Origin: Candidatus Micrarchaeota archaeon
GTDB taxonomy: Archaea; Micrarchaeota; Micrarchaeia; Anstonellales; JAHKLY01
Length of the DNA stretch: 64,000 nt
Assembly (NCBI GenBank): GCA_020854825.1
Contig: JAHKLY010000001.1
Coordinates: forward strand, 32,001 to 96,000
Reading direction: 5' to 3'
Numbering within the stretch: the stretch's first letter is position 1; the number at the start of each line of letters is the position of its first letter. The notes under the pieces were generated by a model. That model saw nothing but the letters and a program-made list of their open reading frames with translations. It did not search any database and was not told the origin of the DNA. Made by a program: the position numbers and the translations under genes. Below are positions 1-64,000 of the stretch, one piece after another.

Positions 1-1553
1 ATTTTACTCTTAGTTTCTGAAAAAGATATATTCAATAAATCAAATTCAGTATCAAAAATATCTAAAGACTTCCTTGTATTTATTAAATCTCCTACTTCAA
101 CATAAGAAATTGCAACTTCTAATTTCTGATCTAATGAATTAAAATTTATAGTTTGTTTATATTTTTCAGCTTGAAATTTTAATAAATCTAACTCTTCTTT
201 TGAATTATTTAATCGTTCTTCAATAAATTCATCAGTTTCTAATAAAACTTCGTTTGGATTTTTAAAATTTTCTAAAGATAAATGTATACTATATAAGTAC
301 TCTAAAGATTCAATATATTCATCATTAAAAAAAGAGTATTCAAATCTAATAAACAACTCTTGCTCCGGCGATAAATTATATAAATTTGAATAATATAAAA
401 GATAAGATTCAATATCTTTTGAAACTTCTTGTAATTCTGCCTCTAAAATTTCGTTTATTTCTTTAATTGCTTCGTCATATTTTTTATCAAATTCTTCAAT
501 TTTTTCTTGAGATAATTGATAGTTTGATTCTAAATAATAATACTCTGCACTTTTATAATACTCACTTATATCTATGCTACTATTTATCCCCAATTTATTT
601 GTTTTTTCTAATGTTAATTGTAAACTCTCTAATTTTTCTTCTGCTATATTCAATTTTTCTAAAGTAGTATCCATTAAAAGTTCAAATTCAAAATCATAAA
701 TTTCTACTCTTGAATTCCCCGTATCTGCAACATATACTTTACCATCAAAATAAAAAACGTCTTCTGGGTTATAAAACTCATACTTTTCATCTCCTTCTGT
801 CCCAAGTGTTTCTAATAAATTACCTAATAAATCAAAAACCACTATCCTATTATTACCTGTATCTGCTACAAACACAAACTTATCATTTACAAAAACTCCT
901 CTAGGATCTTTTAAAAAAATATCATCCCTACCTTTTCCTATATTTCTTATAAAATTAAAATCTTGGTCTACAACTTGAATTCTATTATTACCAGAATCTG
1001 CAATATATAAATAATTATTTGGGCCAACAAAAATATCTGATGGACCATCAAATTGACTATTAAACCTTCCTTTATTTATATACGTTTGATTGTATGATTC
1101 ATCACTATTATGTATATATACTCTACTACTAGATTTATCCAATATATAAAAATATCTGTCTACAAATGCAATCGCATAAGGATCTGAATAAAAATGGATA
1201 TTTTTAGAAAATACATCTAAACTAGGTCTTTTTTTATAAATCTTAATCTCTTTGTCATCACATATATATATTTCTTCATTAAATAAAAATATCCCTTTTG
1301 GTTCGTCTAATTCATTGATACTTGATCTTGAATATCCTATTTTTTTCTGCACTTCTCCATTGTATTCTAACATATATACAATTTGCATGCTGGTGTCTGA
1401 AACATAAATATAATTTTCATCCACCCATAAACTAATTGGATTATTAAATAATTCATCTCCTTTTGTTCCATTTAATGTTTTATCATAGATAAATTCTGCA
1501 TTTATTATAGAAAAACTTAACAATATGATGAATACAATACATAATTTCTTCAT
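1..1553 (-). CDS. Secreted NHL-repeat beta-propeller protein with C-terminal helical/coiled-coil region (3' end beyond window start)
   Basis: Not in ORF track because it runs off the edge. Manual translation from ATG 1553: signal peptide MKKLCIVFIILLSFSIINA, then repeated NHL blades (PSDIFVGPNNYLYIADSGNNRIQV, PRGVFVNDKFVFVADTGNNRIVVF, PEDVFYFDGKVYVADTGNSRVEIY). Confidence 0.85.
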   Translation of the reverse strand, partial: MKKLCIVFIILLSFSIINAEFIYDKTLNGTKGDELFNNPISLWVDENYIYVSDTSMQIVYMLEYNGEVQKKIGYSRSSINELDEPKGIFLFNEEIYICDDKEIKIYKKRPSLDVFSKNIHFYSDPYAIAFVDRYFYILDKSSSRVYIHNSDESYNQTYINKGRFNSQFDGPSDIFVGPNNYLYIADSGNNRIQVVDQDFNFIRNIGKGRDDIFLKDPRGVFVNDKFVFVADTGNNRIVVFDLLGNLLETLGTEGDEKYEFYNPEDVFYFDGKVYVADTGNSRVEIYDFEFELLMDTTLEKLNIAEEKLESLQLTLEKTNKLGINSSIDISEYYKSAEYYYLESNYQLSQEKIEEFDKKYDEAIKEINEILEAELQEVSKDIESYLLYYSNLYNLSPEQELFIRFEYSFFNDEYIESLEYLYSIHLSLENFKNPNEVLLETDEFIEERLNNSKEELDLLKFQAEKYKQTINFNSLDQKLEVAISYVEVGDLINTRKSLDIFDTEFDLLNISFSETKSK

Positions 1554-1558
1554 ACCCT

Positions 1559-1741
1559 TCACCTTACCCCAGTTGCGTAATAATTTTTAATATCTACTAT
1601 TTTTATTTTTAATTCTTCTCCTTTTTTAGCATTTTTAATATATATGGGAAAATTTTCTATTTTAGCAATTCCTTCATGATTAGCTGTTTCTGATATTATG
1701 TTAACTAAATATTTTTTCCCTTTTTCAATAGGAACTATCAT
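1559..1741 (-). CDS. Single TRAM-domain RNA-binding protein
   Basis: 60 aa, P.EKGK.Y.V.I......EGIAKIENF.IYI..AKKGE...IKI..IK..YA matches archaeal stand-alone TRAM proteins. Confidence 0.85.
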   Translation of the reverse strand: MIVPIEKGKKYLVNIISETANHEGIAKIENFPIYIKNAKKGEELKIKIVDIKNYYATGVR

Positions 1742-1794
1742 ATATAAATTTTAATCCAAAAGTATTTATAAATACGTCTATTATAAAGTAATAC

Positions 1795-2400
1795 ATGGTT
1801 TCCGAATTACAAGCAGACTATTTAATAAAATTAGCTAGAAATGCAGTAGAACAATACATTGAAACTAATAAAAAAATAACTCCTACTTTAAAAGACCAAG
1901 AATTAAATGAAGAAGCAGGTGTTTATGTTACTCTTAAATCTTTCCCTGAAGAAGAATTAAGAGGAGAAATTGGATATCCATATCCTATGGGAGAAATAAG
2001 TAGTAATATTATAGATAACGCCATAAGTGCAGCATTACATGACCCTAGATTTCCTTCTATTAAAAAGGATGAATTAAATACAATAATATTTGAGATCAGT
2101 ATACTATCAAGACCAAAAATATTGACTGTTTCTTCCCCTGAAGATTATATATCGAAAATAAAAATAGGAAAAAATGGATTGATTATAAAATATGGTGGGG
2201 CAACAGGGGTGTTATTGCCTCAAATCCCCATAGAATATAATTGGGGAGCCAAAGAATTCCTATGTCAAACATGTCAAAAAGCAGGATTACCCAAAGAGAT
2301 GTGGAAACGGCCCACTGTTGAAATATATACATTTGAAGCAGAAATAATAAAAGAAGAAAAACCACTAGGAAAAGTAATTAAAAAACGTTTATTTAGGTGA
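1795..2400 (+). CDS. AMMECR1-domain protein (TIGR00296 family)
   Basis: GVYVTL, LRGEIG (LRGCIG variant), AALHDPRF, GVLLPQ, FLCQTCQKAGL. Confidence 0.92.
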   Translation: MVSELQADYLIKLARNAVEQYIETNKKITPTLKDQELNEEAGVYVTLKSFPEEELRGEIGYPYPMGEISSNIIDNAISAALHDPRFPSIKKDELNTIIFEISILSRPKILTVSSPEDYISKIKIGKNGLIIKYGGATGVLLPQIPIEYNWGAKEFLCQTCQKAGLPKEMWKRPTVEIYTFEAEIIKEEKPLGKVIKKRLFR

Positions 2401-3098
2401 TTAAAATATCTGTTGTAAAAGTGAATAATAAATATTTCATTGAAATATCAGAAGAAATTGCAAAGTACTTAGGACAAAATATAAACATAACAAAAACAAA
2501 TGATGGAATATTAATAAAAAAAGATAAAAATGTTATAACCAAAGAAGAATTTTCAGTTTTAAAAAAATTAAATTCTTTTAAATTTGAAAAAAGAATCCCT
2601 TCTGAAGTTAATAAAATACTTACAAAATATGAAAAAGATGCATTAGATTCATTAATTTCTAAAAAAACAGTTTCTATATATAAAGAAGGAAAATATAAAA
2701 AAACAGGAGTATATAGTATATCCCAATCTATATACCCTAGATTATTGAATAAAAACAAAGAAGTAGAAAAAAAAGGTGTTTTTGGTAATGATAATTACCT
2801 AATAATAACTGATGAAAATGAAGCAAAAAGAATAAGCAATCAACTAAAAGAAGAAATAAAAAATAGAGATATAAGAGGAACACGTGGTTTTGATGGGAAA
2901 TTTTATATTGCAACTAAAGAGTTTTATGAAAAATATAAACTACCTATTTTAAAAATACTTGAAGGTAAAAATTTAAAATTGAGTGAAATAAGCAGCAATA
3001 TAAAAATACCTGAAACTGCTTGTTTAGTAGCATTAAGACTTTTAGACGAAGATGGAGAAATATTAGAAAAGAAAAAAAATGTTTTTTGTTTAATTTAA
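2397..3098 (+). CDS. Hypothetical protein, possible C-terminal winged helix
   Basis: 233-aa ORF overlapping the upstream stop (GTGA); C-terminal LKLSEISSNIKIPETACLVALRLLDEDGEILEKK is wHTH-like. Confidence 0.6.
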   Translation: MIKISVVKVNNKYFIEISEEIAKYLGQNINITKTNDGILIKKDKNVITKEEFSVLKKLNSFKFEKRIPSEVNKILTKYEKDALDSLISKKTVSIYKEGKYKKTGVYSISQSIYPRLLNKNKEVEKKGVFGNDNYLIITDENEAKRISNQLKEEIKNRDIRGTRGFDGKFYIATKEFYEKYKLPILKILEGKNLKLSEISSNIKIPETACLVALRLLDEDGEILEKKKNVFCLI

Positions 3099-3527
3099 AC
3101 AAATATCTGGTTTTATATCATAATGCTGGCAGATCCAATCTATTAATGCGCTTTTTTCTAAATAGCCTGTGTAAAAATAGGTTTCATTATTTTTATGAAG
3201 TGCATATGCAGGTACGCCTTGAATCTTATTCATATCTTTATATTCTTCTTGTATTTTCATTATTTCTGGGTTGGTATGGCGCTCTGTTAAATTAATATAT
3301 TTAACTATTAATTGCTCTTCTATAATTTCATCTTCCATATCTTTAACAATTAAAAGAGCAGGCAAACAAAACTCTTCACACCCATCTGCATATAAAAACT
3401 CTAATTTTAACTGCTCTTGAGTTAAATCATTTTGAATTGGTGTTTCTGTAATGCCTTGCTGTATACATCCAGGTAAAAAAATGATAAAACATAACACATA
3501 TATTATTTTAATCATGTCTTTCTTCAC
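3090..3527 (-). CDS. Thioredoxin-fold lipoprotein
   Basis: Lipobox-like FLPGC; LEFLYADGCEEFC (CxxxC) and IQGVP (cis-Pro loop). Confidence 0.7.
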   Translation of the reverse strand: MKKDMIKIIYVLCFIIFLPGCIQQGITETPIQNDLTQEQLKLEFLYADGCEEFCLPALLIVKDMEDEIIEEQLIVKYINLTERHTNPEIMKIQEEYKDMNKIQGVPAYALHKNNETYFYTGYLEKSALIDWICQHYDIKPDICLN

Positions 3528-4078
3528 CTATCTTTAAATTTAATTAAAGAATGTACTTCATAATCTTTAAATTCATCTCTGGCTTTTAAATTAGTTAATT
3601 CAATTAAAAAACCTAATCCAACTATTGTTGCGCCTTGTTTTTCTATAGATTTTACTGCTGTTTTTGCAGTAGCCCCTCCTGCAAGTACATCATCAAAAAA
3701 TAATACTCGCTCTCCTCCCCTTATTGAATTTTGAGGCATTTCAAGGATATTTGCCCTGTAATCTAAACCATATTCTTTACTTAATGTCATATTTGATTTT
3801 CCTTTTCTTCTCATAGGGATGAAAGCAGCACCTAATGCAACTGCTAATGACGCACCAACTATAAAACCTCTTGGTTCAACAGCAACTACTGCTTCAACTT
3901 TTTGATTTTTATAATGTTCTTTTAACAAATTAATAGTATTATTAAACGATTCTGAATCAGTTAATATGGGTGTTATGTCTCTAAAATGTATTCCTGGTTT
4001 TGGAAAATTAGAAATATTATTAATTTTCTTTTTTAATTCAAATAATAAATCTTGTTTATGCATTTTTCTCGCCCCCAC
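3524..4078 (-). CDS. apt: Adenine phosphoribosyltransferase
   Basis: NFPKPGIHFRDITP, EPRGFI, RRKGK, PRPP-binding FFDDVLAGGAT. Confidence 0.9.
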   Translation of the reverse strand: MGARKMHKQDLLFELKKKINNISNFPKPGIHFRDITPILTDSESFNNTINLLKEHYKNQKVEAVVAVEPRGFIVGASLAVALGAAFIPMRRKGKSNMTLSKEYGLDYRANILEMPQNSIRGGERVLFFDDVLAGGATAKTAVKSIEKQGATIVGLGFLIELTNLKARDEFKDYEVHSLIKFKDR

Positions 4079-4132
4079 CTATAGAATTAGGTGTTAACTA
4101 ATATATGAAAGCTATTAAAAAGGGATTGGAGA

Positions 4133-5452
4133 TTAATTTATCTTCAAAAGTAGTATTTGAATAATATTTGATTTTTCTTTTAATTCATATTTTGCTTTTA
4201 AAATAGGAACTTTGGTTTTAATTAATAATTTCAAATCAATAGGCGTTCCAGATACTATATAATCCAATTTTTCTTTTTTATGAATATTTAAAATTATCTT
4301 TTCTAATTCTTTAATCTGTTCTTTTGAATATCCCATTGCAGGTAATACTCTCCCATCTAAATGAGAGTATTTTTCGAACGTTTGTTTAATACTTCCAGAA
4401 ATATATTTTTTACAATTAATTATTTTTGGATTTTCAGGAATAACTGCCTTGTAACCAGCACCAAATGACATTCCTCCATGTGTTAAAGTAGGACCATCTT
4501 CAATAATTAAAATTTTTTTATTTTTTATAATTATATTTCCTTCTAATGTAATAATAGAGTCTGCATGGATTATTTTAGCTTTTGAATTCATATTCTTTGC
4601 ATTTAATACTATTGTATCAATATCTCGGTTATTTGCTGTATTCTCCTTATTTATTATAATCGCATCTGCAATCCTAAATGTTATTTCTCCAGGATAAAAA
4701 AGTTTTTCGTGACCTGGTCTTAATGCATCTGCAACTGTAAACATCAGATCTGGTTTATAAAAAGGTGTGTCATTATTTCCCCCATCCCAAATTATTACAT
4801 CTGCTTCCAATTCTGCTTGTTTTAGAATCCTTTGATAATCTACCCCTGCATAAACTATAAATCCATTTTTTATATGCTCTTCATACTCCTCTCTTTCTTC
4901 AATAGTAGTATTATATTTTTCTAAATCTTGTAAAGTTTCAAATCTTTGCACTACTTGTTTTGATAAATCTCCATATGGCATTGGGTGCCTAATTATAATT
5001 ACCCGTTTTCCTTTTTGTTTTAAATAATTTGCAATATATCTAGTAGTTTGACTTTTACCACAACCTGTTCTAACAGCACAAACAGCAATAACTGGTTTTT
5101 TAGATTTTAACATTGTGCTTTCTGCTGAAAGCATTTTAAAATCAGCACCAGCTGAATTAACACGAGATGCCAAATTCATAACATAATTATAAGAAAGATC
5201 ACTATAACTTAAAATACATTCATCAATTTTATATTTTTTAATTAATTTTTCTAAATCCTGTTCTGGATAAATGGGGATTCCTTTAGGATACATTTTTCCA
5301 CTTAATATTTTAGGATATTTTCTTCCATCTATCCCTGGGATTTGAGTTGCTGTAAAACAAATAACCTCATATTCATTATTATCTTTAAATAAAACATTAA
5401 AATTATGAAAATCTCTTCCTGCTGCACCAATAATTACTATCTTTTTTTTCAT
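4133..5452 (-). CDS. Predicted P-loop GTPase (COG2403; cyclic 2,3-diphosphoglycerate synthetase-like)
   Basis: GAAGRDFHNFN, AVRTGCGKSQTTR, RHPMPYGDL, WDGGNND, EDGPTLTHGGM, LPAMGY. Confidence 0.88.
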   Translation of the reverse strand: MKKKIVIIGAAGRDFHNFNVLFKDNNEYEVICFTATQIPGIDGRKYPKILSGKMYPKGIPIYPEQDLEKLIKKYKIDECILSYSDLSYNYVMNLASRVNSAGADFKMLSAESTMLKSKKPVIAVCAVRTGCGKSQTTRYIANYLKQKGKRVIIIRHPMPYGDLSKQVVQRFETLQDLEKYNTTIEEREEYEEHIKNGFIVYAGVDYQRILKQAELEADVIIWDGGNNDTPFYKPDLMFTVADALRPGHEKLFYPGEITFRIADAIIINKENTANNRDIDTIVLNAKNMNSKAKIIHADSIITLEGNIIIKNKKILIIEDGPTLTHGGMSFGAGYKAVIPENPKIINCKKYISGSIKQTFEKYSHLDGRVLPAMGYSKEQIKELEKIILNIHKKEKLDYIVSGTPIDLKLLIKTKVPILKAKYELKEKSNIIQILLLKIN

Positions 5453-5460
5453 AAAAAAAC

Positions 5461-5850
5461 CTAAAGTAATTTTAGATCTTTGGTAAATTTATCTATTTGA
5501 TCTTCATACCAAGGTCCAATTGCAAAACAAGTTTTTGTTCCTGGTTTTATTTGAGTTAATCCTGCATCTCTAATTAAGGCAACTGGTATCTTTTTATCTT
5601 TTAATTTCTGAAATAAATCAACTAATTCTTTTTCGTTTTCAACTTTAACTACGACTTTTTTTTCCCCCCACATTTCCCATTTAGCTACTACTTCTGGATT
5701 ATCTCCCATCACAATTCTATATCCTGCTACTGCTGCATGGGCTACTTGCCCTGCTAATTTTCCTTTACCTAAAGTTATATCTTTCCTAATAACTATGACT
5801 TGTTTAATGGGAGAATTTGGGGTATTATTAGCTTTTTTTAAGAATATCAT
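5461..5850 (-). CDS. pth2: Peptidyl-tRNA hydrolase Pth2
   Basis: KQVIVIRKD..LGKGKLAGQVAHAA, DAGLTQI.PGT.TC.AIGP. Confidence 0.95.
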   Translation of the reverse strand: MIFLKKANNTPNSPIKQVIVIRKDITLGKGKLAGQVAHAAVAGYRIVMGDNPEVVAKWEMWGEKKVVVKVENEKELVDLFQKLKDKKIPVALIRDAGLTQIKPGTKTCFAIGPWYEDQIDKFTKDLKLL

Positions 5851-5991
5851 ATTTGAATTATAATATGAAGATTAATAAAGATTTATCTTTTTTGTTTTGA
5901 AATTAGGTTAAAAATAGTAGAAGTTTTCGTTTTACAACGAAGAATAACGTTTATAAATATAGTGATTGTAGTTCTTACTGGTGACCGATAT

Positions 5992-6345
5992 ATGGCAAAA
6001 GCAAAATCAATGGAAAAAATCGGAGGCTACCTATTCATTCTAGGTATTATTTTAGCAGTAATACTTGGAGTAATGGGATCTGATCCAATGCTACTAGCAT
6101 TATTAGTAGTATTCGGAATAATTGTCGGTATCCTAAACATAAGCGACAAAGAAATTATAAATTTCTTAATTGCTGCAATTGCTTTAGGAATAGCAGGAAG
6201 TGCATTAGTAGGATTATCTGCAATCTTACCAGGTGACATCGGTGCATGGATTCTAGGAATCTTTAGTGCATTAGTTATGTTCATCGGAGGAGCAGTCATA
6301 TTCCCAGCACTAAAAGTTATATACGACATAGCAGCCGATAACTAA
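5992..6345 (+). CDS. Small four-helix hydrophobic membrane protein
   Basis: ATG 5992 after GGTGA RBS, TATA-like TTTATAAATA at ~5950; almost entirely hydrophobic, with motif GIIVGILNISDKE..NFLIAAIAL. Confidence 0.8.
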   Translation: MAKAKSMEKIGGYLFILGIILAVILGVMGSDPMLLALLVVFGIIVGILNISDKEIINFLIAAIALGIAGSALVGLSAILPGDIGAWILGIFSALVMFIGGAVIFPALKVIYDIAADN

Positions 6346-6363
6346 GAAACTATAACATCTATT

Positions 6364-6390
6364 AAGGGAATTTATTTTTTCCCTTTTTTT
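6364..6390 (+). terminator. Hairpin plus T-tract terminator after the small membrane protein gene
   Basis: AAGGGAA-loop-TTCCCTT followed by a T run, 19 bp after the stop codon. Confidence 0.6.
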
Positions 6391-6487
6391 CTTTTATTTT
6401 TAAAATATATTTAGGTTTTGGCTAATTCATTTTTAATGTTAATAAGTTTATTAGTTTAAATATACACAATTTTATGCAGGGAAAATG

Positions 6488-6582
6488 TCTGATTCTAACC
6501 ATATCCTAAGGCGTCTTACTTAAATTTACTTCATTAATCCTATTTATAATTCTTCTGATTCTAAAAATATCCTAAGGCGTCT
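6488..6582. repeat. 29-bp direct repeat (27/29 identical) duplicating the 3' end of ORF 6544-7167
   Basis: tctgattctaaccatatcctaaggcgtct (6488-6516) vs tctgattctaaaaatatcctaaggcgtct (6554-6582). Confidence 0.85.
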
Positions 6583-7167
6583 GCCTCGCTCACGATCTTC
6601 AGGATTCTCGGATTTTTCAAGCTCAGCCATTAATTTTATTATTTCTTGAATTTCCCAGTCTTCATCATCCATTGCATAACCTGCTCCAAAAAATTTATAT
6701 GAATCTGTATCTCCTAGTTTTTCTGCAAGTAGTTTTCCTTTTTCAATACACTCATCTCTTTCAGGATCTGCACCTCTGTATTTAGGTTTAATAGAATAAC
6801 GCTCTCCTTTTTTATACATATCTAATGCTTTAGAATAATTTACTTCTTGGATATGCGGGCTAATATGATATTCTGCACGTAATTCATAAAATTGACCTGC
6901 ATATAAATATTTATTATCTGATTCTAGAGATATTGCCAATTTTTTAGCAATTGATACCCAATGGATAATATTTGCAGCTGAATTAGTAACTGTTGCTTTT
7001 ATTATATTTAATATCTCTCTATATTCTTTTTTATCTAATGCTGTTATAAATTTATTTATACTATCTACATCTGTATTACAAAAAGGAGTGAAACTGAAAT
7101 TTATAGAAGATATAACTATTGGTTGAAAATCAACTGTTGTTTTTTCTTCAAGTATTTTAAATCCCAT
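6544..7167 (-). CDS. Helical-repeat (TPR-like) hypothetical protein, paralog of 12011-13174
   Basis: NIIHWVS..YLYAGQFYELRAE..ECIEKG aligns with NILWVS..YQYAGELLELRAE..ECIKKG. Confidence 0.7.
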   Translation of the reverse strand: MGFKILEEKTTVDFQPIVISSINFSFTPFCNTDVDSINKFITALDKKEYREILNIIKATVTNSAANIIHWVSIAKKLAISLESDNKYLYAGQFYELRAEYHISPHIQEVNYSKALDMYKKGERYSIKPKYRGADPERDECIEKGKLLAEKLGDTDSYKFFGAGYAMDDEDWEIQEIIKLMAELEKSENPEDRERGRRLRIFLESEEL

Positions 7168-7602
7168 TTAATCCTCTTTTATTTTTGATTTTTGTTGATT
7201 GGTTTTTTCTATTTCTCCATATAATTTACTTAAATATTCAATCTTTTTTTGGCAGTGCTGTATATCTTGATTTTGTAAATCCAGTCTTTTAGTCTCTTCT
7301 GTCCATGAACTAATTGCATATCTAATGTGTTCAAGTGCCTCATCTATCTGTTTTGTTTCAACATATTTTAAAGCGATTTTTTCAAATAAAATAGCACAAT
7401 CATGAAAAAGAGGAATAGAAGTACGAAACTCTTCAGCAAGATAATTAGAAGCTGATGTTAAATCCCCAATTTCAAAACTTCTTTTTGCAAGAAAAATATA
7501 TGCCTTTAATTCTTCTGCTTCTTTAAATGTCTCATTAAAAATAGTGGCTTGTTTTTGTATTTCTGGTTTAACCCCTAATATATTTTTTGACTGTACTCCC
7601 AT
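7168..7602 (-). CDS. TPR-like hypothetical protein, paralog of 13176-13607
   Basis: AYIFLAK..GDL..CAILFEKIALKY..ALEHIRYAISSW aligns with AYIFNAK..GDL..CARLFETLAIKY..ALENIEYSISSW. Confidence 0.75.
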   Translation of the reverse strand: MGVQSKNILGVKPEIQKQATIFNETFKEAEELKAYIFLAKRSFEIGDLTSASNYLAEEFRTSIPLFHDCAILFEKIALKYVETKQIDEALEHIRYAISSWTEETKRLDLQNQDIQHCQKKIEYLSKLYGEIEKTNQQKSKIKED

Positions 7603-7638
7603 AATATTATATTGAACTTTATATTTATAAACATTTAC

Positions 7639-9921
7639 TTATTTTATTCTTTCTACTTTAGTAGCTTCATCTTTAGTTTTATCTCTTTCTAATTTATAAA
7701 GAGCATTAAAATCATTATTTAATAAGGATTCATCGTGTGTAATAACGAATGTTTGTTCTACTATTCCTGGAATCTTGTCTTGTAATGTTTCTGAAAACAT
7801 ATTAACTGCTTGTACATCCAAATTATGAGTGGGTTCGTCTAAAATAAGCCATGATAAATTTGGAGTCAAAACCATTGCAAATGCAATCCGCATTGTTAAG
7901 CTTAAACAAGCTTTTTCACCACCAGATGCTGTTGCATCTAAATCTCTCCAAACATTGTTTTTATATAATTGAGTAACATAATCTTTTTCTTGAGGATCCA
8001 ATCGTATTCGTTCATAATCCCCATATGGATAAATAATGGGCCATATTTCCATCATTGCAGTATTAATAGCCTCTATTAATCCTTTTCTAACTTCTGTTTG
8101 TGTTTCAATTATACAATTTTTATAAATTGAATATTGTTCTTCTTTTTTATTAAAATATTCGATATCTTTTTTTAATTTGTTGATTTTTTCTGATTCCTTT
8201 GTATTTAATTCCAATATCTCCTGTTTATTTTTTAATTCTAAATTAATACTCTTAAGTTCATACTCAAATTTATTTGATTGATTATTTTTTTCTTGTAATT
8301 CTTTGTTTATTTTATTAAATATCTCTTCATCATACTCTAATTCTTTCAATTTATCTTTCTCTTGTTTAAGTTTAGTATCTAATTCTTGTTTTTCTTTTAA
8401 TTTTTTAGAATATTCCTCTATAACTCTTATCTCTTCTCTTAATTTATCTTTTTGCTCTCTTTTTTCTTTTATTGATTTTTCTAAAGTTTCCTTATTTATT
8501 TTTAATTCAGTTATTTGGTTTTCAATATTTGCTAATTGAACATTTAATTCAGTCATATCTTTTTTCTCTTTATTTAATTCGTCTATTTTATCTCTTTTCT
8601 TTTCTATTTGTTTTATCTTTGATTCTAATTCCTCTTTTTTTTGTTTTATATCTTGTTTTTCTTTTAGTAATTCTAATTCCTGTTCTTGAATTAATCTTTT
8701 TTCTTGTGTTTTTTCCATAATCAAAGTATTTCTATGTTCAGTAGATAGTTCAGAATCGCATACTGGACATTTAGATAATCCTTCAGTATTTAATTCTTGA
8801 ACTGCTTTTTCTAAATCTTTTTTCTTAATTTCTCCTTCTGATATCTGTTTTTTTATATTTTCTAGTTTTTCTTCTGTATTTTTTAAGTTTTTCTTTAATT
8901 CTTCAATATCTATGTTCTTCAAAAATTCTTGTGATTCTTTAATTTGAGTTATAATATTATTTGTTCTTTCTATATCTGAAAGTAATTTTGATTTTTTAGA
9001 TATTAATTTATTATTTTGTTTTAATAATTCCGAAATCTGTTCTTCTACTTTTTCAATATTTAATGCCCCTAATTCTTTCTTTTTTTCTTCTAAATTAAGT
9101 TTTTTATAGCAGTCTAAATTTATTAATTCTTTTTCTAATTTACTTAATAATTCTTCTTTTCGTATAATTGAATCTTTTAAATTTTGATACTCTTTTTTCT
9201 GTTTTTCTAATTTTAAAACTGTATTTCCTAATTGTTGCACATATCCCTTTAAGTTTTCATATTCTTTTGAATTAATTTTTTTTTTATTATGTAATTCTCC
9301 AATCTCTTCTTTAAGTTCGTTAATTTTTTTATCTAACTCATGTTCCTTTTCAACATCTATATTTTCCTTTAAAAATACAATTTGTTCTTTAACTTTATTT
9401 ATTATCTTCGTAGTATTTACTCTTGCAGTTTCAAATCTATCTAACCCCAATAAAATATCAATTTCCTCTTTTCTTTTACCTGGTCTTAATGAAAAAAAAT
9501 AATCTATATTATTCTGCTCAGAATATATAATTTTATTAAATAAATCATAATCCACATTTAGAATTTTTTCTATTTCTGTAGTCACTGCTTTTGGGCTTTT
9601 TTGTATTAATACATCTCTCTCATATAATAAAGCATCACTACTTTTTTTTGTTATTATTCTTTCAACTTCATATTCTTTTCCTTCAAGGTTAAATCTCAGT
9701 CTTATCTTTGCTTCTTCTTGATTATATTTGATTACATCTTCCAATTTTGCCCCTCCTCTTCTTAAATTTGGAAATGTACCATATAATCCAAAGGAAATTG
9801 CATCTAAAATACTACTTTTGCCCGAACCCATAATGCCGATTAATACATTTGTACCTTTAGAAAAATCTAGCAAAGTTTCATCATGAGATTTCCAATTAAA
9901 AAGACTTAAAGATTGGATCAT
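7639..9921 (-). CDS. rad50: Rad50/SbcC-family SMC-like ATPase
   Basis: Walker A GIMGSGKSS, long coiled coil, central zinc hook CPVC, signature SGGE, Walker B LILDEPT, H-loop ITHD. Confidence 0.9.
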   Translation of the reverse strand: MIQSLSLFNWKSHDETLLDFSKGTNVLIGIMGSGKSSILDAISFGLYGTFPNLRRGGAKLEDVIKYNQEEAKIRLRFNLEGKEYEVERIITKKSSDALLYERDVLIQKSPKAVTTEIEKILNVDYDLFNKIIYSEQNNIDYFFSLRPGKRKEEIDILLGLDRFETARVNTTKIINKVKEQIVFLKENIDVEKEHELDKKINELKEEIGELHNKKKINSKEYENLKGYVQQLGNTVLKLEKQKKEYQNLKDSIIRKEELLSKLEKELINLDCYKKLNLEEKKKELGALNIEKVEEQISELLKQNNKLISKKSKLLSDIERTNNIITQIKESQEFLKNIDIEELKKNLKNTEEKLENIKKQISEGEIKKKDLEKAVQELNTEGLSKCPVCDSELSTEHRNTLIMEKTQEKRLIQEQELELLKEKQDIKQKKEELESKIKQIEKKRDKIDELNKEKKDMTELNVQLANIENQITELKINKETLEKSIKEKREQKDKLREEIRVIEEYSKKLKEKQELDTKLKQEKDKLKELEYDEEIFNKINKELQEKNNQSNKFEYELKSINLELKNKQEILELNTKESEKINKLKKDIEYFNKKEEQYSIYKNCIIETQTEVRKGLIEAINTAMMEIWPIIYPYGDYERIRLDPQEKDYVTQLYKNNVWRDLDATASGGEKACLSLTMRIAFAMVLTPNLSWLILDEPTHNLDVQAVNMFSETLQDKIPGIVEQTFVITHDESLLNNDFNALYKLERDKTKDEATKVERIK

Positions 9922-9953
9922 AATTTTATATTTATTGCAAACACTTTAAACAA

Positions 9954-10205
9954 TTATTGTCTATCCATAGAAAGTACATCTATTTCACTTATGCCTTCTA
10001 TTGCTTTAATCCTTTCTTCTACTTCATCAAAACCCTCCTCTTTGTCTTCAACAAAGATTTGAGCTTTAATTACTTTAATACCAAATCCCACATCTTCTAA
10101 TTCTGCCATATTTAATCTGCATACCTCTTTTATTTTTTCGATCATTTCTTGGATTCTATCTTGATCTTCAGTAGATATTCTAACATTTACAACTACATCT
10201 GCCAT
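9954..10205 (-). CDS. ef1b: Translation elongation factor aEF-1beta
   Basis: EDVGFGIKVIK motif; 83 aa; downstream of a zinc-ribbon gene as in the conserved archaeal pair. Confidence 0.9.
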   Translation of the reverse strand: MADVVVNVRISTEDQDRIQEMIEKIKEVCRLNMAELEDVGFGIKVIKAQIFVEDKEEGFDEVEERIKAIEGISEIDVLSMDRQ

Positions 10206-10214
10206 TAAAACACC

Positions 10215-10364
10215 TCATGGACCTTCAATTTTGCATTTTTTACATACATATGGGACTCCTAATTCTCTGCAATGAAGACATCTTATTATTGTTTCTCCAC
10301 AGTCTGGACATGGAAATTCCACAAATTTTGCTGCAACTTTTCCGCAACCATCACATTTCTTCAT
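10215..10364 (-). CDS. Small zinc-ribbon protein (COG2888/DUF1610 family)
   Basis: Below ORF cut-off. MKKCDGCGKVAAKFVEFPCPDCGETIIRCLHCRELGVPYVCKKCKIEGP: four CxxC motifs, terminal EGP, GGTGA RBS. Confidence 0.92.
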   Translation of the reverse strand: MKKCDGCGKVAAKFVEFPCPDCGETIIRCLHCRELGVPYVCKKCKIEGP

Positions 10365-10431
10365 AATATCACCTAATACCTAAAATAAGCAATATTATTT
10401 AAAGGGAAACCTCTTTAAAATACTTACTATT

Positions 10432-10505
10432 GCCCTTATAGTATAACTTGGATAGAATAGAACCTTGCGGAGGTTAAGATCGGGGTTCAAATCCCCGTAG
10501 GGGCA
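10432..10505 (+). tRNA. tRNA-Arg(GCG), intronless
   Basis: Acceptor GCCCTTA/TAGGGGC, anticodon loop TTGCGGA, T-arm CGGGG-TTCAAAT-CCCCG. Confidence 0.92.
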
Positions 10506-10513
10506 TTAATTAG

Positions 10514-10688
10514 TGCGCCTGCCGGGAATCGAACCCGGTTCTCAAGCTTTTTCCAAAAATTATTTTTAGGATTTAAATTTTCGTAGCAACCTGTATTTTT
10601 AAATTTTCTTTTTTGAGTAAAGACCTTTTCTTTTTTAAAAAAAAAGGATTTATGGGAAGCTCGTATCCTACCGGTAGACTACAAGCGC
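10514..10688 (-). tRNA. tRNA-Gly(CCC) with 104-nt intron at 37/38 (intron 10549-10652)
   Basis: Exons GCGCTTGTAGTCTACCGGTAGGATACGAGCTTCCCA and AGCTTGAGAACCGGGTTCGATTCCCGGCAGGCGCA; BHB central helix TTCC/GGAA with bulges CA|T and AA|A. Confidence 0.93.
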
Positions 10689-11186
10689 TTAAATTTTTGA
10701 ACCTAAGAAACAACTAATTCCTCCAATTAAAAGTGAAGATGCTAAATATAAAATTATATCTTGAACTAAAATATTAAAAAGAAATAATACCGAAATAACA
10801 AAAATAACTAAAACACTTGAAACCACTCCTATTAAACAACCACTACAAGAACAACAAATTGCAGATTTCTTTTTTTGTTTTGCTAATATTCTAGAGGCAA
10901 GCATAGAAAATACAAACACAAAAAACAAATTTAAATATAGTATTTTAGAAACAAATAAGTATGTTATAAGAGAAAAAACAAACGCTAAAAATGAAAAACT
11001 TAACACTAACATTAGTTTATGAGGTTTTGAAAATTCTTCAGGAGCATTTCTAGGCAATTCTACTTTTTCTTTTTTAGATATTGTTTTCTTCGTTACTGTC
11101 TTTTTCTTAGTATTTGATTTCTTTTTAGCTGTCTTTTTTTTAGTAGTTTTTGATCTTCTACTTTTTGAATTTTTCTTAGTTACCAT
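10689..11186 (-). CDS. Membrane protein with Lys-rich N-terminal tail
   Basis: About 40-aa K/T/S-rich N-terminus followed by ~4 TM helices; stop codon abuts the tRNA-Gly 5' end. Confidence 0.7.
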   Translation of the reverse strand: MVTKKNSKSRRSKTTKKKTAKKKSNTKKKTVTKKTISKKEKVELPRNAPEEFSKPHKLMLVLSFSFLAFVFSLITYLFVSKILYLNLFFVFVFSMLASRILAKQKKKSAICCSCSGCLIGVVSSVLVIFVISVLFLFNILVQDIILYLASSLLIGGISCFLGSKI

Positions 11187-11239
11187 AAAATAATTAAAAT
11201 CCTATAATATTTAAATGTTCTCTCTTACTAAATAACAAT

Positions 11240-12010
11240 ATGAAAATAAAGATAAATGTTAAAAAATCATTAAATGATAATGCTTCAGATTATTACAGTA
11301 AAAGTAAATTTGCAAGAAAAAAAATAGAAAGATTAGAAAAAGAAATAGAAAAAACAAAAGAATTATTGAAAAAAGAAGAATCAAAGCCTAAACCTAAGAA
11401 AAAAACAAGAATAAAAAGAGAAAAGGAATGGTTTGAAAGATTTAGATGGTTTTTAACCTCAAAAGGAAAATTAGTAATTGCAGGTAGAGATGCAAAACAA
11501 AATGATGTTTTATACTCTCAATATTTAGAGGATAATGACTTATTTTTTCATGCAGATATTCAAGGTGCACCAGCAACAATTCTAAAAGACGGAATAAATG
11601 CAACAGAAGAAGAAAAGGAAGAAACAGCTATCTTTGCAGCTTCATATTCTAGCGCATGGAAAACTGGATATACAACTGTAGACGTATATGCACTTAGAAA
11701 AGAACAAGTAGGAAAACACTCACAAGGAGGATCAGTAGGTAAAGGTGCATTTACTTTAACTGGTGAAAGAGAATGGTTTAAAAATACTATTCTAGGATTA
11801 ACTCTTTTTACTGAAAAAAATAAAAAAAATATTGAGATTGTAAAGGTTTTACCAGGTGAAAATAAAAGCGCAGGAAAAAAACGAGTCATAATCAAACCTG
11901 GAAATAAAGAAAAGGGAGAAATTGCAAAAATAATAGCTAAAAAATTAGATGCTGAAATAGATGAAATTCTACAAATTTTACCTCAAGGCACTACTGATAT
12001 TATAGAATAA
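11240..12010 (+). CDS. NFACT RNA-binding domain protein (truncated Rqc2/NEMF-like, DUF814)
   Basis: NASDYY..SK..RKK, WFERFRWF, IAGRDAKQND, FFHADIQGAP, AASYSSAWK, GAF...GER. Confidence 0.88.
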   Translation: MKIKINVKKSLNDNASDYYSKSKFARKKIERLEKEIEKTKELLKKEESKPKPKKKTRIKREKEWFERFRWFLTSKGKLVIAGRDAKQNDVLYSQYLEDNDLFFHADIQGAPATILKDGINATEEEKEETAIFAASYSSAWKTGYTTVDVYALRKEQVGKHSQGGSVGKGAFTLTGEREWFKNTILGLTLFTEKNKKNIEIVKVLPGENKSAGKKRVIIKPGNKEKGEIAKIIAKKLDAEIDEILQILPQGTTDIIE

Positions 12011-13174
12011 CTATTCCTGAGCTAATTGAGTTTCAATAGTTCTTGTTTCTGATTTTAAAATAGTAAGCATCTCTTGTCTAGAAGTTGAAACATTTAATTT
12101 TTGAATAACTAATATAGCATAAGAAATTTTACTTAATTCTTGTTCTGTTGAATCACTTTCATAAACCCAACGTTTTACTTGAGTTAAAAATTCACCAATA
12201 GCCTTTTTTAATTTATCATTAGAAATTTTTAATTTGATTAAGTCATCTACTTCTATATATTCAATATAAGATGTATCTTTTTCTAATTCTGCTGCAACTA
12301 AATGATTATAAAAAGGGTTAATTATACTTTTATATTTAAAAGCTTCTGCTTCTTCTGCTTTTCGTTTTTCTTCTTTTTCTGCCAAAATTCTCTCTTCACC
12401 AACTAAAAAGTGAGTAGCATAATCATCAAAAGATTTTTTTTTATGGTCAGAATATCCTTGGTTTGCGGCTGGTTTAAATTCTTCTGGTAATCTATCAAAA
12501 TAATTTACTTTATAATCATCTAAAATAAATGTTTCATCAAATTTAACCTTATTACTTTTATCTTGAAATAATACTATAATTCCTACTAATTCTTTAACTG
12601 CTTCTTCTGTTAGTGTATATTTTTTAAGAGATAATACATCATCTCTGAATACTTTTTTAACATCAGATAAAACACTATCCATAAATCCTTCTCCAGTTAA
12701 ATTTTCTGCTTCTCTTGCTATTTGTGCATATGCTTCTAAATCATCTGCTTTTAATGCTGCTTGCATTCCTTTTTTTATACATTCTCTAGCAATTAAATAA
12801 TTTCTATTTTCATTTCTAATATTTAAATGGTATATCGCTCCTTCTAAATATGTTTCATATGCTAACCTTTGCCTATCTTGTTTAGCATCTTCTCTAAAAT
12901 TCTCAGCTCTAAGTTCTAATAATTCTCCTGCGTACTGATACTGTCCTAGTTCCTTAAATTTAATTGCAGTTTGAACAGTTAATGAAACCCAAAGAATATT
13001 ATCCTCTGTATTAATACCTTGTCTTGTTAATTGAACTGCTCTAGCATAATCCTTATTTTGAATTGCATCTTCTAATTGTTGAACTATTTTTGCTTGTTGT
13101 TCATTAGCTGGAGTTACGAGATAATTTATTGACTTCATATATATCTCTGTTTTTTGTACATATTCTGGGGACAT
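12011..13174 (-). CDS. Helical-repeat hypothetical protein, longer paralog of 6544-7167
   Basis: N-terminal ~160 aa align with the 207-aa ORF; the remaining C-terminal part is not shared. Confidence 0.7.
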   Translation of the reverse strand: MSPEYVQKTEIYMKSINYLVTPANEQQAKIVQQLEDAIQNKDYARAVQLTRQGINTEDNILWVSLTVQTAIKFKELGQYQYAGELLELRAENFREDAKQDRQRLAYETYLEGAIYHLNIRNENRNYLIARECIKKGMQAALKADDLEAYAQIAREAENLTGEGFMDSVLSDVKKVFRDDVLSLKKYTLTEEAVKELVGIIVLFQDKSNKVKFDETFILDDYKVNYFDRLPEEFKPAANQGYSDHKKKSFDDYATHFLVGEERILAEKEEKRKAEEAEAFKYKSIINPFYNHLVAAELEKDTSYIEYIEVDDLIKLKISNDKLKKAIGEFLTQVKRWVYESDSTEQELSKISYAILVIQKLNVSTSRQEMLTILKSETRTIETQLAQE

Positions 13175-13175
13175 A

Positions 13176-13607
13176 TCAATTTCCTCGTTTTATTTTAAAT
13201 TCTGAATTAATTTTATTTTCTAAATTAATTGAAATTTTTTCCAATCTTTCTATATTATTATGACATGATTCAACATCTCGTTCTTGAGATTTTAATCTTT
13301 CAGCTTCTTTAATCCAAGAACTAATCGAATATTCAATATTCTCTAATGCTTTTCTAAAATCTCCTACTTCTTCATATTTTATGGCTAATGTTTCAAATAA
13401 TCTTGCACACCTATAATAATTAGGAGTTTCTTTATGAAAAGCTTTTGATAAATTTAAAAACGTTGATTCTAAATCTCCTCTATCTAAAAATTTTTTAGCA
13501 TTAAAAATATATGCTTCGAATGTTTCTCCTTCTTCTATGGTAGTATCAAATTTTTTACCTTCAATTGTTTTACCAGGAGTTATATTTAATTTATCAAGTA
13601 ATGTCAT
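13176..13607 (-). CDS. TPR-like hypothetical protein, paralog of 7168-7602
   Basis: 143 vs 144 aa, collinear alignment; same gene order as the first pair. Confidence 0.75.
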   Translation of the reverse strand: MTLLDKLNITPGKTIEGKKFDTTIEEGETFEAYIFNAKKFLDRGDLESTFLNLSKAFHKETPNYYRCARLFETLAIKYEEVGDFRKALENIEYSISSWIKEAERLKSQERDVESCHNNIERLEKISINLENKINSEFKIKRGN

Positions 13608-13752
13608 ATATTTTGTATGGAGTTTAACATTTAAAAAGGTTTTCTTAAATTTGAATTATGTTTGTTTAATAGAATATATACTCTGATATTTTTAAGATGT
13701 TTTAATAAAAGTAAGATAATGGAAAGGTTTATAAAGTCAGAATGCGCTATTT

Positions 13753-14073
13753 ATGTGGGTTGATTATATGAAAATGAAGACAAAAGTATTTATTGGATTG
13801 CTTGCAGTCAGTTCAATTTTTGGTCAAAATAGAATAAATCCCTTTGATAATATTAAACCAAGTTCGGATTACTTAAAAATAGAAGAAATTGGAACTGATA
13901 CTAAAGAAAAAATAAAAAATACTATCTCATCCCCTAAGAAAAAAGAAGGAAAATCAAGAAGAAAAGGAAAAGAAAATAAAGAAAAAAGATGGGAAAAAAC
14001 CCCTCCGGAAAAAAGGGATTATTTTGAAATAGAAAATTGGAAATCAAGAGAAGGAAAGTTCGTTTATTGTTAA
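13753..14073 (+). CDS. Hypothetical protein with possible signal peptide
   Basis: MKTKVFIGLLAVSSIFG hydrophobic leader, basic C-terminal half; TTTATAAA promoter at ~13728. Confidence 0.5.
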   Translation: MWVDYMKMKTKVFIGLLAVSSIFGQNRINPFDNIKPSSDYLKIEEIGTDTKEKIKNTISSPKKKEGKSRRKGKENKEKRWEKTPPEKRDYFEIENWKSREGKFVYC

Positions 14074-14077
14074 ACAA

Positions 14078-16612
14078 TTAATATATAACTCCCATAATTG
14101 TTTCCGCTGAAATGTTTTGATTGGGTGAGGATGTTTTATCAATTTTTGAAGAACTTACTCGTTTTAAAAGGCCTGATTTTTTAAACAAAAAATTATTAAT
14201 TCTTAGTTTGTATAACTCTACATCTACTTTTAAAGAATTTAATACAAATCCCCTATGAAATTCAACTGTTGAAATTTCTCCATTTTTATTATATGCAATA
14301 AGTAAATTATGTGTGTTGTTAGTTCCCCAATGACTAACCTTCTCTTCAAGATAGTCACCGGGTTCTATTTCTCCCAACATATTATTTACATCTTGTCCAA
14401 AATTATGAGTTATTTCTATGGCCCTCTCTCCAGAAACAAAATGTAAGGGTATTTGATCACTTATGCTTCCCGTACTTTTAAACCAAATAACTCCTGGATA
14501 ATTACTAGTTGATCTTATAAATATATTTTGTTTTGTTTTTGTAGAATGGCTCGCATTTATATTAAATAAATTTTCTTTTACATTTGTTAAACCTAAATGC
14601 TCCTTTATTTTAAAAGGTATCTTAGTTAAATCTATTATTTGTCTTCTAGAACTTAATTGAGTTCTAATAGTTCCCAAATTATCATTTGTTTTTAAAATTC
14701 CATATATGGAAAATACTTTCCATTCTTCCACTGTCGGAGATGAAGTTTTGTCTCTTTGAAGATATAGATTATCTAACGTTCTTTCTAAAACTTTAATAAA
14801 TAATTCTTTATTCCTTCCGCCTAATCTCTGTTGAATTGTAGTAGCATCAGTCCACTGATTAGAAGCAATATAATTAAATGTTGCTTGCATTTCCTCTTTA
14901 TTATTTACTTGAAACCCATACCACCAGAAAATTTCTAATTTTACTAATGCATCATAACAATCATTAAACTTAGGTACATAAAGACCCATATCTATCTTTG
15001 TTTCAAATATTAACATACCATAAAAAGATACAAATAACTTGTGTAAATGATTATTTTCATTTTGATTTAAATTTACTCTATTATAATAATAAATACTCAG
15101 CATATCTTTTACGGATATATCCTGTTTTCCAGTTTCATAAGAATTTTTTTGAAAACCCACTATTGTTTCTAATATCTTTTCATTTGTTGAAATTCCTTCT
15201 AAATTAGCTCTGAAACAATTCTGTTTTTTTCCTTGTAAATTATGAAACACTTCATCTAATATAAAAAAGGAGAACACAGTTGTAAAATAATTTTCATAAT
15301 TTTTTTGGTGTGGGTAAAACTTTCTGCTTCTTAAAAATTCTGTGGTTTTTTGGATTAACTGAGAAAATTTAGGCAATGTTTCTTGGTTTAAATATGATTC
15401 TATTTTGGGAGGGTGAATGTTTTGTGATTTTAAAAATTGTTTTCCTTCCTCAGGCATATTTTCCATTATGGCCTCCCATCTACTTTGAGTAGAATTAAAA
15501 TCTCCATAAATAATTTTGATTGCTTCTTCTGGAAGGAATTGTTTTATTCTATTTATCATAAATTCAAAAGAAGAATTTAAAGTTTCATTAGTGTTAATAT
15601 TACTTTCAATATTTTTGGTTATTTGATCTACTATATTCGAAAGAGTATAAAAATGAGTAATATCTCTAAATCTAAATTTTGCTATTTTTTCTAGATCTTG
15701 AGCTGAAAAAACTTGTTTTCCAATTGAAGTTATATATTCAGAAGAATAAATTGAATTTAAAGAAAGAAATATTTTGTAAACTTCATATTGGGATTCTTTT
15801 TTAGTTTTTAGTAAACTATTTAACATAAATAAAGTTGGAGTATCTCTATTATTTATAATAAAACTCTCTAAGATATATCCTGTTTTTGAAATTACTCCTT
15901 TTTCAGATAATTCACTGATTGTGTATGGATTTCTCCTCTCGGGGAATTGATTCTTTAGGGTTTCAATCATTAAATATGCTTCTAACATTGATTTTTCTTG
16001 ATCATATAACTGTGCTTTTTCAAGTATCCCCGTATTGGTATCTATAATTAATGAACTAAATGACTCATCTATTTCTGTAATGTGTCTTTCTATATCCCCT
16101 ATTGACGTTTGTGTTTGGACTTTAAATTTCATATCAAATATATTCCATTTTACTATTTCACATAACTGATCTGCCATATCTGTGTTGTTATGTTCAAAAG
16201 AAAAATTTAAATAAAATTTAGATAAATTAAAATATGATAAATCCTGACCTTCAAAGGAAACATCAAAAAATGAATTATATACAATTCTCTCTGCATCTTC
16301 TTTAGTAATTAATAAATTAATTCCTTGATTTTGAAAATAGTGAATCGCAGTAGCAGTGTTAATTAAAATTTCTTGTATTTTTTCTATTCTTGTTGCTTTA
16401 TTTGGTATGTCTATTAAACAAGAATTTAAATCAATTATCAAAAAATTTAATATTTTTATTGCTGAATTATAGTCTTCTTCAGTAAACTTAATTTCTCCTC
16501 TTCCAAAAGATTTGTTTCTATCTAACCCATTTTGCATTAAATAAAAATATGATGGGAAGATTGGATTTACATCTATATTCACTTCTGGTTTAAAATTGAA
16601 CTCCACTTTCAT
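14078..16612 (-). CDS. Large orphan protein (844 aa); C-terminus resembles the MepM/Csd3 linker domain
   Basis: Long ORF overlapping the upstream gene by 23 bp; no signal peptide or TM segment. Confidence 0.7.
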   Translation of the reverse strand: MKVEFNFKPEVNIDVNPIFPSYFYLMQNGLDRNKSFGRGEIKFTEEDYNSAIKILNFLIIDLNSCLIDIPNKATRIEKIQEILINTATAIHYFQNQGINLLITKEDAERIVYNSFFDVSFEGQDLSYFNLSKFYLNFSFEHNNTDMADQLCEIVKWNIFDMKFKVQTQTSIGDIERHITEIDESFSSLIIDTNTGILEKAQLYDQEKSMLEAYLMIETLKNQFPERRNPYTISELSEKGVISKTGYILESFIINNRDTPTLFMLNSLLKTKKESQYEVYKIFLSLNSIYSSEYITSIGKQVFSAQDLEKIAKFRFRDITHFYTLSNIVDQITKNIESNINTNETLNSSFEFMINRIKQFLPEEAIKIIYGDFNSTQSRWEAIMENMPEEGKQFLKSQNIHPPKIESYLNQETLPKFSQLIQKTTEFLRSRKFYPHQKNYENYFTTVFSFFILDEVFHNLQGKKQNCFRANLEGISTNEKILETIVGFQKNSYETGKQDISVKDMLSIYYYNRVNLNQNENNHLHKLFVSFYGMLIFETKIDMGLYVPKFNDCYDALVKLEIFWWYGFQVNNKEEMQATFNYIASNQWTDATTIQQRLGGRNKELFIKVLERTLDNLYLQRDKTSSPTVEEWKVFSIYGILKTNDNLGTIRTQLSSRRQIIDLTKIPFKIKEHLGLTNVKENLFNINASHSTKTKQNIFIRSTSNYPGVIWFKSTGSISDQIPLHFVSGERAIEITHNFGQDVNNMLGEIEPGDYLEEKVSHWGTNNTHNLLIAYNKNGEISTVEFHRGFVLNSLKVDVELYKLRINNFLFKKSGLLKRVSSSKIDKTSSPNQNISAETIMGVIY

Positions 16613-18614
16613 TTCCCCCTACTCTTTTTGCTTCTTGTAATTTTTTAATATCCTCATCTAAAAGTTTTAATTCTTCTGAGAGTATCCTTCTTTCATCTGA
16701 AGATGCAAAGGTAAACTCTTTTAATAACTCTTCTTTTCTTTTTGTTAAATTTTCTAATTCAGTTTTTTGAATTGCACTTTTTTGATCTTCTTTTTGAACA
16801 GGAAGAATCCTTGTTGTTTCAAAGATTTGCCTATTGTCCTCATTTTTTATTTGCCAAGGATTAACTGGTTCGGATTCTAACTCTCTTTTTGTTTCTTCTG
16901 TTTTTGATTCAGAAACTACTATCTTTTTTGGTGTTTCTTTTTGAGATGTATATATTTCCTCTTTCTTTGATTCTTTTAATACAATTGAAGGTACTATAGG
17001 ACCTAAAATAATTTTTAGATTTTTTCTTTTTGTTTCTTCAACAACTAAAACTTCTGGTTCTTTTCCGGTTAATTTTGAATATTTTTCTCTTTCAAATTCA
17101 AGATCTGCATTTCTACTTTCTAAATCCAATAATATTTTTTCTGCTTCTTTTTCATGTACTTTTGCAAGTTCTATTTTTCCTTGTTTTTTATATTCTGCAC
17201 TAATTGCTAATTCATCTAAATATTCCATAGTAAGTATGCTCACATCTCTTTGAGCTAAAGATATCAAAACAAATAAATTTGCCTCTTCCTTTGTTATTTC
17301 TCCTGCTTTAATAGCTTCTGCAAATGGTTCAGTATTAGGATCAAAAAATGCATATTTTTCAATTCTATTTCCCTTTCTAATTTCTCTTATTTTATATGGG
17401 ACTTCTATTCCGGGGAACATTTCAACTGTTCCTTCATATTCTACTCTTTGATTAAATGAAGGAAATTCACGTGAATCTGATTTAGATAAATCTTTAGAAA
17501 TAGAAGCTGTCCAAACATTCTTTTCTATCTTTCTTTCTAACTCTTCAATTTCCTGCGCAATTTGATCTTCTTCTGGAATAATTGGAGATTTTTCAACTCG
17601 TTGTTGTTCTTCTCTTATAAATTGTTTTTCAGTTTCTTTAATTTCTTTACCAGATTTAAGTTTTAATTCTTCTTTTTCTGCTGTTACCTCACGTTCCTTA
17701 GGAGGTATTGGAGTTGAGTCTAAAATAGGGATTTCAATAATCTTTTCAGCAGTAACATCTACATTATATTTATCTCTAAATTCTAAAATCTTATTAATTT
17801 CTTTTTCTTTATTATTTAGCCATTCTACATAATTTTCATATATATGATATTTTTCTTTTAAATTTTCAATATCCTTTTTAAATTCTTCTAATTTATCACT
17901 AAAAAGAGAACGAACATCCCTGCCTATTGCATCTGTAATTTCTTCTGGAACTGGTAATTTAATTTGACCAAAACCCTCTTCAGAAATAATTGGAGACTTT
18001 TGAATTCTTTCTTTCTCTTCTATTATAAATTCAGATTTTGGAGGTTCTCTAATTGAACGACTTCTCAAAGTAGGAACCATTTGGCTATATTTTTTATCAA
18101 GTATCTCTCTTTCTCTTGGAGTTATATCTAAAGACCTTTCTTCTGCTCTTAATTCTATTTTTCCAATTGGCAATAAATATTCAGCTACATCTTGCCTCTC
18201 TTGCATCCAATTTATACAGTATTTTTTGATGCTATTATTTTCAATTTGATTAACAAATTGTTCTGCTAATGTTCCTTTTTTAGAAGAATCTAAATTATGT
18301 AAATAGCTTCTAATTAAGTTATCTCTTTCTTTAGAATAACCATAATGATAATATGTCAAAGCGATTACTTCTCTCAATTCGGGATTCCCTGCCCTAAATA
18401 TTTCTTTATATTTTTCATTTTTTTCTAAGTTATATGCTCTAAAAACAGCTTCATCAATTTTTGTCAATTGAATACCATACGGAACACCAGAAAAATATGC
18501 TAATTTTGTTCTTAAATCAATTTGTTCTTCTGGAGCATTTCTCCTTTCATACGCATAATAATTCCCTTTAATCGTGTCCATATGTGAAATTGATATATAA
18601 TCTGCCATATTCAA
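16590..18614 (-). CDS. Large acidic orphan protein (674 aa); N-terminal domain shared with 36660-37637
   Basis: Long E/K-rich ORF with an internal repeat (FIIEEKERIQKSPIISEE / FIREEQQRVEKSPIIPEE). Confidence 0.7.
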   Translation of the reverse strand: MNMADYISISHMDTIKGNYYAYERRNAPEEQIDLRTKLAYFSGVPYGIQLTKIDEAVFRAYNLEKNEKYKEIFRAGNPELREVIALTYYHYGYSKERDNLIRSYLHNLDSSKKGTLAEQFVNQIENNSIKKYCINWMQERQDVAEYLLPIGKIELRAEERSLDITPREREILDKKYSQMVPTLRSRSIREPPKSEFIIEEKERIQKSPIISEEGFGQIKLPVPEEITDAIGRDVRSLFSDKLEEFKKDIENLKEKYHIYENYVEWLNNKEKEINKILEFRDKYNVDVTAEKIIEIPILDSTPIPPKEREVTAEKEELKLKSGKEIKETEKQFIREEQQRVEKSPIIPEEDQIAQEIEELERKIEKNVWTASISKDLSKSDSREFPSFNQRVEYEGTVEMFPGIEVPYKIREIRKGNRIEKYAFFDPNTEPFAEAIKAGEITKEEANLFVLISLAQRDVSILTMEYLDELAISAEYKKQGKIELAKVHEKEAEKILLDLESRNADLEFEREKYSKLTGKEPEVLVVEETKRKNLKIILGPIVPSIVLKESKKEEIYTSQKETPKKIVVSESKTEETKRELESEPVNPWQIKNEDNRQIFETTRILPVQKEDQKSAIQKTELENLTKRKEELLKEFTFASSDERRILSEELKLLDEDIKKLQEAKRVGGNESGVQF

Positions 18615-18698
18615 CCCTCTTTTATATATATTTGGTATCTTTTTCTGTTTTTATATCTTTCGCAAGCTTTATTATTGTTTTTACAGGATTAAATATAT

Positions 18699-19709
18699 AT
18701 GAATATACTTATTACTGGTGCTACTGGACACTTAGGAGCTTATTTATTAGAAGAACTTGCAGATACAAATTATAATTTAAGAATACTTCTAAAAAATCCT
18801 GATGAAACCTCTAAATTAGAAAATTATCCCCATATTGAATTATTTTATGGAGATTTAACAGATCCAGAAACATTAGAAGGAGTAACAAAGGAAATACAGG
18901 TAGTTATACATCTAGCAGCAGTTATTGATTATATTGCTCCTGAAAGTACATTATATTCAGTTAATTATGAAGGTACAAAAAATCTAATACGAGAATGTGC
19001 TAAAACAGGAATTAAAAAATTTATATTTATTAGTTCCACCGCAGTTTATGGAAAAAATTTACCTAACTATCCAATAAAAGAAGATTATAGATTAAAACCA
19101 AATAATGCTTATGGAAAATCTAAAATGCTGGCTGAACAAGAGTTATTAAAATTCAAAGATGAGATGGATATTATAATACTTAGATTGTCTATGTTATATG
19201 GTAGAGGATTTAATAAAGGATACTTTTATATTTTAAGATCTATTGAAAATAAAAATATGAAAATTATAGGTGATGGAAAAAATCATATCCCTCTCCTACA
19301 TGCTAAAGATGCCATACAAGCAATAATATTAAGTTTAGAAAATAAAACAAAAAGTGGTTCAATATATAACGTTACAAATAAAAATACAATAACACAAAAC
19401 GAATTATTGCAAATAAGTGCAAAAGAGTTAAACATAGAGCCACCAAAAAATAAAACTCCTATTTTTATACCAAAAATATTAGCAGGTTTGGAAATATTAA
19501 CAAGCTATTTAACAATGAGTGAACCAAAATTATTAAATGAATATATTGATAAAATATCTTCTGACAGACAATTTAGTATATATACGATTGAAATTGAATT
19601 GGGATTTATTCCAAAAATGGACATAAAAAAAGGTATAAAAGAGATGGTTGAATATTATATACAAGAAGAATATAATAAAACGGAGGGAACAAAAAATGAA
19701 GAAAATTGA
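18699..19709 (+). CDS. NAD-dependent epimerase/dehydratase (extended SDR)
   Basis: ILITGATGHLG, VIHLAA, ISSTAVYG, YGKSK (YxxxK). Confidence 0.92.
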   Translation: MNILITGATGHLGAYLLEELADTNYNLRILLKNPDETSKLENYPHIELFYGDLTDPETLEGVTKEIQVVIHLAAVIDYIAPESTLYSVNYEGTKNLIRECAKTGIKKFIFISSTAVYGKNLPNYPIKEDYRLKPNNAYGKSKMLAEQELLKFKDEMDIIILRLSMLYGRGFNKGYFYILRSIENKNMKIIGDGKNHIPLLHAKDAIQAIILSLENKTKSGSIYNVTNKNTITQNELLQISAKELNIEPPKNKTPIFIPKILAGLEILTSYLTMSEPKLLNEYIDKISSDRQFSIYTIEIELGFIPKMDIKKGIKEMVEYYIQEEYNKTEGTKNEEN

Positions 19710-20463
19710 AAAATATATTAAAGAGGAATTAAGTAAAAAAGGAGCCTTATTTTTCGGAGTTATTGACCCTGTTGACTATAAAGACCTAAATTCCTGTATA
19801 ATTACTGCAAAAAAAACTGCAGATGCAGGTGCAGATATTTTATTATTAGGAGGAAGTATAGGTGTACAAGGAGAAATTTTAGATAATGTAACCAAAGGAA
19901 TAAAAGAAAAAACAAACACACCAGTAGTATTATTCCCTGGAAATATAGGAACAGTTACTCCTTATGCAGATGCTATGTACTTTATGTCTTTATTAAATAG
20001 TAGAAATGCTTATTGGATATCACAAGCACAAACTTTAGCAGCACCTATGATTAAACAATATAAAATCGAAACAATACCTGTGGGATACTTAATAGTAGAA
20101 CCAGGCGGAACTGCAGGTTGGGTAGGTGATGTAAATTTAATACCTAGGGCAAGACCAAAAATAGCTGCGGGTTTAGCTATGGCTGCTGAATTATCTGGGT
20201 CTGCAATGGTAATAACAGATACGGGGAGCAATCCTGAAACTGGCCACGTCCCATTAGATATGATACAAATTGTATCTCAAAGTATTGATGTACCTTATAT
20301 AGTAGCAGGAGGAATAAAAACTCCAGAACATGCAAAAAATGTTATAAAAGCAGGAGCAGACATAATACAAGTTGGAACTGGATTAGAAGATTCAAAAAAT
20401 ATTGAAGAATATGTAAAAAAAATGATTAAATCCGTAAGAGAAGAAGGTAAAAAAAGAGTGTGA
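19696..20463 (+). CDS. Geranylgeranylglyceryl phosphate synthase
   Basis: IDP, LLGGS, VVLFPG, FMSLLNSRN, GYLIVEPG, AGGIK, IQVGT; likely start MKKIEK at 19696. Confidence 0.92.
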   Translation: MKKIEKYIKEELSKKGALFFGVIDPVDYKDLNSCIITAKKTADAGADILLLGGSIGVQGEILDNVTKGIKEKTNTPVVLFPGNIGTVTPYADAMYFMSLLNSRNAYWISQAQTLAAPMIKQYKIETIPVGYLIVEPGGTAGWVGDVNLIPRARPKIAAGLAMAAELSGSAMVITDTGSNPETGHVPLDMIQIVSQSIDVPYIVAGGIKTPEHAKNVIKAGADIIQVGTGLEDSKNIEEYVKKMIKSVREEGKKRV

Positions 20464-20467
20464 TTTA

Positions 20468-21685
20468 GTGAAAAAAATATATTTTGATCATGCAGCTACT
20501 ACTCATTTAGATTCAAAAGTATTAGAAAAAATGCTGCCTTATTTAAAAACCAAATACGGAAATGCATCTTCTCTACATAATTATGGACAAGAATCTAAAG
20601 ATGCAATAGAAAAAGCAAGAAAAGAATTAGCAAATATATTAAAGTGTTCATCAGAAGAAATAATTTTTACTTCATGTGGTTCAGAATCTGATTCATTAGC
20701 CATAATTGGTTATGCATTAGCTAATAAATCAAAAGGAAACCACATTATTACATCTAAATTTGAACATCCTGCTGTGTTAGAGGCATGTAAATTCTTAGAA
20801 ACACAGGGTTTTGAAATATCATATATTTCAATAACAAAACAAGGATTAGTTGATATTGAAAAATTAAAAAAATCAATTACAAAAAAAACTATTTTAGTTT
20901 CTATAATGCACGCAAATAATGAAATAGGAACTATTCAACCAATTGAAGAAATTTATAAAATTTGTAAAGATAAAAGCAATGAATATAAAACAAAAATCGT
21001 ATTTCATACAGATGCTGTTCAAACATTTGGAAAAATTGAAATAAATTCTTCTATGGCAGATATGATCTCTATTTCAGCACATAAATTTTACGGCCCAAAA
21101 GGAATTGGTTTGCTATACAAAAAATCAGGAATAAATATTAAACCAATAATACACGGCCATCAAGAAAAGAATTTACGAGGAGGAACATATAATACAGCTT
21201 CAATAGTCGGAATGGCTGAAGCTGCCAAAATAGCTCAAAAAGAAAAAGATGTAATAAATAAAAAATTAAAAAATTTAACTGAAAAATTAACAAATGAAGT
21301 TCTTAAAATAGAAAACACTTGGATAAATGGGATAGGAAAAGGCGCAGGAGAAAATAAACTTCCAGGTTTAGTTAATTTTGGTTTTCTATTAATCGAAGGA
21401 GAATCAATTCTTATGCATTTAGATAACAAAGGGATTATGTGCTCAACAGGATCTGCATGTTCATCAGATTCATTACAAGCATCACATGTTTTACTCGCAC
21501 TTGGATTAAAACCTGAAGAAGCGCATGGTTCATTGCGCATAAGTTTAGGAAAAGAAAATACTGAAGAAGATATTGACTATTTCTTATCAGTACTGCCAGA
21601 AATAGTGGAAAAATTAAGAAATATGTCGCCTTTTAAAAACAAGGCGCAATTAAAAAGTTTCAAAGGCAATTCAACATGTCGTTAA
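20468..21685 (+). CDS. iscS: Cysteine desulfurase (IscS/NifS)
   Basis: YFDHAATT, HANNEIGTIQP, HTDAVQ, SAHKFYGPKG (PLP lysine), STGSACSS (catalytic Cys). Confidence 0.95.
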   Translation: MKKIYFDHAATTHLDSKVLEKMLPYLKTKYGNASSLHNYGQESKDAIEKARKELANILKCSSEEIIFTSCGSESDSLAIIGYALANKSKGNHIITSKFEHPAVLEACKFLETQGFEISYISITKQGLVDIEKLKKSITKKTILVSIMHANNEIGTIQPIEEIYKICKDKSNEYKTKIVFHTDAVQTFGKIEINSSMADMISISAHKFYGPKGIGLLYKKSGINIKPIIHGHQEKNLRGGTYNTASIVGMAEAAKIAQKEKDVINKKLKNLTEKLTNEVLKIENTWINGIGKGAGENKLPGLVNFGFLLIEGESILMHLDNKGIMCSTGSACSSDSLQASHVLLALGLKPEEAHGSLRISLGKENTEEDIDYFLSVLPEIVEKLRNMSPFKNKAQLKSFKGNSTCR

Positions 21686-21713
21686 AACTTAACAATACAA
21701 ACATTAATAAATA

Positions 21714-22544
21714 ATGAGATACACAAGAAATAAAGGTAAAATTATAAAAAAATCAATCATTATGTTGTCAGTTTTGTTAGCGATACTACTATTTCTGTTA
21801 GATTGTACAGAAACAATACACCCCGTACATATAACTAATGACAATCAAACAGATGAACAAACACAACTTAATAATCAGACAAACTCAGTTATTTCCCAAT
21901 CAACAAAAAACTCATTGGAAAAAATTGAAGCTTTTTTAAAACTTGATGAAGGATTGGAATATAAGGCCCAGTATTCCATTTATACAAATAAAACTACTCT
22001 GCTCACAAATAGTACGTTTTATCAAAAAGGAAATAAATATTACTTAAACATTAACCCAATATTTAAATCAGAAGAAGGAATTAATGAAAATTATTCTGGT
22101 GGACATTTATTCCAGTTAATTAATGAAACATATATTTGTGAAGAAAAAGTAAATACTAATCTAACCTGTTATGTCCCTCCCCAACCTATTTTTTATCAAA
22201 CAATATTATTAGTGGGAGATCCAGCATTACTATTGGAAGATGAGATAAACAAAAAAGGGATTGAACGTGTTTTTTCTAAAGATGATAATTATTCCTTTTA
22301 TCAGGAAACTCATGCTGGCATAATGAGTAATTGCTTTCATGCAGATGTAGACCCGGGACAATATGGCTCTAGTAATATGTTTAAATTTTGTTTTGCACCT
22401 AATGGAGTAGTAACCTATTTCGCTCGCAAAAGTATTAATGAAGTACTTTTATCACAGGAATTAATATCTGTTTCTTATAGTGTTTCTGATAATATATTTA
22501 ATTTACCTGTTGAACCTACGGAATATACCCAACCAAATTCCTAA
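21714..22544 (+). CDS. Putative secreted protein or lipoprotein, possibly LolA/EPDR-like fold
   Basis: N-terminal hydrophobic segment ending LLLDC, two Cys pairs, C-terminal VSDNIFNLP; lies between iscS and iscU. Confidence 0.6.
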   Translation: MRYTRNKGKIIKKSIIMLSVLLAILLFLLDCTETIHPVHITNDNQTDEQTQLNNQTNSVISQSTKNSLEKIEAFLKLDEGLEYKAQYSIYTNKTTLLTNSTFYQKGNKYYLNINPIFKSEEGINENYSGGHLFQLINETYICEEKVNTNLTCYVPPQPIFYQTILLVGDPALLLEDEINKKGIERVFSKDDNYSFYQETHAGIMSNCFHADVDPGQYGSSNMFKFCFAPNGVVTYFARKSINEVLLSQELISVSYSVSDNIFNLPVEPTEYTQPNS

Positions 22545-22670
22545 TTTCTTTCTCTTTTCTCAGGTATTTATCCTTAAATTATTTTTAGGAACTATGTTAT
22601 ATCTGAACACTAATATTTTTATAGATATATAACAAAATAATATATCTTTTAAATATTTTAGGAGATTAGA

Positions 22671-23057
22671 ATGGAAAAATACAATAAAAAAGTAATGGAT
22701 CATTTTTTGAATCCGCGCAATATGGGTAAAATGCAAAACCCAACAGTTACTGGTGAAGCAGGAAACGCAGTATGCGGAGACGTTTTATTTTTATATCTAA
22801 AAATAGAAAAGAATGAGGAAGGAAAAGACATAATCAAAGATGTTAAATTTGAAACATTTGGATGTGCAGCAGCAATAGCAACTTCTTCAGCGCTTACTGA
22901 AATAATCAAAGGAAAAACAATTGATGAAGCGCAAAGGGTTTCAAACAAAGATGTTGAAGAATATTTAGGTCAATTACCTTTAATTAAAAAACACTGCTCA
23001 AACTTAGCAGAAGATGCATTAAAAGATGCTTTGAAAAAATTAAAAGACAAAAAATAA
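22671..23057 (+). CDS. iscU: Fe-S scaffold IscU/NifU
   Basis: DHFLNPRNMG, GNAVCGD, FETFGCAAAIA, KKHCSNLA. Confidence 0.95.
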   Translation: MEKYNKKVMDHFLNPRNMGKMQNPTVTGEAGNAVCGDVLFLYLKIEKNEEGKDIIKDVKFETFGCAAAIATSSALTEIIKGKTIDEAQRVSNKDVEEYLGQLPLIKKHCSNLAEDALKDALKKLKDKK

Positions 23058-23059
23058 AA

Positions 23060-23572
23060 TTAAATCTTTTCATAAAATTCTTCTAAAGGTTTTCTCTTTC
23101 TTTCACCTTGTTTAATATCTGGATAACCTATTGGAATTACGAAGGGAATTAAATATTTGTCTGGAATATCTAAAACTTGTTTTATCTTATTTTCATCTAT
23201 CACACCAACATAACATGTTCCTAAACCTAATTCAGTTGCTTTTAATACTAAAAATGTAGATGAAATCGTGCAATCAATAATAGCAAATTTTTTTCCCCTT
23301 TCTTCTGGGTCTGGATATGGTGTTGGATCAACAGCACAAATAAGAATAGAAGGTGCAGTATAAACAAAATCCTGTTTAAATGCTTGTTCTTTTTTTAACT
23401 TATCTTTTAAATCGTTTGAATTAATAATGTAAATTTTTTGTGATTGAGTATTTCTTGCTGTTGGTGCTAATCTAGCAACATTTATTAATTTTTTAATTAA
23501 ATCATCGGGTATTTCATCTGATTTGAATTTTCTTACACTATATCTCGCATCTATAACTTTATCTAAATTCAT
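23060..23572 (-). CDS. Nitroreductase family protein
   Basis: RYSVRKF, APTARNTQ, ATELGLGTCYVG, IGYP. Confidence 0.92.
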   Translation of the reverse strand: MNLDKVIDARYSVRKFKSDEIPDDLIKKLINVARLAPTARNTQSQKIYIINSNDLKDKLKKEQAFKQDFVYTAPSILICAVDPTPYPDPEERGKKFAIIDCTISSTFLVLKATELGLGTCYVGVIDENKIKQVLDIPDKYLIPFVIPIGYPDIKQGERKRKPLEEFYEKI

Positions 23573-23659
23573 AATATCAACTCCTACATATAGTTATAAA
23601 ACTTAATATTTATATATCAGATTAACAAATTTTAAAATGTTTATTAGATAGGTGATTAA

Positions 23660-23842
23660 ATGGTAAGTGTAGATAAAGAAAAATGTATAGGATGCGGCGC
23701 ATGTGTAGCAGTATGTTCAGAAGTATTTGAATTAACATCAGAAGGAAAAGCAAAAGTAAAAGATAGTTATGCTGGTGGAAATGAAGAATGTATTGATCAA
23801 GCGGTTAGTATCTGTCCGGTTCAAGCAATTAAAAAGTTTTAA
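23660..23842 (+). CDS. Ferredoxin
   Basis: CIGCGAC...C and CPVQAI. Confidence 0.92.
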   Translation: MVSVDKEKCIGCGACVAVCSEVFELTSEGKAKVKDSYAGGNEECIDQAVSICPVQAIKKF

Positions 23843-23843
23843 T

Positions 23844-25199
23844 TTATCCGAGAATCTCATCAGCTATTTGATCTGGTTTGAAAGGAATAAGATCTTCGTA
23901 TTCTTGTCCTACACCAACATAAACAACTGGTATATTTGTTGCGCGAGGTATGGAAATTGCATTTCCTCCTTTTGCATCACAATCTAATTTTGTTAAAATA
24001 ACACCCTGTATTTTTACAGCTTGGTTGAATTCTTTTATTTGATCTATAACAGAATGCCCTGCTATACTCTCACCAATATAAATAGTTAAATCAGGTTCAA
24101 TAATTCGTCCTAATTTCCTTAATTGATCTACTAAATTTTTGTTTGTTTCTTGTCTGCCTGCAGAATCAATTAAAACCGCATCTAAATTATTGGACTTTGC
24201 ATGATTAACAGCATCATATGCAATAGAAGTTGGGTCTGCACCATATTTGCCTTTTATTACTTTTTTATTTAATCTTTCACCATGAATGCCTATCTGCTCA
24301 ATGGCTGCTGCTCTAAAAGTATCTGATGCTGATAAAACAGAACTTAAATTATTATTTTCAAGAAGTTTTGATACTTTTGCAATTGTTGTTGTTTTTCCTG
24401 CACCATTGGGCCCTATAAATAAAATCTTGTACGGTTTTTTACCGTATTTTACTTTTTCTACTAAATCAAATCTATCTTCATGATCCATTATGTTAATTAA
24501 AGCTTGTTTTATTGATTCTCTAATTTGTTCTTCTAAGTCAGATTTATCTAATTCCTTATCCACTAAAGAAGTTCTTATCTCTTCTTTCAACGCACTTGCT
24601 ACATCTAAATTAACATCACTTTCTAATAATGAAAGTTCTAATTCCTCTAATAAAGAATTGATATCTTTTTCTTTTATTTTAATTTTTCTTGAAATTAATC
24701 CTCTTAATCTACTTTCTAAACTTAGTTTAATCTTTTTATCTTGTTTAGGTTTAATTTCTTCTATTGGTTTTTCAATCTTTGGTTCTTGTTTAGGTTTTTC
24801 AATTTCTATTTCTTCGTGTTTTTCAATTACTTGTTTAATTTCTACTGGTTTTTCTTCTTCGTTTTCTTCAATTTTTTCTTTTTCTTTTGGTTCATCTTTT
24901 AATTCTTTATTTTCAATTTTTTCCTTTTCTTCTGTTGCTTCTTTCTCCTCAGTTTTTTTCTTTACTTCTTTCTTTTCTTTTGGTTTTTCATCTTCTTGTG
25001 TTTTAGTTGTTTCTTGTTTTTTTGGTTCTTGCTGTTTTTCTGGTGCATTGTCTAGTGTTTCCTCCTCTTTTGAGTCTTCATTTATCTCTTCAATCTCTTC
25101 TTTAATCTCTTCCTTCTGTTTTTCTTCTTCTTTTTTTGTTAATTTATTAACAAACCCACTTAATTTATCTTTAAGAAGACCAAACATTAATACCACCAA
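23844..25199 (-). CDS. ftsY: SRP receptor FtsY
   Basis: Acidic N-terminal region; GPNGAGKTTT, DTFRAAA, DSAGR, TKLDCDAKGG. Confidence 0.96.
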   Translation of the reverse strand: MVVLMFGLLKDKLSGFVNKLTKKEEEKQKEEIKEEIEEINEDSKEEETLDNAPEKQQEPKKQETTKTQEDEKPKEKKEVKKKTEEKEATEEKEKIENKELKDEPKEKEKIEENEEEKPVEIKQVIEKHEEIEIEKPKQEPKIEKPIEEIKPKQDKKIKLSLESRLRGLISRKIKIKEKDINSLLEELELSLLESDVNLDVASALKEEIRTSLVDKELDKSDLEEQIRESIKQALINIMDHEDRFDLVEKVKYGKKPYKILFIGPNGAGKTTTIAKVSKLLENNNLSSVLSASDTFRAAAIEQIGIHGERLNKKVIKGKYGADPTSIAYDAVNHAKSNNLDAVLIDSAGRQETNKNLVDQLRKLGRIIEPDLTIYIGESIAGHSVIDQIKEFNQAVKIQGVILTKLDCDAKGGNAISIPRATNIPVVYVGVGQEYEDLIPFKPDQIADEILG

Positions 25200-25598
25200 T
25201 TACTCTTTTTCAGATTCTTGTACATTTTTACTCAAATCTTGTAGTTTTTGTATTAAATTTTGGAATTCTTTACTCATTTTTTCTAATTCTGTTGAATATA
25301 TGTTTATATCTGTGTCTAATTTTTCTAAAACTGCGTTTGCATCCTGTTCTGAGAATAATCCATTAGAAAAAGCTGCTATTACCTTTTTTGAATCTTTAAT
25401 TTCTACTTTTGCGAAAATACCTGCGCCTAATGGCAATAACGCAGTTTTTGAGTTTTCTAAATTAACAACTGCTTCTTTAGACATCATTAATTCCTGTAAT
25501 GCTTGTTCTATTTGTTGAATTGTATTCTGCATTTGTCTTGCCTGATACTCATACATTTGCATTTCATATGCAATTTTATGTTTTCCTTCTTCATTCAT
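25200..25598 (-). CDS. pfdA: Prefoldin alpha subunit
   Basis: Coiled coil, LLPLGAGIFAK hairpin, coiled coil; conserved position between rpl18a and ftsY. Confidence 0.9.
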   Translation of the reverse strand: MNEEGKHKIAYEMQMYEYQARQMQNTIQQIEQALQELMMSKEAVVNLENSKTALLPLGAGIFAKVEIKDSKKVIAAFSNGLFSEQDANAVLEKLDTDINIYSTELEKMSKEFQNLIQKLQDLSKNVQESEKE

Positions 25599-25600
25599 AA

Positions 25601-25786
25601 TTACACCTTTTCTACTTTATCAATTTTTATTTGGGTTCTTTTTAATTTTTGATGTTTTGAACCAAAAAATTTGTATATTTTTTCTGTTGCATCAAATTCT
25701 CCTTTTGCTTCAATCCCTTTTTTAAAGGTTCTACTTTCTCTACCCAACTTTATTGTACCTATAATATTATATTTCATAAATTTCAC
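25601..25786 (-). CDS. rpl18a: 50S ribosomal protein L18Ae/LX (eL20)
   Basis: EKIY..FGSKH.KLKR.QI.I motif; synteny. Confidence 0.9.
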   Translation of the reverse strand: MKFMKYNIIGTIKLGRESRTFKKGIEAKGEFDATEKIYKFFGSKHQKLKRTQIKIDKVEKV

Positions 25787-25787
25787 C

Positions 25788-26453
25788 TCATATCAATTCT
25801 AATCCCTCTTGGATTCTTTGTAATTCAAATCCAGTTGTTAAATCTCCTACAACACAGCCTTTGGAATTTGCAACAAGACATAATCCCACAAAATATGATC
25901 CTGTGTTTGCAGTACTATTTATTCCATTTACTTTAAATATTTCTTCTAACTCTTTTAATTGCGTTTCTCGTATATCATTATATACTACAAATCCTTTATT
26001 TGTTACTGCGCAAAGACTACCTACTACTTCATAACCTTTGATATCTATGGGAACTAGATTAATCCCTAAAAATTCACTGAATCTGTCTGCTTCTTCTTTT
26101 GGAATATTTTTATTAATTATTCCTCCTTTATCATTTATTGATAAATTATTGCCAATCGCATTAAACTTTCCTTCAGATACATATACATTTAAATTCAATT
26201 TTTTTAATTCTTCTAATTCAACATCAGAAATCAAAGAAGGAACAATAATTCCATTTGAATTCAAAACTGCATATATTCCTAAAAGCCCTGTACCTCCAAT
26301 TGATACTTTTTTTGTCTCCACTCCTAAAGTATTTTGTATTTTTTCTACTAGTTCATCTGGCATGTGTTTTGCAACTAAGCAAATACTGTCATTTGCTATT
26401 GCATAAACACCAATGAATGGGTTGCCATATACGCTTGCTTTTGTGTTTCTCAT
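25788..26453 (-). CDS. eif6: Translation initiation factor 6 (aIF6)
   Basis: GNPFIGVY, NSNGIIVP, AIGN, VANSKG..VG..TTGFEL. Confidence 0.95.
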   Translation of the reverse strand: MRNTKASVYGNPFIGVYAIANDSICLVAKHMPDELVEKIQNTLGVETKKVSIGGTGLLGIYAVLNSNGIIVPSLISDVELEELKKLNLNVYVSEGKFNAIGNNLSINDKGGIINKNIPKEEADRFSEFLGINLVPIDIKGYEVVGSLCAVTNKGFVVYNDIRETQLKELEEIFKVNGINSTANTGSYFVGLCLVANSKGCVVGDLTTGFELQRIQEGLELI

Positions 26454-26459
26454 ATTAAT

Positions 26460-26903
26460 CTACTTCTTTAAATCCTTAATCATCTCTTTTTTTGGGGCTG
26501 CTGCTATTTTTTGTTCTCTTTGTATTTCCTTCTCTAACTCTTTTTTCTTTTCATCTGCTTTTATCTCTTCTTCTGTCCTTTCATCTTCTTTAGGCTTTGG
26601 TTTTTCTTTTGGTTTTTCTATTTTTTTCTCTACTTTTTCATCTATCAATCTTGCAATTAATTTATCTCCTTCTTTAGTTACCTTAATTTTTATTTTTCTT
26701 GGCGGTTTTTTAATTCCTCTTTGCCAGATAGTTGAATTTACAGCCTCACTTAAAAAAACGTGATCTATTGTTACTTTCATGTGTTTTGCTAAAAATTCCC
26801 GTATTACTTTAATCGCTTTTGGAACTCTTCTTGGTCGTGGAACATCAAAAACTTTTCTTAATGGTATTGTATATACTCTTTCTATATCTGTCATTTTTCT
26901 CAC
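26460..26903 (-). CDS. rpl31e: 50S ribosomal protein L31e with charged C-terminal extension
   Basis: [40 protein letters not shown]. Confidence 0.95.
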
Positions 26904-27127
26904 CTTCTTTTATTTTTTCCTCTCCTTATTTTTGGTTCTGTTTGTTTCTTATTTAATGTTGAACCGACTTTAAGGCTGTTTCTTCTCCAATGTCTTCTTT
27001 CCTTATTCTGTACTACTTTTCTATTTGTTTTTGCTACTACCCATACAGGCATTCTCCTATTCTGCTTTTTTGCTTTTACAAGAATGTCTTTTTCATCTTT
27101 ATTTTTTATACTTCCCATAAATATCAC
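26900..27127 (-). CDS. rpl39e: 50S ribosomal protein L39e
   Basis: [22 protein letters not shown]. Confidence 0.93.
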
Positions 27128-27384
27128 CTTTTTATTTCAAACTTGGGTTCATAATTACTTCTTAAAGACTGCAATATTTCAATTATTTCATCTTCTTTTA
27201 ATCTTTTTTTAATTTCATTTATGTTTTGTAATAACAAAGCTACTGTTGAAAAATATAACTTTTCATTGCTTAGTCTTACATTCATAAGTCTTTCATATGC
27301 TTTAGGTTCTAATATTCTATTTATCTTTACTTTTATTTGTTGCTCTTTTCTTATCTTTTCTTGCAGTTTCTCTTTATCTATCAT
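27124..27384 (-). CDS. PDCD5/TFAR19-like DNA-binding protein
   Basis: [16 protein letters not shown]; conserved position downstream of rps19e. Confidence 0.88.
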
Positions 27385-27800
27385 TATTGTCCCTCTGCAA
27401 CCTGTTTTGCAATATTATCTAGGAATTTTTTCCCTTTACCTGTTATAACTCTGCCTGTTTTTGCTTTTTTTATAAATCCTTGTTTTTCTAATTCTTGTAG
27501 TCCTCTCCTAATTATTGCTCCGCCTGCATCATAATGTTTTGAAGGTCTTCTACCTCTATTTTTTTTTCCTCCATAGTGAGTTCTCAATCTATTAACACCT
27601 ACTGAAGGAGTAGTATATGCCTGTCTCAACAAAGATGCCATTCTAATATACCAAAAGTTTGGTTGATCTGGTCTCCTTTCAACATGAGCTCCAGATTTAA
27701 CATATTTAATAAATTCTGGTCTTTCTATGCCCATCTTTTCCAATTCGTCTGCTGCTTGTTCTATAAGCTTTCCTGGTTGTACATCAAATACAGTTACCAT
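27384..27800 (-). CDS. rps19e: 30S ribosomal protein S19e
   Basis: VKSGAHVERRP, WYIRMASLLR, GVNRLRTHYGG, IIRRGLQELE. Confidence 0.97.
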   Translation of the reverse strand: MVTVFDVQPGKLIEQAADELEKMGIERPEFIKYVKSGAHVERRPDQPNFWYIRMASLLRQAYTTPSVGVNRLRTHYGGKKNRGRRPSKHYDAGGAIIRRGLQELEKQGFIKKAKTGRVITGKGKKFLDNIAKQVAEGQ

Positions 27801-27936
27801 TCATTTCACCTCATTTCCATTATCTTCTAAGAAACTCAAAATCAGCTGGAAAATCTCAACTGGAAATTGCTTTGTGGATTAAACTCCTAACCACTAACTT
27901 TGCCTGGAATGTATATTCTTATTAAAAGAAGGATAT

Positions 27937-28224
27937 TTAAAGCTTTCTTTCTGTGTCACAAGCTTTGCAAATATAAATATCTGGTAGTTTTGCGCATTTT
28001 TTAATTTCTAGCGTTTTTCCTTTTATCCATAAAGTATGGCATTTCTTACAAAATAGCTTTTTTTGCTCCTTTGTTAAGCGCAAATTAACTTTTGTTCTTA
28101 TTTTATCAACTAATTCTAAATATCGTTTAGATCTTTCAGGATGTTTATCAAACTCCTCTTGCGCTAACTTAAATAGAATTTCAATCCTTTCCTGCGCTAT
28201 TTTTTGTTTATTCATTTTTATCAC
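27937..28224 (-). CDS. rnp4: RNase P protein component Rpp21
   Basis: IAQERIEILF..A, RY, FCKKC...CKAC zinc ribbon. Confidence 0.9.
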   Translation of the reverse strand: MIKMNKQKIAQERIEILFKLAQEEFDKHPERSKRYLELVDKIRTKVNLRLTKEQKKLFCKKCHTLWIKGKTLEIKKCAKLPDIYICKACDTERKL

Positions 28225-28234
28225 AAATAGAAAA

Positions 28235-28466
28235 TGGGCCAGGGGAGATTTGTTCTACCTGTTTCTTTCTTTTTGGTTGAGATTTTTCTTTCTTTTTAAA
28301 GAAAGAAAAAGGTCATTGAACTCCCGGCCACCGGTTAGCTTAGAGCTATATAATGCCCACAAATTAATGTGCAAACATCATAGGTCATATAAGACCGGCG
28401 CTCCAACCATTTTAGGTCTTGGTTGAAATAATATTTTCAACACAAAGCTGACTAAGCTACTGGCCC
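28235..28466 (-). tRNA. tRNA-Ile(UAU) with three introns: D-loop 28410-28449, anticodon loop 37/38 28337-28387, T-loop 58/59 28250-28315
   Basis: Spliced: GGGCCAGTAGCTTAGTC|TGGTTGGAGCGCCGGTCTTATA|AACCGGTGGCCGGGAGTTCAA|ATCTCCCCTGGCCCA. Each junction forms a BHB (central helices TTAG/CTAA, CTTA/TAAG, GTTC/GAAC). Confidence 0.9.
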
Positions 28467-28564
28467 ATAAATAATTTTTGTACTAATATTGTTATTGCAC
28501 ATCTTTAAAAAGATTTTTACTGCTTAGAAACTCTTTTAAAAGGGATTAATTAAATAATAATTGT

Positions 28565-29893
28565 ATGGTAGACTTAGGAAAAGGACTTAGAAACGCATTA
28601 GCTAAAATAACAGGCGCATCAATAGTTGATGAAAAAGCAGTTAAAGAACTAGTAAAAGAACTACAAAGAGTCCTTATTTCAAATGATGTAAATGTAAAAC
28701 TTGTTTTTGAATTAACAAAAGAAATTGAAAAAAAAGCATTGGATGCAGAACTTTTAAAAGGACTTTCAATGCGTGAACATGTTGTAAAAGTAGTTTATGA
28801 AGAATTAGCAAATTTATTAGGTAAAGATTACAAACCAGAATTAAAAAAACAAAGAATAATGGTACAAGGATTATTTGGTAGTGGAAAAACCACTTCAGTC
28901 GGTAAAATGGCATTATTTTATAAGAAAAAAGGTTTATCAACTGCGTTAATTGCATGTGATGTAGAAAGACCTGCAGCTTATGAACAATTAGAACAATTAT
29001 CTAAACAAGTTAATTGCGCATTTTATGGAATTAAAGGAGAAACAGATGTTAAAAAAATAATTAAATATGCGTTAGAAAAAACAAAAGAAGATATTTTAAT
29101 TTTAGACTCAGCAGGAAGAAGTGCATTTGATGAAAGACTAACTGAAGAACTTAAAAAAATAGTTGATGCATATAATCCAGATAAAAAATTCTTAGTTATA
29201 TCCGCAGATATAGGTCAAGTTGCTGGAAAACAAGCTGAACAATTTAATAATTCAGTAGGAATAGACGGAGTAATAATAACAAAAATGGATGGTAGTGCAA
29301 AAGGAGGCGGTGCATTAAGTGCAGTCTCAGTTTCAAATTCTAATATAGCATTTATAGGATATGGAGAAAAAATGGAAGATTTAGAACCTTTTGATTCTAA
29401 AAAATTCGTTGGCAGACTTTTAGGTTTCCCAGATTTAGAAACATTAATGGAAAAAGCAAAAACAATTGCTGAAGAACAACAAATGGATCCTGAAAAATTA
29501 CTGGAACAGGAATTAACTTTGAAAACATTTTATGAACAATTAAAAGCAGCAAAAAAAATGGGTCCCTTAGGAAAAGTATTAGGTATGATGGGTGCACCTG
29601 ATGTACCAAAAGAATTTGTTGAACAAAGTGAAGGTAAAATGAAAAAATATGAATCTGTTATTAATTCCTTAACAGAAGAAGAAAAAAACGACTATAATTT
29701 ATTGAAAAAAAGTAGTACAAGAATACAAAGAATATCAAAAGGAGCGGGTGTTTCTGTTGAAGATGTTAAAACTCTGTTAAGAGAATTTGAAAAAGCAAAA
29801 AAAATGATGAACCTGTTTAAGAAAAATCGTGGTATGCGCGGAAAAATAGAAAAAATGATGAAATCAGGCAATTTCAAACTACCTGGAATGTAA
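28565..29893 (+). CDS. srp54: Signal recognition particle protein SRP54
   Basis: GLFGSGKTTS, DVERPAA, DSAGR, TKMDGSAKGGGALS, Met-rich M domain. Confidence 0.96.
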   Translation: MVDLGKGLRNALAKITGASIVDEKAVKELVKELQRVLISNDVNVKLVFELTKEIEKKALDAELLKGLSMREHVVKVVYEELANLLGKDYKPELKKQRIMVQGLFGSGKTTSVGKMALFYKKKGLSTALIACDVERPAAYEQLEQLSKQVNCAFYGIKGETDVKKIIKYALEKTKEDILILDSAGRSAFDERLTEELKKIVDAYNPDKKFLVISADIGQVAGKQAEQFNNSVGIDGVIITKMDGSAKGGGALSAVSVSNSNIAFIGYGEKMEDLEPFDSKKFVGRLLGFPDLETLMEKAKTIAEEQQMDPEKLLEQELTLKTFYEQLKAAKKMGPLGKVLGMMGAPDVPKEFVEQSEGKMKKYESVINSLTEEEKNDYNLLKKSSTRIQRISKGAGVSVEDVKTLLREFEKAKKMMNLFKKNRGMRGKIEKMMKSGNFKLPGM

Positions 29894-29917
29894 AATAAAA
29901 AAAATTAGGAGAAGAAA

Positions 29918-30649
29918 TTATCTTTTTCTTCTTGCGCTTTCTTTTTCAATTAATTCAGATAAAGTTTCTTTTCTTATAAATCTTCTTCCACCAATTTTCT
30001 CATGTGGAATTCTTCCTCTATCCAATCTTCTTTCAAATGCATTTCTTTTAATTTTTAACCCATTTTTAGATAATTCCTTTATTGAACCTGCAACATCATA
30101 ATAATTATCTGCTACATGTGTTAAGCTATCTATTGCATCTCTTGGAATCCATCTTTGAGTTCCTATTTTTACTGAAGGAATTGATCTTTTTTCTACTCTG
30201 CCTATAAATGCTCTAAAGTTAATATTTTCGTGTTTTTTTAAAGTAGTATATGCTTGTCTTACTGTATAAAATTTGTTGTATAACTGAACCCAGTCTTGTA
30301 AAACTAATGAAGGGATGTATCTTTTTCTGCCAACTTTTACAGAATATAAACTTTTTCTTTCAATTCTGCCACCAAATGCCCTAAATGAAATTTCAACACC
30401 ACTTTTTTTAACTTTATCAAATGCTTCTTCTAAAGTGTATAATCCTAATCCTTTTAATTTTCTTTTTTCTGCTCTTCTTTGTTTTTGTAAATCTTGTGCA
30501 GTTTTAACAACTGTTGCTACATTTAAATATAATTCTTTTTCTCTATCTTTTCTTTCTTTTTTTATTTTTGCAGGTTTGATTCGCTTAAGTTTTTCAACTT
30601 CTAAATCTTTTTTCATTTTTTTTAATTCAATTACTTTTTTACGTGGCAT
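29918..30649 (-). CDS. Protein with three tandem excisionase/MerR-like (HTH_17) DNA-binding domains
   Basis: Three repeats: YTLEEA..SVKVGRKRYIP, YTVRQA..SVKIGTQRWIP, YDVAGS..HEKIGGRRFIR; start MPRKK after GGGGGTGA. Confidence 0.75.
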   Translation of the reverse strand: MPRKKVIELKKMKKDLEVEKLKRIKPAKIKKERKDREKELYLNVATVVKTAQDLQKQRRAEKRKLKGLGLYTLEEAFDKVKKSGVEISFRAFGGRIERKSLYSVKVGRKRYIPSLVLQDWVQLYNKFYTVRQAYTTLKKHENINFRAFIGRVEKRSIPSVKIGTQRWIPRDAIDSLTHVADNYYDVAGSIKELSKNGLKIKRNAFERRLDRGRIPHEKIGGRRFIRKETLSELIEKESARRKR

Positions 30650-30781
30650 AAATTTCACCCCTAATACACAATATTATTGTATCACACACTCTTTTTAATA
30701 CTTTGTATTTCTTCAGTATACTTTATATATCTTTCTGCTAACTATTCTAATATGATAGACTTATTCTATACAAATTTAACA

Positions 30782-31612
30782 ATGAACTATGAAATCCTAA
30801 GAATATTATTTGCAGTAATTGGAACATCTATATCTGCATATTTTGATATTTTTAATAAAAAAAACATACCTGATTTAGTACTTTATATCTTTCTTGTATT
30901 ATCTTTAATAATTGTTTTTATTGATTTCAATCTAACATTAATAATATATTCAATTGGATGTGCGCTTATTGTTGGTATAATAGGTTATTTATTTTATAAA
31001 GCAGGACAAATAGGGGGAGCTGATGTTTTTATATTGTGCTCTTTAGCATTATTGTTGCCCGTACAACCAAAACTATTTGGGAATACTAGTAATATCAATT
31101 TACCCTTCATTTTTTCAATAATTTCAGTAGCAGGATTTGTATTTATCATATATGTACTGTTTAAGTACACGCCTATGGTTCTTAAAAGAAAAGAAAAAAT
31201 TGAATTAAAAAGAATAATTTATTCTTTACCGCTTATTTGTATTTTTTTAATATTTATATTGCTGTCAAAGAAGATAGATTTACCTGCAATATATTTAATT
31301 TTGATTGGTTTTTTAATTTGTGTTTCTATATATTTTTCAATATTTAAAGAACGTTTTATGAAAACATTAATAGAAAAAATACCTTTAAATAAAATAGAAA
31401 ACGAAGATGTTATTGCAATTGAGTATATGAATAAGAAAATTGTTGAAAAATACAATATACCTAGGGTAGTCTCTAGTTCTGATTTAAAAAGATTAAAAAA
31501 CGCAAAAATTTCAAAATATCCTGTTTATACTAAATTGCCTATGTTTGTCCCATTTATATTAATTGGATTGTTATTTTCATTATATTTTGGAAGCCTTTTA
31601 TTCTTATTTTAA
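30782..31612 (+). CDS. Prepilin/preflagellin peptidase (A24 family, PibD/FlaK-like)
   Basis: AYFD..K.IPD (first Asp), GQIGGAD (GxGD-like), C-terminal LPMFVPFILIG. Confidence 0.85.
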   Translation: MNYEILRILFAVIGTSISAYFDIFNKKNIPDLVLYIFLVLSLIIVFIDFNLTLIIYSIGCALIVGIIGYLFYKAGQIGGADVFILCSLALLLPVQPKLFGNTSNINLPFIFSIISVAGFVFIIYVLFKYTPMVLKRKEKIELKRIIYSLPLICIFLIFILLSKKIDLPAIYLILIGFLICVSIYFSIFKERFMKTLIEKIPLNKIENEDVIAIEYMNKKIVEKYNIPRVVSSSDLKRLKNAKISKYPVYTKLPMFVPFILIGLLFSLYFGSLLFLF

Positions 31613-32244
31613 ATAAATAAAAACCCTAATATCAAACCTATAATTGCACAAATAATATTGGTTGTCATTTTTGTTCCTATGCCTTTTTCTTCAAAAACCC
31701 CAAATATGGAATCAACAACAGATCCCGAAAATCCAATCCCCCCTATTAAAAGAACACTCCATAAGTTATATTCTTCAAAAAACAATAATGCAGACATACC
31801 TATCAATAGTGCTCCTACTAAAGACATCCATGTTCCAAATAAACTAATTGCTCCGCTTGTTCCTCGTTTTGTTTTCTTAAAATCTCTAAGATCTATTGGA
31901 TCCTCTCCTAAAATTCCTAATTCAGATGCAAATTTATCAGACATTACTGCTGCTACTGCACCTATAAATGCTCCGGGAGAAATTAAAGCTCCAATTAAAG
32001 GAATAAATCCATTTGCAAAAACATTTTCCCATCCTCTTTCATGTTCATAAACACCCATGGATTTTTTATCATAATACCTGTATTTAGTCACTAACACAGC
32101 TAATACAAAAAATATTAACATAATAACTAAATAAAAAATATCAATGATCGCTAGCACCATACCCAATATTAATGCTAACACAATCGCTTTTGAATCTAAT
32201 AATAAGGTTTTTCTAACATTTGAACCTTTTTCTTTTCTTGTCAT
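31609..32244 (-). CDS. DUF92 integral membrane protein
   Basis: RGWENVFANG, SDKFASELG, GTSGAISLFG, DSIFG, TN. Confidence 0.9.
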   Translation of the reverse strand: MTRKEKGSNVRKTLLLDSKAIVLALILGMVLAIIDIFYLVIMLIFFVLAVLVTKYRYYDKKSMGVYEHERGWENVFANGFIPLIGALISPGAFIGAVAAVMSDKFASELGILGEDPIDLRDFKKTKRGTSGAISLFGTWMSLVGALLIGMSALLFFEEYNLWSVLLIGGIGFSGSVVDSIFGVFEEKGIGTKMTTNIICAIIGLILGFLFI

Positions 32245-32248
32245 TTAA

Positions 32249-33208
32249 TCACTTTCTTATAAGTTTATTTCCGTTAAATTCAAATATGTTTCCTAAAAAC
32301 TTTTCAATCACCAGTATATTGCTTTTTGCATGTTCTGATAATTCAGATATATTTAATTCACTTCTTTTATTACATAATGCCAAATAAATTAATATCTGAT
32401 CTACCAAATATTTATCTAAACTACTATTAAATCCTTTGAATTCATTAATTGTGTCTTTTGCTATCTTTTCTGCAGGAAACCCTATTTTTCCAAGTCCTGT
32501 TGAACCTTTATATCTGGTATATACAGTTATGCAATTACCAGTAGAAGATGAATCTTTTATTATTTTAATATTTTTTGTGTATCCTTTTAATACTTCTATT
32601 TCTCTTTTTGCTATATGATCTGGTAAATTACACAATAAAATTTCTGTTTTAATTTCTTCTTTCTTATCTTCAAATCTTAATGATTTTATATATTTAACAG
32701 GCCAAATATATATTTCAACCTCTCCTCCTCCTTTTGGATAAAAACCATAAGATAAACAATTAATCTTTGCCTTAATCCCTATTTCTTCTAAAACTGGTAA
32801 AAATACTTTTTGTATATATGTAATAGTTGGTGCAAGCGGAACATGTGTACCTCCCTTTATGTTTATTTTTAATTCAGAAGTTATAGAAAAAGCAAGAGGC
32901 AATATAGTTTGGATAACCAACCCAATTGCTCCGGCTGTTTGAATGTCAAAAGAGTAATTTTTTGATATTATATTTCCGGGAATAAATATTATCTCCTGAC
33001 TCCCAAAATATGCTCCTTCTACATCTGCATTACAAATTTCTTTTAATGAATTAATACACATTAAATGCTGATTCTTTAATCCTGGTTTTGGTCTATTTTT
33101 ACGTATGTTAAAAATTCTTATGGGTTTGTTTAATATTACACTTAAAGATAAAGAAGTTCTTAGTATTTGACCTCCTCCTTCTTGTCCATCGATTTCAATA
33201 AAATTCAT
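32249..33208 (-). CDS. rtcA: RNA 3'-terminal phosphate cyclase
   Basis: IDGQEGGGQILRTSL, IRKNRPKPGL..QH, GGTHV, GFYPKGGG, D.Y..DQ, SEH; likely ATG at 33208. Confidence 0.93.
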   Translation of the reverse strand: MNFIEIDGQEGGGQILRTSLSLSVILNKPIRIFNIRKNRPKPGLKNQHLMCINSLKEICNADVEGAYFGSQEIIFIPGNIISKNYSFDIQTAGAIGLVIQTILPLAFSITSELKINIKGGTHVPLAPTITYIQKVFLPVLEEIGIKAKINCLSYGFYPKGGGEVEIYIWPVKYIKSLRFEDKKEEIKTEILLCNLPDHIAKREIEVLKGYTKNIKIIKDSSSTGNCITVYTRYKGSTGLGKIGFPAEKIAKDTINEFKGFNSSLDKYLVDQILIYLALCNKRSELNISELSEHAKSNILVIEKFLGNIFEFNGNKLIRK

Positions 33209-33224
33209 ACATTTCCCCCATATA

Positions 33225-33301
33225 TAGAAATAGGCCAGCACGTGCTTACACGCGCTGGCAAGGCGACCAGTTTCCCACCAATTCTTAGAAGACGGAAGAG
33301 C
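33225..33301 (-). ncRNA. Candidate structured leader or small RNA upstream of rtcA
   Basis: GC-rich island in AT-rich DNA; 11-bp hairpin GCCAGCGCGTG-TAAG-CACGTGCTGGC; TTTAAATA TATA-like box ~25 bp upstream on the minus strand. Confidence 0.45.
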
Positions 33302-33368
33302 AAATTTTATTACAATAGCATAGTATTTAAACCTTTTGGTTGCAATAATCTTCTACAATGGTGATACT

Positions 33369-33917
33369 ATGGAAGGAAGTGAAGATAAACAAAGGATCCA
33401 AGAAGTGGAAAATGAAAAAAACAAGTTAATTGAGGAGGCTAAAAAAATCAATAAACGGCTTCATTACAAAAGTTTAGAACTTAAGGCATTACAACCGTTT
33501 ATTGTGGAGAATAAAAATATAAGGGCAGGTCCGTATAGAAAAGAACTAAGGATGCTTGAATTTAAAGTTTCTACACAAGCATACACTCCAAAAATAGAAA
33601 GAGAACTTCTAAAAAAAATTAAAGAAGTAAAAAAACATTTGGATGAAACAATGAGAGTAGAACAAGCTAGAAAAAAGGCTATGTTAGTTGAAAAAGATAT
33701 ATTTGAAATAAACAAGAAAAAAGAAGAAATAGATAAAAAATTAAGTGAAATAAGGGAAGAAATGAATTTATTAAGAGAAAAAATCAAAAAAAGGAGAGAA
33801 GAAAGACAACAACAGCACCAACAAAAACCAAAAATAAAAAATGAGTATACTTCACATAAAAAATCAGATAAGTACTTAAGTTTAGAAGAAATCGTTGAAA
33901 TACATGGAAAAGAATAA
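33369..33917 (+). CDS. Archaeal coiled-coil protein (COG1340-like fragment)
   Basis: LEFKVSTQAYTPKIERELLKKI motif; heptad-rich; ATG 33369 after GGTGA. Confidence 0.7.
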   Translation: MEGSEDKQRIQEVENEKNKLIEEAKKINKRLHYKSLELKALQPFIVENKNIRAGPYRKELRMLEFKVSTQAYTPKIERELLKKIKEVKKHLDETMRVEQARKKAMLVEKDIFEINKKKEEIDKKLSEIREEMNLLREKIKKRREERQQQHQQKPKIKNEYTSHKKSDKYLSLEEIVEIHGKE

Positions 33918-33938
33918 ATAATCTGTTTTCCTAATATT

Positions 33939-36311
33939 TTGATGAAAATATCTGGCTTTTTACTAAACATAGACTATAGTTCAGAAGATATAACTCTTTG
34001 GATTAAAACAAAAACTGGAACTGTAAGGATTACAGATACATATGATCCCTATTTTTACTTAGACGCACCACAAAATGTTATCAAAGATATTGAACTATTT
34101 AAAATTCTTTACAATGGAGAACCTATACAAATTAAGAATTATGAAAAAATAAGATACTGGGTAAAAGGAAAAGAAAAAGAATTATTTAAAATATACTGTT
34201 ATTCTCCTTCTCATATCCCATTAATTAAAAAAGCACTAGAAGATTTTCAATGTTATGAATATAAAATTAGATTTATACAAAGATACTTAATTGATAAACA
34301 ATTATGGCCACTTAAATCATATGAATTTATATATTCTAATAAAATAGATAAAATAGTTCCAATAGACGAAGAAGAAAATTTTAATATATTAGCATTTGAT
34401 ATTGAAACATATAATCCTTCGGGTATTCCAAATGAAAAAAAAGATCCTATAATCATGATAAGTTACGCAGATCAGAAAGAAGCAAAGGTTTTAACATTTA
34501 AAAAGATAAATAGAGAATTTGTAATAACATACACTAATGAAGAAAAAATGCTCGAAAGTTTTTGTAACATTTTAGAAGAAAAAGATATTGATTTAATTTT
34601 AGGTTATAATATAAATCAATTTGATCTTCCATATTTAAGAAAAAGAGCAAGAGTTTTAGGATTGGATTTAACTTTAGGAAAAGAAAATCTTGAGATTTTA
34701 GTTAAAAAAAATGGATCAAATACAAAAATAGAAATACCTGGGAGGATTCCTGTTGATTTATATCCAGTAGCTAGATTTTTGAGCAATATTGGGGCAGTTA
34801 GAATTACAAGATTCACTTTAAAACGGGTTTATCATGAACTTATTGGTGAAAAAAGTGAAACAAAGGAACTTGTAAAAAAAGAAGATATTTGGAAAATGTG
34901 GAATAATGAAAGAGAAAGAGACATACTTGCAGATTATTCATTAGGAGATTCAAAAGCAGTAATAGAAATATCCAAACATTTATTACCTGTTGAAATAGAA
35001 CTAGCCAAAGTATGTGGTTTAACTTTGGAAGAAACTGCTTCTTCAGCAACAGGCAGACTTGTTGAAAGTTTATTAATGCGTAAAGCACATGAACGAAATG
35101 AAATAATTCCAGAAATACCAAGACACCATGAAGTATTAGAAAGACAAAGAAATCCTATAAAGGCTGCATACGTTAAAATTCCAGAACCTGGAATTTATAT
35201 TAATATTGCAGTTTTTGATTTTAGAAGTTTGTATCCTTCTATTATTATTTCACATAATATAGATCCATTTACTTTGAATTGTGATTGTTGTGAAAATACA
35301 CATGTTTCTCCATTAGGGCATAAATTTTGTAAAAAAAGAAAAGGGATAATCCCTGAAACTCTAGAAGAATTAATAACTAAAAGAATTAAATTAAAAAAAG
35401 AAATGAAAAAATTAACAAAAGATTCAGAAGAATACAATAAAATATTTGCTAGACAATGGGCATTAAAGATTCTTGCAAATAGTTTTTACGGTCAGACAGT
35501 ATATCCAAGAGCAAGATGGTATTCAAGAGAATGTGGCTCTAGTATCACTTCATGGGGGCGACATTATATTTTATCAACAATTGAAAAAGCAGAAAAACTA
35601 GGATTTGACGTTTTATATTCAGATACAGATTCAATACTTCTAATCCTTAAAAATAAAACAAAAAAAGAGGCACTAGAATTTATGGAATCAATAAACAAAG
35701 AACTACCTGGAAATATGGAATTAGAATTAGAAGACTTTTATCCGAGAGGAGTATTTGTAAGTAAAAGAACTTCAGCAACAGGTGCAAAAAAGAAATATGC
35801 ATTGATAGATGAAAAAGGGATGATAAAAATAAGAGGTTTTGAATTAGTAAGAAGAGACTGGTCCAAAATAGCAAAAAAAACCCAAATGGATATATTAAAA
35901 GCAATATTACAAGATGGAGATAAAGAAAAAGCAGTCAAAATTGTTAAACAAACTATTCAAGAATTAAAAGAGGGTAAAATACCTTTAGAAGATTTAGTTA
36001 TTTACACCCAATTACAAAAAAATATTCATTCTTATGCGATTAAATCACCAGAAGTAAGCGCTGCTAAAAAAGCAATAAAAAGAGGTAAAAAAATAGAAAG
36101 TGGTGCATTAGTTGGGTATATAATAACAAAAAACGGCAGTTCAATATCAGATAAAGCTGAATTATTAGAATTTGCTGAAGATTATGATCCTGAGTATTAT
36201 ATTAATAAACAAATTATGCCTGCTGTTTTAAAGATATTAAAAGAATTGGGATACGAAGAAGACGAATTAAAAGCTAAAGGCAAACAAATAGGGTTAGATA
36301 GTTTTTTTTAA
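33939..36311 (+). CDS. polB: Family B DNA polymerase
   Basis: Exo I FDIET, Exo II GYN..FDLPYL, DFRSLYPSIII, KILANSFYG, YSDTDS, KKKYA, RRDWS, C-terminal PIP box QIGLDSFF; no intein. Confidence 0.97.
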   Translation: MMKISGFLLNIDYSSEDITLWIKTKTGTVRITDTYDPYFYLDAPQNVIKDIELFKILYNGEPIQIKNYEKIRYWVKGKEKELFKIYCYSPSHIPLIKKALEDFQCYEYKIRFIQRYLIDKQLWPLKSYEFIYSNKIDKIVPIDEEENFNILAFDIETYNPSGIPNEKKDPIIMISYADQKEAKVLTFKKINREFVITYTNEEKMLESFCNILEEKDIDLILGYNINQFDLPYLRKRARVLGLDLTLGKENLEILVKKNGSNTKIEIPGRIPVDLYPVARFLSNIGAVRITRFTLKRVYHELIGEKSETKELVKKEDIWKMWNNERERDILADYSLGDSKAVIEISKHLLPVEIELAKVCGLTLEETASSATGRLVESLLMRKAHERNEIIPEIPRHHEVLERQRNPIKAAYVKIPEPGIYINIAVFDFRSLYPSIIISHNIDPFTLNCDCCENTHVSPLGHKFCKKRKGIIPETLEELITKRIKLKKEMKKLTKDSEEYNKIFARQWALKILANSFYGQTVYPRARWYSRECGSSITSWGRHYILSTIEKAEKLGFDVLYSDTDSILLILKNKTKKEALEFMESINKELPGNMELELEDFYPRGVFVSKRTSATGAKKKYALIDEKGMIKIRGFELVRRDWSKIAKKTQMDILKAILQDGDKEKAVKIVKQTIQELKEGKIPLEDLVIYTQLQKNIHSYAIKSPEVSAAKKAIKRGKKIESGALVGYIITKNGSSISDKAELLEFAEDYDPEYYINKQIMPAVLKILKELGYEEDELKAKGKQIGLDSFF

Positions 36312-36327
36312 ATGTTATTAAATATTA

Positions 36328-37637
36328 TTAACTCTTTTTTTCTCTTTCTTGTTTTTTAGCTTGTGCTATTTGCATATCTATAAGATATGAAAACGTATAT
36401 TGTGCATCTTGTTCATTTAAATAAAGCGACTTTTGAGCATATTGATCATCTCCTGAATAAATAAAAACTGCTGTTCCCCCTCGTATTTTATCAATAATAT
36501 ATTTAGATTCTCTATCATCAATTGAAGGACAGCCATGACTACAGCCTAACCTATACTTCCCGTCTGAATAATTCATTGGTTCTCTAGAATATTTTGCTCC
36601 ATGCATTACTATTCCGCGCCTTTGCATATTATTATTAACTTCTTCTAATCCAATCAAAATTAATGAATATCCATTTTTTTCACTATTATATGTCCAACCA
36701 GAGTTACTGCAAGTCCCATACTGGACTTATTATCATTAGGTATGTTTGAGAACTCTGCCATTTCTGATTTTTCAGTCTTTTTTGCCCCATGTGAAACATA
36801 TAATACATTCTCTATCTTCTTATTCTCCATATTTAAAACAAATAATCTTTTTTCATAAGAAGGCAAAGAATAATCAATTATAGTTAAAAAATCTGATCTT
36901 GTTATCTCTCCTAGTTTTAATCCATTTAAATATGCAACAATTGCTTGTTCAAAACATTCAAAACTTAATCCTTGTTCCTGTGCATTGAACTTCTCATACT
37001 CTTGTCTTATCCAATAAGTAACTGACTTCTTTCCTTTTTCTAAAAAATCTTCTATTGTATCTACATCCACAATGTGCGCTGCACTTTCTAAAGTATCTGT
37101 AGATACAAAAGTCCTATCTGTATCTGTAACAGAGGGTTGGAATATTTCTGTTTCAATTTGTGACGAGATATCAAAATTCTCTTTTGGCAAGTATCCTTCT
37201 AAAAACTTTGGGACCAATTTTATCCTCTGTTCAGTCAATTGAGTATATCTATTTTCATTATCTTTTAACATCTTCTCAATTTTTTCTTTTGCCCAAACAG
37301 TACTTATACTAGAAATAAGAACTTCAATTGTTTCTTCTTGTTTAAAAGATTCTATCGCAGTATTAACAATGTTTTTTCCGTTTGCATATCCTTCTAAATA
37401 CCAAACATATGCAATTACTTCTAATAATTGAGTTCTTTTTGGTTCTCCCATATTTTCTAAATCGAGATTTGATTTTATAATGCTATCTTTAGCTCTCCAA
37501 AATGCCTCATGTAATAAATCTCTTTTTCCAATAGGTATATTCAAATACTTTCCAAAATTATTCATCAATTCTAATTCGTGTTTAGTTAAAGTGGCTGTTA
37601 CTTTACTTTCCCAATAAGTTTGTTTAATATGCCCCAT
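36328..37637 (-). pseudogene. Frameshifted fusion of an orphan N-terminal domain and a YkuD_2-type murein L,D-transpeptidase domain (ORFs 36660-37637 and 36328-36657)
   Basis: IIDYSLPSYEKRLFV..VSHG..FSN.P...KSSMG continues in another frame as GWTYNSEKNGYSLILIGLE..NNN...RGIVMHGA..RLGCSHGCPSI. Removing 2 nt at ~36700-36703 restores one ORF. Confidence 0.85.
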
Positions 37638-37689
37638 ACAATTAATGTATTAGTTTCTATTTATAAATATTTCAGATTAAAAAATAGGT

Positions 37690-38586
37690 ATGGAAAAAGA
37701 AGAAGATATTAAAAATTACATAAAAGCAGGACAAATAGCAAACAAAATTTTAAATAACAGTAAAAAAATGATTATCCCAGGAGAATCTTATTTAGATATA
37801 GCTGAAACTATTGAAAAAATGATAATTGATGAAGGAGGCAAACCTGCTTTTCCTACAAATATTAGTATTAATGAAAATGCAGCTCATTACACACCAAAAA
37901 TTAATGATAATAAAATTTTAGAGGATAATGATTTAGTTAAAATAGATTTTGGGATACATATAGGAGGTTGTATTTCAGATAATGCGTATACTATTGATTT
38001 AAGTGGCGAACATGCAAAATTAGTTGAAGCATCAAAAAATGCATTAGATGCAGCAACATCATATATGAAAGCTGGAAGAAAGGTTGGAGATATCGGAGAA
38101 ATAATAGAAAACGAAATTAAAAAAATGGGTTTTAAACCAATTGAAAATTTAACCGGACATATGCTTAAACCATATTTATTACATGCAGGTGAAATAATTC
38201 CAAATATTAAAACAGACGATGATTATATTTTAAAAGAGGGAGATATTTTTGCAGTTGAACCTTTTGCAACAAATGGTTACGGAGCAGTAAAAGAAGGTTT
38301 AGATTTGGAAATATATTCTTTAGCTGAAATGAAAAATGTTAGAATGAGACAATCAAGACAAGTTTTAGCGCACATAATCCAAAATTATTTTGCTTTACCA
38401 TTTGCAAGGAGATGGTTATCTCCTGTAATAAATTCACAAATAGCATTAAGCGCAGCATTAAGAGAATTAACAAGAAGTGGGATATTAACTACTTACCCAG
38501 TTCTTAAAGAAGTTGATAATGGATTAGTATCACAAGCAGAACATACTGTTATTATTGAAAAAGATTCTGTAAAGATTTTATTGTGA
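37690..38586 (+). CDS. map: Methionine aminopeptidase type II
   Basis: AFPTNISINENAAHYTP, KIDFG.H, D.AYT, NLTGH, AVEPFAT, SQAEHT. Confidence 0.96.
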   Translation: MEKEEDIKNYIKAGQIANKILNNSKKMIIPGESYLDIAETIEKMIIDEGGKPAFPTNISINENAAHYTPKINDNKILEDNDLVKIDFGIHIGGCISDNAYTIDLSGEHAKLVEASKNALDAATSYMKAGRKVGDIGEIIENEIKKMGFKPIENLTGHMLKPYLLHAGEIIPNIKTDDDYILKEGDIFAVEPFATNGYGAVKEGLDLEIYSLAEMKNVRMRQSRQVLAHIIQNYFALPFARRWLSPVINSQIALSAALRELTRSGILTTYPVLKEVDNGLVSQAEHTVIIEKDSVKILL

Positions 38587-38627
38587 ACTCAAAAGATAAT
38601 TAATAATCAGAATATTGAAATTAATTT

Positions 38628-39518
38628 TCATTTTACGTACTCTTTATACTGTATACCAAATAACTCATAGATATATTTTACAAAGTCTTTTTCTTTATTA
38701 TCAGAGTCATATTTTTGTAAAACTAAATAATAATACATTTTTTCATCATTAAATATATTTATCAAAGGATATTCTGCGTTTAACATAATAAAATTCATTA
38801 AAAGTCTTGCTACTCTTCCATTTCCATCTCCAAAAGGATGAATTTTCACAAATTTTAGGTGCATTAGAGAAGCTAATTCAATTATATGAAGTTTATTTTT
38901 GTTTATATTATACCACCCTATTAATTCGAACATGAGTTTTGGTAATTCTTGATACTTAGGACAAAAATAATTACCTACTTTCACATCATAAATTCTAAAT
39001 TTTCCAGCATCCTGCATAAGCCCATTCATTTCTATTTTATGGAGCTTTAGTATAAACTCTATACTTATATCCTCTTTATACATAAATAAATAATCAATAC
39101 ACTGTTTCATATTTTTTATTTCTTTTACATCTCTTTTCTTTGTTTCTAATCCTTTAATTTTTTTACCTTTTAATACTTCTTCAGTATCTTTAAGAGATAA
39201 TGTATTCCCTTCTATTGCATTTGTGTTATAAATAAAACTTATTAATTTCTGTTTCTCAGTTTTCCATAACGTTTTATCAATTTTATATTTTTTAGAATAT
39301 TCTTTTTTTATTTTATCAACAATTTTCAATTGTCGTTTAGTCAGATAATGCTTTATTTTAATTTTCGTTTTCTTCTTTTTCAAATATTTCTCTATATCTT
39401 TTGGGATTTTTGTCCCAAGATATTTTCTCTTTTTCTTAAACTTCCCATTAACTCTTTTTGTTTTAGTAAGATAGTAATAAATGTTACCGTTTATTTTTTT
39501 CTTTTCAATATATGCCAT
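38628..39518 (-). CDS. Fic-family protein with N-terminal beta-sheet DNA-binding-like domain
   Basis: HPFGDGNGRVAR Fic motif; inhibitory helix TNAIEGN; N-terminal YIEKKKINGNIYYYL....NGK.....YLG. Confidence 0.93.
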   Translation of the reverse strand: MAYIEKKKINGNIYYYLTKTKRVNGKFKKKRKYLGTKIPKDIEKYLKKKKTKIKIKHYLTKRQLKIVDKIKKEYSKKYKIDKTLWKTEKQKLISFIYNTNAIEGNTLSLKDTEEVLKGKKIKGLETKKRDVKEIKNMKQCIDYLFMYKEDISIEFILKLHKIEMNGLMQDAGKFRIYDVKVGNYFCPKYQELPKLMFELIGWYNINKNKLHIIELASLMHLKFVKIHPFGDGNGRVARLLMNFIMLNAEYPLINIFNDEKMYYYLVLQKYDSDNKEKDFVKYIYELFGIQYKEYVK

Positions 39519-39533
39519 TTTATCAAATTTATT

Positions 39534-39567
39534 GGGGGCACAAAGCTTAAAAGCGTTTAGGGGGCAC
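39534..39567. promoter_or_regulatory. GGGGGCAC direct repeat (x2, 26-bp spacing) upstream of the first fic gene
   Basis: Copies at 39534-39541 and 39560-39567 in AT-rich DNA, flanking an AT-rich TATA-like stretch. Confidence 0.5.
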
Positions 39568-39626
39568 GGAGACTACCAAAAGTATTATAGTCACCAGTTC
39601 CTGGAGCTCTGATAATTAAACAATGT

Positions 39627-40363
39627 TTAACAATCAACAAACTTTCTAGATTTTTTTAAAAAATCTGTGAAATTTTTTCTTTTTTCATAAATTTCTTGTA
39701 ATCCATATACTACTGGTTTTCCGTTTATTAAATATAAATCATATTCTTTATAAGAAGAAAATGGATACTTAAATATGTGCTGAATTTTTTTATCATTTAA
39801 GATAATCTTTGGAACCATTTCACTTAAATGCCATATTTTATTTGGTGCTTCAAATTTAGAGATATCATCTTTTGGAAATATCTTTTTCCACTTATCAAAA
39901 TAAATAAAATGTAATAACTCATGTATTGTAATTGCTTTCATATTTTTTATATTTTCTTTATAGTATAAATCAAATGTTCTTTTTTCTAAATATCTTGGCA
40001 TATTGGATTTAAAGATATTCTTGCTTGAATTATTTTATCTTCTCTCAACCAATTAGTTTCAATAATTTCGGAAAATGCAATCATTATTTCATCATTAATT
40101 TTATCCCATTCTTTCTGAAAAATCATTATTTTTTTATTTAAAAGAGAACTATTTTTATGAAACTCATTTGTAAAAAAAGAAGATACAACTTTTTTCCTTT
40201 CTTTTTTAGTTCTACAATCTTTTAATTCATTTTTTAATTGAGGATATACTGTAAATATGGTTTTACTCCATTTTGTTGTATTTTCAAAATTCAAAAATGT
40301 ATTGATTACATCAATAGATTCATCTAACGGACAAACAATAAATTTAACTTTTGGGATAACCAT
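39627..40363 (-). pseudogene. Frameshifted HExxH (putative zinc metallopeptidase-like) protein
   Basis: ORFs 39986-40363 and 39627-40001 join as ISLNPIC-PRYLEKRTF if one C is added (TGCCA to TGCCCA, ~39997); HELLH and downstream LSE lie in the distal part. Confidence 0.75.
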
Positions 40364-40450
40364 ATATTTTTTAAAACAACAAAGAGTTTAAATCTTTAAA
40401 TAATTTTTATCCTCCCTTTATACCAGATGTATTTAACTATTAAAATACTG

Positions 40451-40513
40451 AAGGTAGGGCATAACTTTTGAAACAAACTAATTTTAAAGAGATAAAAGGT
40501 AGGGCATAACTTT
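40451..40513 (+). promoter_or_regulatory. 18-bp perfect direct repeat AAGGTAGGGCATAACTTT (x2, 45-bp period) upstream of the second fic gene
   Basis: Copies at 40451-40468 and 40496-40513; the second runs into TTTAAAAA ~25-30 bp before the ATG. Confidence 0.65.
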
Positions 40514-40540
40514 AAAAAGAAGTAGATTTATATTATAAAT

Positions 40541-41458
40541 ATGGTATATTTAAAGAAACGAACAGTTAAGGGAATAGACTACTATTATGCAGTAGAAAAC
40601 AAAAAGCTTAATGGAAAAATTGTACAAAAAAATGCATATTATTTTGGAAATAAAAAACCAAATAAATATGAATGGCAAGCTGTTGTTTATGCTCTTAAAA
40701 ATAAAGATGTTTTTAATCCAAAAAAACATGAGATAACTAAAGATCAGATCAAAAGAATAATAGAAATAAACAAAAGAATGCAAAAAGATTTTAAAGAAAT
40801 GTCAAGGAGTGAAAAAGACAATTTTAATGAAAAATTTTATAATGAATATATTTACAATACAAATTCTATCGAAGGTTCAACTTTAACTAAAAAAGAAACT
40901 TATTTTGTCACACATGATAATAAAGGAATTGAAGGAAAAGATTTGAAAGAAATATATATGGCTAGAAACTTAAATTATGCAATAAAATTTATAAAGGATT
41001 ACAAGGGAGATTTAACTCTAAGATTTATTAAGAAATTACATAGTATAATACAAGAAAATATTCAACCAAAAGAAGAATTAGGAAAATATAAAAAAAGACA
41101 AAATTACATTATTGGAAATGATTTTATACCTACTCCTCCCGCATTAGTTAAAAAAAGAATGATGAGTTTAATAGGATGGTACGGGCATAACAAAAAGAAA
41201 TATTCTCCTTTTGAATTAGCATGTATATTCCATATAAAATTCGTAAGCATCCATCCATTTATAGATGGAAATGGAAGAACAGCAAGATTAATACATAATT
41301 TCATTTTAGAAAAAAATGATATTATACCCATTATTTATAGAACAAAAACAAAACAAAAATATTATTCAGCTTTAAAAAATGCACAAATGCACGGATTGCA
41401 TAAACCATTTATAGATTACTCGTTTGAAGAATTCATAAATACTTACGAGGGATATTAA
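40541..41458 (+). CDS. Fic-family protein with N-terminal beta-sheet DNA-binding-like domain
   Basis: HPFIDGNGRTAR; TNSIEGS; N-terminal YLKKRTVKGIDYYY......NGK......YFG. Confidence 0.93.
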   Translation: MVYLKKRTVKGIDYYYAVENKKLNGKIVQKNAYYFGNKKPNKYEWQAVVYALKNKDVFNPKKHEITKDQIKRIIEINKRMQKDFKEMSRSEKDNFNEKFYNEYIYNTNSIEGSTLTKKETYFVTHDNKGIEGKDLKEIYMARNLNYAIKFIKDYKGDLTLRFIKKLHSIIQENIQPKEELGKYKKRQNYIIGNDFIPTPPALVKKRMMSLIGWYGHNKKKYSPFELACIFHIKFVSIHPFIDGNGRTARLIHNFILEKNDIIPIIYRTKTKQKYYSALKNAQMHGLHKPFIDYSFEEFINTYEGY

Positions 41459-41970
41459 CAAATTTCTTTGATAATTGTTTCTTTTTCAATAATTCTATCT
41501 ATTCTTATAGTATCAGTTGATGTACTTGTTTTATCTTCTCCTATTAATACTCGTATATACATATTTTCCCCTCCTGAAATATCACCTACTAGCGTATCAA
41601 CTTTGATATCTTTTCCTCCTGTGATATCTCCAACCATTGCATCTAAATCAATATTTGAACCATTTGTTATATCCCCATAAAGTTCATTAGCAGTAATATC
41701 TTCCCCTCCGGTAATATCTCCAGTTATCTTTTCTGCTTCAATTCCTTTCCCACCTTTAATATCTCCTTCAATTTCTCTTGCTTTAATAGAACCTGAAACT
41801 ATATCTCCCCGAATATCTGGACTTTGTTTATTAAACATATTTCCAATATGACTTAAAAGATGGTTTGGATTTAAATTACCGAAATCAATCATACCAAATG
41901 CAAATAAAATAGAAAAAAGAAAAACAATTACTACAACTCCTAAAAAAAATTTAAACATATTTGTAATCAT
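41455..41970 (-). CDS. Membrane-anchored beta-solenoid repeat protein
   Basis: N-terminal TM helix, then 15-aa repeats GDI(T/K/S)GG..I....(I/L/M). Confidence 0.75.
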   Translation of the reverse strand: MITNMFKFFLGVVVIVFLFSILFAFGMIDFGNLNPNHLLSHIGNMFNKQSPDIRGDIVSGSIKAREIEGDIKGGKGIEAEKITGDITGGEDITANELYGDITNGSNIDLDAMVGDITGGKDIKVDTLVGDISGGENMYIRVLIGEDKTSTSTDTIRIDRIIEKETIIKEIC

Positions 41971-42013
41971 AGATTAATTTATAAATGGAAAACTATAAAA
42001 AGGATATTAGCAT

Positions 42014-42209
42014 GGGCTCGTAGCGTAGTTTGGTAGCCTTTCTTTTCTTAAAAGAAAAGAAATCCTTGAAAAAATGGAAATTGGCTGAATAAATAACGCG
42101 CTTGGCTTCGGACCAAGAGATCGTCGGTTCAAATACACTTTTTTCTTTTTTAAAAAAAAAGAAAAACCTGTACTAAAAAGAAAAAATGATGAAACTCCGG
42201 CCGGGCCCG
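42014..42209 (+). tRNA. tRNA-Arg(UCG) with two non-canonical introns (D-loop 42034-42092; T-loop 59/60 42134-42195)
   Basis: Spliced: GGGCTCGTAGCGTAGTTTGG|ATAACGCGCTTGGCTTCGGACCAAGAGATCGTCGGTTCAAA|TCCGGCCGGGCCCG; BHB central helices GTTT/GAAT and TTCA/TGAA with 3-nt bulges. Confidence 0.9.
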
Positions 42210-42211
42210 CT

Positions 42212-42568
42212 TTATATTTCAAAAAATTTAGTTTTACTTATTAAAATATACAAACATAATAAAATGATTAATACTAATCCCCAAAATAGTTCAAAAAAAG
42301 TATTTAAAGCAATTATATAACTTATCCAAATTAATAACACAAAAATCCAAAACCTTGCAAATTTTCTTTTAAATACGGCTATTGAAGCACTAAATAAAAT
42401 AATCACTATCGCCATTAACCCTTTATATAATGGTTCAATATCCCAGTATTGAATATAAGTCATTATTGATGCACAAGTAGATAAAACAATATTAATTACA
42501 ATTACTTGAAGATGATTTAACAATTCTCTTTCTTTTTTTCTCCAATTAAAGAACACTTCTTCTTCCAT
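42212..42568 (-). CDS. Small four-TM membrane protein
   Basis: Hydrophobic 118-aa ORF overlapping the rsmA 3' end. Confidence 0.65.
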   Translation of the reverse strand: MEEEVFFNWRKKERELLNHLQVIVINIVLSTCASIMTYIQYWDIEPLYKGLMAIVIILFSASIAVFKRKFARFWIFVLLIWISYIIALNTFFELFWGLVLIILLCLYILISKTKFFEI

Positions 42569-43317
42569 TCTTGCACCTTTTTTGAAATACTTAATATTTC
42601 TTCATTAGTAAGTTTAAAAACTCTTTTGTCCCTATTCTCTATTTCCTGTATTTGTTCTTCAATACATTTTTTAGAAATTTTGATATCATAACATGAATCC
42701 AATAATGCATTTTTAAGTGTCTTTTTCTTATGATTAAATAAGTATCTGATTATCTCTTCTGTTTTAAAGTCTATATTTATCTCTTTTTTTTCTAAAATTA
42801 TAACTATTGAATCAACTTTTGGTTTTGGGTTAAAATTAGATTTATCTACTATAAATTTAGTATTAATGTTAAAATACATTTGAGATATGAAACTTAAAAA
42901 ACCATATTTTGTTGACCTTTCAGTTTCAATTAATTTCAAAACAAATTCTTTTTGAAACATCAAAACAGCAGTATTAAATTTAAATTTTCTTAAATGAAGT
43001 AAAATATCTGATGAAATATAATATGGGACATTTCCAATAATAATATCAACTTCTCTAGGGGGAAATTTAAGAAAATCCCCACATAATATTAGCACATTCT
43101 TTTTTTTCTGAAATTTTTGTTTTAATAAATCACAAAATTTCTTATCTTTTTCAACACCTATAACTTTTTTTGCCTTTTCAGAAAGAAGTTCTGTTAATCT
43201 ACCATCGCCTGCGCCGATTTCAAGAACAATTTTGTTATTAATATCTACCAACTTTATTTCTTTTTTAAGAATTTTAGAGTTAACAAAAATTTGCCCTAAT
43301 TTTTTATTTTTTTTCAT
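42517..43317 (-). CDS. rsmA: 16S rRNA adenine dimethyltransferase RsmA/KsgA/Dim1
   Basis: KKLGQIF, VLEIGAGDG.LT, GNVPYYISS, MFQKEF, F.PKPKVDS. Confidence 0.93.
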   Translation of the reverse strand: MKKNKKLGQIFVNSKILKKEIKLVDINNKIVLEIGAGDGRLTELLSEKAKKVIGVEKDKKFCDLLKQKFQKKKNVLILCGDFLKFPPREVDIIIGNVPYYISSDILLHLRKFKFNTAVLMFQKEFVLKLIETERSTKYGFLSFISQMYFNINTKFIVDKSNFNPKPKVDSIVIILEKKEINIDFKTEEIIRYLFNHKKKTLKNALLDSCYDIKISKKCIEEQIQEIENRDKRVFKLTNEEILSISKKVQEWKKKCSLIGEKKKENC

Positions 43318-43880
43318 TAAAACCTACTCTCCTTTGTGATAGGAGGTTTAGAAAATAAATAATATTTAGTTGTGTGTTTTATTTCATCTAATATGCGTAT
43401 AACAAGAATATGAATCGGATCTGGTATTAAGGAAACTCTTTCTTGAATATCCTTAAAAGATTCAAATAATTTTTTCTCCCTTTCTTTTTTTATTTCCTCA
43501 GTATGTTTTTTTCCGATTCCGGGAAGTAATTCTAATTGATGCTGCCTTATTGATATTGCACCACACTTATTGAAAAAATTAATAAATTCTTGTTCTTTTT
43601 CAATAATTATTTCTTTAATAACAGACTCTAACTGACTTTTACCAGTTGCAGTTAAATCTTCATATTCAATCCTCCTCTTAATTCGTTCTACTTCATTTCT
43701 TCCGTCTTTGCCTACAAAGATTTTTTGTCCTATTGAAAGAGAAGTATCTTTTTTAACAGTTATTTCAAGTAATGTAAAATACGTAGTACCCATTACATGT
43801 GCGATGGGTTCCCTATACCTATCAGTAACTCTGCCTTGAGAAAGAAAATCTAATACATATGCATATTCTTCCATCTTCAT
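43317..43880 (-). CDS. DUF655 RNA-binding protein
   Basis: EEYAYVLDFL, FTLLE, RQHQLELLPGIGKK; conserved rpl21e-rpoF-DUF655-ksgA order. Confidence 0.92.
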   Translation of the reverse strand: MKMEEYAYVLDFLSQGRVTDRYREPIAHVMGTTYFTLLEITVKKDTSLSIGQKIFVGKDGRNEVERIKRRIEYEDLTATGKSQLESVIKEIIIEKEQEFINFFNKCGAISIRQHQLELLPGIGKKHTEEIKKEREKKLFESFKDIQERVSLIPDPIHILVIRILDEIKHTTKYYLFSKPPITKESRF

Positions 43881-44374
43881 TTTTTATCACTCTTCTTTTC
43901 CTTTACTTTTTTTTCTTTCTTTTTTTCTTCTTTTGTTTCTGTTTTTTCTTTCTTTTTTTCTTCTTTTGTTTCTGTTTTTTCTTTCTTTTCCGCTACTTCT
44001 TGTGCTTTCTTTTTCTTCTTTATATATTCTTCCATTTTTGGTTTATAATTCATAATAATTTCAAATACCTTTTGTAATTTTTCAGAAGATAACTCAATTC
44101 TATCTTTAGCTAAAATTATTTTAAGTTGGGCTTCTTTCATAGGCATAATATCTACAATTTTTATTGCAGTTTTTTCATTAATTTCTTCTATTTCTAATAA
44201 TTGCGATATTAGCCCCTTTGTATCAGTTATTGATAATTTAACAAAATTTTCACAATAATCATGGCTGGTTTGCTGTTCATAACCTAACGGCCCTCTCTTT
44301 TTTCTTTTTTCTAATATTTCTAAAACTTCTGCAAGTGAAATATCTTTTGATTCTTTTAATTCATTTCCAATCAT
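43877..44374 (-). CDS. rpoF: RNA polymerase subunit F (Rpo4) with Lys/Glu-rich tail
   Basis: ISLAEV.EIL, LGYEQ, AIKIVDIMP; synteny. Confidence 0.92.
   Translation of the reverse strand: MIGNELKESKDISLAEVLEILEKRKKRGPLGYEQQTSHDYCENFVKLSITDTKGLISQLLEIEEINEKTAIKIVDIMPMKEAQLKIILAKDRIELSSEKLQKVFEIIMNYKPKMEEYIKKKKKAQEVAEKKEKTETKEEKKKEKTETKEEKKKEKKVKEKKSDKK
43909..43989. repeat. 33-bp tandem repeat (~2.4 copies) in the rpoF tail encoding KKEKTETKEEK
   Basis: ttctttctttttttcttcttttgtttctgtttt repeated; protein EKKEKTETKEEKKKEKTETKEEKKKEKK. Confidence 0.8.
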
Positions 44375-44382
44375 ATTAACAC

Positions 44383-44664
44383 CTATTTTGATTTTTCAAG
44401 ATGAACTGCTGAAGAAATTAATTCTTTTAACTTATTTCCATCTTTTATTTCAATAACATAAGAGCTTCCTCTTTTTTCTACTACTTTACCTACCTTTCCA
44501 GTATATCTTGGATGTGGTATTCCTTTATGATAATTTCCTCTTATCTTAATAATTACTTTATCCCCCAAGTTAAATTCTTTAACAATATCACTAATTTTTA
44601 GTGTTTTTGAATTTCTTCCTACTGATCTTGTTTTTCCTGTTAATTTTCCTTTGCTTCTTTTCAT
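44383..44664 (-). CDS. rpl21e: 50S ribosomal protein L21e
   Basis: F..GDKV.I, HKGIPHPRY.GK.G.V, DGNK.K......HL. Confidence 0.95.
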   Translation of the reverse strand: MKRSKGKLTGKTRSVGRNSKTLKISDIVKEFNLGDKVIIKIRGNYHKGIPHPRYTGKVGKVVEKRGSSYVIEIKDGNKLKELISSAVHLEKSK

Positions 44665-44762
44665 AAATATCCCTCTTTTAGTTAAAATAATAAAAAAGAT
44701 TTATTAAATTATAACCAACAAACCTATTTAAATACTTTCTTTTTAATATTGTTGAGTAAAAG

Positions 44763-45356
44763 GTGAAGATTTTGGCAGTAAATAATATAAAACCTAAATA
44801 CAGAATAGAAAATATTGTTGCTTCGGGAGAATTAAAGATAGAATTGGATTTATACTCCTTAGCATATAAACTAAAAGATATTGAATATGAACCAGAACAG
44901 TTTCCTGGTGCTATTCTTAAATTAAAGGAACCAAAGAGTTCATTATTATTATTTAAGAATGGAAAGGTTATTTGTACTGGTGCAAAGACAGAAGAGTTAA
45001 TTAAAAAAGCCATATTAAAAGCATTTAAATTGGTTTCCCCATATTCAAAAACTCCCCCTCCAAAAAGATTTGTAGTATCTTACGATGTACAAAATATTGT
45101 TGCTTCAGGAGAATTAAATGTTTCTTTAGACTTGTATACTTTAACTCAAAAATTCAAACAAATTGAATATGAACCAGAACAGTTTCCTGGTGCTATTCTT
45201 AAATTAAAGGAGCCAAAGAGTTCATTATTATTATTTAAGAATGGAAAGGTTATTTGTACTGGTTGTAAAACAGAAACAGAAGTTAAAAAAGCACTTGCAG
45301 TCACTGCAAAACTTCTTGCACCCTATGCAGATCCATTAGAAGAAAATAAGGAGTAG
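44763..45356 (+). CDS. tbp: TATA-box binding protein
   Basis: Two TBP repeats: NIVAS..YEPEQFPG......PK...LLF.NGK..CTG. Confidence 0.97.
   Translation: MKILAVNNIKPKYRIENIVASGELKIELDLYSLAYKLKDIEYEPEQFPGAILKLKEPKSSLLLFKNGKVICTGAKTEELIKKAILKAFKLVSPYSKTPPPKRFVVSYDVQNIVASGELNVSLDLYTLTQKFKQIEYEPEQFPGAILKLKEPKSSLLLFKNGKVICTGCKTETEVKKALAVTAKLLAPYADPLEENKE
44880..45263 (+). repeat. 102-bp intragenic direct repeat in tbp (44880-44981 vs 45162-45263, one synonymous mismatch)
   Basis: Direct comparison: offset 282 bp; the only difference is GAA vs GAG. Confidence 0.95.
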
Positions 45357-45388
45357 GTTTATATACTTTTTCTTCGTGATTTTCTTTA

Positions 45389-46618
45389 ATGAAAGAAAAA
45401 TTACTTATATTAATATTATTCTTACTATTAGGAGGAGTATTTGCAGAATCTCCTGACTCTCTTTCTTTTAATCTTTTTCCTATGGCACTTGCAGTTTTAA
45501 TATCTTTATCATTCGCGGTTATTGTATTTTTAATATCCCAACTCGCCCAATCCCCTCAATTAGATGCATGGGCAAAAACAGAAATGACTGAAATATTTAC
45601 TACAGTATTAATTGCCGTAATACTTGTTGGTTTAATTGTTTCTGCAAATATATTGCCTACTTTAACAGGTTTGGGTGAAAATTATGAGGATTTAATTTTG
45701 AATAATATAATAAAACAAAGAACTAATACCATACGGACATTTGACCATTTAAGTCATACAAACTTTATATTAACACGATACAGTTCTTTTTCATATTCAA
45801 AAACATCTTCTATTCCCGTAGTAGATTGGTTATATACTCAATTTGAATCAAGATCACAAAACTTTGGATTGGGTCCGCTTGTATCAAAATTTAATAGAAG
45901 TTTTGATTCTTTAGGACAAGCAATATTTATTTTAACTGCAGAAAAAATAATACTTCAATATTTATTATATGCTATCCCTCTATTCTTTTTTCCTTTAGCA
46001 ATTGTGTTGAGGGCATTAACATTCACAAAAAAGTTTGGTAATATATTACTTGCATTCTGCATTGCAGGTTACTTCATATTCCCTTTGTCTGTTGTGTTTG
46101 CTGGTGAAATATACAATACACTATTACCTAATGAAGTTTTAAACTCGCAATTAAGTACTATCTTTGATACAACAAAAAGAATAGACCCTGGAAACATACC
46201 TGCACAAGGAATAATATGCAGTACAATTCCTGCAAGCATTGCTCAACTAGGACAATTTGGATTTATTGTGTCTGTGTGTGCAACCCTATGTGCAATTATC
46301 GGTTGGTTCACAGGTGGATTTTATACATGTTATGTCGCATGTAAACCAATAGCTGAAATTATTTATTATTTTGCAGTTCCCATGTTTCAATATACATATG
46401 GTGCTGCACTTTCTGGTTTTGCAGTTATGGAAGGTGCAACTTTTGATCAAACATATGATTTAATAATCAAAACAATTCTCCCATTAGTTACTCTTCAATG
46501 GTTATTAGCAATAGTTCTCCCTTTAATTTCAATAATTTTAACTATTGTGTCTGTAAAAAGTATATCCTCTGCATTAGGCGCAGATATCCATATTTATGGA
46601 TTAAGTAGGTTGATTTAA
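45389..46618 (+). CDS. Polytopic membrane protein, CedA/VirB6-like paralog 1
   Basis: Signal peptide; LDAWAKTE; FPLAIVLRALTFTKKFGNILLA; C-terminal SSALGADIHIYGLSRLI. Confidence 0.7.
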   Translation: MKEKLLILILFLLLGGVFAESPDSLSFNLFPMALAVLISLSFAVIVFLISQLAQSPQLDAWAKTEMTEIFTTVLIAVILVGLIVSANILPTLTGLGENYEDLILNNIIKQRTNTIRTFDHLSHTNFILTRYSSFSYSKTSSIPVVDWLYTQFESRSQNFGLGPLVSKFNRSFDSLGQAIFILTAEKIILQYLLYAIPLFFFPLAIVLRALTFTKKFGNILLAFCIAGYFIFPLSVVFAGEIYNTLLPNEVLNSQLSTIFDTTKRIDPGNIPAQGIICSTIPASIAQLGQFGFIVSVCATLCAIIGWFTGGFYTCYVACKPIAEIIYYFAVPMFQYTYGAALSGFAVMEGATFDQTYDLIIKTILPLVTLQWLLAIVLPLISIILTIVSVKSISSALGADIHIYGLSRLI

Positions 46619-47463
46619 TGAAAAAAATATTATTTATACTTCTATTTACCATTTCCATTTGTTTTGCAGAATCAAGCATAATAACAGATTCATTAGTGTA
46701 TATATTATTAGGAGTTTTACTCTCCTTTGCAATAATTTCAATTTCATTCATGGTAGGAAAAATATTAAATCAAATTAAATTTATTCATTGGGCAAAAACA
46801 GAAATAACCAATACTATAATCTCCATCTTCCTAATATTTATAATTTTAGGAAGTATGTTTGCTTTTCTAGAATTAAGTGACAATATATTTGAAAAAGCAT
46901 ATATATACCTTGATAGTCAAACTTCAAAAGGAATTTCATATATATCTGAATTAACACGAAGCAGTTTAAATGACCAATTTGAAAGTACTTATTATGCTTT
47001 CATTGGCACCCCATTCACATCTAGTGGAGGAGCAGGTAAATCATATAGAGCATATTATTTATCATACAGCACTCAAAAGGATATTGTAGTAAATATCATT
47101 TTTGCAACAATAGTAAGTTTAGAAGTTCAAAAAATAATTTTACAACTAATAGAAAATTTATCTTTTTCATTATTCCTGCCCATAGGAATTGTATTACGGG
47201 TTTTCCCAGCAACAAGAGATATTGGTAATTTCATATTTGCTTTTGTAATTGGTGCAGCTTTTATTTTACCTATGACTTATTTACTTTATTCTAGTGCCTC
47301 AAATACCTTGCCTATTTCTGCACCTATTGATTTTGCAATGGGAGACATAACCCCAATTGCGATATTACTTCCGCAAGCAATATTTTTTCCTAATTTAAGT
47401 TTAGTTATTTTAATTACTTCAGTAATGGCAATATATAAAGGTTTCAAACAAATATTGGTGTAA
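46618..47463 (+). CDS. Polytopic membrane protein, CedA/VirB6-like paralog 2
   Basis: IHWAKTE; LPIGIVLRVFPATRDIGNFIFA; TAATG translational coupling. Confidence 0.7.
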   Translation: MKKILFILLFTISICFAESSIITDSLVYILLGVLLSFAIISISFMVGKILNQIKFIHWAKTEITNTIISIFLIFIILGSMFAFLELSDNIFEKAYIYLDSQTSKGISYISELTRSSLNDQFESTYYAFIGTPFTSSGGAGKSYRAYYLSYSTQKDIVVNIIFATIVSLEVQKIILQLIENLSFSLFLPIGIVLRVFPATRDIGNFIFAFVIGAAFILPMTYLLYSSASNTLPISAPIDFAMGDITPIAILLPQAIFFPNLSLVILITSVMAIYKGFKQILV

Positions 47464-49457
47464 TGATGAACAAAAAAGTATTAATCCTATTGATTTTTTG
47501 CGTTGTTCTTATTAGTGGAAATTGGATTGACAATGAATATGCAATAGATCACTTCTCAAATACTACTTCTGAAGGATTATTTATTGATGCAACACAAGGG
47601 GGAATTTTGGAACCTGGATCTGTTATCTCAAACACTTGGTTAAAAAATTGGGTATTAATGGCCATAATTGTAATACTAATATCCTTTGCTTTTGTTGCTT
47701 TGGCTTATATTATATCAAAAACATTTAATATAACTATCTTAAAAGCATGGGCAGATGTTGAACTATCTCAAATTATAGTTTCTGGAATTATGCTGGCTTT
47801 AATAATTGTGGGATTAGGTGTTTTAGATTCTATATCTGAATTATTGATTATAGATATTTTTGAAAATTTAGGAATTGAATGTGTAGAAGGCCAACAAAAA
47901 GCAATTTGTATAGCAAATTTATATTTAGATGATACATTTGATACTACAAATAAAGCTGCAAAAAATTTAATGTCTGAAACTTTAACAATAGGTAGAAGAG
48001 CTGCTTTAAAAGAAGGATGGGCACTTCAAACTTTACCTTACATGTCTTTTTCAGAATCACCAGATGCAAATTTAAGATTAATTGTAGAAAGAAATTCAAT
48101 CCTGATAGACTACTATGGAAATATATTAGCATCATTAAAAGCACAAAAATATTTTTTGAATGCAATAGGTTTTTCGATTGGCCCAATATTTATTGTGCTT
48201 GGATTAATATTTAGGTCCTTCTTTTTAACAAGAAAAATGGGCGGATTATTAATGGCAATAGGAATAGGAGTTATTGTTGTTTTACCATTAACCTATGTTT
48301 TTGCTATGTTTACTCTATCTATTCAAATATATGGTGATGAAATGCTCTCTCCATTAAATGATAATTGTCCTGCTGAATGTCTACAACAATATCCTTTAGG
48401 ATTTAATTCTAGTGATGGCTCATTAATATATTCTCCAAGTATTTTTTCTCCCTATTTACCTACAGGTAGTTCATTTTATGATTTTGAACCCTCAGAAGAA
48501 ATATGGGAAGATATATCATTAAATCATGATATTGTGCTTTGTGATTCTGTTTGTAATGGATGCCCAATAGGATGTAGAGAACTACCTTTAACCGCATCAT
48601 TATGTTTTTGTGATGAAGAAGCATGCAATGATTGTCCAAAAGAATGTAAAGTAATAAGAGAAAGAACAGATTGTTCTGAATCTGATTCAACTTATTATTG
48701 TCCAACAACTTTATGTCCAAATGAATGTAAAATGAATTTGACTCCTACATTAAATAATTGTTGGTCTTCTTCATGTGGTGATTGTCCTGCCGATTGTAGA
48801 TTTGATTATGCTGATGGAACAGATAGAACTACAACTCATCCTCATTGTCCTTCTGAATGTGATAGTTGTATGTGTAATGTAATTATCCCCTCACCATATC
48901 AAATTGATTGTAATTTAGCATGTGGAGATATATATTGGGAAAGGACAACAGAAGGATTACTATCTGACCCTTCAAGTGGATGTCCTGAAGGATGTTTAGG
49001 ATATTTACCAGAAACAACAGATGGAAATGGATGTGAAAGTTGCGCAGATTGTGATGCAGGGTGCAGATTTATTGATTCAGAATTAAGAGATCCAGATTGT
49101 GATTTTTCATGTTGTTACGATTGCCCTACTGAATGTATGATTGATACATTACCTTTGAGCCCATGTCAAGGTTGTTGGGAATGCAGTCCAGATTGTACAA
49201 CATTACCTCAAATAAGAACCGACTGTGCTTCTGTGTGTGGAGAGATTAAAGGTTTTTATGATGTAAGACCTAAAGAATTAATAAATAAAATAGAGGGTGC
49301 AGAAGGAGAAACAAATGCAAAGGCATTAGGTATTTTATTATTCCCTGCATATATTTTACCTTTATTAAGTATAATCTTAACAATTGCATTTATTAGAGGA
49401 TTTTCACAATTCCTTGGTGGTGATTATGAAATACCTGGATTGGCAAAACTTATCTAA
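47463..49457 (+). CDS. Polytopic membrane protein, paralog 3, with large Cys-rich (CPxxC repeat) insert
   Basis: LKAWADVE; LGLIFRSFFLTRKMGGLLMA; about ten CPxxC-type motifs; C-terminal SQFLGGDYEIPGLAKLI. Confidence 0.72.
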   Translation: MMNKKVLILLIFCVVLISGNWIDNEYAIDHFSNTTSEGLFIDATQGGILEPGSVISNTWLKNWVLMAIIVILISFAFVALAYIISKTFNITILKAWADVELSQIIVSGIMLALIIVGLGVLDSISELLIIDIFENLGIECVEGQQKAICIANLYLDDTFDTTNKAAKNLMSETLTIGRRAALKEGWALQTLPYMSFSESPDANLRLIVERNSILIDYYGNILASLKAQKYFLNAIGFSIGPIFIVLGLIFRSFFLTRKMGGLLMAIGIGVIVVLPLTYVFAMFTLSIQIYGDEMLSPLNDNCPAECLQQYPLGFNSSDGSLIYSPSIFSPYLPTGSSFYDFEPSEEIWEDISLNHDIVLCDSVCNGCPIGCRELPLTASLCFCDEEACNDCPKECKVIRERTDCSESDSTYYCPTTLCPNECKMNLTPTLNNCWSSSCGDCPADCRFDYADGTDRTTTHPHCPSECDSCMCNVIIPSPYQIDCNLACGDIYWERTTEGLLSDPSSGCPEGCLGYLPETTDGNGCESCADCDAGCRFIDSELRDPDCDFSCCYDCPTECMIDTLPLSPCQGCWECSPDCTTLPQIRTDCASVCGEIKGFYDVRPKELINKIEGAEGETNAKALGILLFPAYILPLLSIILTIAFIRGFSQFLGGDYEIPGLAKLI

Positions 49458-50511
49458 ATTAAGTGTATTTACACTTTTACTATGCTTTTCTTTAGCACAT
49501 GCAGAATTTTTAGATACTCCTTCTGCAGAATTAGCATCTTGGCAAACTATGGTTTTTATTGCTGTGAGTGTCTCATTTTCAATTGTTATATTTGGTTATA
49601 TTATTGCATCTATTTTACAAAATCAACATTACACTTCTGTATTCAAAGATGAATTAATACAAGTAATATTTACTGGAATAGGCATAGCTGTTTTATTATT
49701 TATTATTGGAGTTTTTGAAATAAGTTTAATGCCGATACTAAACGAAAAACTTGGAGGAGAAGAATTAACTTTACATGCATCAGCACAGACTGCATTAGAT
49801 AAAAAACTAAACAGAGCAGAAGAAAGGTTTGAAGGAATAATTTTATATACAAATAAACTTGCAGAACAAGGTTCAAAATATGCATCATGTAGTTTCTGGA
49901 GTGTTGGATTTTATATTGGAGGATGTTCTGGCTTAAATGTTGCATTGGGTCCAATAACTACTGGTTTATCTACACTTGCAATTGGAATAACTGATTTATA
50001 TTCTTTGAATTTATTGAATCAAATTGGAATAATATTATACACTTTTCTTTTACCTCTTGGAATATTTTTTAGGACCTTCCATTTAACAAGGCAGTTTGGC
50101 GGATTTTTAATTGCTGTTGCATTAGCATTTGGAATTGTTTTCCCAGTATCAGTATTATTTTTAGAAACAATATCTCAAGATTTCCATAATAATGTTTTAG
50201 GGATAACAAGAGATCCAGAACATATTACCTATATAATAGATGACAGTGATGTTGAAAGATGCAATGAATTTAATCCTAGTTTTTCAGAACATATCAGACC
50301 TAATTTGGGATTAGGGGATGGAACTACACACGGAACAAGAAAAGGGATTCTAAATGAAACAACTTTAGATATATTAGCAGCAGAAATAATTGTTGATATA
50401 ATTTTATTTACCTTAATACTAATTATAATGCTCCTTACCTTTATAACAGCAACTGTTTCATTCTTTGGTGGAACTGTTGATTTAATGTATTTAACAAGAT
50501 TGTCGGTGTAA
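49426..50511 (+). CDS. Polytopic membrane protein, paralog 4
   Basis: ATG 49426 after GGTGGTGA; SVFKDELIQ; LPLGIFFRTFHLTRQFGGFLIA; C-terminal FFGGTVDLMYLTRL. Confidence 0.7.
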   Translation: MKYLDWQNLSKLSVFTLLLCFSLAHAEFLDTPSAELASWQTMVFIAVSVSFSIVIFGYIIASILQNQHYTSVFKDELIQVIFTGIGIAVLLFIIGVFEISLMPILNEKLGGEELTLHASAQTALDKKLNRAEERFEGIILYTNKLAEQGSKYASCSFWSVGFYIGGCSGLNVALGPITTGLSTLAIGITDLYSLNLLNQIGIILYTFLLPLGIFFRTFHLTRQFGGFLIAVALAFGIVFPVSVLFLETISQDFHNNVLGITRDPEHITYIIDDSDVERCNEFNPSFSEHIRPNLGLGDGTTHGTRKGILNETTLDILAAEIIVDIILFTLILIIMLLTFITATVSFFGGTVDLMYLTRLSV

Positions 50512-50514
50512 TGA

Positions 50515-51603
50515 ATGAATCATAAAATATTTTTTACATTGTTTGTTTTGCTTTTTTCTAACTTAAGTGCGAGCTGTGGATTTGTTTGCGACATAGTAGT
50601 AGATGAATTTCTACTGCCTACTTTTGTTGCTGTGTTTTTAACATTAGGATTTATTTCAATAATTTATATGATAGGTAAAATCACTGAAAATCCTAGATTA
50701 AATGTTTGGGCACAGGCAGAATTAGGACAAGCAATATTAACCGTAATAATAGCAGTATTTATATTAGGAGGGATTACCTGGTTTTGCACAGAAGGTTCTG
50801 GTGTTGCTATATCTGCAGGAATGTATTCTGGAGGAAGTCCATATTCTGGGAATATGTATGATATTTCTTGCAGTTATTTATCAAATATAGCAGAATACTC
50901 TAATGATGTAATGTCACTAATAAGATATAATATAGCAGTAGGAAATATTAGGGCTTCATTAAATGAATTTGGTTGTAAAGGGGATGAATTGCATGTAAAC
51001 CCATATGGGTGTGCAATGGCATTTTTAGGAGGTCCTGCTACAAGTTGGAACGCGCATGCAAGTAATTATAATTATGTTTCTTTATTTAACACTTCATTAA
51101 ACATTGCAACAATCTGTTTTTTCAATTCATTATTCCTATTATATTTATTACAATATATTAGTTCTGGATTTTTATATATTCTTTTACCTGCAGGCATAAT
51201 AATTAGAGCAATTCCTTTCTTAAGAGGCTTAGGTGGTGCTTTAATTGCAATTATTGTGGGTTTATTTTTATTTTTACCTTTTATGCTTACAATAGAAGCT
51301 ATGATTTGGGGACCAATTATGCAAAATTGGCATAGTAGTATGATCTTTCCAGATGAAAGAGATATTCAAAATGACATTTGGCCTGTTTCATTAGAAGGAA
51401 TCGTAGATATTATGGATTGGAATACAGTTGATGATTTTTCACATAATAATTTAATAGATATTTTTAAATCTACAACCCATATATTTTTAGCAGGGGTATT
51501 TTTACCATACCTTGGATTTATAGGAGTAGTTTTAGTAACGAAAGATTTTTCAAAATTACTCGGAGAAGAAGTTGATATCTCAAAATTAACGCAGTTGATA
51601 TAA
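50515..51603 (+). CDS. Polytopic membrane protein, paralog 5
   Basis: LNVWAQAELGQ; LPAGIIIRAIPFLRGLGGALIA; C-terminal SKLLGEEVDISKLTQLI. Confidence 0.7.
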   Translation: MNHKIFFTLFVLLFSNLSASCGFVCDIVVDEFLLPTFVAVFLTLGFISIIYMIGKITENPRLNVWAQAELGQAILTVIIAVFILGGITWFCTEGSGVAISAGMYSGGSPYSGNMYDISCSYLSNIAEYSNDVMSLIRYNIAVGNIRASLNEFGCKGDELHVNPYGCAMAFLGGPATSWNAHASNYNYVSLFNTSLNIATICFFNSLFLLYLLQYISSGFLYILLPAGIIIRAIPFLRGLGGALIAIIVGLFLFLPFMLTIEAMIWGPIMQNWHSSMIFPDERDIQNDIWPVSLEGIVDIMDWNTVDDFSHNNLIDIFKSTTHIFLAGVFLPYLGFIGVVLVTKDFSKLLGEEVDISKLTQLI

Positions 51604-52671
51604 ATGAAAAAAATTAATTTAATCTTTGCATTGGTTTTCGTGCTTATGTTTACAATTAATGCAGGTGATATTTATGATGCAGATAATATAGAACTACTAA
51701 AAAGTAGATGGGTTGATTTGAGATGGATGATGTATGGAATTATAGCTGTAGTTTTATGTGCAGGAATCGCAGGAATTGTCTATAGTTTTGGATATATACT
51801 TGATGCTAGAAATTTAAAAGCATGGGCAATTAGCGAGGGATTGAATGCTGTTGCTTCTGCAATAATGATTATACTATTAATTCTACTACTCCAACAAGCA
51901 TTTTCATTTATAACAGATGACCTATTAACTACTAATACTGTAACTTGTGCTGGTGGGGATTATCCAGCTTCAGAACCAATTAATTTTGCAAAATGCAGAG
52001 TTGAAGAACAAATCATAGTGTTGGATGACTTATATGATCAAATATATGTAACAAATACAGTTTGGGAAAAACAAGCATCTAGGTGTTTTTCTTTTATGGG
52101 CTATACAGTTTGGTGTGGTGATTGGTACGGAAATACAAGAAAACAAATCGAATCTGGATATATGTTAACAAATAAAATTATTCCTTTAACTGTTGGATTG
52201 CATTCAGTTTATGTAATGCTCGAATATATTTCTGCAAATATGTTGATAGTATTTTTACCTTTGGGTATTTTACTTAGAACTTTTCCAATAACAAGAGGAG
52301 TTGGGGGATTACTAATTGCTTTAGCAATAGGTGCATATTTTATATTTCCTGTTTTATATATCATGTTAGATCCTTCATTTACTACACGCCCTGCAGGAGT
52401 AGATCCTCCATTTTTAGATAATGCATATGGATGTTACCCTGGATTTAAAGGAGGAGTTTCTTTAGCAAATATAGTAAATAGCCAAGAAACATACGAATAT
52501 ACTATTTTTAGTTATCAAAGAATTGGAGATATACTAGTAGAAATAACTATACGTTCGATTTATTATCCTTTTGTTGCATTTTCTGCAACTGTAATATTAA
52601 TTATGGCAATGACACCAATATTAGGTGGAGATACTGGAGATATGATAAGATTAATTTCAAAATCAGTTTAG
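51604..52671 (+). CDS. Polytopic membrane protein, paralog 6
   Basis: LKAWAISE; LPLGILLRTFPITRGVGGLLIA; C-terminal PILGGDTGDMIRLI. Confidence 0.7.
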   Translation: MKKINLIFALVFVLMFTINAGDIYDADNIELLKSRWVDLRWMMYGIIAVVLCAGIAGIVYSFGYILDARNLKAWAISEGLNAVASAIMIILLILLLQQAFSFITDDLLTTNTVTCAGGDYPASEPINFAKCRVEEQIIVLDDLYDQIYVTNTVWEKQASRCFSFMGYTVWCGDWYGNTRKQIESGYMLTNKIIPLTVGLHSVYVMLEYISANMLIVFLPLGILLRTFPITRGVGGLLIALAIGAYFIFPVLYIMLDPSFTTRPAGVDPPFLDNAYGCYPGFKGGVSLANIVNSQETYEYTIFSYQRIGDILVEITIRSIYYPFVAFSATVILIMAMTPILGGDTGDMIRLISKSV

Positions 52672-55600
52672 GTGAAAAATATGAAAAAAGAAATAATTTT
52701 AGTTTTAATGATGTTTTTAATTTTCTTTGGTTGCACTAAATATGAAAATGAATACATCTCCTGTTGTAATGCGCCTTTAAATTATTCATTATCAAATATG
52801 AGTAATTGCACTTTACCTGATGGAACAATAGTTGAAATAGAGTGTGATGTGATTATAGAAGATGGAGAAGTCATTGGAGGGAGCTGTTATTATGAAGAAG
52901 ATCCTTTAATAAGTAGAGAGCCACTAATTATAAATTTTCCAATATGTACTCATGCAGAATTTAATCCCTGTATTAATGAAAACTGCGTTGCAATGGTATG
53001 TGGCAAAAGCTCTTACTTACCTACATTATATCCATCTGTTTGTGAGATAACAGATGACCATAGTTCAGTAATATCAAACCAATTAAATAGAAATGAAAAA
53101 CAGTTCCAACAAGAATTATACAAAACATTTTGTGATTTTAAAATATTAAATGATAAAACTGCAAATGAAATAAAATCTTCGAACGGAGAACAATGGATAA
53201 ACTCATTTAGATTTGGTATAGGAACAACATTTTCTGAATTTGAGGAAGCAAGATACTATTTTCCTGTTTATGATAAATTAACATATTTAAATCCAAGTGG
53301 GACTAAAGACAGGTTTATGAATTATTTGGTTCCTGAAGGTGCAACTTGTAGTTATGTGCCTGAAACTGGGTGGCAATGTCAAAAACCAAGTGGAAGTACT
53401 TTAACCTTTTCAACTGGAAGTTTTGAAGAATCTCAATATGAATGTGAACAAGCTTGTGGAGAAGCATGGGAGTATTCACTATTTACAAGATGTGAATATA
53501 CAACAAATGCATGGATATGTACAGACTTTGAAGGAACATCAACTGCTTTTAAAATCTCTTATTTTCCAGATAATTATACAACAAGAAGAGCATGCGAATT
53601 ATTTTGTGACTATGCATGGGGAGCATCACCAACTGAATGTACAACAACAGAAAATCATCCTATTTTTATGAATAATAGAGGATCATATTATCTAGATGTT
53701 GAACCACTAAGAGTAACTCAAAATGAAGTAACTTATGTTATGGATACTATTTATGGATTGAATAGATCTTTTTATGCTGAAATGTTAAACTCTGTTTGGA
53801 ATTATCAAAAATGGACTGGATATACTGATGCAGACGGAATTCACCATTCAGGCATGATTTTTGAATGTACAAGTAATACAGAATGTTTATCTGGATTATG
53901 TACAAATGACTGGGGTTATTCAAGATACACCTGTATTGATGACGTTTCTGAAAATAGAGATATTATGTGCTATTGTAGTAAACTAGACAATGGAATTATT
54001 GTATGTTACACTGGAGAATCTACAATAGGCACCTCAAAAATAACTGGGTGTAAAGGGGAAGGGACTATTAAATTTACTAATAATGCGACAGAAGCATGTC
54101 AAAGAGGATTATTGGATGAAGAATATTGTACTGGTTGTTATGGAACACTTATACGTGGAAGGGCAAGATTTACAGAAGAAGAAATAATAACTCCTGTTTT
54201 TGAAATAACAAACCAAAATTATTTGAATCCTTTTGTATATCTAGCAGATGAAAATTATGATTATGCTAGATTTGATATTCCTGAAGGATGTTCAACTACT
54301 GGAGAAGTTCAGTGTAATGATATGTTAGGAGGGATTTGTCAATACTGTAGCCCCCATACAACAGATTGGGCAGTATGTGATCCTATAACTTCTTGCATAA
54401 ATGATGAAGATTGTAGAGTTGAAGGTTGCGGAACTTACGAATTTCATTGTTTTGATGGGGTTGATAATGATTTTGATGGAAAAATAGACTTTGAAGATTG
54501 GGATTGTTGGTTAAGCAATCAAAGAGAAATGTGTTCTGATGGTTTAGATAATGAAAAAATAAGTGATGGGGTTTTAGGTTCAAATGGAAAAATAGATTGT
54601 TGTGATGAAGTTTGTTGGGAAGGACTACATGAAGGAATACACCCTTGTTATAATAGATTTGAATATTTTGATTTTTCAGAAATTAATTGTGGAATAGAAC
54701 AAAGTGCGCCTTCTTACATTAGATTTAAACCAGATTCATTAAGTGGAATAGAAGATACCTATTTAAATGGATACTATGGAATAGAAGACGAATATATTTA
54801 TGTTAATCCAGAATACATTGACAATCTATATTTTGCAAATGAAGATAGGTGTGATGTTACTTTTGAATTACAAACAGTACAGTGTTTTGATGAATGGATT
54901 GATTCATATAGAACAGGAAATTGGAATATTGTTAAAAACTGTTTAGGAGAAAATTCTGGAGCTTGGCATACTTGGTATAATTTACCTCAGCACAATACTG
55001 AAGAGGATAGAACAAACTTTAAAGTTCCATTTAGATACAAAATTATAGACTGGGGAAATTGCGAAGAAAATTATGAAACAAGCGCTAATTTAAATATAAT
55101 GCCAAAATTAAGAGAATATGGATGGTGTGAACCTTCAACAATGGTTACAATGGCTGTTCAAGAAATAAGAGTTTCAGATACTTATACTGATTACTGCCCA
55201 GAAGAATGTGAATTTTATGCTGGGAGCTTATTATCAAGTGAGAATGATTATTGTAAATGTAATGGAAAACCAATAATGTATGAAACAGGAAAAACAGAAC
55301 CAAGTGTAAAATATTTATATGATAAAAAAATAGAATTACAAAAATTAAATGTGGTTCCAATTTTAATTGCAACAGATAATAATTTATATAGTGAAAGAGA
55401 GATTAATAAAAAATGTGCTGAAATATCAGGTGGGATATGCTTCAATCCAGAATATCCTAATTTAATTGGAACTTTTTGCTATAAAGAAGGATATAATCCA
55501 ACTAATTGTGAAGAAGTGATTGGATTGTATAAATACACCTCTACTAATGAAAGTGTATTTTCAACTTATTTAGTTCCTTATTTAAAAACGATGCCAACTG

Positions 55601-57594
55601 AAGAGGATCCTGTGGAATATGGAGGGTATAAAATATTAGGAACAGGAACAGAAATTATTGTAATTGGCGAATTAGAAGGTTCAGATATTAGTGTTCACGA
55701 AGATTTCACAAAAAGAGCAAGAGCAATAAAAAGAGAGTGTCCAAATTGTTTAGTAGCAATTCACATAAAAGGTGAAATGGGTGCAACCATGAGCGAACAC
55801 TTAATAAATAATCTTGATGCCTTTTTTGGTTATGATGCTGATAATCTAGTAAACCCAAAACAAGATATGAATAAAGAACGATTAAATTTAATAGATATAC
55901 TAGCATTAGATTTTCATCCAGATGTATATATTTCATCTAGATTTTATAGTGCTGATGAACAAGGAATACAGAATATAGTTGAAACAAAAACCAATTTTAC
56001 ACGTCAATTATTAGCACGTTATGAAAAACCAAGTTTAATTTTAGATTTTAAAATAAAAACAAGAGCAGGAGCAGAAGAAACAAATATAAAAATTTTAAAT
56101 ACTGCATATAGGAGTGATATAGGAGGAATAAAAGGTGCATCATATAGTGGATCAGATGGACATCCTTCATGGAGAACAAACTATACATGTGATGAGAGCG
56201 ATGCAGTTTTCTGTGCAAGTGCTTGGTATGAAGATGAAGAAGGAAATTTGAGAAGTACTGGATGTGTTGAAGTTGGACATGAATATTATGCCGGTTTGAG
56301 TTGGAATACAGATTACTCAGACTGGATGCCTTGGGAAATTGGATGGACTGATGGAGAAGGAACTGGAACTGGATGGCAATGTGGACCTGCACCAAGTATT
56401 GCTTTACCTACAGCGGGAGAAATACACTTTACTGGATGTGATTTTAATCAATGTGTAGTTTACAGAGTAGATAGAAGAGTTGAATTACCAACTAAAGATT
56501 TTATTAATTCAGCAAAAATAACTCAAATATGCAAAGATGATTGTACAGCACTAATGATAAATGGAAATGTTGTTTATAATGAAGGGGGAATCTGTGATGG
56601 AGGTTCTGGTTGTATAAGTGCAAATCTAGATATTAAAGACTATTTAAAGGAGTGTGGAGAAAGCACATGTATTAATACATTTTCAATTTTTGTAATGGAT
56701 TACAAATCTAATCAGGTTGGTGCGAGATACAAATTAGAATATACAACAACAGATTATGATGATGATTTTTATGGGGATGAATGGGCAAATGAAGAATTCT
56801 TAAATACCTTTTATGAATATTTATTTAGTAATCAAGATGACTTAGTTAATGCAGGAATTATAGGTATTGTCTATTCTGAATGGCGCGATAAAGGCGATGG
56901 TACAGGATTAATTTTAGGGGAAGATGGAAAAACAGAAAATTTCTGTACATTACAAGAAAACTCAAAAGAATTAATAGGAATTGACAGTTATGTTGGATAT
57001 TCAAAGGTTTATGCATGGGAAGGAACTGAATGTGAATGTGTTGAATGTACAACACAAGATATAGACCTTGGATTATGCGGCGAAGGAACAAATGCACACA
57101 TTTGTTCTGATGGAAAACCATGTAGTGATGGAACATTAGAAGATTCAGATAATGTAAAATGTATGCCTATGTGTGCAAGAGTACAACAAACATTCGAAAC
57201 ATATGAAGGAACTGCAGTTGATTGGACACAAGGATGTATATTGTGTAATGAAACAACAGGAACTTATAATTGCAATATATATTATTCAGATGGAACAATT
57301 GATGAAGCAGGACCAAACGGAAGGATAAAAGACCTAACAATATGGGATGCAGATATAATAAGCTCACTACCTAATGGATATAAATGTTGCATGATAGATG
57401 ATTTAAGCGGAAATTTATTTACATATGATAAAACAAGTTATTCACAATTAAATAATGAATTAATAATTTATCCACGAGATGGAGATCCTGGACAAGACTG
57501 CGGAAAAATAGATAAAACAGAAAACATAAACACATGTCCTGGCTCACCAAATATGCCGAGGAGAAGAGGTGAATTAGTTTGTTATGTAAGTTAA
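52672..57594 (+). CDS. Giant Cys-rich surface lipoprotein with Ca/metal-binding motifs and a dispersed glycoside-hydrolase-like barrel
   Basis: Lipobox-like IFFGC (likely ATG 52681); very Cys-rich; CFDGVDNDFDGKIDFEDWDC; barrel-like segments VVPILI, IIVIGE, AIKRECPNCLVAI, IDILALDFHP, YEKPSLILDF, GIIGIVYSEW. Confidence 0.75.
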   Translation: MKNMKKEIILVLMMFLIFFGCTKYENEYISCCNAPLNYSLSNMSNCTLPDGTIVEIECDVIIEDGEVIGGSCYYEEDPLISREPLIINFPICTHAEFNPCINENCVAMVCGKSSYLPTLYPSVCEITDDHSSVISNQLNRNEKQFQQELYKTFCDFKILNDKTANEIKSSNGEQWINSFRFGIGTTFSEFEEARYYFPVYDKLTYLNPSGTKDRFMNYLVPEGATCSYVPETGWQCQKPSGSTLTFSTGSFEESQYECEQACGEAWEYSLFTRCEYTTNAWICTDFEGTSTAFKISYFPDNYTTRRACELFCDYAWGASPTECTTTENHPIFMNNRGSYYLDVEPLRVTQNEVTYVMDTIYGLNRSFYAEMLNSVWNYQKWTGYTDADGIHHSGMIFECTSNTECLSGLCTNDWGYSRYTCIDDVSENRDIMCYCSKLDNGIIVCYTGESTIGTSKITGCKGEGTIKFTNNATEACQRGLLDEEYCTGCYGTLIRGRARFTEEEIITPVFEITNQNYLNPFVYLADENYDYARFDIPEGCSTTGEVQCNDMLGGICQYCSPHTTDWAVCDPITSCINDEDCRVEGCGTYEFHCFDGVDNDFDGKIDFEDWDCWLSNQREMCSDGLDNEKISDGVLGSNGKIDCCDEVCWEGLHEGIHPCYNRFEYFDFSEINCGIEQSAPSYIRFKPDSLSGIEDTYLNGYYGIEDEYIYVNPEYIDNLYFANEDRCDVTFELQTVQCFDEWIDSYRTGNWNIVKNCLGENSGAWHTWYNLPQHNTEEDRTNFKVPFRYKIIDWGNCEENYETSANLNIMPKLREYGWCEPSTMVTMAVQEIRVSDTYTDYCPEECEFYAGSLLSSENDYCKCNGKPIMYETGKTEPSVKYLYDKKIELQKLNVVPILIATDNNLYSEREINKKCAEISGGICFNPEYPNLIGTFCYKEGYNPTNCEEVIGLYKYTSTNESVFSTYLVPYLKTMPTEEDPVEYGGYKILGTGTEIIVIGELEGSDISVHEDFTKRARAIKRECPNCLVAIHIKGEMGATMSEHLINNLDAFFGYDADNLVNPKQDMNKERLNLIDILALDFHPDVYISSRFYSADEQGIQNIVETKTNFTRQLLARYEKPSLILDFKIKTRAGAEETNIKILNTAYRSDIGGIKGASYSGSDGHPSWRTNYTCDESDAVFCASAWYEDEEGNLRSTGCVEVGHEYYAGLSWNTDYSDWMPWEIGWTDGEGTGTGWQCGPAPSIALPTAGEIHFTGCDFNQCVVYRVDRRVELPTKDFINSAKITQICKDDCTALMINGNVVYNEGGICDGGSGCISANLDIKDYLKECGESTCINTFSIFVMDYKSNQVGARYKLEYTTTDYDDDFYGDEWANEEFLNTFYEYLFSNQDDLVNAGIIGIVYSEWRDKGDGTGLILGEDGKTENFCTLQENSKELIGIDSYVGYSKVYAWEGTECECVECTTQDIDLGLCGEGTNAHICSDGKPCSDGTLEDSDNVKCMPMCARVQQTFETYEGTAVDWTQGCILCNETTGTYNCNIYYSDGTIDEAGPNGRIKDLTIWDADIISSLPNGYKCCMIDDLSGNLFTYDKTSYSQLNNELIIYPRDGDPGQDCGKIDKTENINTCPGSPNMPRRRGELVCYVS

Positions 57595-60500
57595 AACAAA
57601 ATAATAATATAAAATTTATCTTTTTTATTTTACTTATTAGTTTATCTCTTATATATTCGGCTAAACCAATTGATACAATACCTCCTGCAACTACATATAC
57701 TCCATATATTTATTGTAGACCTATGCAAACGTGTACTTCTTCAGACATAACACAAGCAAATATTTTAGCGTTTATTTCTTCAAGCGATACTTCTATGCAA
57801 ATAGAAGGATTATTATACTATGAAAATGAAACAAGATCAAAGATAGGAATATCAAATACACAAATCTTTGTAAGATACTCATGTAATGATGGTACAAGAA
57901 ATTTATGCAAAATGTACTCTAATGAAGAAGGTACGTTTGTATTTAATTTAGATTATATACGATCCACTTGTTCAAATTGTACAACTATTTCTTTTTACTA
58001 TTGCCCTGGAGAAAATACAGATTTAGAAAGATTATCACTTTGTTTAGGAGAAACTATCGCTTCTTTACCAGAATATTGTGAAGACCAAGGATTTTTTGAT
58101 CCTTCACCCACTATTTTAGAAGAATATAATAACTATACATTTGCAACACAACCAGTTAGATTTTGTATTCCATCTGTGACTGGTGCAACAAATCAAATCT
58201 GTATGGGGGTTTTGATTATTTTTGGCATATTGGGAGCTGCAATGTTTACCTCTGGAAGAAACCCGTTATCTTTTTTTAATTTTTCAGGCCCAAGGCCCCC
58301 CACTGGAAGACAGTATAGGATGAAACCAAAATCCGTATCATTTACTATGATGGTTCCAGTAGGAAAAATAATTGGTGGGATTAGTGGTAAAATTCAAAAA
58401 TCAGAAAAAAAATCTGTTGATTCAAAAACTCCAAAAGTTGCTGCCAATGTTAAAGATATTAAAAAAGGGATTGGAAAAACAGATTTAGTAGATAAACCAA
58501 AAACTACAAAAGCAATTACAGGTGCAGTTAAATCTGCTGGATTTATTAGGCAGGTTAAATTATCTGTTCAAGGGATAAGCAGTAAGGTAGCAGTAGGTGT
58601 GTTTGGTGAAAAAGGAGCAAATGTATTATTTGGAGAAGGAACCTCAGAAACAGCTAGGATGGCTACTGAAGCTATGCAAAGCATGAACATGAGAGAAAGA
58701 GGAATAGGGGGAGTATCCCCCCAAATGATCGCTGGGCCCCCACTAGATTATAGTGCATCGTTTAGTAAAGATTTATTAACAGGCTTATTTTATTTAGGAG
58801 ACTATTGGATACAGGGGATGATGAATAGATTCACGATGGGTATTGTTCCATATCAAACTATAACAAAATGGAAAGGGAGACTCATATATGGTCCCTTATC
58901 AAAAATAGGACTTTCTTTAAGAGGTTATACTGCATTAAACAAAAATGAAAAATTATTTATTAAAGAACTACAAGAAAATTGGAAAAATATAGATCCAAAA
59001 AGTATAACTATATCTCCTTCTAAAGACGGAAAAACCGTAATAATAACTGCAAAAGATTTAAATGGAAAAACTACTCAATTATTTGAATTAAGAACTAAAA
59101 ATTTAAATACAATAAAATATGCATTAAATTCCCAAGGAACAGGATTAAATAATAATAGTAATTACGCTTATTCATTAACTATTGAAGGGCTATTTAATTT
59201 GATTACTACTGCTGTTTTAACACAAAATCTACAATTAAATAAAGAAAAAATAAATGAAAAATTAAATAAAATAGAACAAAAAAGAGAAGAACTAGAAAAA
59301 CAAAAAAGAACTGCAACAGGAAGAGAGTTAAGAAAGATAGAAGAACAAATTGAAGAATTGGATACTAATAGAAAGGGCGTAATCTGGACATATTCAGAAA
59401 TGAATCTTCCAGAAGGTTCAGAATTATCTGAATATCAAATTAATGAGATACTAAAAGAATTTGACAGTACAAGAGAAAACACAGGAACTGGAATAATAGA
59501 CCAAAAAATACAGAAGCAATTAGATAAATTAACAATTATGACTCAGCAAGCTATGATTTTATATTTTATTTCTAGAGAACTATTGCCTAATGCCTATTCT
59601 ATTTCAACTGAAAATCCAAATTATAAAAAATGGGAAGAAGAATATAAAAAACAAAAAGAAAAAAATGAGGAAAAGAAACAAGAATTAGAAAAAGAAAAAG
59701 AAGAATTAGAAGCAAAAAAAGAATTTATCCTATCTGGAATAACTGGATTAAATGAAGAAGAACAAAAACGGTATTCACAAATTGAAAAAGAGCTGGAAAT
59801 ATTAAAAAATGATTATAAAAATGAAGAAGAAAAACTAATTTTAGAATTAAATTCATTGACTAGCAAAATGAATTCAACAAATATGGAAAAAATACATGAA
59901 AAAATTTTAGAATTAACAGAAAGAATTTCTGCTTTAAAATCTATTTATCAAACTGAATATAAAAACATACAAGAAGATATAACCAGATATTCAAACAATT
60001 TAATTATATTAATAGGTAGTGGCACAAGTATATATGAACAATTTGCTTCAAATGGTATGTATTCAGAAGCAAATGAAATATTTAATATATTAAACGAAAT
60101 TCAAACTAAAGTACAATTTGAATTTCTTGAGGAATTCCGTTCTACTGAAAGTATAAAAAGTGATGAAGAAATTGAAAAACTTAGAAGCACATTCAATAAA
60201 AATAATTATACTATAGAATTAGCTATTTCTGCTATTTCTCCGTTATCTCAAACATTTCAAGCAGATGAAAGAGTATTGGAAGCTATACGTGAAGATGAAT
60301 CATTTAAAACTGAGTTTAATTTATTTATTGAAAATATGACAAAAAAATTAGATGAGTATATAGATACTAATTATGACGAACAAATAAACTTAGAAAAGGA
60401 AATACAAATTATAAACGAACAAAAACAAACCCTATTGTTTGAAGCATTTAAATTAAGTAGTTACTTAGAACCATTAGAGGAAGGAAAAGAATATGGAATA

Positions 60501-61769
60501 TGGAGTTCTGAAGAACAAAAAGAATTACAAAAAAGATTAGAAGAAATACAAAGAAAAGAAAGAGATCTAACTGAAGAATACAATAAAAAGATAGAAGAAT
60601 ATGAAAGCAGAAAAGAAGATACTCAGTATAGTATTCTTATTGAAGGATGGAAAATTGCATTAGAAGCAAACAGCAGATATGTTAATGAAACTCAAAAACC
60701 AAGTTTAACTGTAGACACAGATGAACGCATGCCTATAGCTACTACCCAATATAAAATGTACACAGAATATAAAACAATGACAACTGAATTTGATAAATAC
60801 TACTCAGATATCGAATCTGGAAATTTAACAAAAGAAGAAAGAGAAAATACATATTATAGAATCACAAATACATATGAAACTACAATACTTTACAGAGATT
60901 TATTTAAACTTAATGAAAGTTTTATAGACGAATATTCTAGTTGGACAGAGAAACAAAAAGAAAAACGTTCTTCAATTTTAGAGTCCTGGGAAAAATATAA
61001 TGAAGAAATAAAACAAATATCTTCTTTTAGAAATAATTGTGAATTTACAAGAACATATTCTTCAATGATAACAGAAGCAAGGGATATATTAAATACATTC
61101 GAAGAAACAAAAGATGAAGAATTAAGAAAAATAAATCAAAAAAGATTTGATAATTTGATAAGTGGAGACCTAATCGGATTTACTGGGGCATATATACATA
61201 ACAGAGAGTATCATTCTGTAACTGAAGAAATATGGAATAAAATAAAAACTGTTTTTGGAAGCACTAAAGAAAGAGAAACATTTGATAGTTTTAATAAAAA
61301 CATATCTTCTTTTAGAAAAACAAGAGAAGATGTTGAAGAATTTATTATTTCATATTCATATGAAAATAAAGAAGAAAAAAATAAAGTTGATGAATATCTA
61401 TCATATTACTTACAAGATTCTGATAAACCAGAAAGGCAAAACTTAGATATTTTAAGAAATTACACAGCAAAACCAGAAAATACTGAATATAAAACTCTTT
61501 TTGAAACAACAATAGAATCTAGAAAATTATTTGAAATGTTTAGAGAAAAAGCAGAACAACAAAATAGAGAAGCATATAGACAAAAAATGTATAATAATGA
61601 TGAACAAACAGAATATCATAATTATAATGCAACTAAATATAAAAAATATGCTAGACAATTAGAAAAAAGTTATTTGACATTAACAAAAGCAAATAATGAA
61701 AAAGAAAGAAAAAATGCAATAAAAGAATATAAACAATTAAGAGAAAAATTACAAGAATCAATAGTTTAG
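57579..61769 (+). CDS. Large bitopic protein: Cys-rich extracellular domain, TM helix, long cytoplasmic coiled coil
   Basis: Signal peptide; ~180-aa Cys-containing domain; TM ICMGVLIIFGILGAAMF followed by SGRNPLSFFNFSGPR; >800 aa of E/K-rich heptads. Confidence 0.75.
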   Translation: MLCKLKQNNNIKFIFFILLISLSLIYSAKPIDTIPPATTYTPYIYCRPMQTCTSSDITQANILAFISSSDTSMQIEGLLYYENETRSKIGISNTQIFVRYSCNDGTRNLCKMYSNEEGTFVFNLDYIRSTCSNCTTISFYYCPGENTDLERLSLCLGETIASLPEYCEDQGFFDPSPTILEEYNNYTFATQPVRFCIPSVTGATNQICMGVLIIFGILGAAMFTSGRNPLSFFNFSGPRPPTGRQYRMKPKSVSFTMMVPVGKIIGGISGKIQKSEKKSVDSKTPKVAANVKDIKKGIGKTDLVDKPKTTKAITGAVKSAGFIRQVKLSVQGISSKVAVGVFGEKGANVLFGEGTSETARMATEAMQSMNMRERGIGGVSPQMIAGPPLDYSASFSKDLLTGLFYLGDYWIQGMMNRFTMGIVPYQTITKWKGRLIYGPLSKIGLSLRGYTALNKNEKLFIKELQENWKNIDPKSITISPSKDGKTVIITAKDLNGKTTQLFELRTKNLNTIKYALNSQGTGLNNNSNYAYSLTIEGLFNLITTAVLTQNLQLNKEKINEKLNKIEQKREELEKQKRTATGRELRKIEEQIEELDTNRKGVIWTYSEMNLPEGSELSEYQINEILKEFDSTRENTGTGIIDQKIQKQLDKLTIMTQQAMILYFISRELLPNAYSISTENPNYKKWEEEYKKQKEKNEEKKQELEKEKEELEAKKEFILSGITGLNEEEQKRYSQIEKELEILKNDYKNEEEKLILELNSLTSKMNSTNMEKIHEKILELTERISALKSIYQTEYKNIQEDITRYSNNLIILIGSGTSIYEQFASNGMYSEANEIFNILNEIQTKVQFEFLEEFRSTESIKSDEEIEKLRSTFNKNNYTIELAISAISPLSQTFQADERVLEAIREDESFKTEFNLFIENMTKKLDEYIDTNYDEQINLEKEIQIINEQKQTLLFEAFKLSSYLEPLEEGKEYGIWSSEEQKELQKRLEEIQRKERDLTEEYNKKIEEYESRKEDTQYSILIEGWKIALEANSRYVNETQKPSLTVDTDERMPIATTQYKMYTEYKTMTTEFDKYYSDIESGNLTKEERENTYYRITNTYETTILYRDLFKLNESFIDEYSSWTEKQKEKRSSILESWEKYNEEIKQISSFRNNCEFTRTYSSMITEARDILNTFEETKDEELRKINQKRFDNLISGDLIGFTGAYIHNREYHSVTEEIWNKIKTVFGSTKERETFDSFNKNISSFRKTREDVEEFIISYSYENKEEKNKVDEYLSYYLQDSDKPERQNLDILRNYTAKPENTEYKTLFETTIESRKLFEMFREKAEQQNREAYRQKMYNNDEQTEYHNYNATKYKKYARQLEKSYLTLTKANNEKERKNAIKEYKQLREKLQESIV

Positions 61770-61777
61770 GTGTTTAA

Positions 61778-62377
61778 ATGACTAAAACATACTATGAAAA
61801 ATATGAGTTCATGGATGACCCAGATGTATATGAGCCGCGCGAAGATTCGTTTATGCTTGCTGATTATGTTAAAGGTGCTAAAGGTAATGTACTTGATGTA
61901 GGCACAGGGTGCGGTATTCAAGCCATTATAGCCTCTAAAACTGCAGATTATGCGTTAGGTATAGATATCAACGCAAAGGCTGTTGAATTGGCTAAAAAAA
62001 ATGCTGAATTATATAATCTTAAAAATTGTGAATTTAAACAAAGTGATCTTTTTGAAAAAATAGAAAAAGAAAATAAATTTGATTTAATAATTTTTAATCC
62101 TCCCTACTTGCCAACAAAAGAAGAAGATAAAGTAAAGGGAGAATTAAACAAAGCATTAGATGGAGGAATAGATGGTAGAGAAACACTTGATAAATTTCTT
62201 AAAAATGTTAAAAAACATCTAAAAAAAGAAGGTAAAATTTTGTTAGTAGATAGTTCATTGGATAATACTAAAAAAACGATAGATATATTAGAAGACCAAG
62301 GATTTAAAGTTAAAATCTTAGAAACAAAAAAAATGTTTTTTGAAGAATTAAACATAATAGAGGCAACAGTAGAATGA
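61778..62377 (+). CDS. HemK2/PrmC-family glutamine methyltransferase
   Basis: VYEPREDSFML, VLDVGTGCG, FNPPY, GGIDGR. Confidence 0.92.
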   Translation: MTKTYYEKYEFMDDPDVYEPREDSFMLADYVKGAKGNVLDVGTGCGIQAIIASKTADYALGIDINAKAVELAKKNAELYNLKNCEFKQSDLFEKIEKENKFDLIIFNPPYLPTKEEDKVKGELNKALDGGIDGRETLDKFLKNVKKHLKKEGKILLVDSSLDNTKKTIDILEDQGFKVKILETKKMFFEELNIIEATVE

Positions 62378-63075
62378 AAAAAATAAAATTTAAATACATT
62401 TTTATAGAACCTGAAGGTTCAATGAATTTAGGAGCAATTGCAAGAGTATTGAAAAATTTTAGAATAAAGGAATTCTGTATTGTTAATCCCCAATGTGAAA
62501 TAATTAATAATGAATCGCTTATGTTTGCAAAACACGCAAATGATTTACTTAAAAAATCAATAATATATAAAGATATATATAGTGCAGTAAAAGGCTGTAA
62601 TTATATTGTAGGTACTACTGGAGTACTTCAAAGATTCAAAAAAACATTTAGAACTCCCATTGCATTAAAAGAATTCAAAAATTATAAACATCTAAAAGGA
62701 GAAATAGCAATTTTATTTGGAAGAGAAGGAGTAGGGCTAACACAAATTGAAACAGATTTATGTGATTTTTTAATAACAATTCCTACAAATAAAAAATATC
62801 CTATTATGAATTTATCTCATTCTGTAGCAATAATAGTTTATGAATTGAATAATCTAATCTACGAAACACCAGAACAAGCAGTATCTGAAAAAGAAAAGGA
62901 AAAACTTTTAGAATCTTTTAATATGTTAGTAGATAAATTTTCATATGACATGAGAAACCCAAAAAAAGTTAAAATTGGGTTTAAAAGACTTGTCGGAAGA
63001 TCATTTATAAGCTCAAAAGAAGCAGTTTCTATATTATCTGTGTTTAGAAGAACAAATAAAAAAATAGAGAAGTAG
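62374..63075 (+). CDS. trmJ: SPOUT tRNA methyltransferase, TrmJ family
   Basis: EP....NLGAIAR..KNF, FGREGVGL, IPT...YPIMNLSHSV.I..YEL. Confidence 0.9.
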   Translation: MKKIKFKYIFIEPEGSMNLGAIARVLKNFRIKEFCIVNPQCEIINNESLMFAKHANDLLKKSIIYKDIYSAVKGCNYIVGTTGVLQRFKKTFRTPIALKEFKNYKHLKGEIAILFGREGVGLTQIETDLCDFLITIPTNKKYPIMNLSHSVAIIVYELNNLIYETPEQAVSEKEKEKLLESFNMLVDKFSYDMRNPKKVKIGFKRLVGRSFISSKEAVSILSVFRRTNKKIEK

Positions 63076-63087
63076 AAAAAAGAAGAA

Positions 63088-63456
63088 CTATCTCTTCTTT
63101 AATTTTTTAACAATTTTTACTCTACCTGGAGTTAACAAAATTTTATCATTATCAATTCTTGCAATATCTCCCCCTACTTTAGAAACATATTTTTTTAATG
63201 CTCCTACAGATGCTTTTAATTTATTTGGCCATTTAGACATTTTAGAAACATTCAAAAGCACAATATTTCTTGCTTTTAATTCTTCTACAATAGCTGTTAC
63301 ATCTTCTTCTTTCTCTAGAGCTATTGGTTTAACATAAAAATCCGCTGGTTCATGAAGAACATCTACCTCATCCATTTCCACAGTATCCATGTATTCTTCT
63401 AGATCAAGACTTTTACTTAATCCAAGCCCTCCTGAAATTTTTTCGAATAATCCCAT
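63088..63456 (-). CDS. sepF: Cell division protein SepF (archaeal type)
   Basis: EEL..RNIVLLN, GGDIARI....ILLTP..VKI. Confidence 0.88.
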   Translation of the reverse strand: MGLFEKISGGLGLSKSLDLEEYMDTVEMDEVDVLHEPADFYVKPIALEKEEDVTAIVEELKARNIVLLNVSKMSKWPNKLKASVGALKKYVSKVGGDIARIDNDKILLTPGRVKIVKKLKKR

Positions 63457-63543
63457 TCATCTCACCTCATTAGTATAATTCCTACTTATAGTTTCAACAT
63501 AAAGAATTAAAAGGATATTTCTTATAAATCTTTCTGTGATACT

Positions 63544-64000
63544 ATGCCTTCATTTTCAGATATACTAGCAAAAGAAAGTATTTTTGTTGATAGAAACGTA
63601 CTTTCCCCACATTATATTCCAGAAATACTTCTATTTAGGGAGGAACAAATAGAAAAGATAATGAAAGTACTTTCTCCTGCATTTAAAAATGAACGACCCC
63701 ATAACCTATTTATTTATGGTAAAACAGGCACAGGGAAGACTGCTTCTGTCAAGAACATAATGAAAAAATTTAATGATATGGAAAGAAAAGAAGCAGTAAT
63801 GACATACGTTAATTGTAAAGTGTATAACACTAGATATAGGATAATACAAAAAATAGCAAAAACATATATTTCTGAATTAGATAAAAGTGGATTTGGTTTG
63901 ACTTATATTTATGAAAAATTAGTTTCCTGGATAATAGAAAATAAAATAAGATTGATAATTGTTTTAGATGAAGTAGATATGATTAAAGAATTAGATGATT
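63544..64000 (+). CDS. cdc6: Cdc6/Orc1 replication initiator (3' end beyond window)
   Basis: Manual translation: SIFVDRNVLSPHYIPEIL.FREEQI, IYGKTGTGKT (Walker A), YVNC, IIVLDEVD (Walker B). Confidence 0.95.
   Translation, partial: MPSFSDILAKESIFVDRNVLSPHYIPEILLFREEQIEKIMKVLSPAFKNERPHNLFIYGKTGTGKTASVKNIMKKFNDMERKEAVMTYVNCKVYNTRYRIIQKIAKTYISELDKSGFGLTYIYEKLVSWIIENKIRLIIVLDEVDMIKELDD

Follow-up and report, generated by a model that had tools for sequence, protein, structure and literature searches.

A predicted six-helix domain at the N-terminus of otherwise different proteins in one order of Micrarchaeota

Two genes lying far apart in a 64,000-nucleotide stretch of the genome of a Candidatus Micrarchaeota archaeon, a tiny organism of symbiont type (hereafter the window; positions are counted from its first letter) raise the question of whether orphan proteins with different C-termini can be headed by the same domain and, if so, what such a domain might do. 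The original prediction regarded the common part as a possible targeting or chaperone-binding module of a polymorphic effector family, possibly exported by a membrane apparatus encoded at 45–62 kb.

The common N-terminal domain

Both open reading frames are present as claimed, and their products are referred to here as P0001 and P0002 (Table 1). The BLASTP alignment of P0001 residues 12–98 with P0002 residues 1–89 has 22% identity and an E value of 0.022. This pairwise similarity is weak. The Smith–Waterman score is 57, a value attained by 1/3000 and 3/3000 shuffles. However, among the 482 ORFs of at least 200 aa in this genome, 2 unrelated N-termini scored above P0002 against P0001, and for this reason the pair alone is inconclusive.

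An HMM was built exclusively from foreign sequences (L015, L017, L018, L020, and L024; none from this genome). Of the 2026 ORFs in this genome, P0002 (E 4.8e-26) and P0001 (E 3.6e-7) were its two best matches, in that order, the third-best ORF being at E 0.034. The comparison of the P0001 subfamily (6 sequences) with the transpeptidase subfamily (5 sequences) by hhalign gave a probability of 93.6% and an E value of 2.1e-7 over 125 columns, and the P0001 and P0002 queries independently matched the same ORFs in the genomes G015 and G007. The foreign-only HMM and hhalign bear out the claim of a shared N-terminal helical domain of ~120–130 aa followed by different C-termini; judging by their sequences, P0001 and P0002 are paralogues in the first ~130 residues only. 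A chance or compositional resemblance of two proteins from an AT-rich genome, as might be read from the modest pairwise E value and the two higher-scoring unrelated N-termini, is hardly credible in view of the HMM ranking, the hhalign match, the residue conservation across copies, and the convergence of both queries on the same ORFs. A second BLASTP/phmmer match, from the P0001 N-domain to P0002 residues 214–283 (the start of YkuD_2), was rejected as spurious; it did not appear in the profile searches.

Table 1. Coordinates of the features discussed, in positions of the window
Feature	Position	Strand	Remarks
P0001 gene	16590..18614	-	674 aa from a TTG start; body Glu/Lys-rich, helical, partly disordered
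P0001 N-terminal helical domain	18171..18581	-	Residues 12-148, HMM envelope; signature ...DEAvfRA... and ...YYhyGY...
P0001-clade conserved C-terminal module	17067..17444	-	Predicted three-strand sheet, then long helical hairpin
844-aa ORF	14078..16612	-	23-nt overlap with the P0001 end
P0002 ORF	36660..37637	-	325 aa: N-domain, linker, first YkuD_2 half, premature stop
P0002 N-terminal helical domain	37224..37637	-	Residues 1-138, HMM envelope
YkuD_2 (PF13645), profile positions 2-90 of 169	36702..36977	-	62.6 bits (cut-off 27)
A7 run, frame shift -1	36674..36680	-	From the sequence and alignment with an intact homologue
P0003 ORF	36328..36657	-	109 aa, other frame; YkuD_2 positions 104-169, 53.8 bits (cut-off 27)

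The domain has the signature W-x(~35)-[LIV]-x-E-[AGS]-x-x-R-[ATS]-x(~30)-[WYF]-[YF]-x-x-G-[YWF]. In the alignment, E44, R48, and G83 of P0002 are invariant and W9 and W79-Y80 are conserved; across 28 non-redundant copies the Glu is found in 28/28, the Arg in 27/28, the Gly in 27/27, and W9 in 23/25. The AF2 model of the P0002 domain consists of six helices without strands (pLDDT 90.7), and the model of P0001, computed from a subfamily-only alignment, places helices at residues 27–145 (pLDDT 84–91). Confident all-helical models were obtained in this way from two separate alignments.

Pfam contained no family at E ≤ 1 for the N-terminus of either protein. At E ≤ 10 no family recurred across 14 domain copies, and neither LXG, PE, PPE, and WXG100 nor PG_binding_1 (PF01471) were among the matches listed for these copies. 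The domain had no match in PHROGs or NCBIfam, none with E < 0.35 in a sequence search of the PDB, none with E < 1 for either model in a Foldseek search against the PDB, and no usable match in the ESM Atlas, while a word-based search with residues 1–200 of P0002 returned only P0002 itself. According to our analysis, the stretch is a previously undescribed domain of ~130 residues with six predicted helices.

At E ≤ 1e-3 the family comprises 21 proteins among 1.84 billion (1.84e9) representatives. In 21/21 of them a domain copy begins within the first 32 residues, and two (P0004 and P0017) carry a second copy in tandem. The domain was found in 6 of the 176 genomes of the order, belonging to families f1, f5, and f7 only, and in 5 of the 401 genomes of the phylum sample; genomes carrying it have 2 to 4 matches each. 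Within the sequences searched, its range is limited to three families of a single Micrarchaeota order. The N-termini of YkuD_2 proteins from family f7 (G007:C49 and G021:C6) were considered as remote members and rejected (hhalign probability 0.12%). Two single-domain queries found no relatives on viral contigs in a search that reaches close relatives only.

C-terminal bodies and gene neighbourhoods

The bodies that follow the domain are a YkuD_2 L,D-transpeptidase-fold enzyme (in P0002, L015, L017/P0007, P0010, and P0016), Glu/Lys-rich helical rods, or arrays of small beta-rich repeats; among family members, no C-terminus other than YkuD_2 was recognisable. These classes remain stable from one genus or family to another, and several of the linkers are Pro/Lys/Thr-rich, like surface stalks. 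The protein L042 (1079 aa) has tandem heads and a beta-rich tail, and its C-terminus had no match among the ORFs of this genome.

P0002 had been described as running into an L,D-transpeptidase. YkuD_2 is indeed matched there, but the catalytic half of the profile lies in the next ORF, P0003, which has the His and Cys active-site stretch (MHGA...GCSHGC), in agreement with the YkuD motif HG ... S-x-G-C. The sequence in the frame downstream of the A7 run, ...KKNGYSLILIGLEE..., is collinear with that of P0010, a homologue that is intact. Contigs from four sequencing runs all show the frameshift, with not a single difference or gap, contigs being unable to show rare variants, and the YkuD_2 catalytic domain has no single complete reading frame in this genome. 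Given the frameshift, the transpeptidase gene is either a recent pseudogene or one whose complete product needs ribosomal or transcriptional slippage, and its annotation is corrected here to a gene that is split in this genome. Intact YkuD_2 members that keep the Cys-bearing stretch are known from two families (in G001 and G005, and as P0010 and P0016). Together, P0002 and P0003 resemble other YkuD_2 proteins in matching both profile halves above the cut-off and in the His/Cys stretch; they differ in the split gene, the lack of an export signal, the new domain in front, and the host, archaea not being known to make peptidoglycan.

The database form of P0001 (P0005) starts at an ATG two codons later and has 672 aa. 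The acidic repeat and coiled character ascribed to its C-terminus was confirmed: the C-terminus contains 17.9% Glu and 12.4% Lys, is charged at −20 net, and includes an internal repeat in two copies, and AF2 predicts that it forms long helices. The C-terminal module conserved in the P0001 clade has 38% identity over 188 aa to its orthologue in G001 (BLASTP), and is modelled with strands at residues 389–421 and helices at 440–514 (pLDDT 75–85); Foldseek and VIA-align found no specific fold match for it. VIA-align with the full P0001 model returned generic helical hairpins (Snf7, CdvA, designed proteins) and is therefore uninformative on the N-domain. The 844-aa ORF downstream is probably co-transcribed with P0001 and has 36% identity to an 850-aa ORF in the same position in G001. 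It had no match in Pfam, and its sole NCBIfam row was MobC_subf, whose 15.3 bits fall short of the cut-off of 200. This ORF is genus-restricted, being present in only 2/176 genomes, and was rejected as a family-wide partner on that ground.

The family shares with polymorphic toxins a common N-terminal domain followed by variable C-termini; neither toxin C-termini with an adjacent immunity gene nor a linked dedicated secretion system were found. The effector reading of the original prediction could not be sustained, as the C-terminal classes are stable, the housekeeping synteny is conserved, and no recognisable toxin domain or immunity-like neighbour was seen. In G000 as in G001 the transpeptidase member lies between genes for PolB and an M24 peptidase, the P0001 clade is flanked by an epimerase gene and PcrB, and SMC, eIF, and tRNA synthetase genes are also among the neighbours. 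All neighbours of the family genes are of this housekeeping kind, with no conserved operon partner, and no secretion genes were seen adjoining family members at any locus.

Possible functions of the domain

We tentatively favour, at a probability of about one in three, a lineage-specific handle for protein docking or self-association. The domain would self-associate or dock onto one common partner and would thereby gather different bodies at a single site inside the cell or on its surface. Conserved faces rich in Ala/Gly (EAxxRA against WYxxG) probably pack against each other as the core between the helices, and the invariant Glu and Arg may, together with the aromatic residues, constitute a conserved contact patch. 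Domains that dimerise would often have tandem duplication, as in the two proteins mentioned above, as their counterpart in evolution. The conserved residues could also be purely structural, and the invariant Glu may have a catalytic or ligand-binding role. No partner gene co-varies with the domain, its sole conserved neighbour being the genus-restricted 844-aa ORF. Since no substrate is known for an L,D-transpeptidase-fold enzyme inside an archaeal cell, purely cytoplasmic docking leaves the transpeptidase member unexplained.

The lack of a Sec signal noted in the original prediction agrees with a Kyte–Doolittle scan, a crude method in comparison with SignalP, which covered 14 ORFs from the window and the loci and P0004–P0023; none of the scanned members has an N-terminal hydrophobic segment. 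The same scan revealed no membrane segments, and this result, the housekeeping neighbourhoods, and the frameshift in the transpeptidase member all suit a reading in which the proteins are ordinary cytoplasmic paralogues with a structural or regulatory head and no common partner, the transpeptidase-fold gene being a decaying relic of horizontal transfer. We consider this unlikely: intact transpeptidase-type members persist in two families, and a single shared function is suggested by a position that is strictly N-terminal and by residues that stay invariant in proteins of very different kinds.

Another reading is that the domain binds glycans or is lysozyme-like, with E44 as the acid acting, for example, on the bacterial cell wall; proteins of the P0002 type would then be two-module wall enzymes and the other members wall-binding rods. 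PG_binding_1 precedes YkuD in many bacterial YkuD proteins, and in a protein of G175, whose sequence was read by eye, it holds the place that the N-domain takes here. The arrangement of a small helical non-catalytic domain before an L,D-transpeptidase domain is common to these proteins and P0002, whereas the new domain has no similarity to PG_binding_1 and also heads non-enzymatic proteins. The invariant Glu and the conserved Trp and Tyr residues would fit this function, and folds of the lysozyme superfamily made up about 20 of the 50 best VIA-align rows, including pesticin, VgrG3, and SagA; the alignments comprised the GH46 chitosanase 4olt (Z 6.2, rmsd 3.6, 105 residues aligned), the GH24 protein 8b2s (Z 6.2), and P22 lysozyme 2anv (Z 5.4, 103 of 146 aligned). 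However, this weak resemblance of the helical core (Z 5–6.2) lies below the noise level that VIA-align states for helical models, and it was not reproduced with the second model, for which helical hairpins filled the list. In the T4, P22, and GH24 lysozymes the catalytic Glu is followed by a beta-hairpin, whereas our model is all-helical. With the Foldseek and Pfam results likewise negative and no sequence signal, a lysozyme-like or glycan-binding role appears improbable.

The domain might also act as an unconventional tag for a signal-peptide-independent exporter or a cell-to-cell bridge, by which the transpeptidase-fold enzyme, like the rod-like proteins, would reach the surface or a neighbouring cell. 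Its N-terminal position in all family proteins, the absence of hydrophobic N-termini in the scanned members, and the stalk-like linkers are in line with this. In YkuD_2 enzymes of other families within this order, the same position is occupied by a hydrophobic lipobox-like N-terminus (G075, G080, and G031) or a PG_binding_1-like one (G175), the sequences being read by eye. The substrates of type VII secretion (LXG, PE/PPE, and WXG100-like) offer a functional analogy: they too have a helical N-terminal domain of 100–200 aa without a Sec signal, occur as several paralogues per genome, are lineage-restricted, and carry unrelated C-terminal bodies such as enzymes and low-complexity rods. In contrast to them, the proteins described here are archaeal, show no sequence or fold match, have C-termini in stable orthologous classes and not swapped cassettes, lack immunity genes, and occur without an FtsK/SpoIIIE-type ATPase above the cut-off. 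The occurrence of a peptidoglycan-type enzyme in an archaeon recalls the modular archaeal peptidoglycan hydrolases, most of which have no recognised signal peptide (one is known in just 67/210; Strock et al., 2025, PMC12352652). Unlike P0002, those enzymes combine a binding domain with a hydrolase, and the new N-domain is not among the binding domains described in the main text of that paper, in which the words “YkuD” and “transpeptidase” do not occur (Strock et al., 2025).

Evidence for a candidate machine was sought in three families. VirB4 and phage sheath were not found in this 97.6%-complete genome, and for FtsK/SpoIIIE there was just a P-loop match below threshold (20.8 bits, with the cut-off at 24). 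The cluster at 45–62 kb encodes six paralogous multi-pass membrane proteins, most of them with a signal-like hydrophobic N-terminus, and two giant proteins with hydrophobic N-termini; none had a Pfam match above the cut-off, and no ATPase was found. The profile of the paralogues has matches in 175/176 genomes of the order as against six for the domain, so that co-occurrence with the cluster is uninformative, and the proposal that this apparatus exports the proteins is not upheld. As the lack of secretion genes beside any member, the stable C-termini, and the absence of immunity-like genes also count against it, we regard an export tag as rather implausible. At longer odds still, and by analogy, the domain would be the recognition handle of a signal-peptide-independent export or cell-to-cell route of Micrarchaeota, an archaeal counterpart of LXG or PE/PPE substrates, by which the L,D-transpeptidase-fold enzyme and the rod-like proteins would be brought to the surface or to a partner cell.

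Overall, our analysis defines a new domain family, for which it supplies a signature, a fold model of good confidence, and a full census. Through this domain, an enzyme type that is extracellular in bacteria is linked to several orphan proteins of rod-like character, and none of these proteins has an export signal. DPANN archaea depend on cell contact, yet annotation is lacking for most of the proteins at their surface and points of contact. If the domain is neither a docking nor an export module, it joins the other lineage-specific domains whose function is unknown; if it is either, it would open a first way into the question of how such proteins are assembled or delivered by these archaea.

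The shared N-terminal domain and its distribution

Both ORFs of the original prediction, P0001 and P0002, are present at the coordinates listed in the table below, and the proposal that they have an N-terminal domain in common was assessed at several levels. Compared directly by BLASTP, they align over 90 columns at 22% identity (E 0.022), with a Smith-Waterman score of 57 that was reached in 1/3000 and 3/3000 shuffles. Shuffled controls thus rarely reach this score, but two unrelated N-termini, among 482 ORFs of at least 200 aa in this genome, score higher against P0001 than P0002 does; taken alone, the direct similarity of the pair is too weak to withstand such controls convincingly.

Queried separately against 61 related genomes, the two N-termini hit identical ORFs at coinciding positions in G015 (contig C42) and G007 (contig C44), and orthologues of both proteins occur in the genus-mate G001. 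A "foreign" HMM, containing no sequence from this genome or from the P0001 clade but with members that had been picked for similarity to the queries, ranked P0002 (E 4.8e-26) and P0001 (E 3.6e-7, residues 51–113) first and second among the 2026 ORFs of this genome; the third match had E 0.034. Because of that choice of members, profile-profile comparison is the cleaner test, and the P0001 subfamily (n = 6) aligned with the transpeptidase subfamily (n = 5), without intermediates, over 125 columns (probability 93.6%, E 2.1e-7). The common domain is borne out by these two analyses, and the homology is real and covers the entire head of approximately 125–135 residues.

HMMER scanning of the complete set of 1.84 billion representative proteins revealed the domain in 21 of them at E ≤ 1e-3; each has a copy that begins no later than residue 32, and P0004 and P0017 carry a second copy in tandem. 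Within the order it occurs in 6 of 176 genomes, belonging to the families f1 (this genome and G001, its one relative searched), f5 (1/1) and f7 (3/3), and was not found in f6 (42 genomes), f9 (99) or f10 (19). An even sample of the phylum gave 5 of 401 genomes, the same as in the census of the order. Domain-bearing genomes have two to four matches, and this one has exactly two. A contig break splits one family gene of G007: codons 1–70 lie at the start of C20 (L044) and the remainder at the end of C44 (L020), with overlapping sequence.

C-terminal bodies and the interrupted transpeptidase gene

The body following the head is a YkuD_2 (PF13645) L,D-transpeptidase domain in P0002, L015, L017/P0007, P0010 and P0016. 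The other bodies have no Pfam match above the cut-off and sort by BLASTP into stable classes. In the P0001 type, one conserved sheet-plus-hairpin module accompanies a helical rod rich in Glu and Lys. In the genus g7, three body types were read from the sequences, with repeats of small beta-rich units and linkers rich in Pro, Thr and Lys. The g7 proteins L018, L020, L024 and L041 (genomes G007, G015 and G021), whose repeat-unit bodies have no family match, contain two to four units, roughly F-x-[FY]-x-x-G-x-L-x-I-...-Y-x-L-[TS]-x-E-D, with Pro/Thr/Glu/Lys-rich linkers between them; a pair of family members, approximately 4.5 kb apart, lies on either side of the same block of housekeeping genes in both G007 and G021. 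The 1079-aa L042, with its tandem heads, makes up a further class; its tail (approximately 800 residues, beta-rich and Gly/Ser/Asn-rich) has neither a family match nor a homologue in this genome. AlphaFold2 predicts two long helical hairpins in P0001; their likeness to the Snf7/ESCRT-III core and CdvA (Z 8.4–9.0) was rejected as generic, since designed hairpins score equally.

Coordinates of the features discussed (window positions unless a contig is named)
Feature	Position	Strand	Remarks
844-aa ORF	14078–16612	-	23-nt overlap with the P0001 end
P0001	16590–18614	-	674 aa
P0001 helical hairpins	16590–17300	-	residues ~437–516 and 605–672
P0003	36328–36657	-	109 aa, -1 frame, YkuD_2 positions 104–169, MHGA...GCSHGC
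P0002	36660–37637	-	325 aa
A7 run	36674–36680	-	site of frame change
Fic/DOC-domain gene	38628–39518	-	296 aa
Fic/DOC-domain gene	40541–41458	+	305 aa
Membrane cluster	45389–61769	+	six paralogous multi-pass proteins, then two giants
L042	G005:C14 278–3517	-	1079 aa, two tandem heads, then large tail

The statement that P0002 continues into an L,D-transpeptidase holds for YkuD_2 positions 2–90, but the catalytic remainder lies in the separate -1-frame ORF P0003, so that the TRANSPEPTIDASE gene is interrupted. Past the A7 run the -1 frame reads ...KKNGYSLILIGLEE..., collinear with the intact 433-aa homologue P0010. The same A7, with zero differences, is present in contigs of four sequencing runs (two unflagged as possible sources), so a one-off assembly slip does not account for it; this evidence consists of contigs, is compatible with minority variants, and several of the runs may share one sampling campaign. 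As read from the sequence, the run is out of phase with the canonical X XXY YYZ heptamer. The gene is either a recent pseudogene or in need of -1 slippage. A reading in which the head is an ordinary cytoplasmic one and the transpeptidase gene is decaying appears unlikely to us.

Gene neighbourhoods, the membrane cluster and export

The transpeptidase member is flanked by PolB and an M24 peptidase, and P0001 is adjoined by an epimerase and PcrB; both arrangements are kept in G001. Archaeal markers within the window include PcrB (GGGP synthase), family B DNA polymerase, Rad50, RNA cyclase and SRP54, and the neighbours of the G021 family genes include SMC, eIF1A, eIF2-beta, glutamyl/glutaminyl-tRNA synthetase and CTP synthase. 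Given this housekeeping synteny, and no mobile-element, immunity-like or secretion genes beside family genes in the neighbourhoods examined, the idea of an effector family is not supported. Two Fic/DOC genes lie less than 2 kb apart just past the transpeptidase and M24 peptidase genes. The 844-aa ORF, without a family match, is conserved at the corresponding place in G001 (36% identity) and was found in just two of the order's 176 genomes.

An unconventional export tag is a rather improbable role for the head. A Kyte-Doolittle scan, a crude test, found no hydrophobic N-terminus or membrane segment in the family proteins. Other YkuD_2 proteins appear to bear in the head's place a hydrophobic, lipobox-like N-terminus (L050, L051 and L053 of f6) or a PG_binding_1-like one (L045 of G175), a point that speaks for the export tag. 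Strock et al. (2025; PMC12352652) report a recognised signal peptide for just 67 archaeal peptidoglycan hydrolases out of 210, and thus its lack is common in such enzymes. In this genome (828 kb, seven contigs, 97.6% complete, GC approximately 28%), VirB4 and phage sheath were not found and FtsK/SpoIIIE was sub-threshold. The suggested exporter, the 45–62 kb cluster, comprises paralogues of 281–664 aa, the majority of which have a hydrophobic, signal-like N-terminus, and giants of 1640 and 1396 aa with hydrophobic N-termini, none with a Pfam match above the cut-off. Its paralogue profile matches 175 of 176 genomes, usually about nine times per genome; therefore, the cluster is a core envelope system of the order. 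Its distribution is unrelated to that of the head, and export by this route is not supported.

The helical YkuD_2 N-termini (approximately 230 aa) of G007:C49 and G021:C6 were rejected as relatives of the head (hhalign probability 0.12%). Genes for peptidoglycan degradation in Pacearchaeota and Woesearchaeota are described in two DPANN papers, which speculate on bacterial partners or prey.

Fold and possible role of the head

AlphaFold2 predicted six helices for residues 1–140 of P0002 (14 sequences; pLDDT 90.7, pTM 0.84) and the same helix order in residues 27–145 of full-length P0001 (own-subfamily alignment only; pLDDT 84–91). Among 28 non-redundant copies, the Glu (28/28) and Arg (27/28) of '(L)xEAxxRA', the Gly of 'WYxxGY' (27/27) and an N-proximal Trp (23/25) are conserved. 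The domain had no match in Pfam (14 copies, with the threshold relaxed to E ≤ 10), NCBIfam or PHROGs, nor in the PDB by sequence or by Foldseek on the model, and no usable one in the ESM Atlas. As far as these libraries show, both the family and the signature that marks it are new; literature searching centred on the enzyme context.

A glycan-binding or lysozyme-like domain is doubtful: lysozyme-superfamily folds (GH46 chitosanase, GH24, P22/T4 lysozymes, pesticin, VgrG3, SagA) fill approximately 20 of the best 50 VIA-align rows from 48,161 chains, a weak lead at most, but the best Z of 6.2 is under the tool's stated noise level for helical models, the predicted fold lacks a beta-hairpin, and the P0001 model did not reproduce the resemblance.

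The best reading, to which we give a probability of roughly 35%, is that the new head may serve these proteins as a common handle for protein docking or self-association.

What the first reader, a model, noticed from the sequence alone, without database searches (positions are those of the whole stretch)
36328..37637. Bacterial-type peptidoglycan L,D-transpeptidase domain in an archaeon, split by a 2-nt frameshift
Seen: YkuD_2-family motifs (IDYSLPS..KRLFV, VSHG, FSN.P....SSMG, G.SL.L.GLE..N.N...R.IVMHGA, RLG.SHGCP with catalytic His and Cys intact) split over two ORFs. GTA ACT CT GGT TGG contains a CT duplication, and removing it gives V-T-G-W-T-Y in frame. Knowledge: these enzymes act on bacterial peptidoglycan stems, which archaea of this type lack. 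Inference: an acquired enzyme aimed at bacterial cell walls, suggesting a bacterial host or prey, or antagonism. The frameshift may be recent inactivation, a phase-variable switch or an assembly error.
Basis: partly seen in the sequence, partly recalled or inferred. Interest (0 to 1): 0.8.

Follow-up and report, generated by a model that had tools for sequence, protein, structure and literature searches.

The report
Broken archaeal L,D-transpeptidase-like gene
A tiny symbiont-type archaeon that makes no bacterial cell wall carries a recently broken copy of a rare, fast-evolving gene whose product resembles the enzymes bacteria use to cut and re-join cell-wall peptides.

Summary
On the minus strand, 36702-37637 and 36331-36699 together encode one Pfam YkuD_2 (PF13645) domain. 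It is split between profile positions 90 and 94 by a frame change at 36700-36701.

The break is probably not an assembler's error. Contigs of three sequencing runs carry it unchanged, and the truncated 325-aa product is on record from 5 contigs. No intact allele was found.

The host is an archaeon with an 828-kb genome, probably Micrarchaeota, order Anstonellales. No Mur ligase was found in it. The gene lies between PolB and methionine aminopeptidase, as in a same-genus genome where it is intact.

The full-length form is a leaderless helical N-domain plus YkuD_2. It occurs in only 6 clusters among 1.84 billion representatives. It evolves much faster than its neighbours.

Best reading: a recent pseudogene of an old, order-restricted acquisition, not a switch. 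Action on bacterial peptidoglycan is inferred, not shown. The same genome keeps an intact classical YkuD gene with a signal-like N-terminus and a PG_binding_1 protein.

Weak structural matches suggest the N-domain may be lysozyme-like.

The parts
36660..37637 (-). ORF-A, 325 aa. It holds the N-terminal helical domain, a linker, the first half of the YkuD_2 domain and a 13-codon out-of-frame tail that ends at TAA 36660-36662.
   Evidence: The exact 325-aa product is on record from 5 contigs.
37221..37637 (-). N-terminal all-helical domain (residues about 1-139). It is specific to this small archaeal family and may have a lysozyme-like fold.
36978..37220 (-). Low-confidence linker followed by short helices that lead into the catalytic domain (residues about 140-220).
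   Evidence: pLDDT is below 50 for residues 153-187. The region varies in length among relatives.
36702..36977 (-). First half of the YkuD_2 domain (residues 221-312; profile positions 2-90).
   Evidence: 62.6 bits, E 3.9e-17.
36700..36701 (-). The break. An extra CT follows the Thr312 codon ACT (ACT CT GGT), giving a net +2 frame change. The alternative reading is the remnant of a Leu codon that lost one base.
   Evidence: P0011 is contiguous across the break, and the consensus spacing is T-x-x-T-Y. G001 has TTA at this place. Contigs of runs X1, X5 and X6 cover it with 0 differences.
36331..36699 (-). Second half of the YkuD_2 domain in the other frame (123 codons, no stop). It carries the His of IVMHGA (36601-36603), the Cys of SHGC (36529-36531) and a C-terminal helix. 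The stop is at 36328-36330.
   Evidence: 66.4 bits, profile 94-169; conserved residues kept.
36655..36657 (-). TTG, two bases after ORF-A's stop codon, which opens the mechanical 109-aa ORF (36328..36657). A product started here would lack the 15 residues GWTYNSEKNGYSLIL of the core hairpin.
   Evidence: The strand positions come from the model of P0011. That it serves as a start is not shown.
37661..37670 (.). TTTATAAATA in the 52-base spacer shared with the divergent methionine aminopeptidase gene. It is a possible archaeal TATA box about 24 bases upstream of ORF-A's ATG.
   Evidence: Seen by eye. Not tested.

Best explanation
This locus is a recently inactivated copy (a pseudogene) of a lineage-specific archaeal gene.

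The intact gene is seen in relatives. It encodes a protein of about 430-485 aa with no signal peptide. It has an all-helical N-terminal domain found only in this small group, a disordered linker, and a C-terminal YkuD_2 domain with the L,D-transpeptidase fold and its His and Cys.

In this genome two extra bases (CT after the Thr312 codon) shift the frame inside a core beta-hairpin. ORF-A therefore ends 13 codons later, and the catalytic half is left untranslated in another frame.

Shown:
- the split domain;
- the reality of the break in several assemblies;
- conserved synteny within the genus;
- the restricted distribution of the long form;
- fast divergence relative to the neighbouring genes;
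- the fold, tested on the closest intact relative;
- no Mur ligase match in this genome.

Inferred:
- The family acts on D-amino-acid-containing stem peptides of bacterial peptidoglycan. The active-site Cys would attack the peptide to form an acyl-enzyme. Water would then resolve it (carboxypeptidase or endopeptidase outcome) or an amine would (exchange or cross-link).
- The family serves contact with, or feeding on, neighbouring bacteria.
- This lineage has dispensed with it while keeping an intact classical YkuD gene with a signal-like N-terminus.
For: - **One domain in two frames.** Pfam YkuD_2 positions 2-90 and 94-169 fall in the two frames. It is the only such locus in the 828-kb genome.
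- **The break is reproducible.** A contig of run X1 (possibly the source of this DNA) covers 35800-38200 with 0 differences. Contig 6 of X5 (35926-36740) and contig 11 of X6 (36567-36717) span the break with 0 differences and 0 gaps. The truncated 325-aa product is on 5 contigs from NCBI, JGI, Logan and ENA.
- **No intact allele found.** Among 16 hits at E<=1e-5, the nearest protein other than the truncated form itself is P0011 at 54% identity.
- **Intact relatives exist.** They are G001 (471 aa, between PolB and MetAP as here), G005, G007 and G021 and P0011 (433 aa).
- **Recent lesion.** There is no other stop in the 123 downstream codons. The window keeps the family residue at 40 of 45 conserved columns, including the His and the Cys.
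- **Rarity of the long form.** Of 4486 hits at E<=1e-3 among 1.84 billion representatives, 6 of the best 150 listed cover the N-domain as well.
- **Distribution.** 8 of 401 sampled genomes of the phylum have PF13645, all in the window's order.
- **Fast divergence.** Against G001 the gene is 27-47% identical, while PolB is 80% and MetAP 83.5%.
- **No own murein.** No Mur_ligase_M match was found in the 97.6%-complete genome.
- **Other peptidoglycan-related genes in the same genome.** There is an intact 296-aa YkuD (PF03734) protein with a hydrophobic N-terminus, and a 178-aa PG_binding_1 protein.
Against: - Only assembled contigs, not raw reads, could be laid. A minority intact allele cannot be excluded, and the runs may belong to one sampling campaign.
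- No RNA data were examined.
- The two halves show no further decay. That fits a very recent lesion but also fits a gene still in use.
- No member of the family has a signal peptide or membrane segment, so access to a bacterial wall is unexplained.
- Some intact relatives have lost residues that are invariant in the other family members. G001 and P0001 have Tyr for the His at P0011 position 289, and P0008 lacks the His at position 351. The family's chemistry may therefore not be uniform.
- No enzymatic data exist for any YkuD_2 member from archaea in the papers searched.
Confidence: 0.7

Rival explanations
1. The break is a sequencing or assembly artefact, and the gene is intact in the cells.
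For: Single indels are a common error in metagenome-assembled genomes. All holders are sludge metagenomes of one year, and four of the six runs may be the source of this DNA. Only contigs could be examined.
Against: Separately assembled contigs of X1, X5 and X6 carry the same sequence across the break with 0 gaps. The truncated ORF is on record from 5 contigs in four sources. No intact allele appeared in the 5.8-billion-cluster search. The site is not a long homopolymer.
Confidence: 0.07
2. The gene is still expressed as a working enzyme. Possible routes are a -1 ribosomal frameshift, transcriptional slippage in the A7 run (GTG AAA AAA ATG, inside the 64-base overlap of the two frames), or two polypeptides that assemble.
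For: Both halves are otherwise intact. An A7 run lies in the overlap of the frames. A TTG follows ORF-A's stop after two bases.
Against: There is no canonical X XXY YYZ heptamer in phase in the overlap (read). Slippage at A7 would replace GWTYNSEK with 9 unrelated residues and lose the Tyr conserved in 99% of the 68 other members. A two-piece product would lack 15 residues of a core hairpin. A7 is short for efficient slippage (general knowledge, recalled).
Confidence: 0.06
3. On the function of the family: it is a cytoplasmic enzyme that trims imported peptidoglycan-derived peptides (L,D-carboxypeptidase-like) for nutrition. It is not a tool that acts on intact bacterial walls.
For: None of the 6 long forms has a signal peptide or membrane segment, whereas 119 of 144 other top hits have a hydrophobic N-terminus. 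The fold matches include the L,D-carboxypeptidases Csd6 and Pgp2. The genome is small and lacks Mur ligase. The PG_binding_1 protein of the same genome also has no signal sequence by eye.
Against: No muropeptide transporter was looked for or found. Divergence of 27-47% against 80-84% for the flanks is more typical of proteins in conflict with other organisms than of housekeeping salvage. The N-domain's weak lysozyme-like matches would be odd for a peptide-trimming enzyme.
Confidence: 0.2
4. On the function of the family: the substrate is not bacterial murein. It could be pseudomurein of a methanogen host, or an archaeal surface protein that is anchored or trimmed by the Cys enzyme.
For: Known hosts of cultivated Micrarchaeota are archaea (recalled, not checked here). 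The runs that hold this DNA are labelled sludge metagenomes. The family departs from the consensus at otherwise invariant residues.
Against: The same genome and its relatives carry PG_binding_1 domains, in G348 fused to YkuD_2 itself. All solved structural matches act on murein or on murein-bound lipoprotein. Nothing links the family to pseudomurein.
Confidence: 0.08

Closest known systems
Bacterial YkuD_2 (PF13645) 'murein L,D-transpeptidase catalytic domain family' proteins, about 230-290 aa
   Same: The domain is the same by sequence (62.6 and 66.4 bits against a 27-bit cut-off). The window keeps 40 of 45 conserved residues, including the His in the HGA motif and the Cys in S-x-G-C.
   Different: 119 of 144 top bacterial-type hits start with a hydrophobic, signal-like segment. 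The archaeal long forms have none, and they carry an extra N-terminal region of about 220-280 residues. The copy here is frameshifted. No YkuD_2 member matched a solved structure by sequence (0 hits).
Classical L,D-transpeptidases and L,D-carboxypeptidases of the YkuD fold (LdtMt2, B. subtilis YkuD, Csd6, Pgp2, Bd1075, DpaA)
   Different: Sequence identity is only 11-19%. The organism shows no Mur ligase and so has no murein of its own to cross-link. There is no export signal.
Tlde1 type VI secretion effectors (L,D-transpeptidase-fold toxins)
   Different: No Phage_sheath_1 match was found in the genome. No candidate immunity partner is conserved beside it: the neighbours differ between G001, G005 and G007/G021. 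The Pfam score is below the cut-off.
Peptidoglycan-directed enzymes already reported in archaea
   Same: The general idea is in print: archaea without murein carry bacterial-type wall enzymes, read as signs of bacterial hosts or prey. Lytic transglycosylase proteins of Woesearchaeota and Pacearchaeota are described in PMC8204110 and PMC9723730 (passages read). Peptidoglycan hydrolases that kill bacteria are described in PMC12352652 (passages read).
   Different: Those enzymes are glycosidases, amidases or peptidases, often with signal peptides. YkuD, YkuD_2 and transpeptidase do not occur in the text of PMC12352652 or in its 7 held supplements. This family belongs to Micrarchaeota, is leaderless and has a different catalytic domain.
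Modular phage endolysins (glycosidase module plus peptidase module, no signal peptide)
   Same: Both are leaderless and have two modules. The N-domain's best, though weak, structural matches are lysozymes, endolysins and lytic transglycosylases. The top BFVD matches are large multi-domain phage proteins, and lysins appear further down the list.

Membership tests
Pfam YkuD_2 (PF13645) | Match to the family profile above the gathering score | tested here: met
   62.6 bits (profile 2-90) and 66.4 bits (profile 94-169) against a cut-off of 27. The two matches lie in two different frames.
Pfam YkuD_2 (PF13645) | Conserved active-site residues: His in (I/V)xHGA and Cys in S-x-G-C | tested here: met
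   IVMHGA and SHGC are present. The window keeps 40 of 45 columns conserved in at least 85% of the 68 other members.
Pfam YkuD_2 (PF13645) | One uninterrupted reading frame across the domain | tested here: not met
   There is a frame change at 36700-36701 and a premature TAA at 36660-36662. Contigs of 3 runs reproduce it.
L,D-transpeptidase (YkuD) fold enzymes | The beta-rich YkuD catalytic fold | tested here: met
L,D-transpeptidase (YkuD) fold enzymes | Extracytoplasmic location (signal peptide, lipoprotein signal or membrane anchor), as for the bacterial enzymes | tested here: not met
   A crude hydropathy scan found no hydrophobic segment in the first 60 residues of any of the 6 long forms. 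119 of 144 other hits have one. No dedicated signal-peptide predictor was available.
L,D-transpeptidase (YkuD) fold enzymes | Activity on peptidoglycan stem peptides; acylation by carbapenems | not testable with these tools
   This needs purified intact orthologues and sacculi or muropeptides.
L,D-transpeptidase (YkuD) fold enzymes | The producer's own murein as substrate | tested here: not met
   No Mur_ligase_M match in the 97.6%-complete genome, while the control search rang in 13 of 14 reference genomes.
Lysozyme-like superfamily (T4 lysozyme, GH24, lytic transglycosylases, GH46), for the N-terminal domain | Shared fold with clear structural significance | tested here: inconclusive
Lysozyme-like superfamily, for the N-terminal domain | Sequence match to a family of the clan; catalytic Glu in place | tested here: inconclusive
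   No Pfam hit even at E<=10 for the 7 members. An acidic residue (window E21) and N33 are conserved in all 7, but their place in the fold could not be checked because no coordinates were available.
Tlde1 type VI effectors | Pfam Tlde1_dom above cut-off, and a delivery system in the genome | tested here: not met
   16.4 bits against a cut-off of 30.1. No Phage_sheath_1 match in the genome.

The most novel reading that the evidence does not exclude
The intact members of this family are an archaeal invention: a leaderless, endolysin-like enzyme with two modules. A lysozyme-like glycan-binding or glycan-cleaving N-domain is joined to a YkuD_2 stem-peptide module. Micrarchaeota of this order would deliver it at cell-cell contact to open or re-stitch the sacculus of a bacterial partner. 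Its very fast divergence would reflect an arms race with that partner. Its recent loss here, with an intact classical YkuD retained, would mark a change of partner or of strategy.
Probability: 0.15. Interest if true: 0.75.

Novelty: new variant of a known kind. Interest (0 to 1): 0.45.

Why it matters
Hosts of most DPANN archaea are unknown. Enzymes aimed at bacterial walls are one of the few genomic hints that some of these archaea live on bacteria.

This locus adds a Micrarchaeota-specific family to that list. The family has an unusual architecture, no export signal and rapid evolution. The locus also shows that the family is dispensable in at least one lineage, which still keeps another L,D-transpeptidase-fold gene.

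The intact relatives (P0011, and the G007 and G021 proteins) are concrete candidates for testing whether such archaea bind, cut or re-link peptidoglycan. The broken copy itself is of limited interest.

Tried and rejected
**Searches that found nothing**
- The metagenome-contig scan for DNA of P0011, meant to settle CT insertion against one-base loss, confirmed no locus.
Organism names therefore come only from source labels of proteins.
- PDB sequence search with the family profile: 0 hits.
- NCBIfam: no family for either half.
- ESM Atlas for the N-domain: no usable hit.
- Foldseek against PDB for the N-domain: nothing at E<=0.001.
- Pfam at E<=10 on all 7 members: no lysozyme-like family.
- Earlier notes of this scan: none near this place and none by sequence.

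**Own genome, no match**
- SLT, Phage_sheath_1 and Mur_ligase_M.

**Phylogeny**
- FastTree put all 11 sequences from archaeal genomes, plus 3 leaderless sequences of unknown origin, on one side of a branch with support 99, against 139 others. Three divergent rows are on long branches.
- An IQ-TREE quick run was made on 46 rows: 8 archaeal, the 3 unknown, and every fourth of the other hits. The three long-branch rows L007, L008 and L011 were left out. It recovered the group only with weak support (0-74). Only the clade of window, P0011, P0001 and G001 was strong (98).
- A single origin is therefore consistent with the data but not shown.

**Readings rejected**
- Phase variation: only two CT units.
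- Chimeric contig: synteny with G001.

**Coverage gaps**
- Runs X3 and X6 have no contig over parts of the stretch. This is not evidence of anything.

**Supplements not seen**
- The supplementary tables of PMC8204110 and PMC9723730 were not opened.
- bioRxiv supplements are closed.
- Either set might list YkuD-type families in DPANN.

Full report
**What is in the sequence**

The feature lies on the minus strand. A second frame, open from 36726 down to the stop at 36328, carries the rest, including IVMHGA and SHGCP.

Pfam YkuD_2 (PF13645, gathering score 27) matches ORF-A residues 221-312 to profile positions 2-90 (62.6 bits). It matches the second frame to positions 94-169 (66.4 bits). One domain is therefore cut between positions 90 and 94.

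The cut is at ACT|CT|GGT, with the CT at 36700-36701. ORF-A then reads 13 unrelated codons to TAA at 36660-36662. NCBIfam has no model for either half. This is the only YkuD_2 locus in the genome.

**Which lesion**

Two results support that.

- The closest intact relative, P0011 (433 aa), aligns to the window's first piece over its residues 1-318 and to the second piece over 319-433. Identity is 54% and 56%, and nothing lies between the two alignments.
- The consensus of 76 aligned family members has the spacing T-x-x-T-Y, which the CT-less reading restores exactly.

Against this, the same-genus orthologue G001 and P0001 have a Leu there (T-L-G/F-E-T). In the DNA alignment the window looks like ACT CT- GGT beside G001's ACT TTA GGA. 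Loss of one base from a Leu codon therefore remains possible. Both readings change the frame in the same way. I could not obtain P0011's DNA.

**Is the break real**

Six public runs hold the stretch, all labelled sludge metagenomes of one year. Four may be the source of this DNA. Only Logan contigs, not raw reads, were on hand.

- In X1 (a possible source) one contig covers 35800-38200 with 0 differences.
- In X5 (not flagged as a source) contig 6 covers 35926-36740.
- In X6 contig 11 covers 36567-36717.
- The X5 and X6 contigs span the break with 0 differences and 0 gaps.

The exact truncated 325-aa product is on record from 5 contigs in NCBI, JGI, Logan and ENA. A search of 5.8 billion clusters with ORF-A gave 16 hits at E<=1e-5. 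Apart from the truncated form itself, the nearest was P0011 at 54%. No intact allele of this species' gene is in public data as far as that word-based search can see. An assembly error is therefore unlikely. Contigs drop rare variants, however, and the runs may be one campaign.

**The organism and the setting**

The window encodes TBP, ribosomal proteins L31e and S19e, eIF-6, prefoldin, PcrB, PTH2, Rad50, family-B DNA polymerase, type II methionine aminopeptidase, SRP54 and SepF. It is archaeal. The genome has 828,311 bases in 7 contigs and is 97.6% complete.

Source labels give hints to the taxon. Relatives P0002 and P0009 are labelled 'Candidatus Micrarchaeota archaeon'. Members of P0013's cluster are labelled Candidatus Anstonellales or Micrarchaeia. 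P0013 is nearly identical to the protein of G348, a genome of the window's order.

The gene is convergent with PolB and divergent from MetAP. The same order is found in the same-genus genome G001, where the gene is intact at 471 aa. The contig is therefore not chimeric here. GC is 30% in the gene and 28% in the window.

**The family**

PF13645 was found in 8 of 41 relatives and in 8 of 401 evenly drawn genomes of the phylum. All of them are in the window's order. These counts include the window's own genome.

A profile of the long forms was run over 1.84 billion representatives.

- 4486 proteins matched at E<=1e-3.
- Of the best 150 listed, only 6 cover the N-terminal region as well: P0001, P0002, P0008, P0009, P0010 (this ORF-A) and P0011.
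- From rank 7 on, the matches cover the catalytic domain only.

None of the six has a hydrophobic segment in its first 60 residues. By contrast, 119 of 144 other top hits do, by a crude hydropathy test. ORF-A starts at the first start codon after an upstream stop, so no hidden leader exists.

Against G001 the gene is 27-47% identical, while PolB is 80% and MetAP 83.5%. It evolves far faster than its neighbours.

Some intact relatives have lost residues that are invariant in the 68 other members. G001 and P0001 have Tyr for the His at P0011 position 289, and P0008 lacks the His at position 351. The Cys is kept in all.

In a FastTree tree, the 11 sequences from archaeal genomes plus 3 leaderless sequences of unknown origin stand on one side of a branch against 139 others, with support 99. 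An IQ-TREE quick run on 46 rows recovers the group with weak support. Only the clade of window, P0011, P0001 and G001 is strong, at 98. A single old acquisition in the order fits the data but is not proven.

**Structure**

The AF2 model of P0011 (mean pLDDT 85.4) shows these parts:

- a helical N-domain, residues 1-142;
- a disordered stretch, 143-185;
- helices, 186-248;
- a beta-rich domain, 256-400;
- a C-terminal helix.

The break in the window falls in the hairpin formed by strands 314-324 and 328-335 of that model.

**The N-domain**

It has no Pfam match, no Atlas hit and no Foldseek match. VIA gives only middling scores, but they point one way.

**Other wall-related genes**

The same genome gave no Mur_ligase_M match, no SLT match and no Phage_sheath_1 match. 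It does encode two related proteins.

- An intact 296-aa protein with a hydrophobic N-terminus and a classical YkuD domain (PF03734, E 9.4e-13, HG...SHGC motif).
- A 178-aa protein with a PG_binding_1 domain (E 3.5e-12) and no leader by eye.

In G348, YkuD_2 follows a weak, sub-threshold PG_binding_1 match (19.5 bits against a cut-off of 23). It sits beside a 459-aa PG_binding_1 protein. These associations support peptidoglycan as the family's substrate. They do not prove it.

**Interpretation**

The most likely account (0.7) is a recent pseudogene. A two-base insertion disrupted a core hairpin of an otherwise well-kept gene. No other lesion has accumulated.

Rescue by recoding is unlikely.

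- The overlap of the two frames has no canonical slippery heptamer in phase.
- Slippage in the A7 run would replace eight residues, including a Tyr conserved in 99% of the 68 other members.
- A two-piece product would lack 15 core residues.

Phase variation is unlikely with two CT units.

For the intact family I infer Cys-mediated attack on D-amino-acid-containing stem peptides of bacterial peptidoglycan. Whether this happens at contact with a bacterial partner or on imported fragments in the cytoplasm is open, because there is no export signal.

**What is known**

Wall-directed enzymes in archaea that lack murein are in print.

- Lytic transglycosylase proteins of Woesearchaeota and Pacearchaeota are read as hints of bacterial hosts or prey (PMC8204110 and PMC9723730, passages read).
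- Archaeal peptidoglycan hydrolases kill bacteria, and 32% of them carry signal peptides (PMC12352652, passages read). That paper's text and its 7 held supplements do not contain YkuD, PF03734 or PF13645.
- A T6SS paper places YkuD_2 proteins in one clade with E. coli YcbB (10.1101/2020.02.18.954545, passages read).

The full-text searches were:

- D-transpeptidase + DPANN: 2 papers;
- YkuD + archaea: 22 papers;
- DPANN + peptidoglycan + bacterial host: 36 papers;
- PF13645: 4 papers;
- Micrarchaeota + peptidoglycan: 29 papers.

Judged from the listed titles and abstract starts, and from passages of five of these papers, none describes this family. The supplementary tables of PMC8204110 and PMC9723730 were not opened.

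Earlier AI notes of this scan describe exported YkuD (PF03734) enzymes in other DPANN archaea. The intact YkuD with a signal-like N-terminus in this genome is of that kind.

**Verdict**

The gene here is most likely dead. The family behind it is a rare, leaderless, fast-evolving archaeal variant of a known bacterial enzyme type.

Noticed in passing
G000 contig C2, about 21290-22180 (+); L013 1345..2235: An intact 296-aa protein with a hydrophobic, signal-like N-terminus and a classical YkuD domain (PF03734, E 9.4e-13, HG...SHGC motif). This is a second, apparently exported L,D-transpeptidase-fold enzyme in the same murein-less genome.
   Followed up: partly
G000 contig C3, about 244505-245040 (+); L012 1246..1782: A 178-aa protein with a PG_binding_1 domain (E 3.5e-12) and no signal sequence by eye.
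   Followed up: partly
window 45389-61769 (+): Eight consecutive same-strand ORFs with no Pfam match at E<=1e-5, ending in proteins of 1640 and 1396 aa. They may be a surface or cell-contact apparatus.
   Followed up: no
window 38628-39518 (-) and 40541-41458 (+): Two Fic-domain genes within 3 kb of each other, just beyond the methionine aminopeptidase gene.
   Followed up: no
L008 2441..3385 (-) with 1297..2523 (-); L011 2..952 (+) with 961..2043 (+): In two genomes of a sister family (G034, G244), a divergent YkuD_2-like gene lies directly downstream, on the same strand, of a Cys-rich ORF of about 315 aa with a GLMQCI motif and no Pfam match. Pfam matches only profile positions 5-125 of the YkuD_2-like gene, though a G-C motif is present. 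The pair may be conserved.
   Followed up: partly
L010 1444..2481 (-) and 1..1377 (-): In G348 a 345-aa protein has a weak, sub-threshold PG_binding_1 match (19.5 bits against a cut-off of 23) ahead of a high-scoring YkuD_2 domain (197.9 bits). It sits next to a 459-aa PG_binding_1 protein. Neither has an obvious leader.
   Followed up: partly
L006 1414..2829 (-) and P0001; P0008: Intact relatives have replaced residues that are invariant in the 68 other family members. G001 and P0001 have Tyr for the His at P0011 position 289, and P0008 lacks the His at position 351. This hints at relaxed or altered function across the family.
   Followed up: partly
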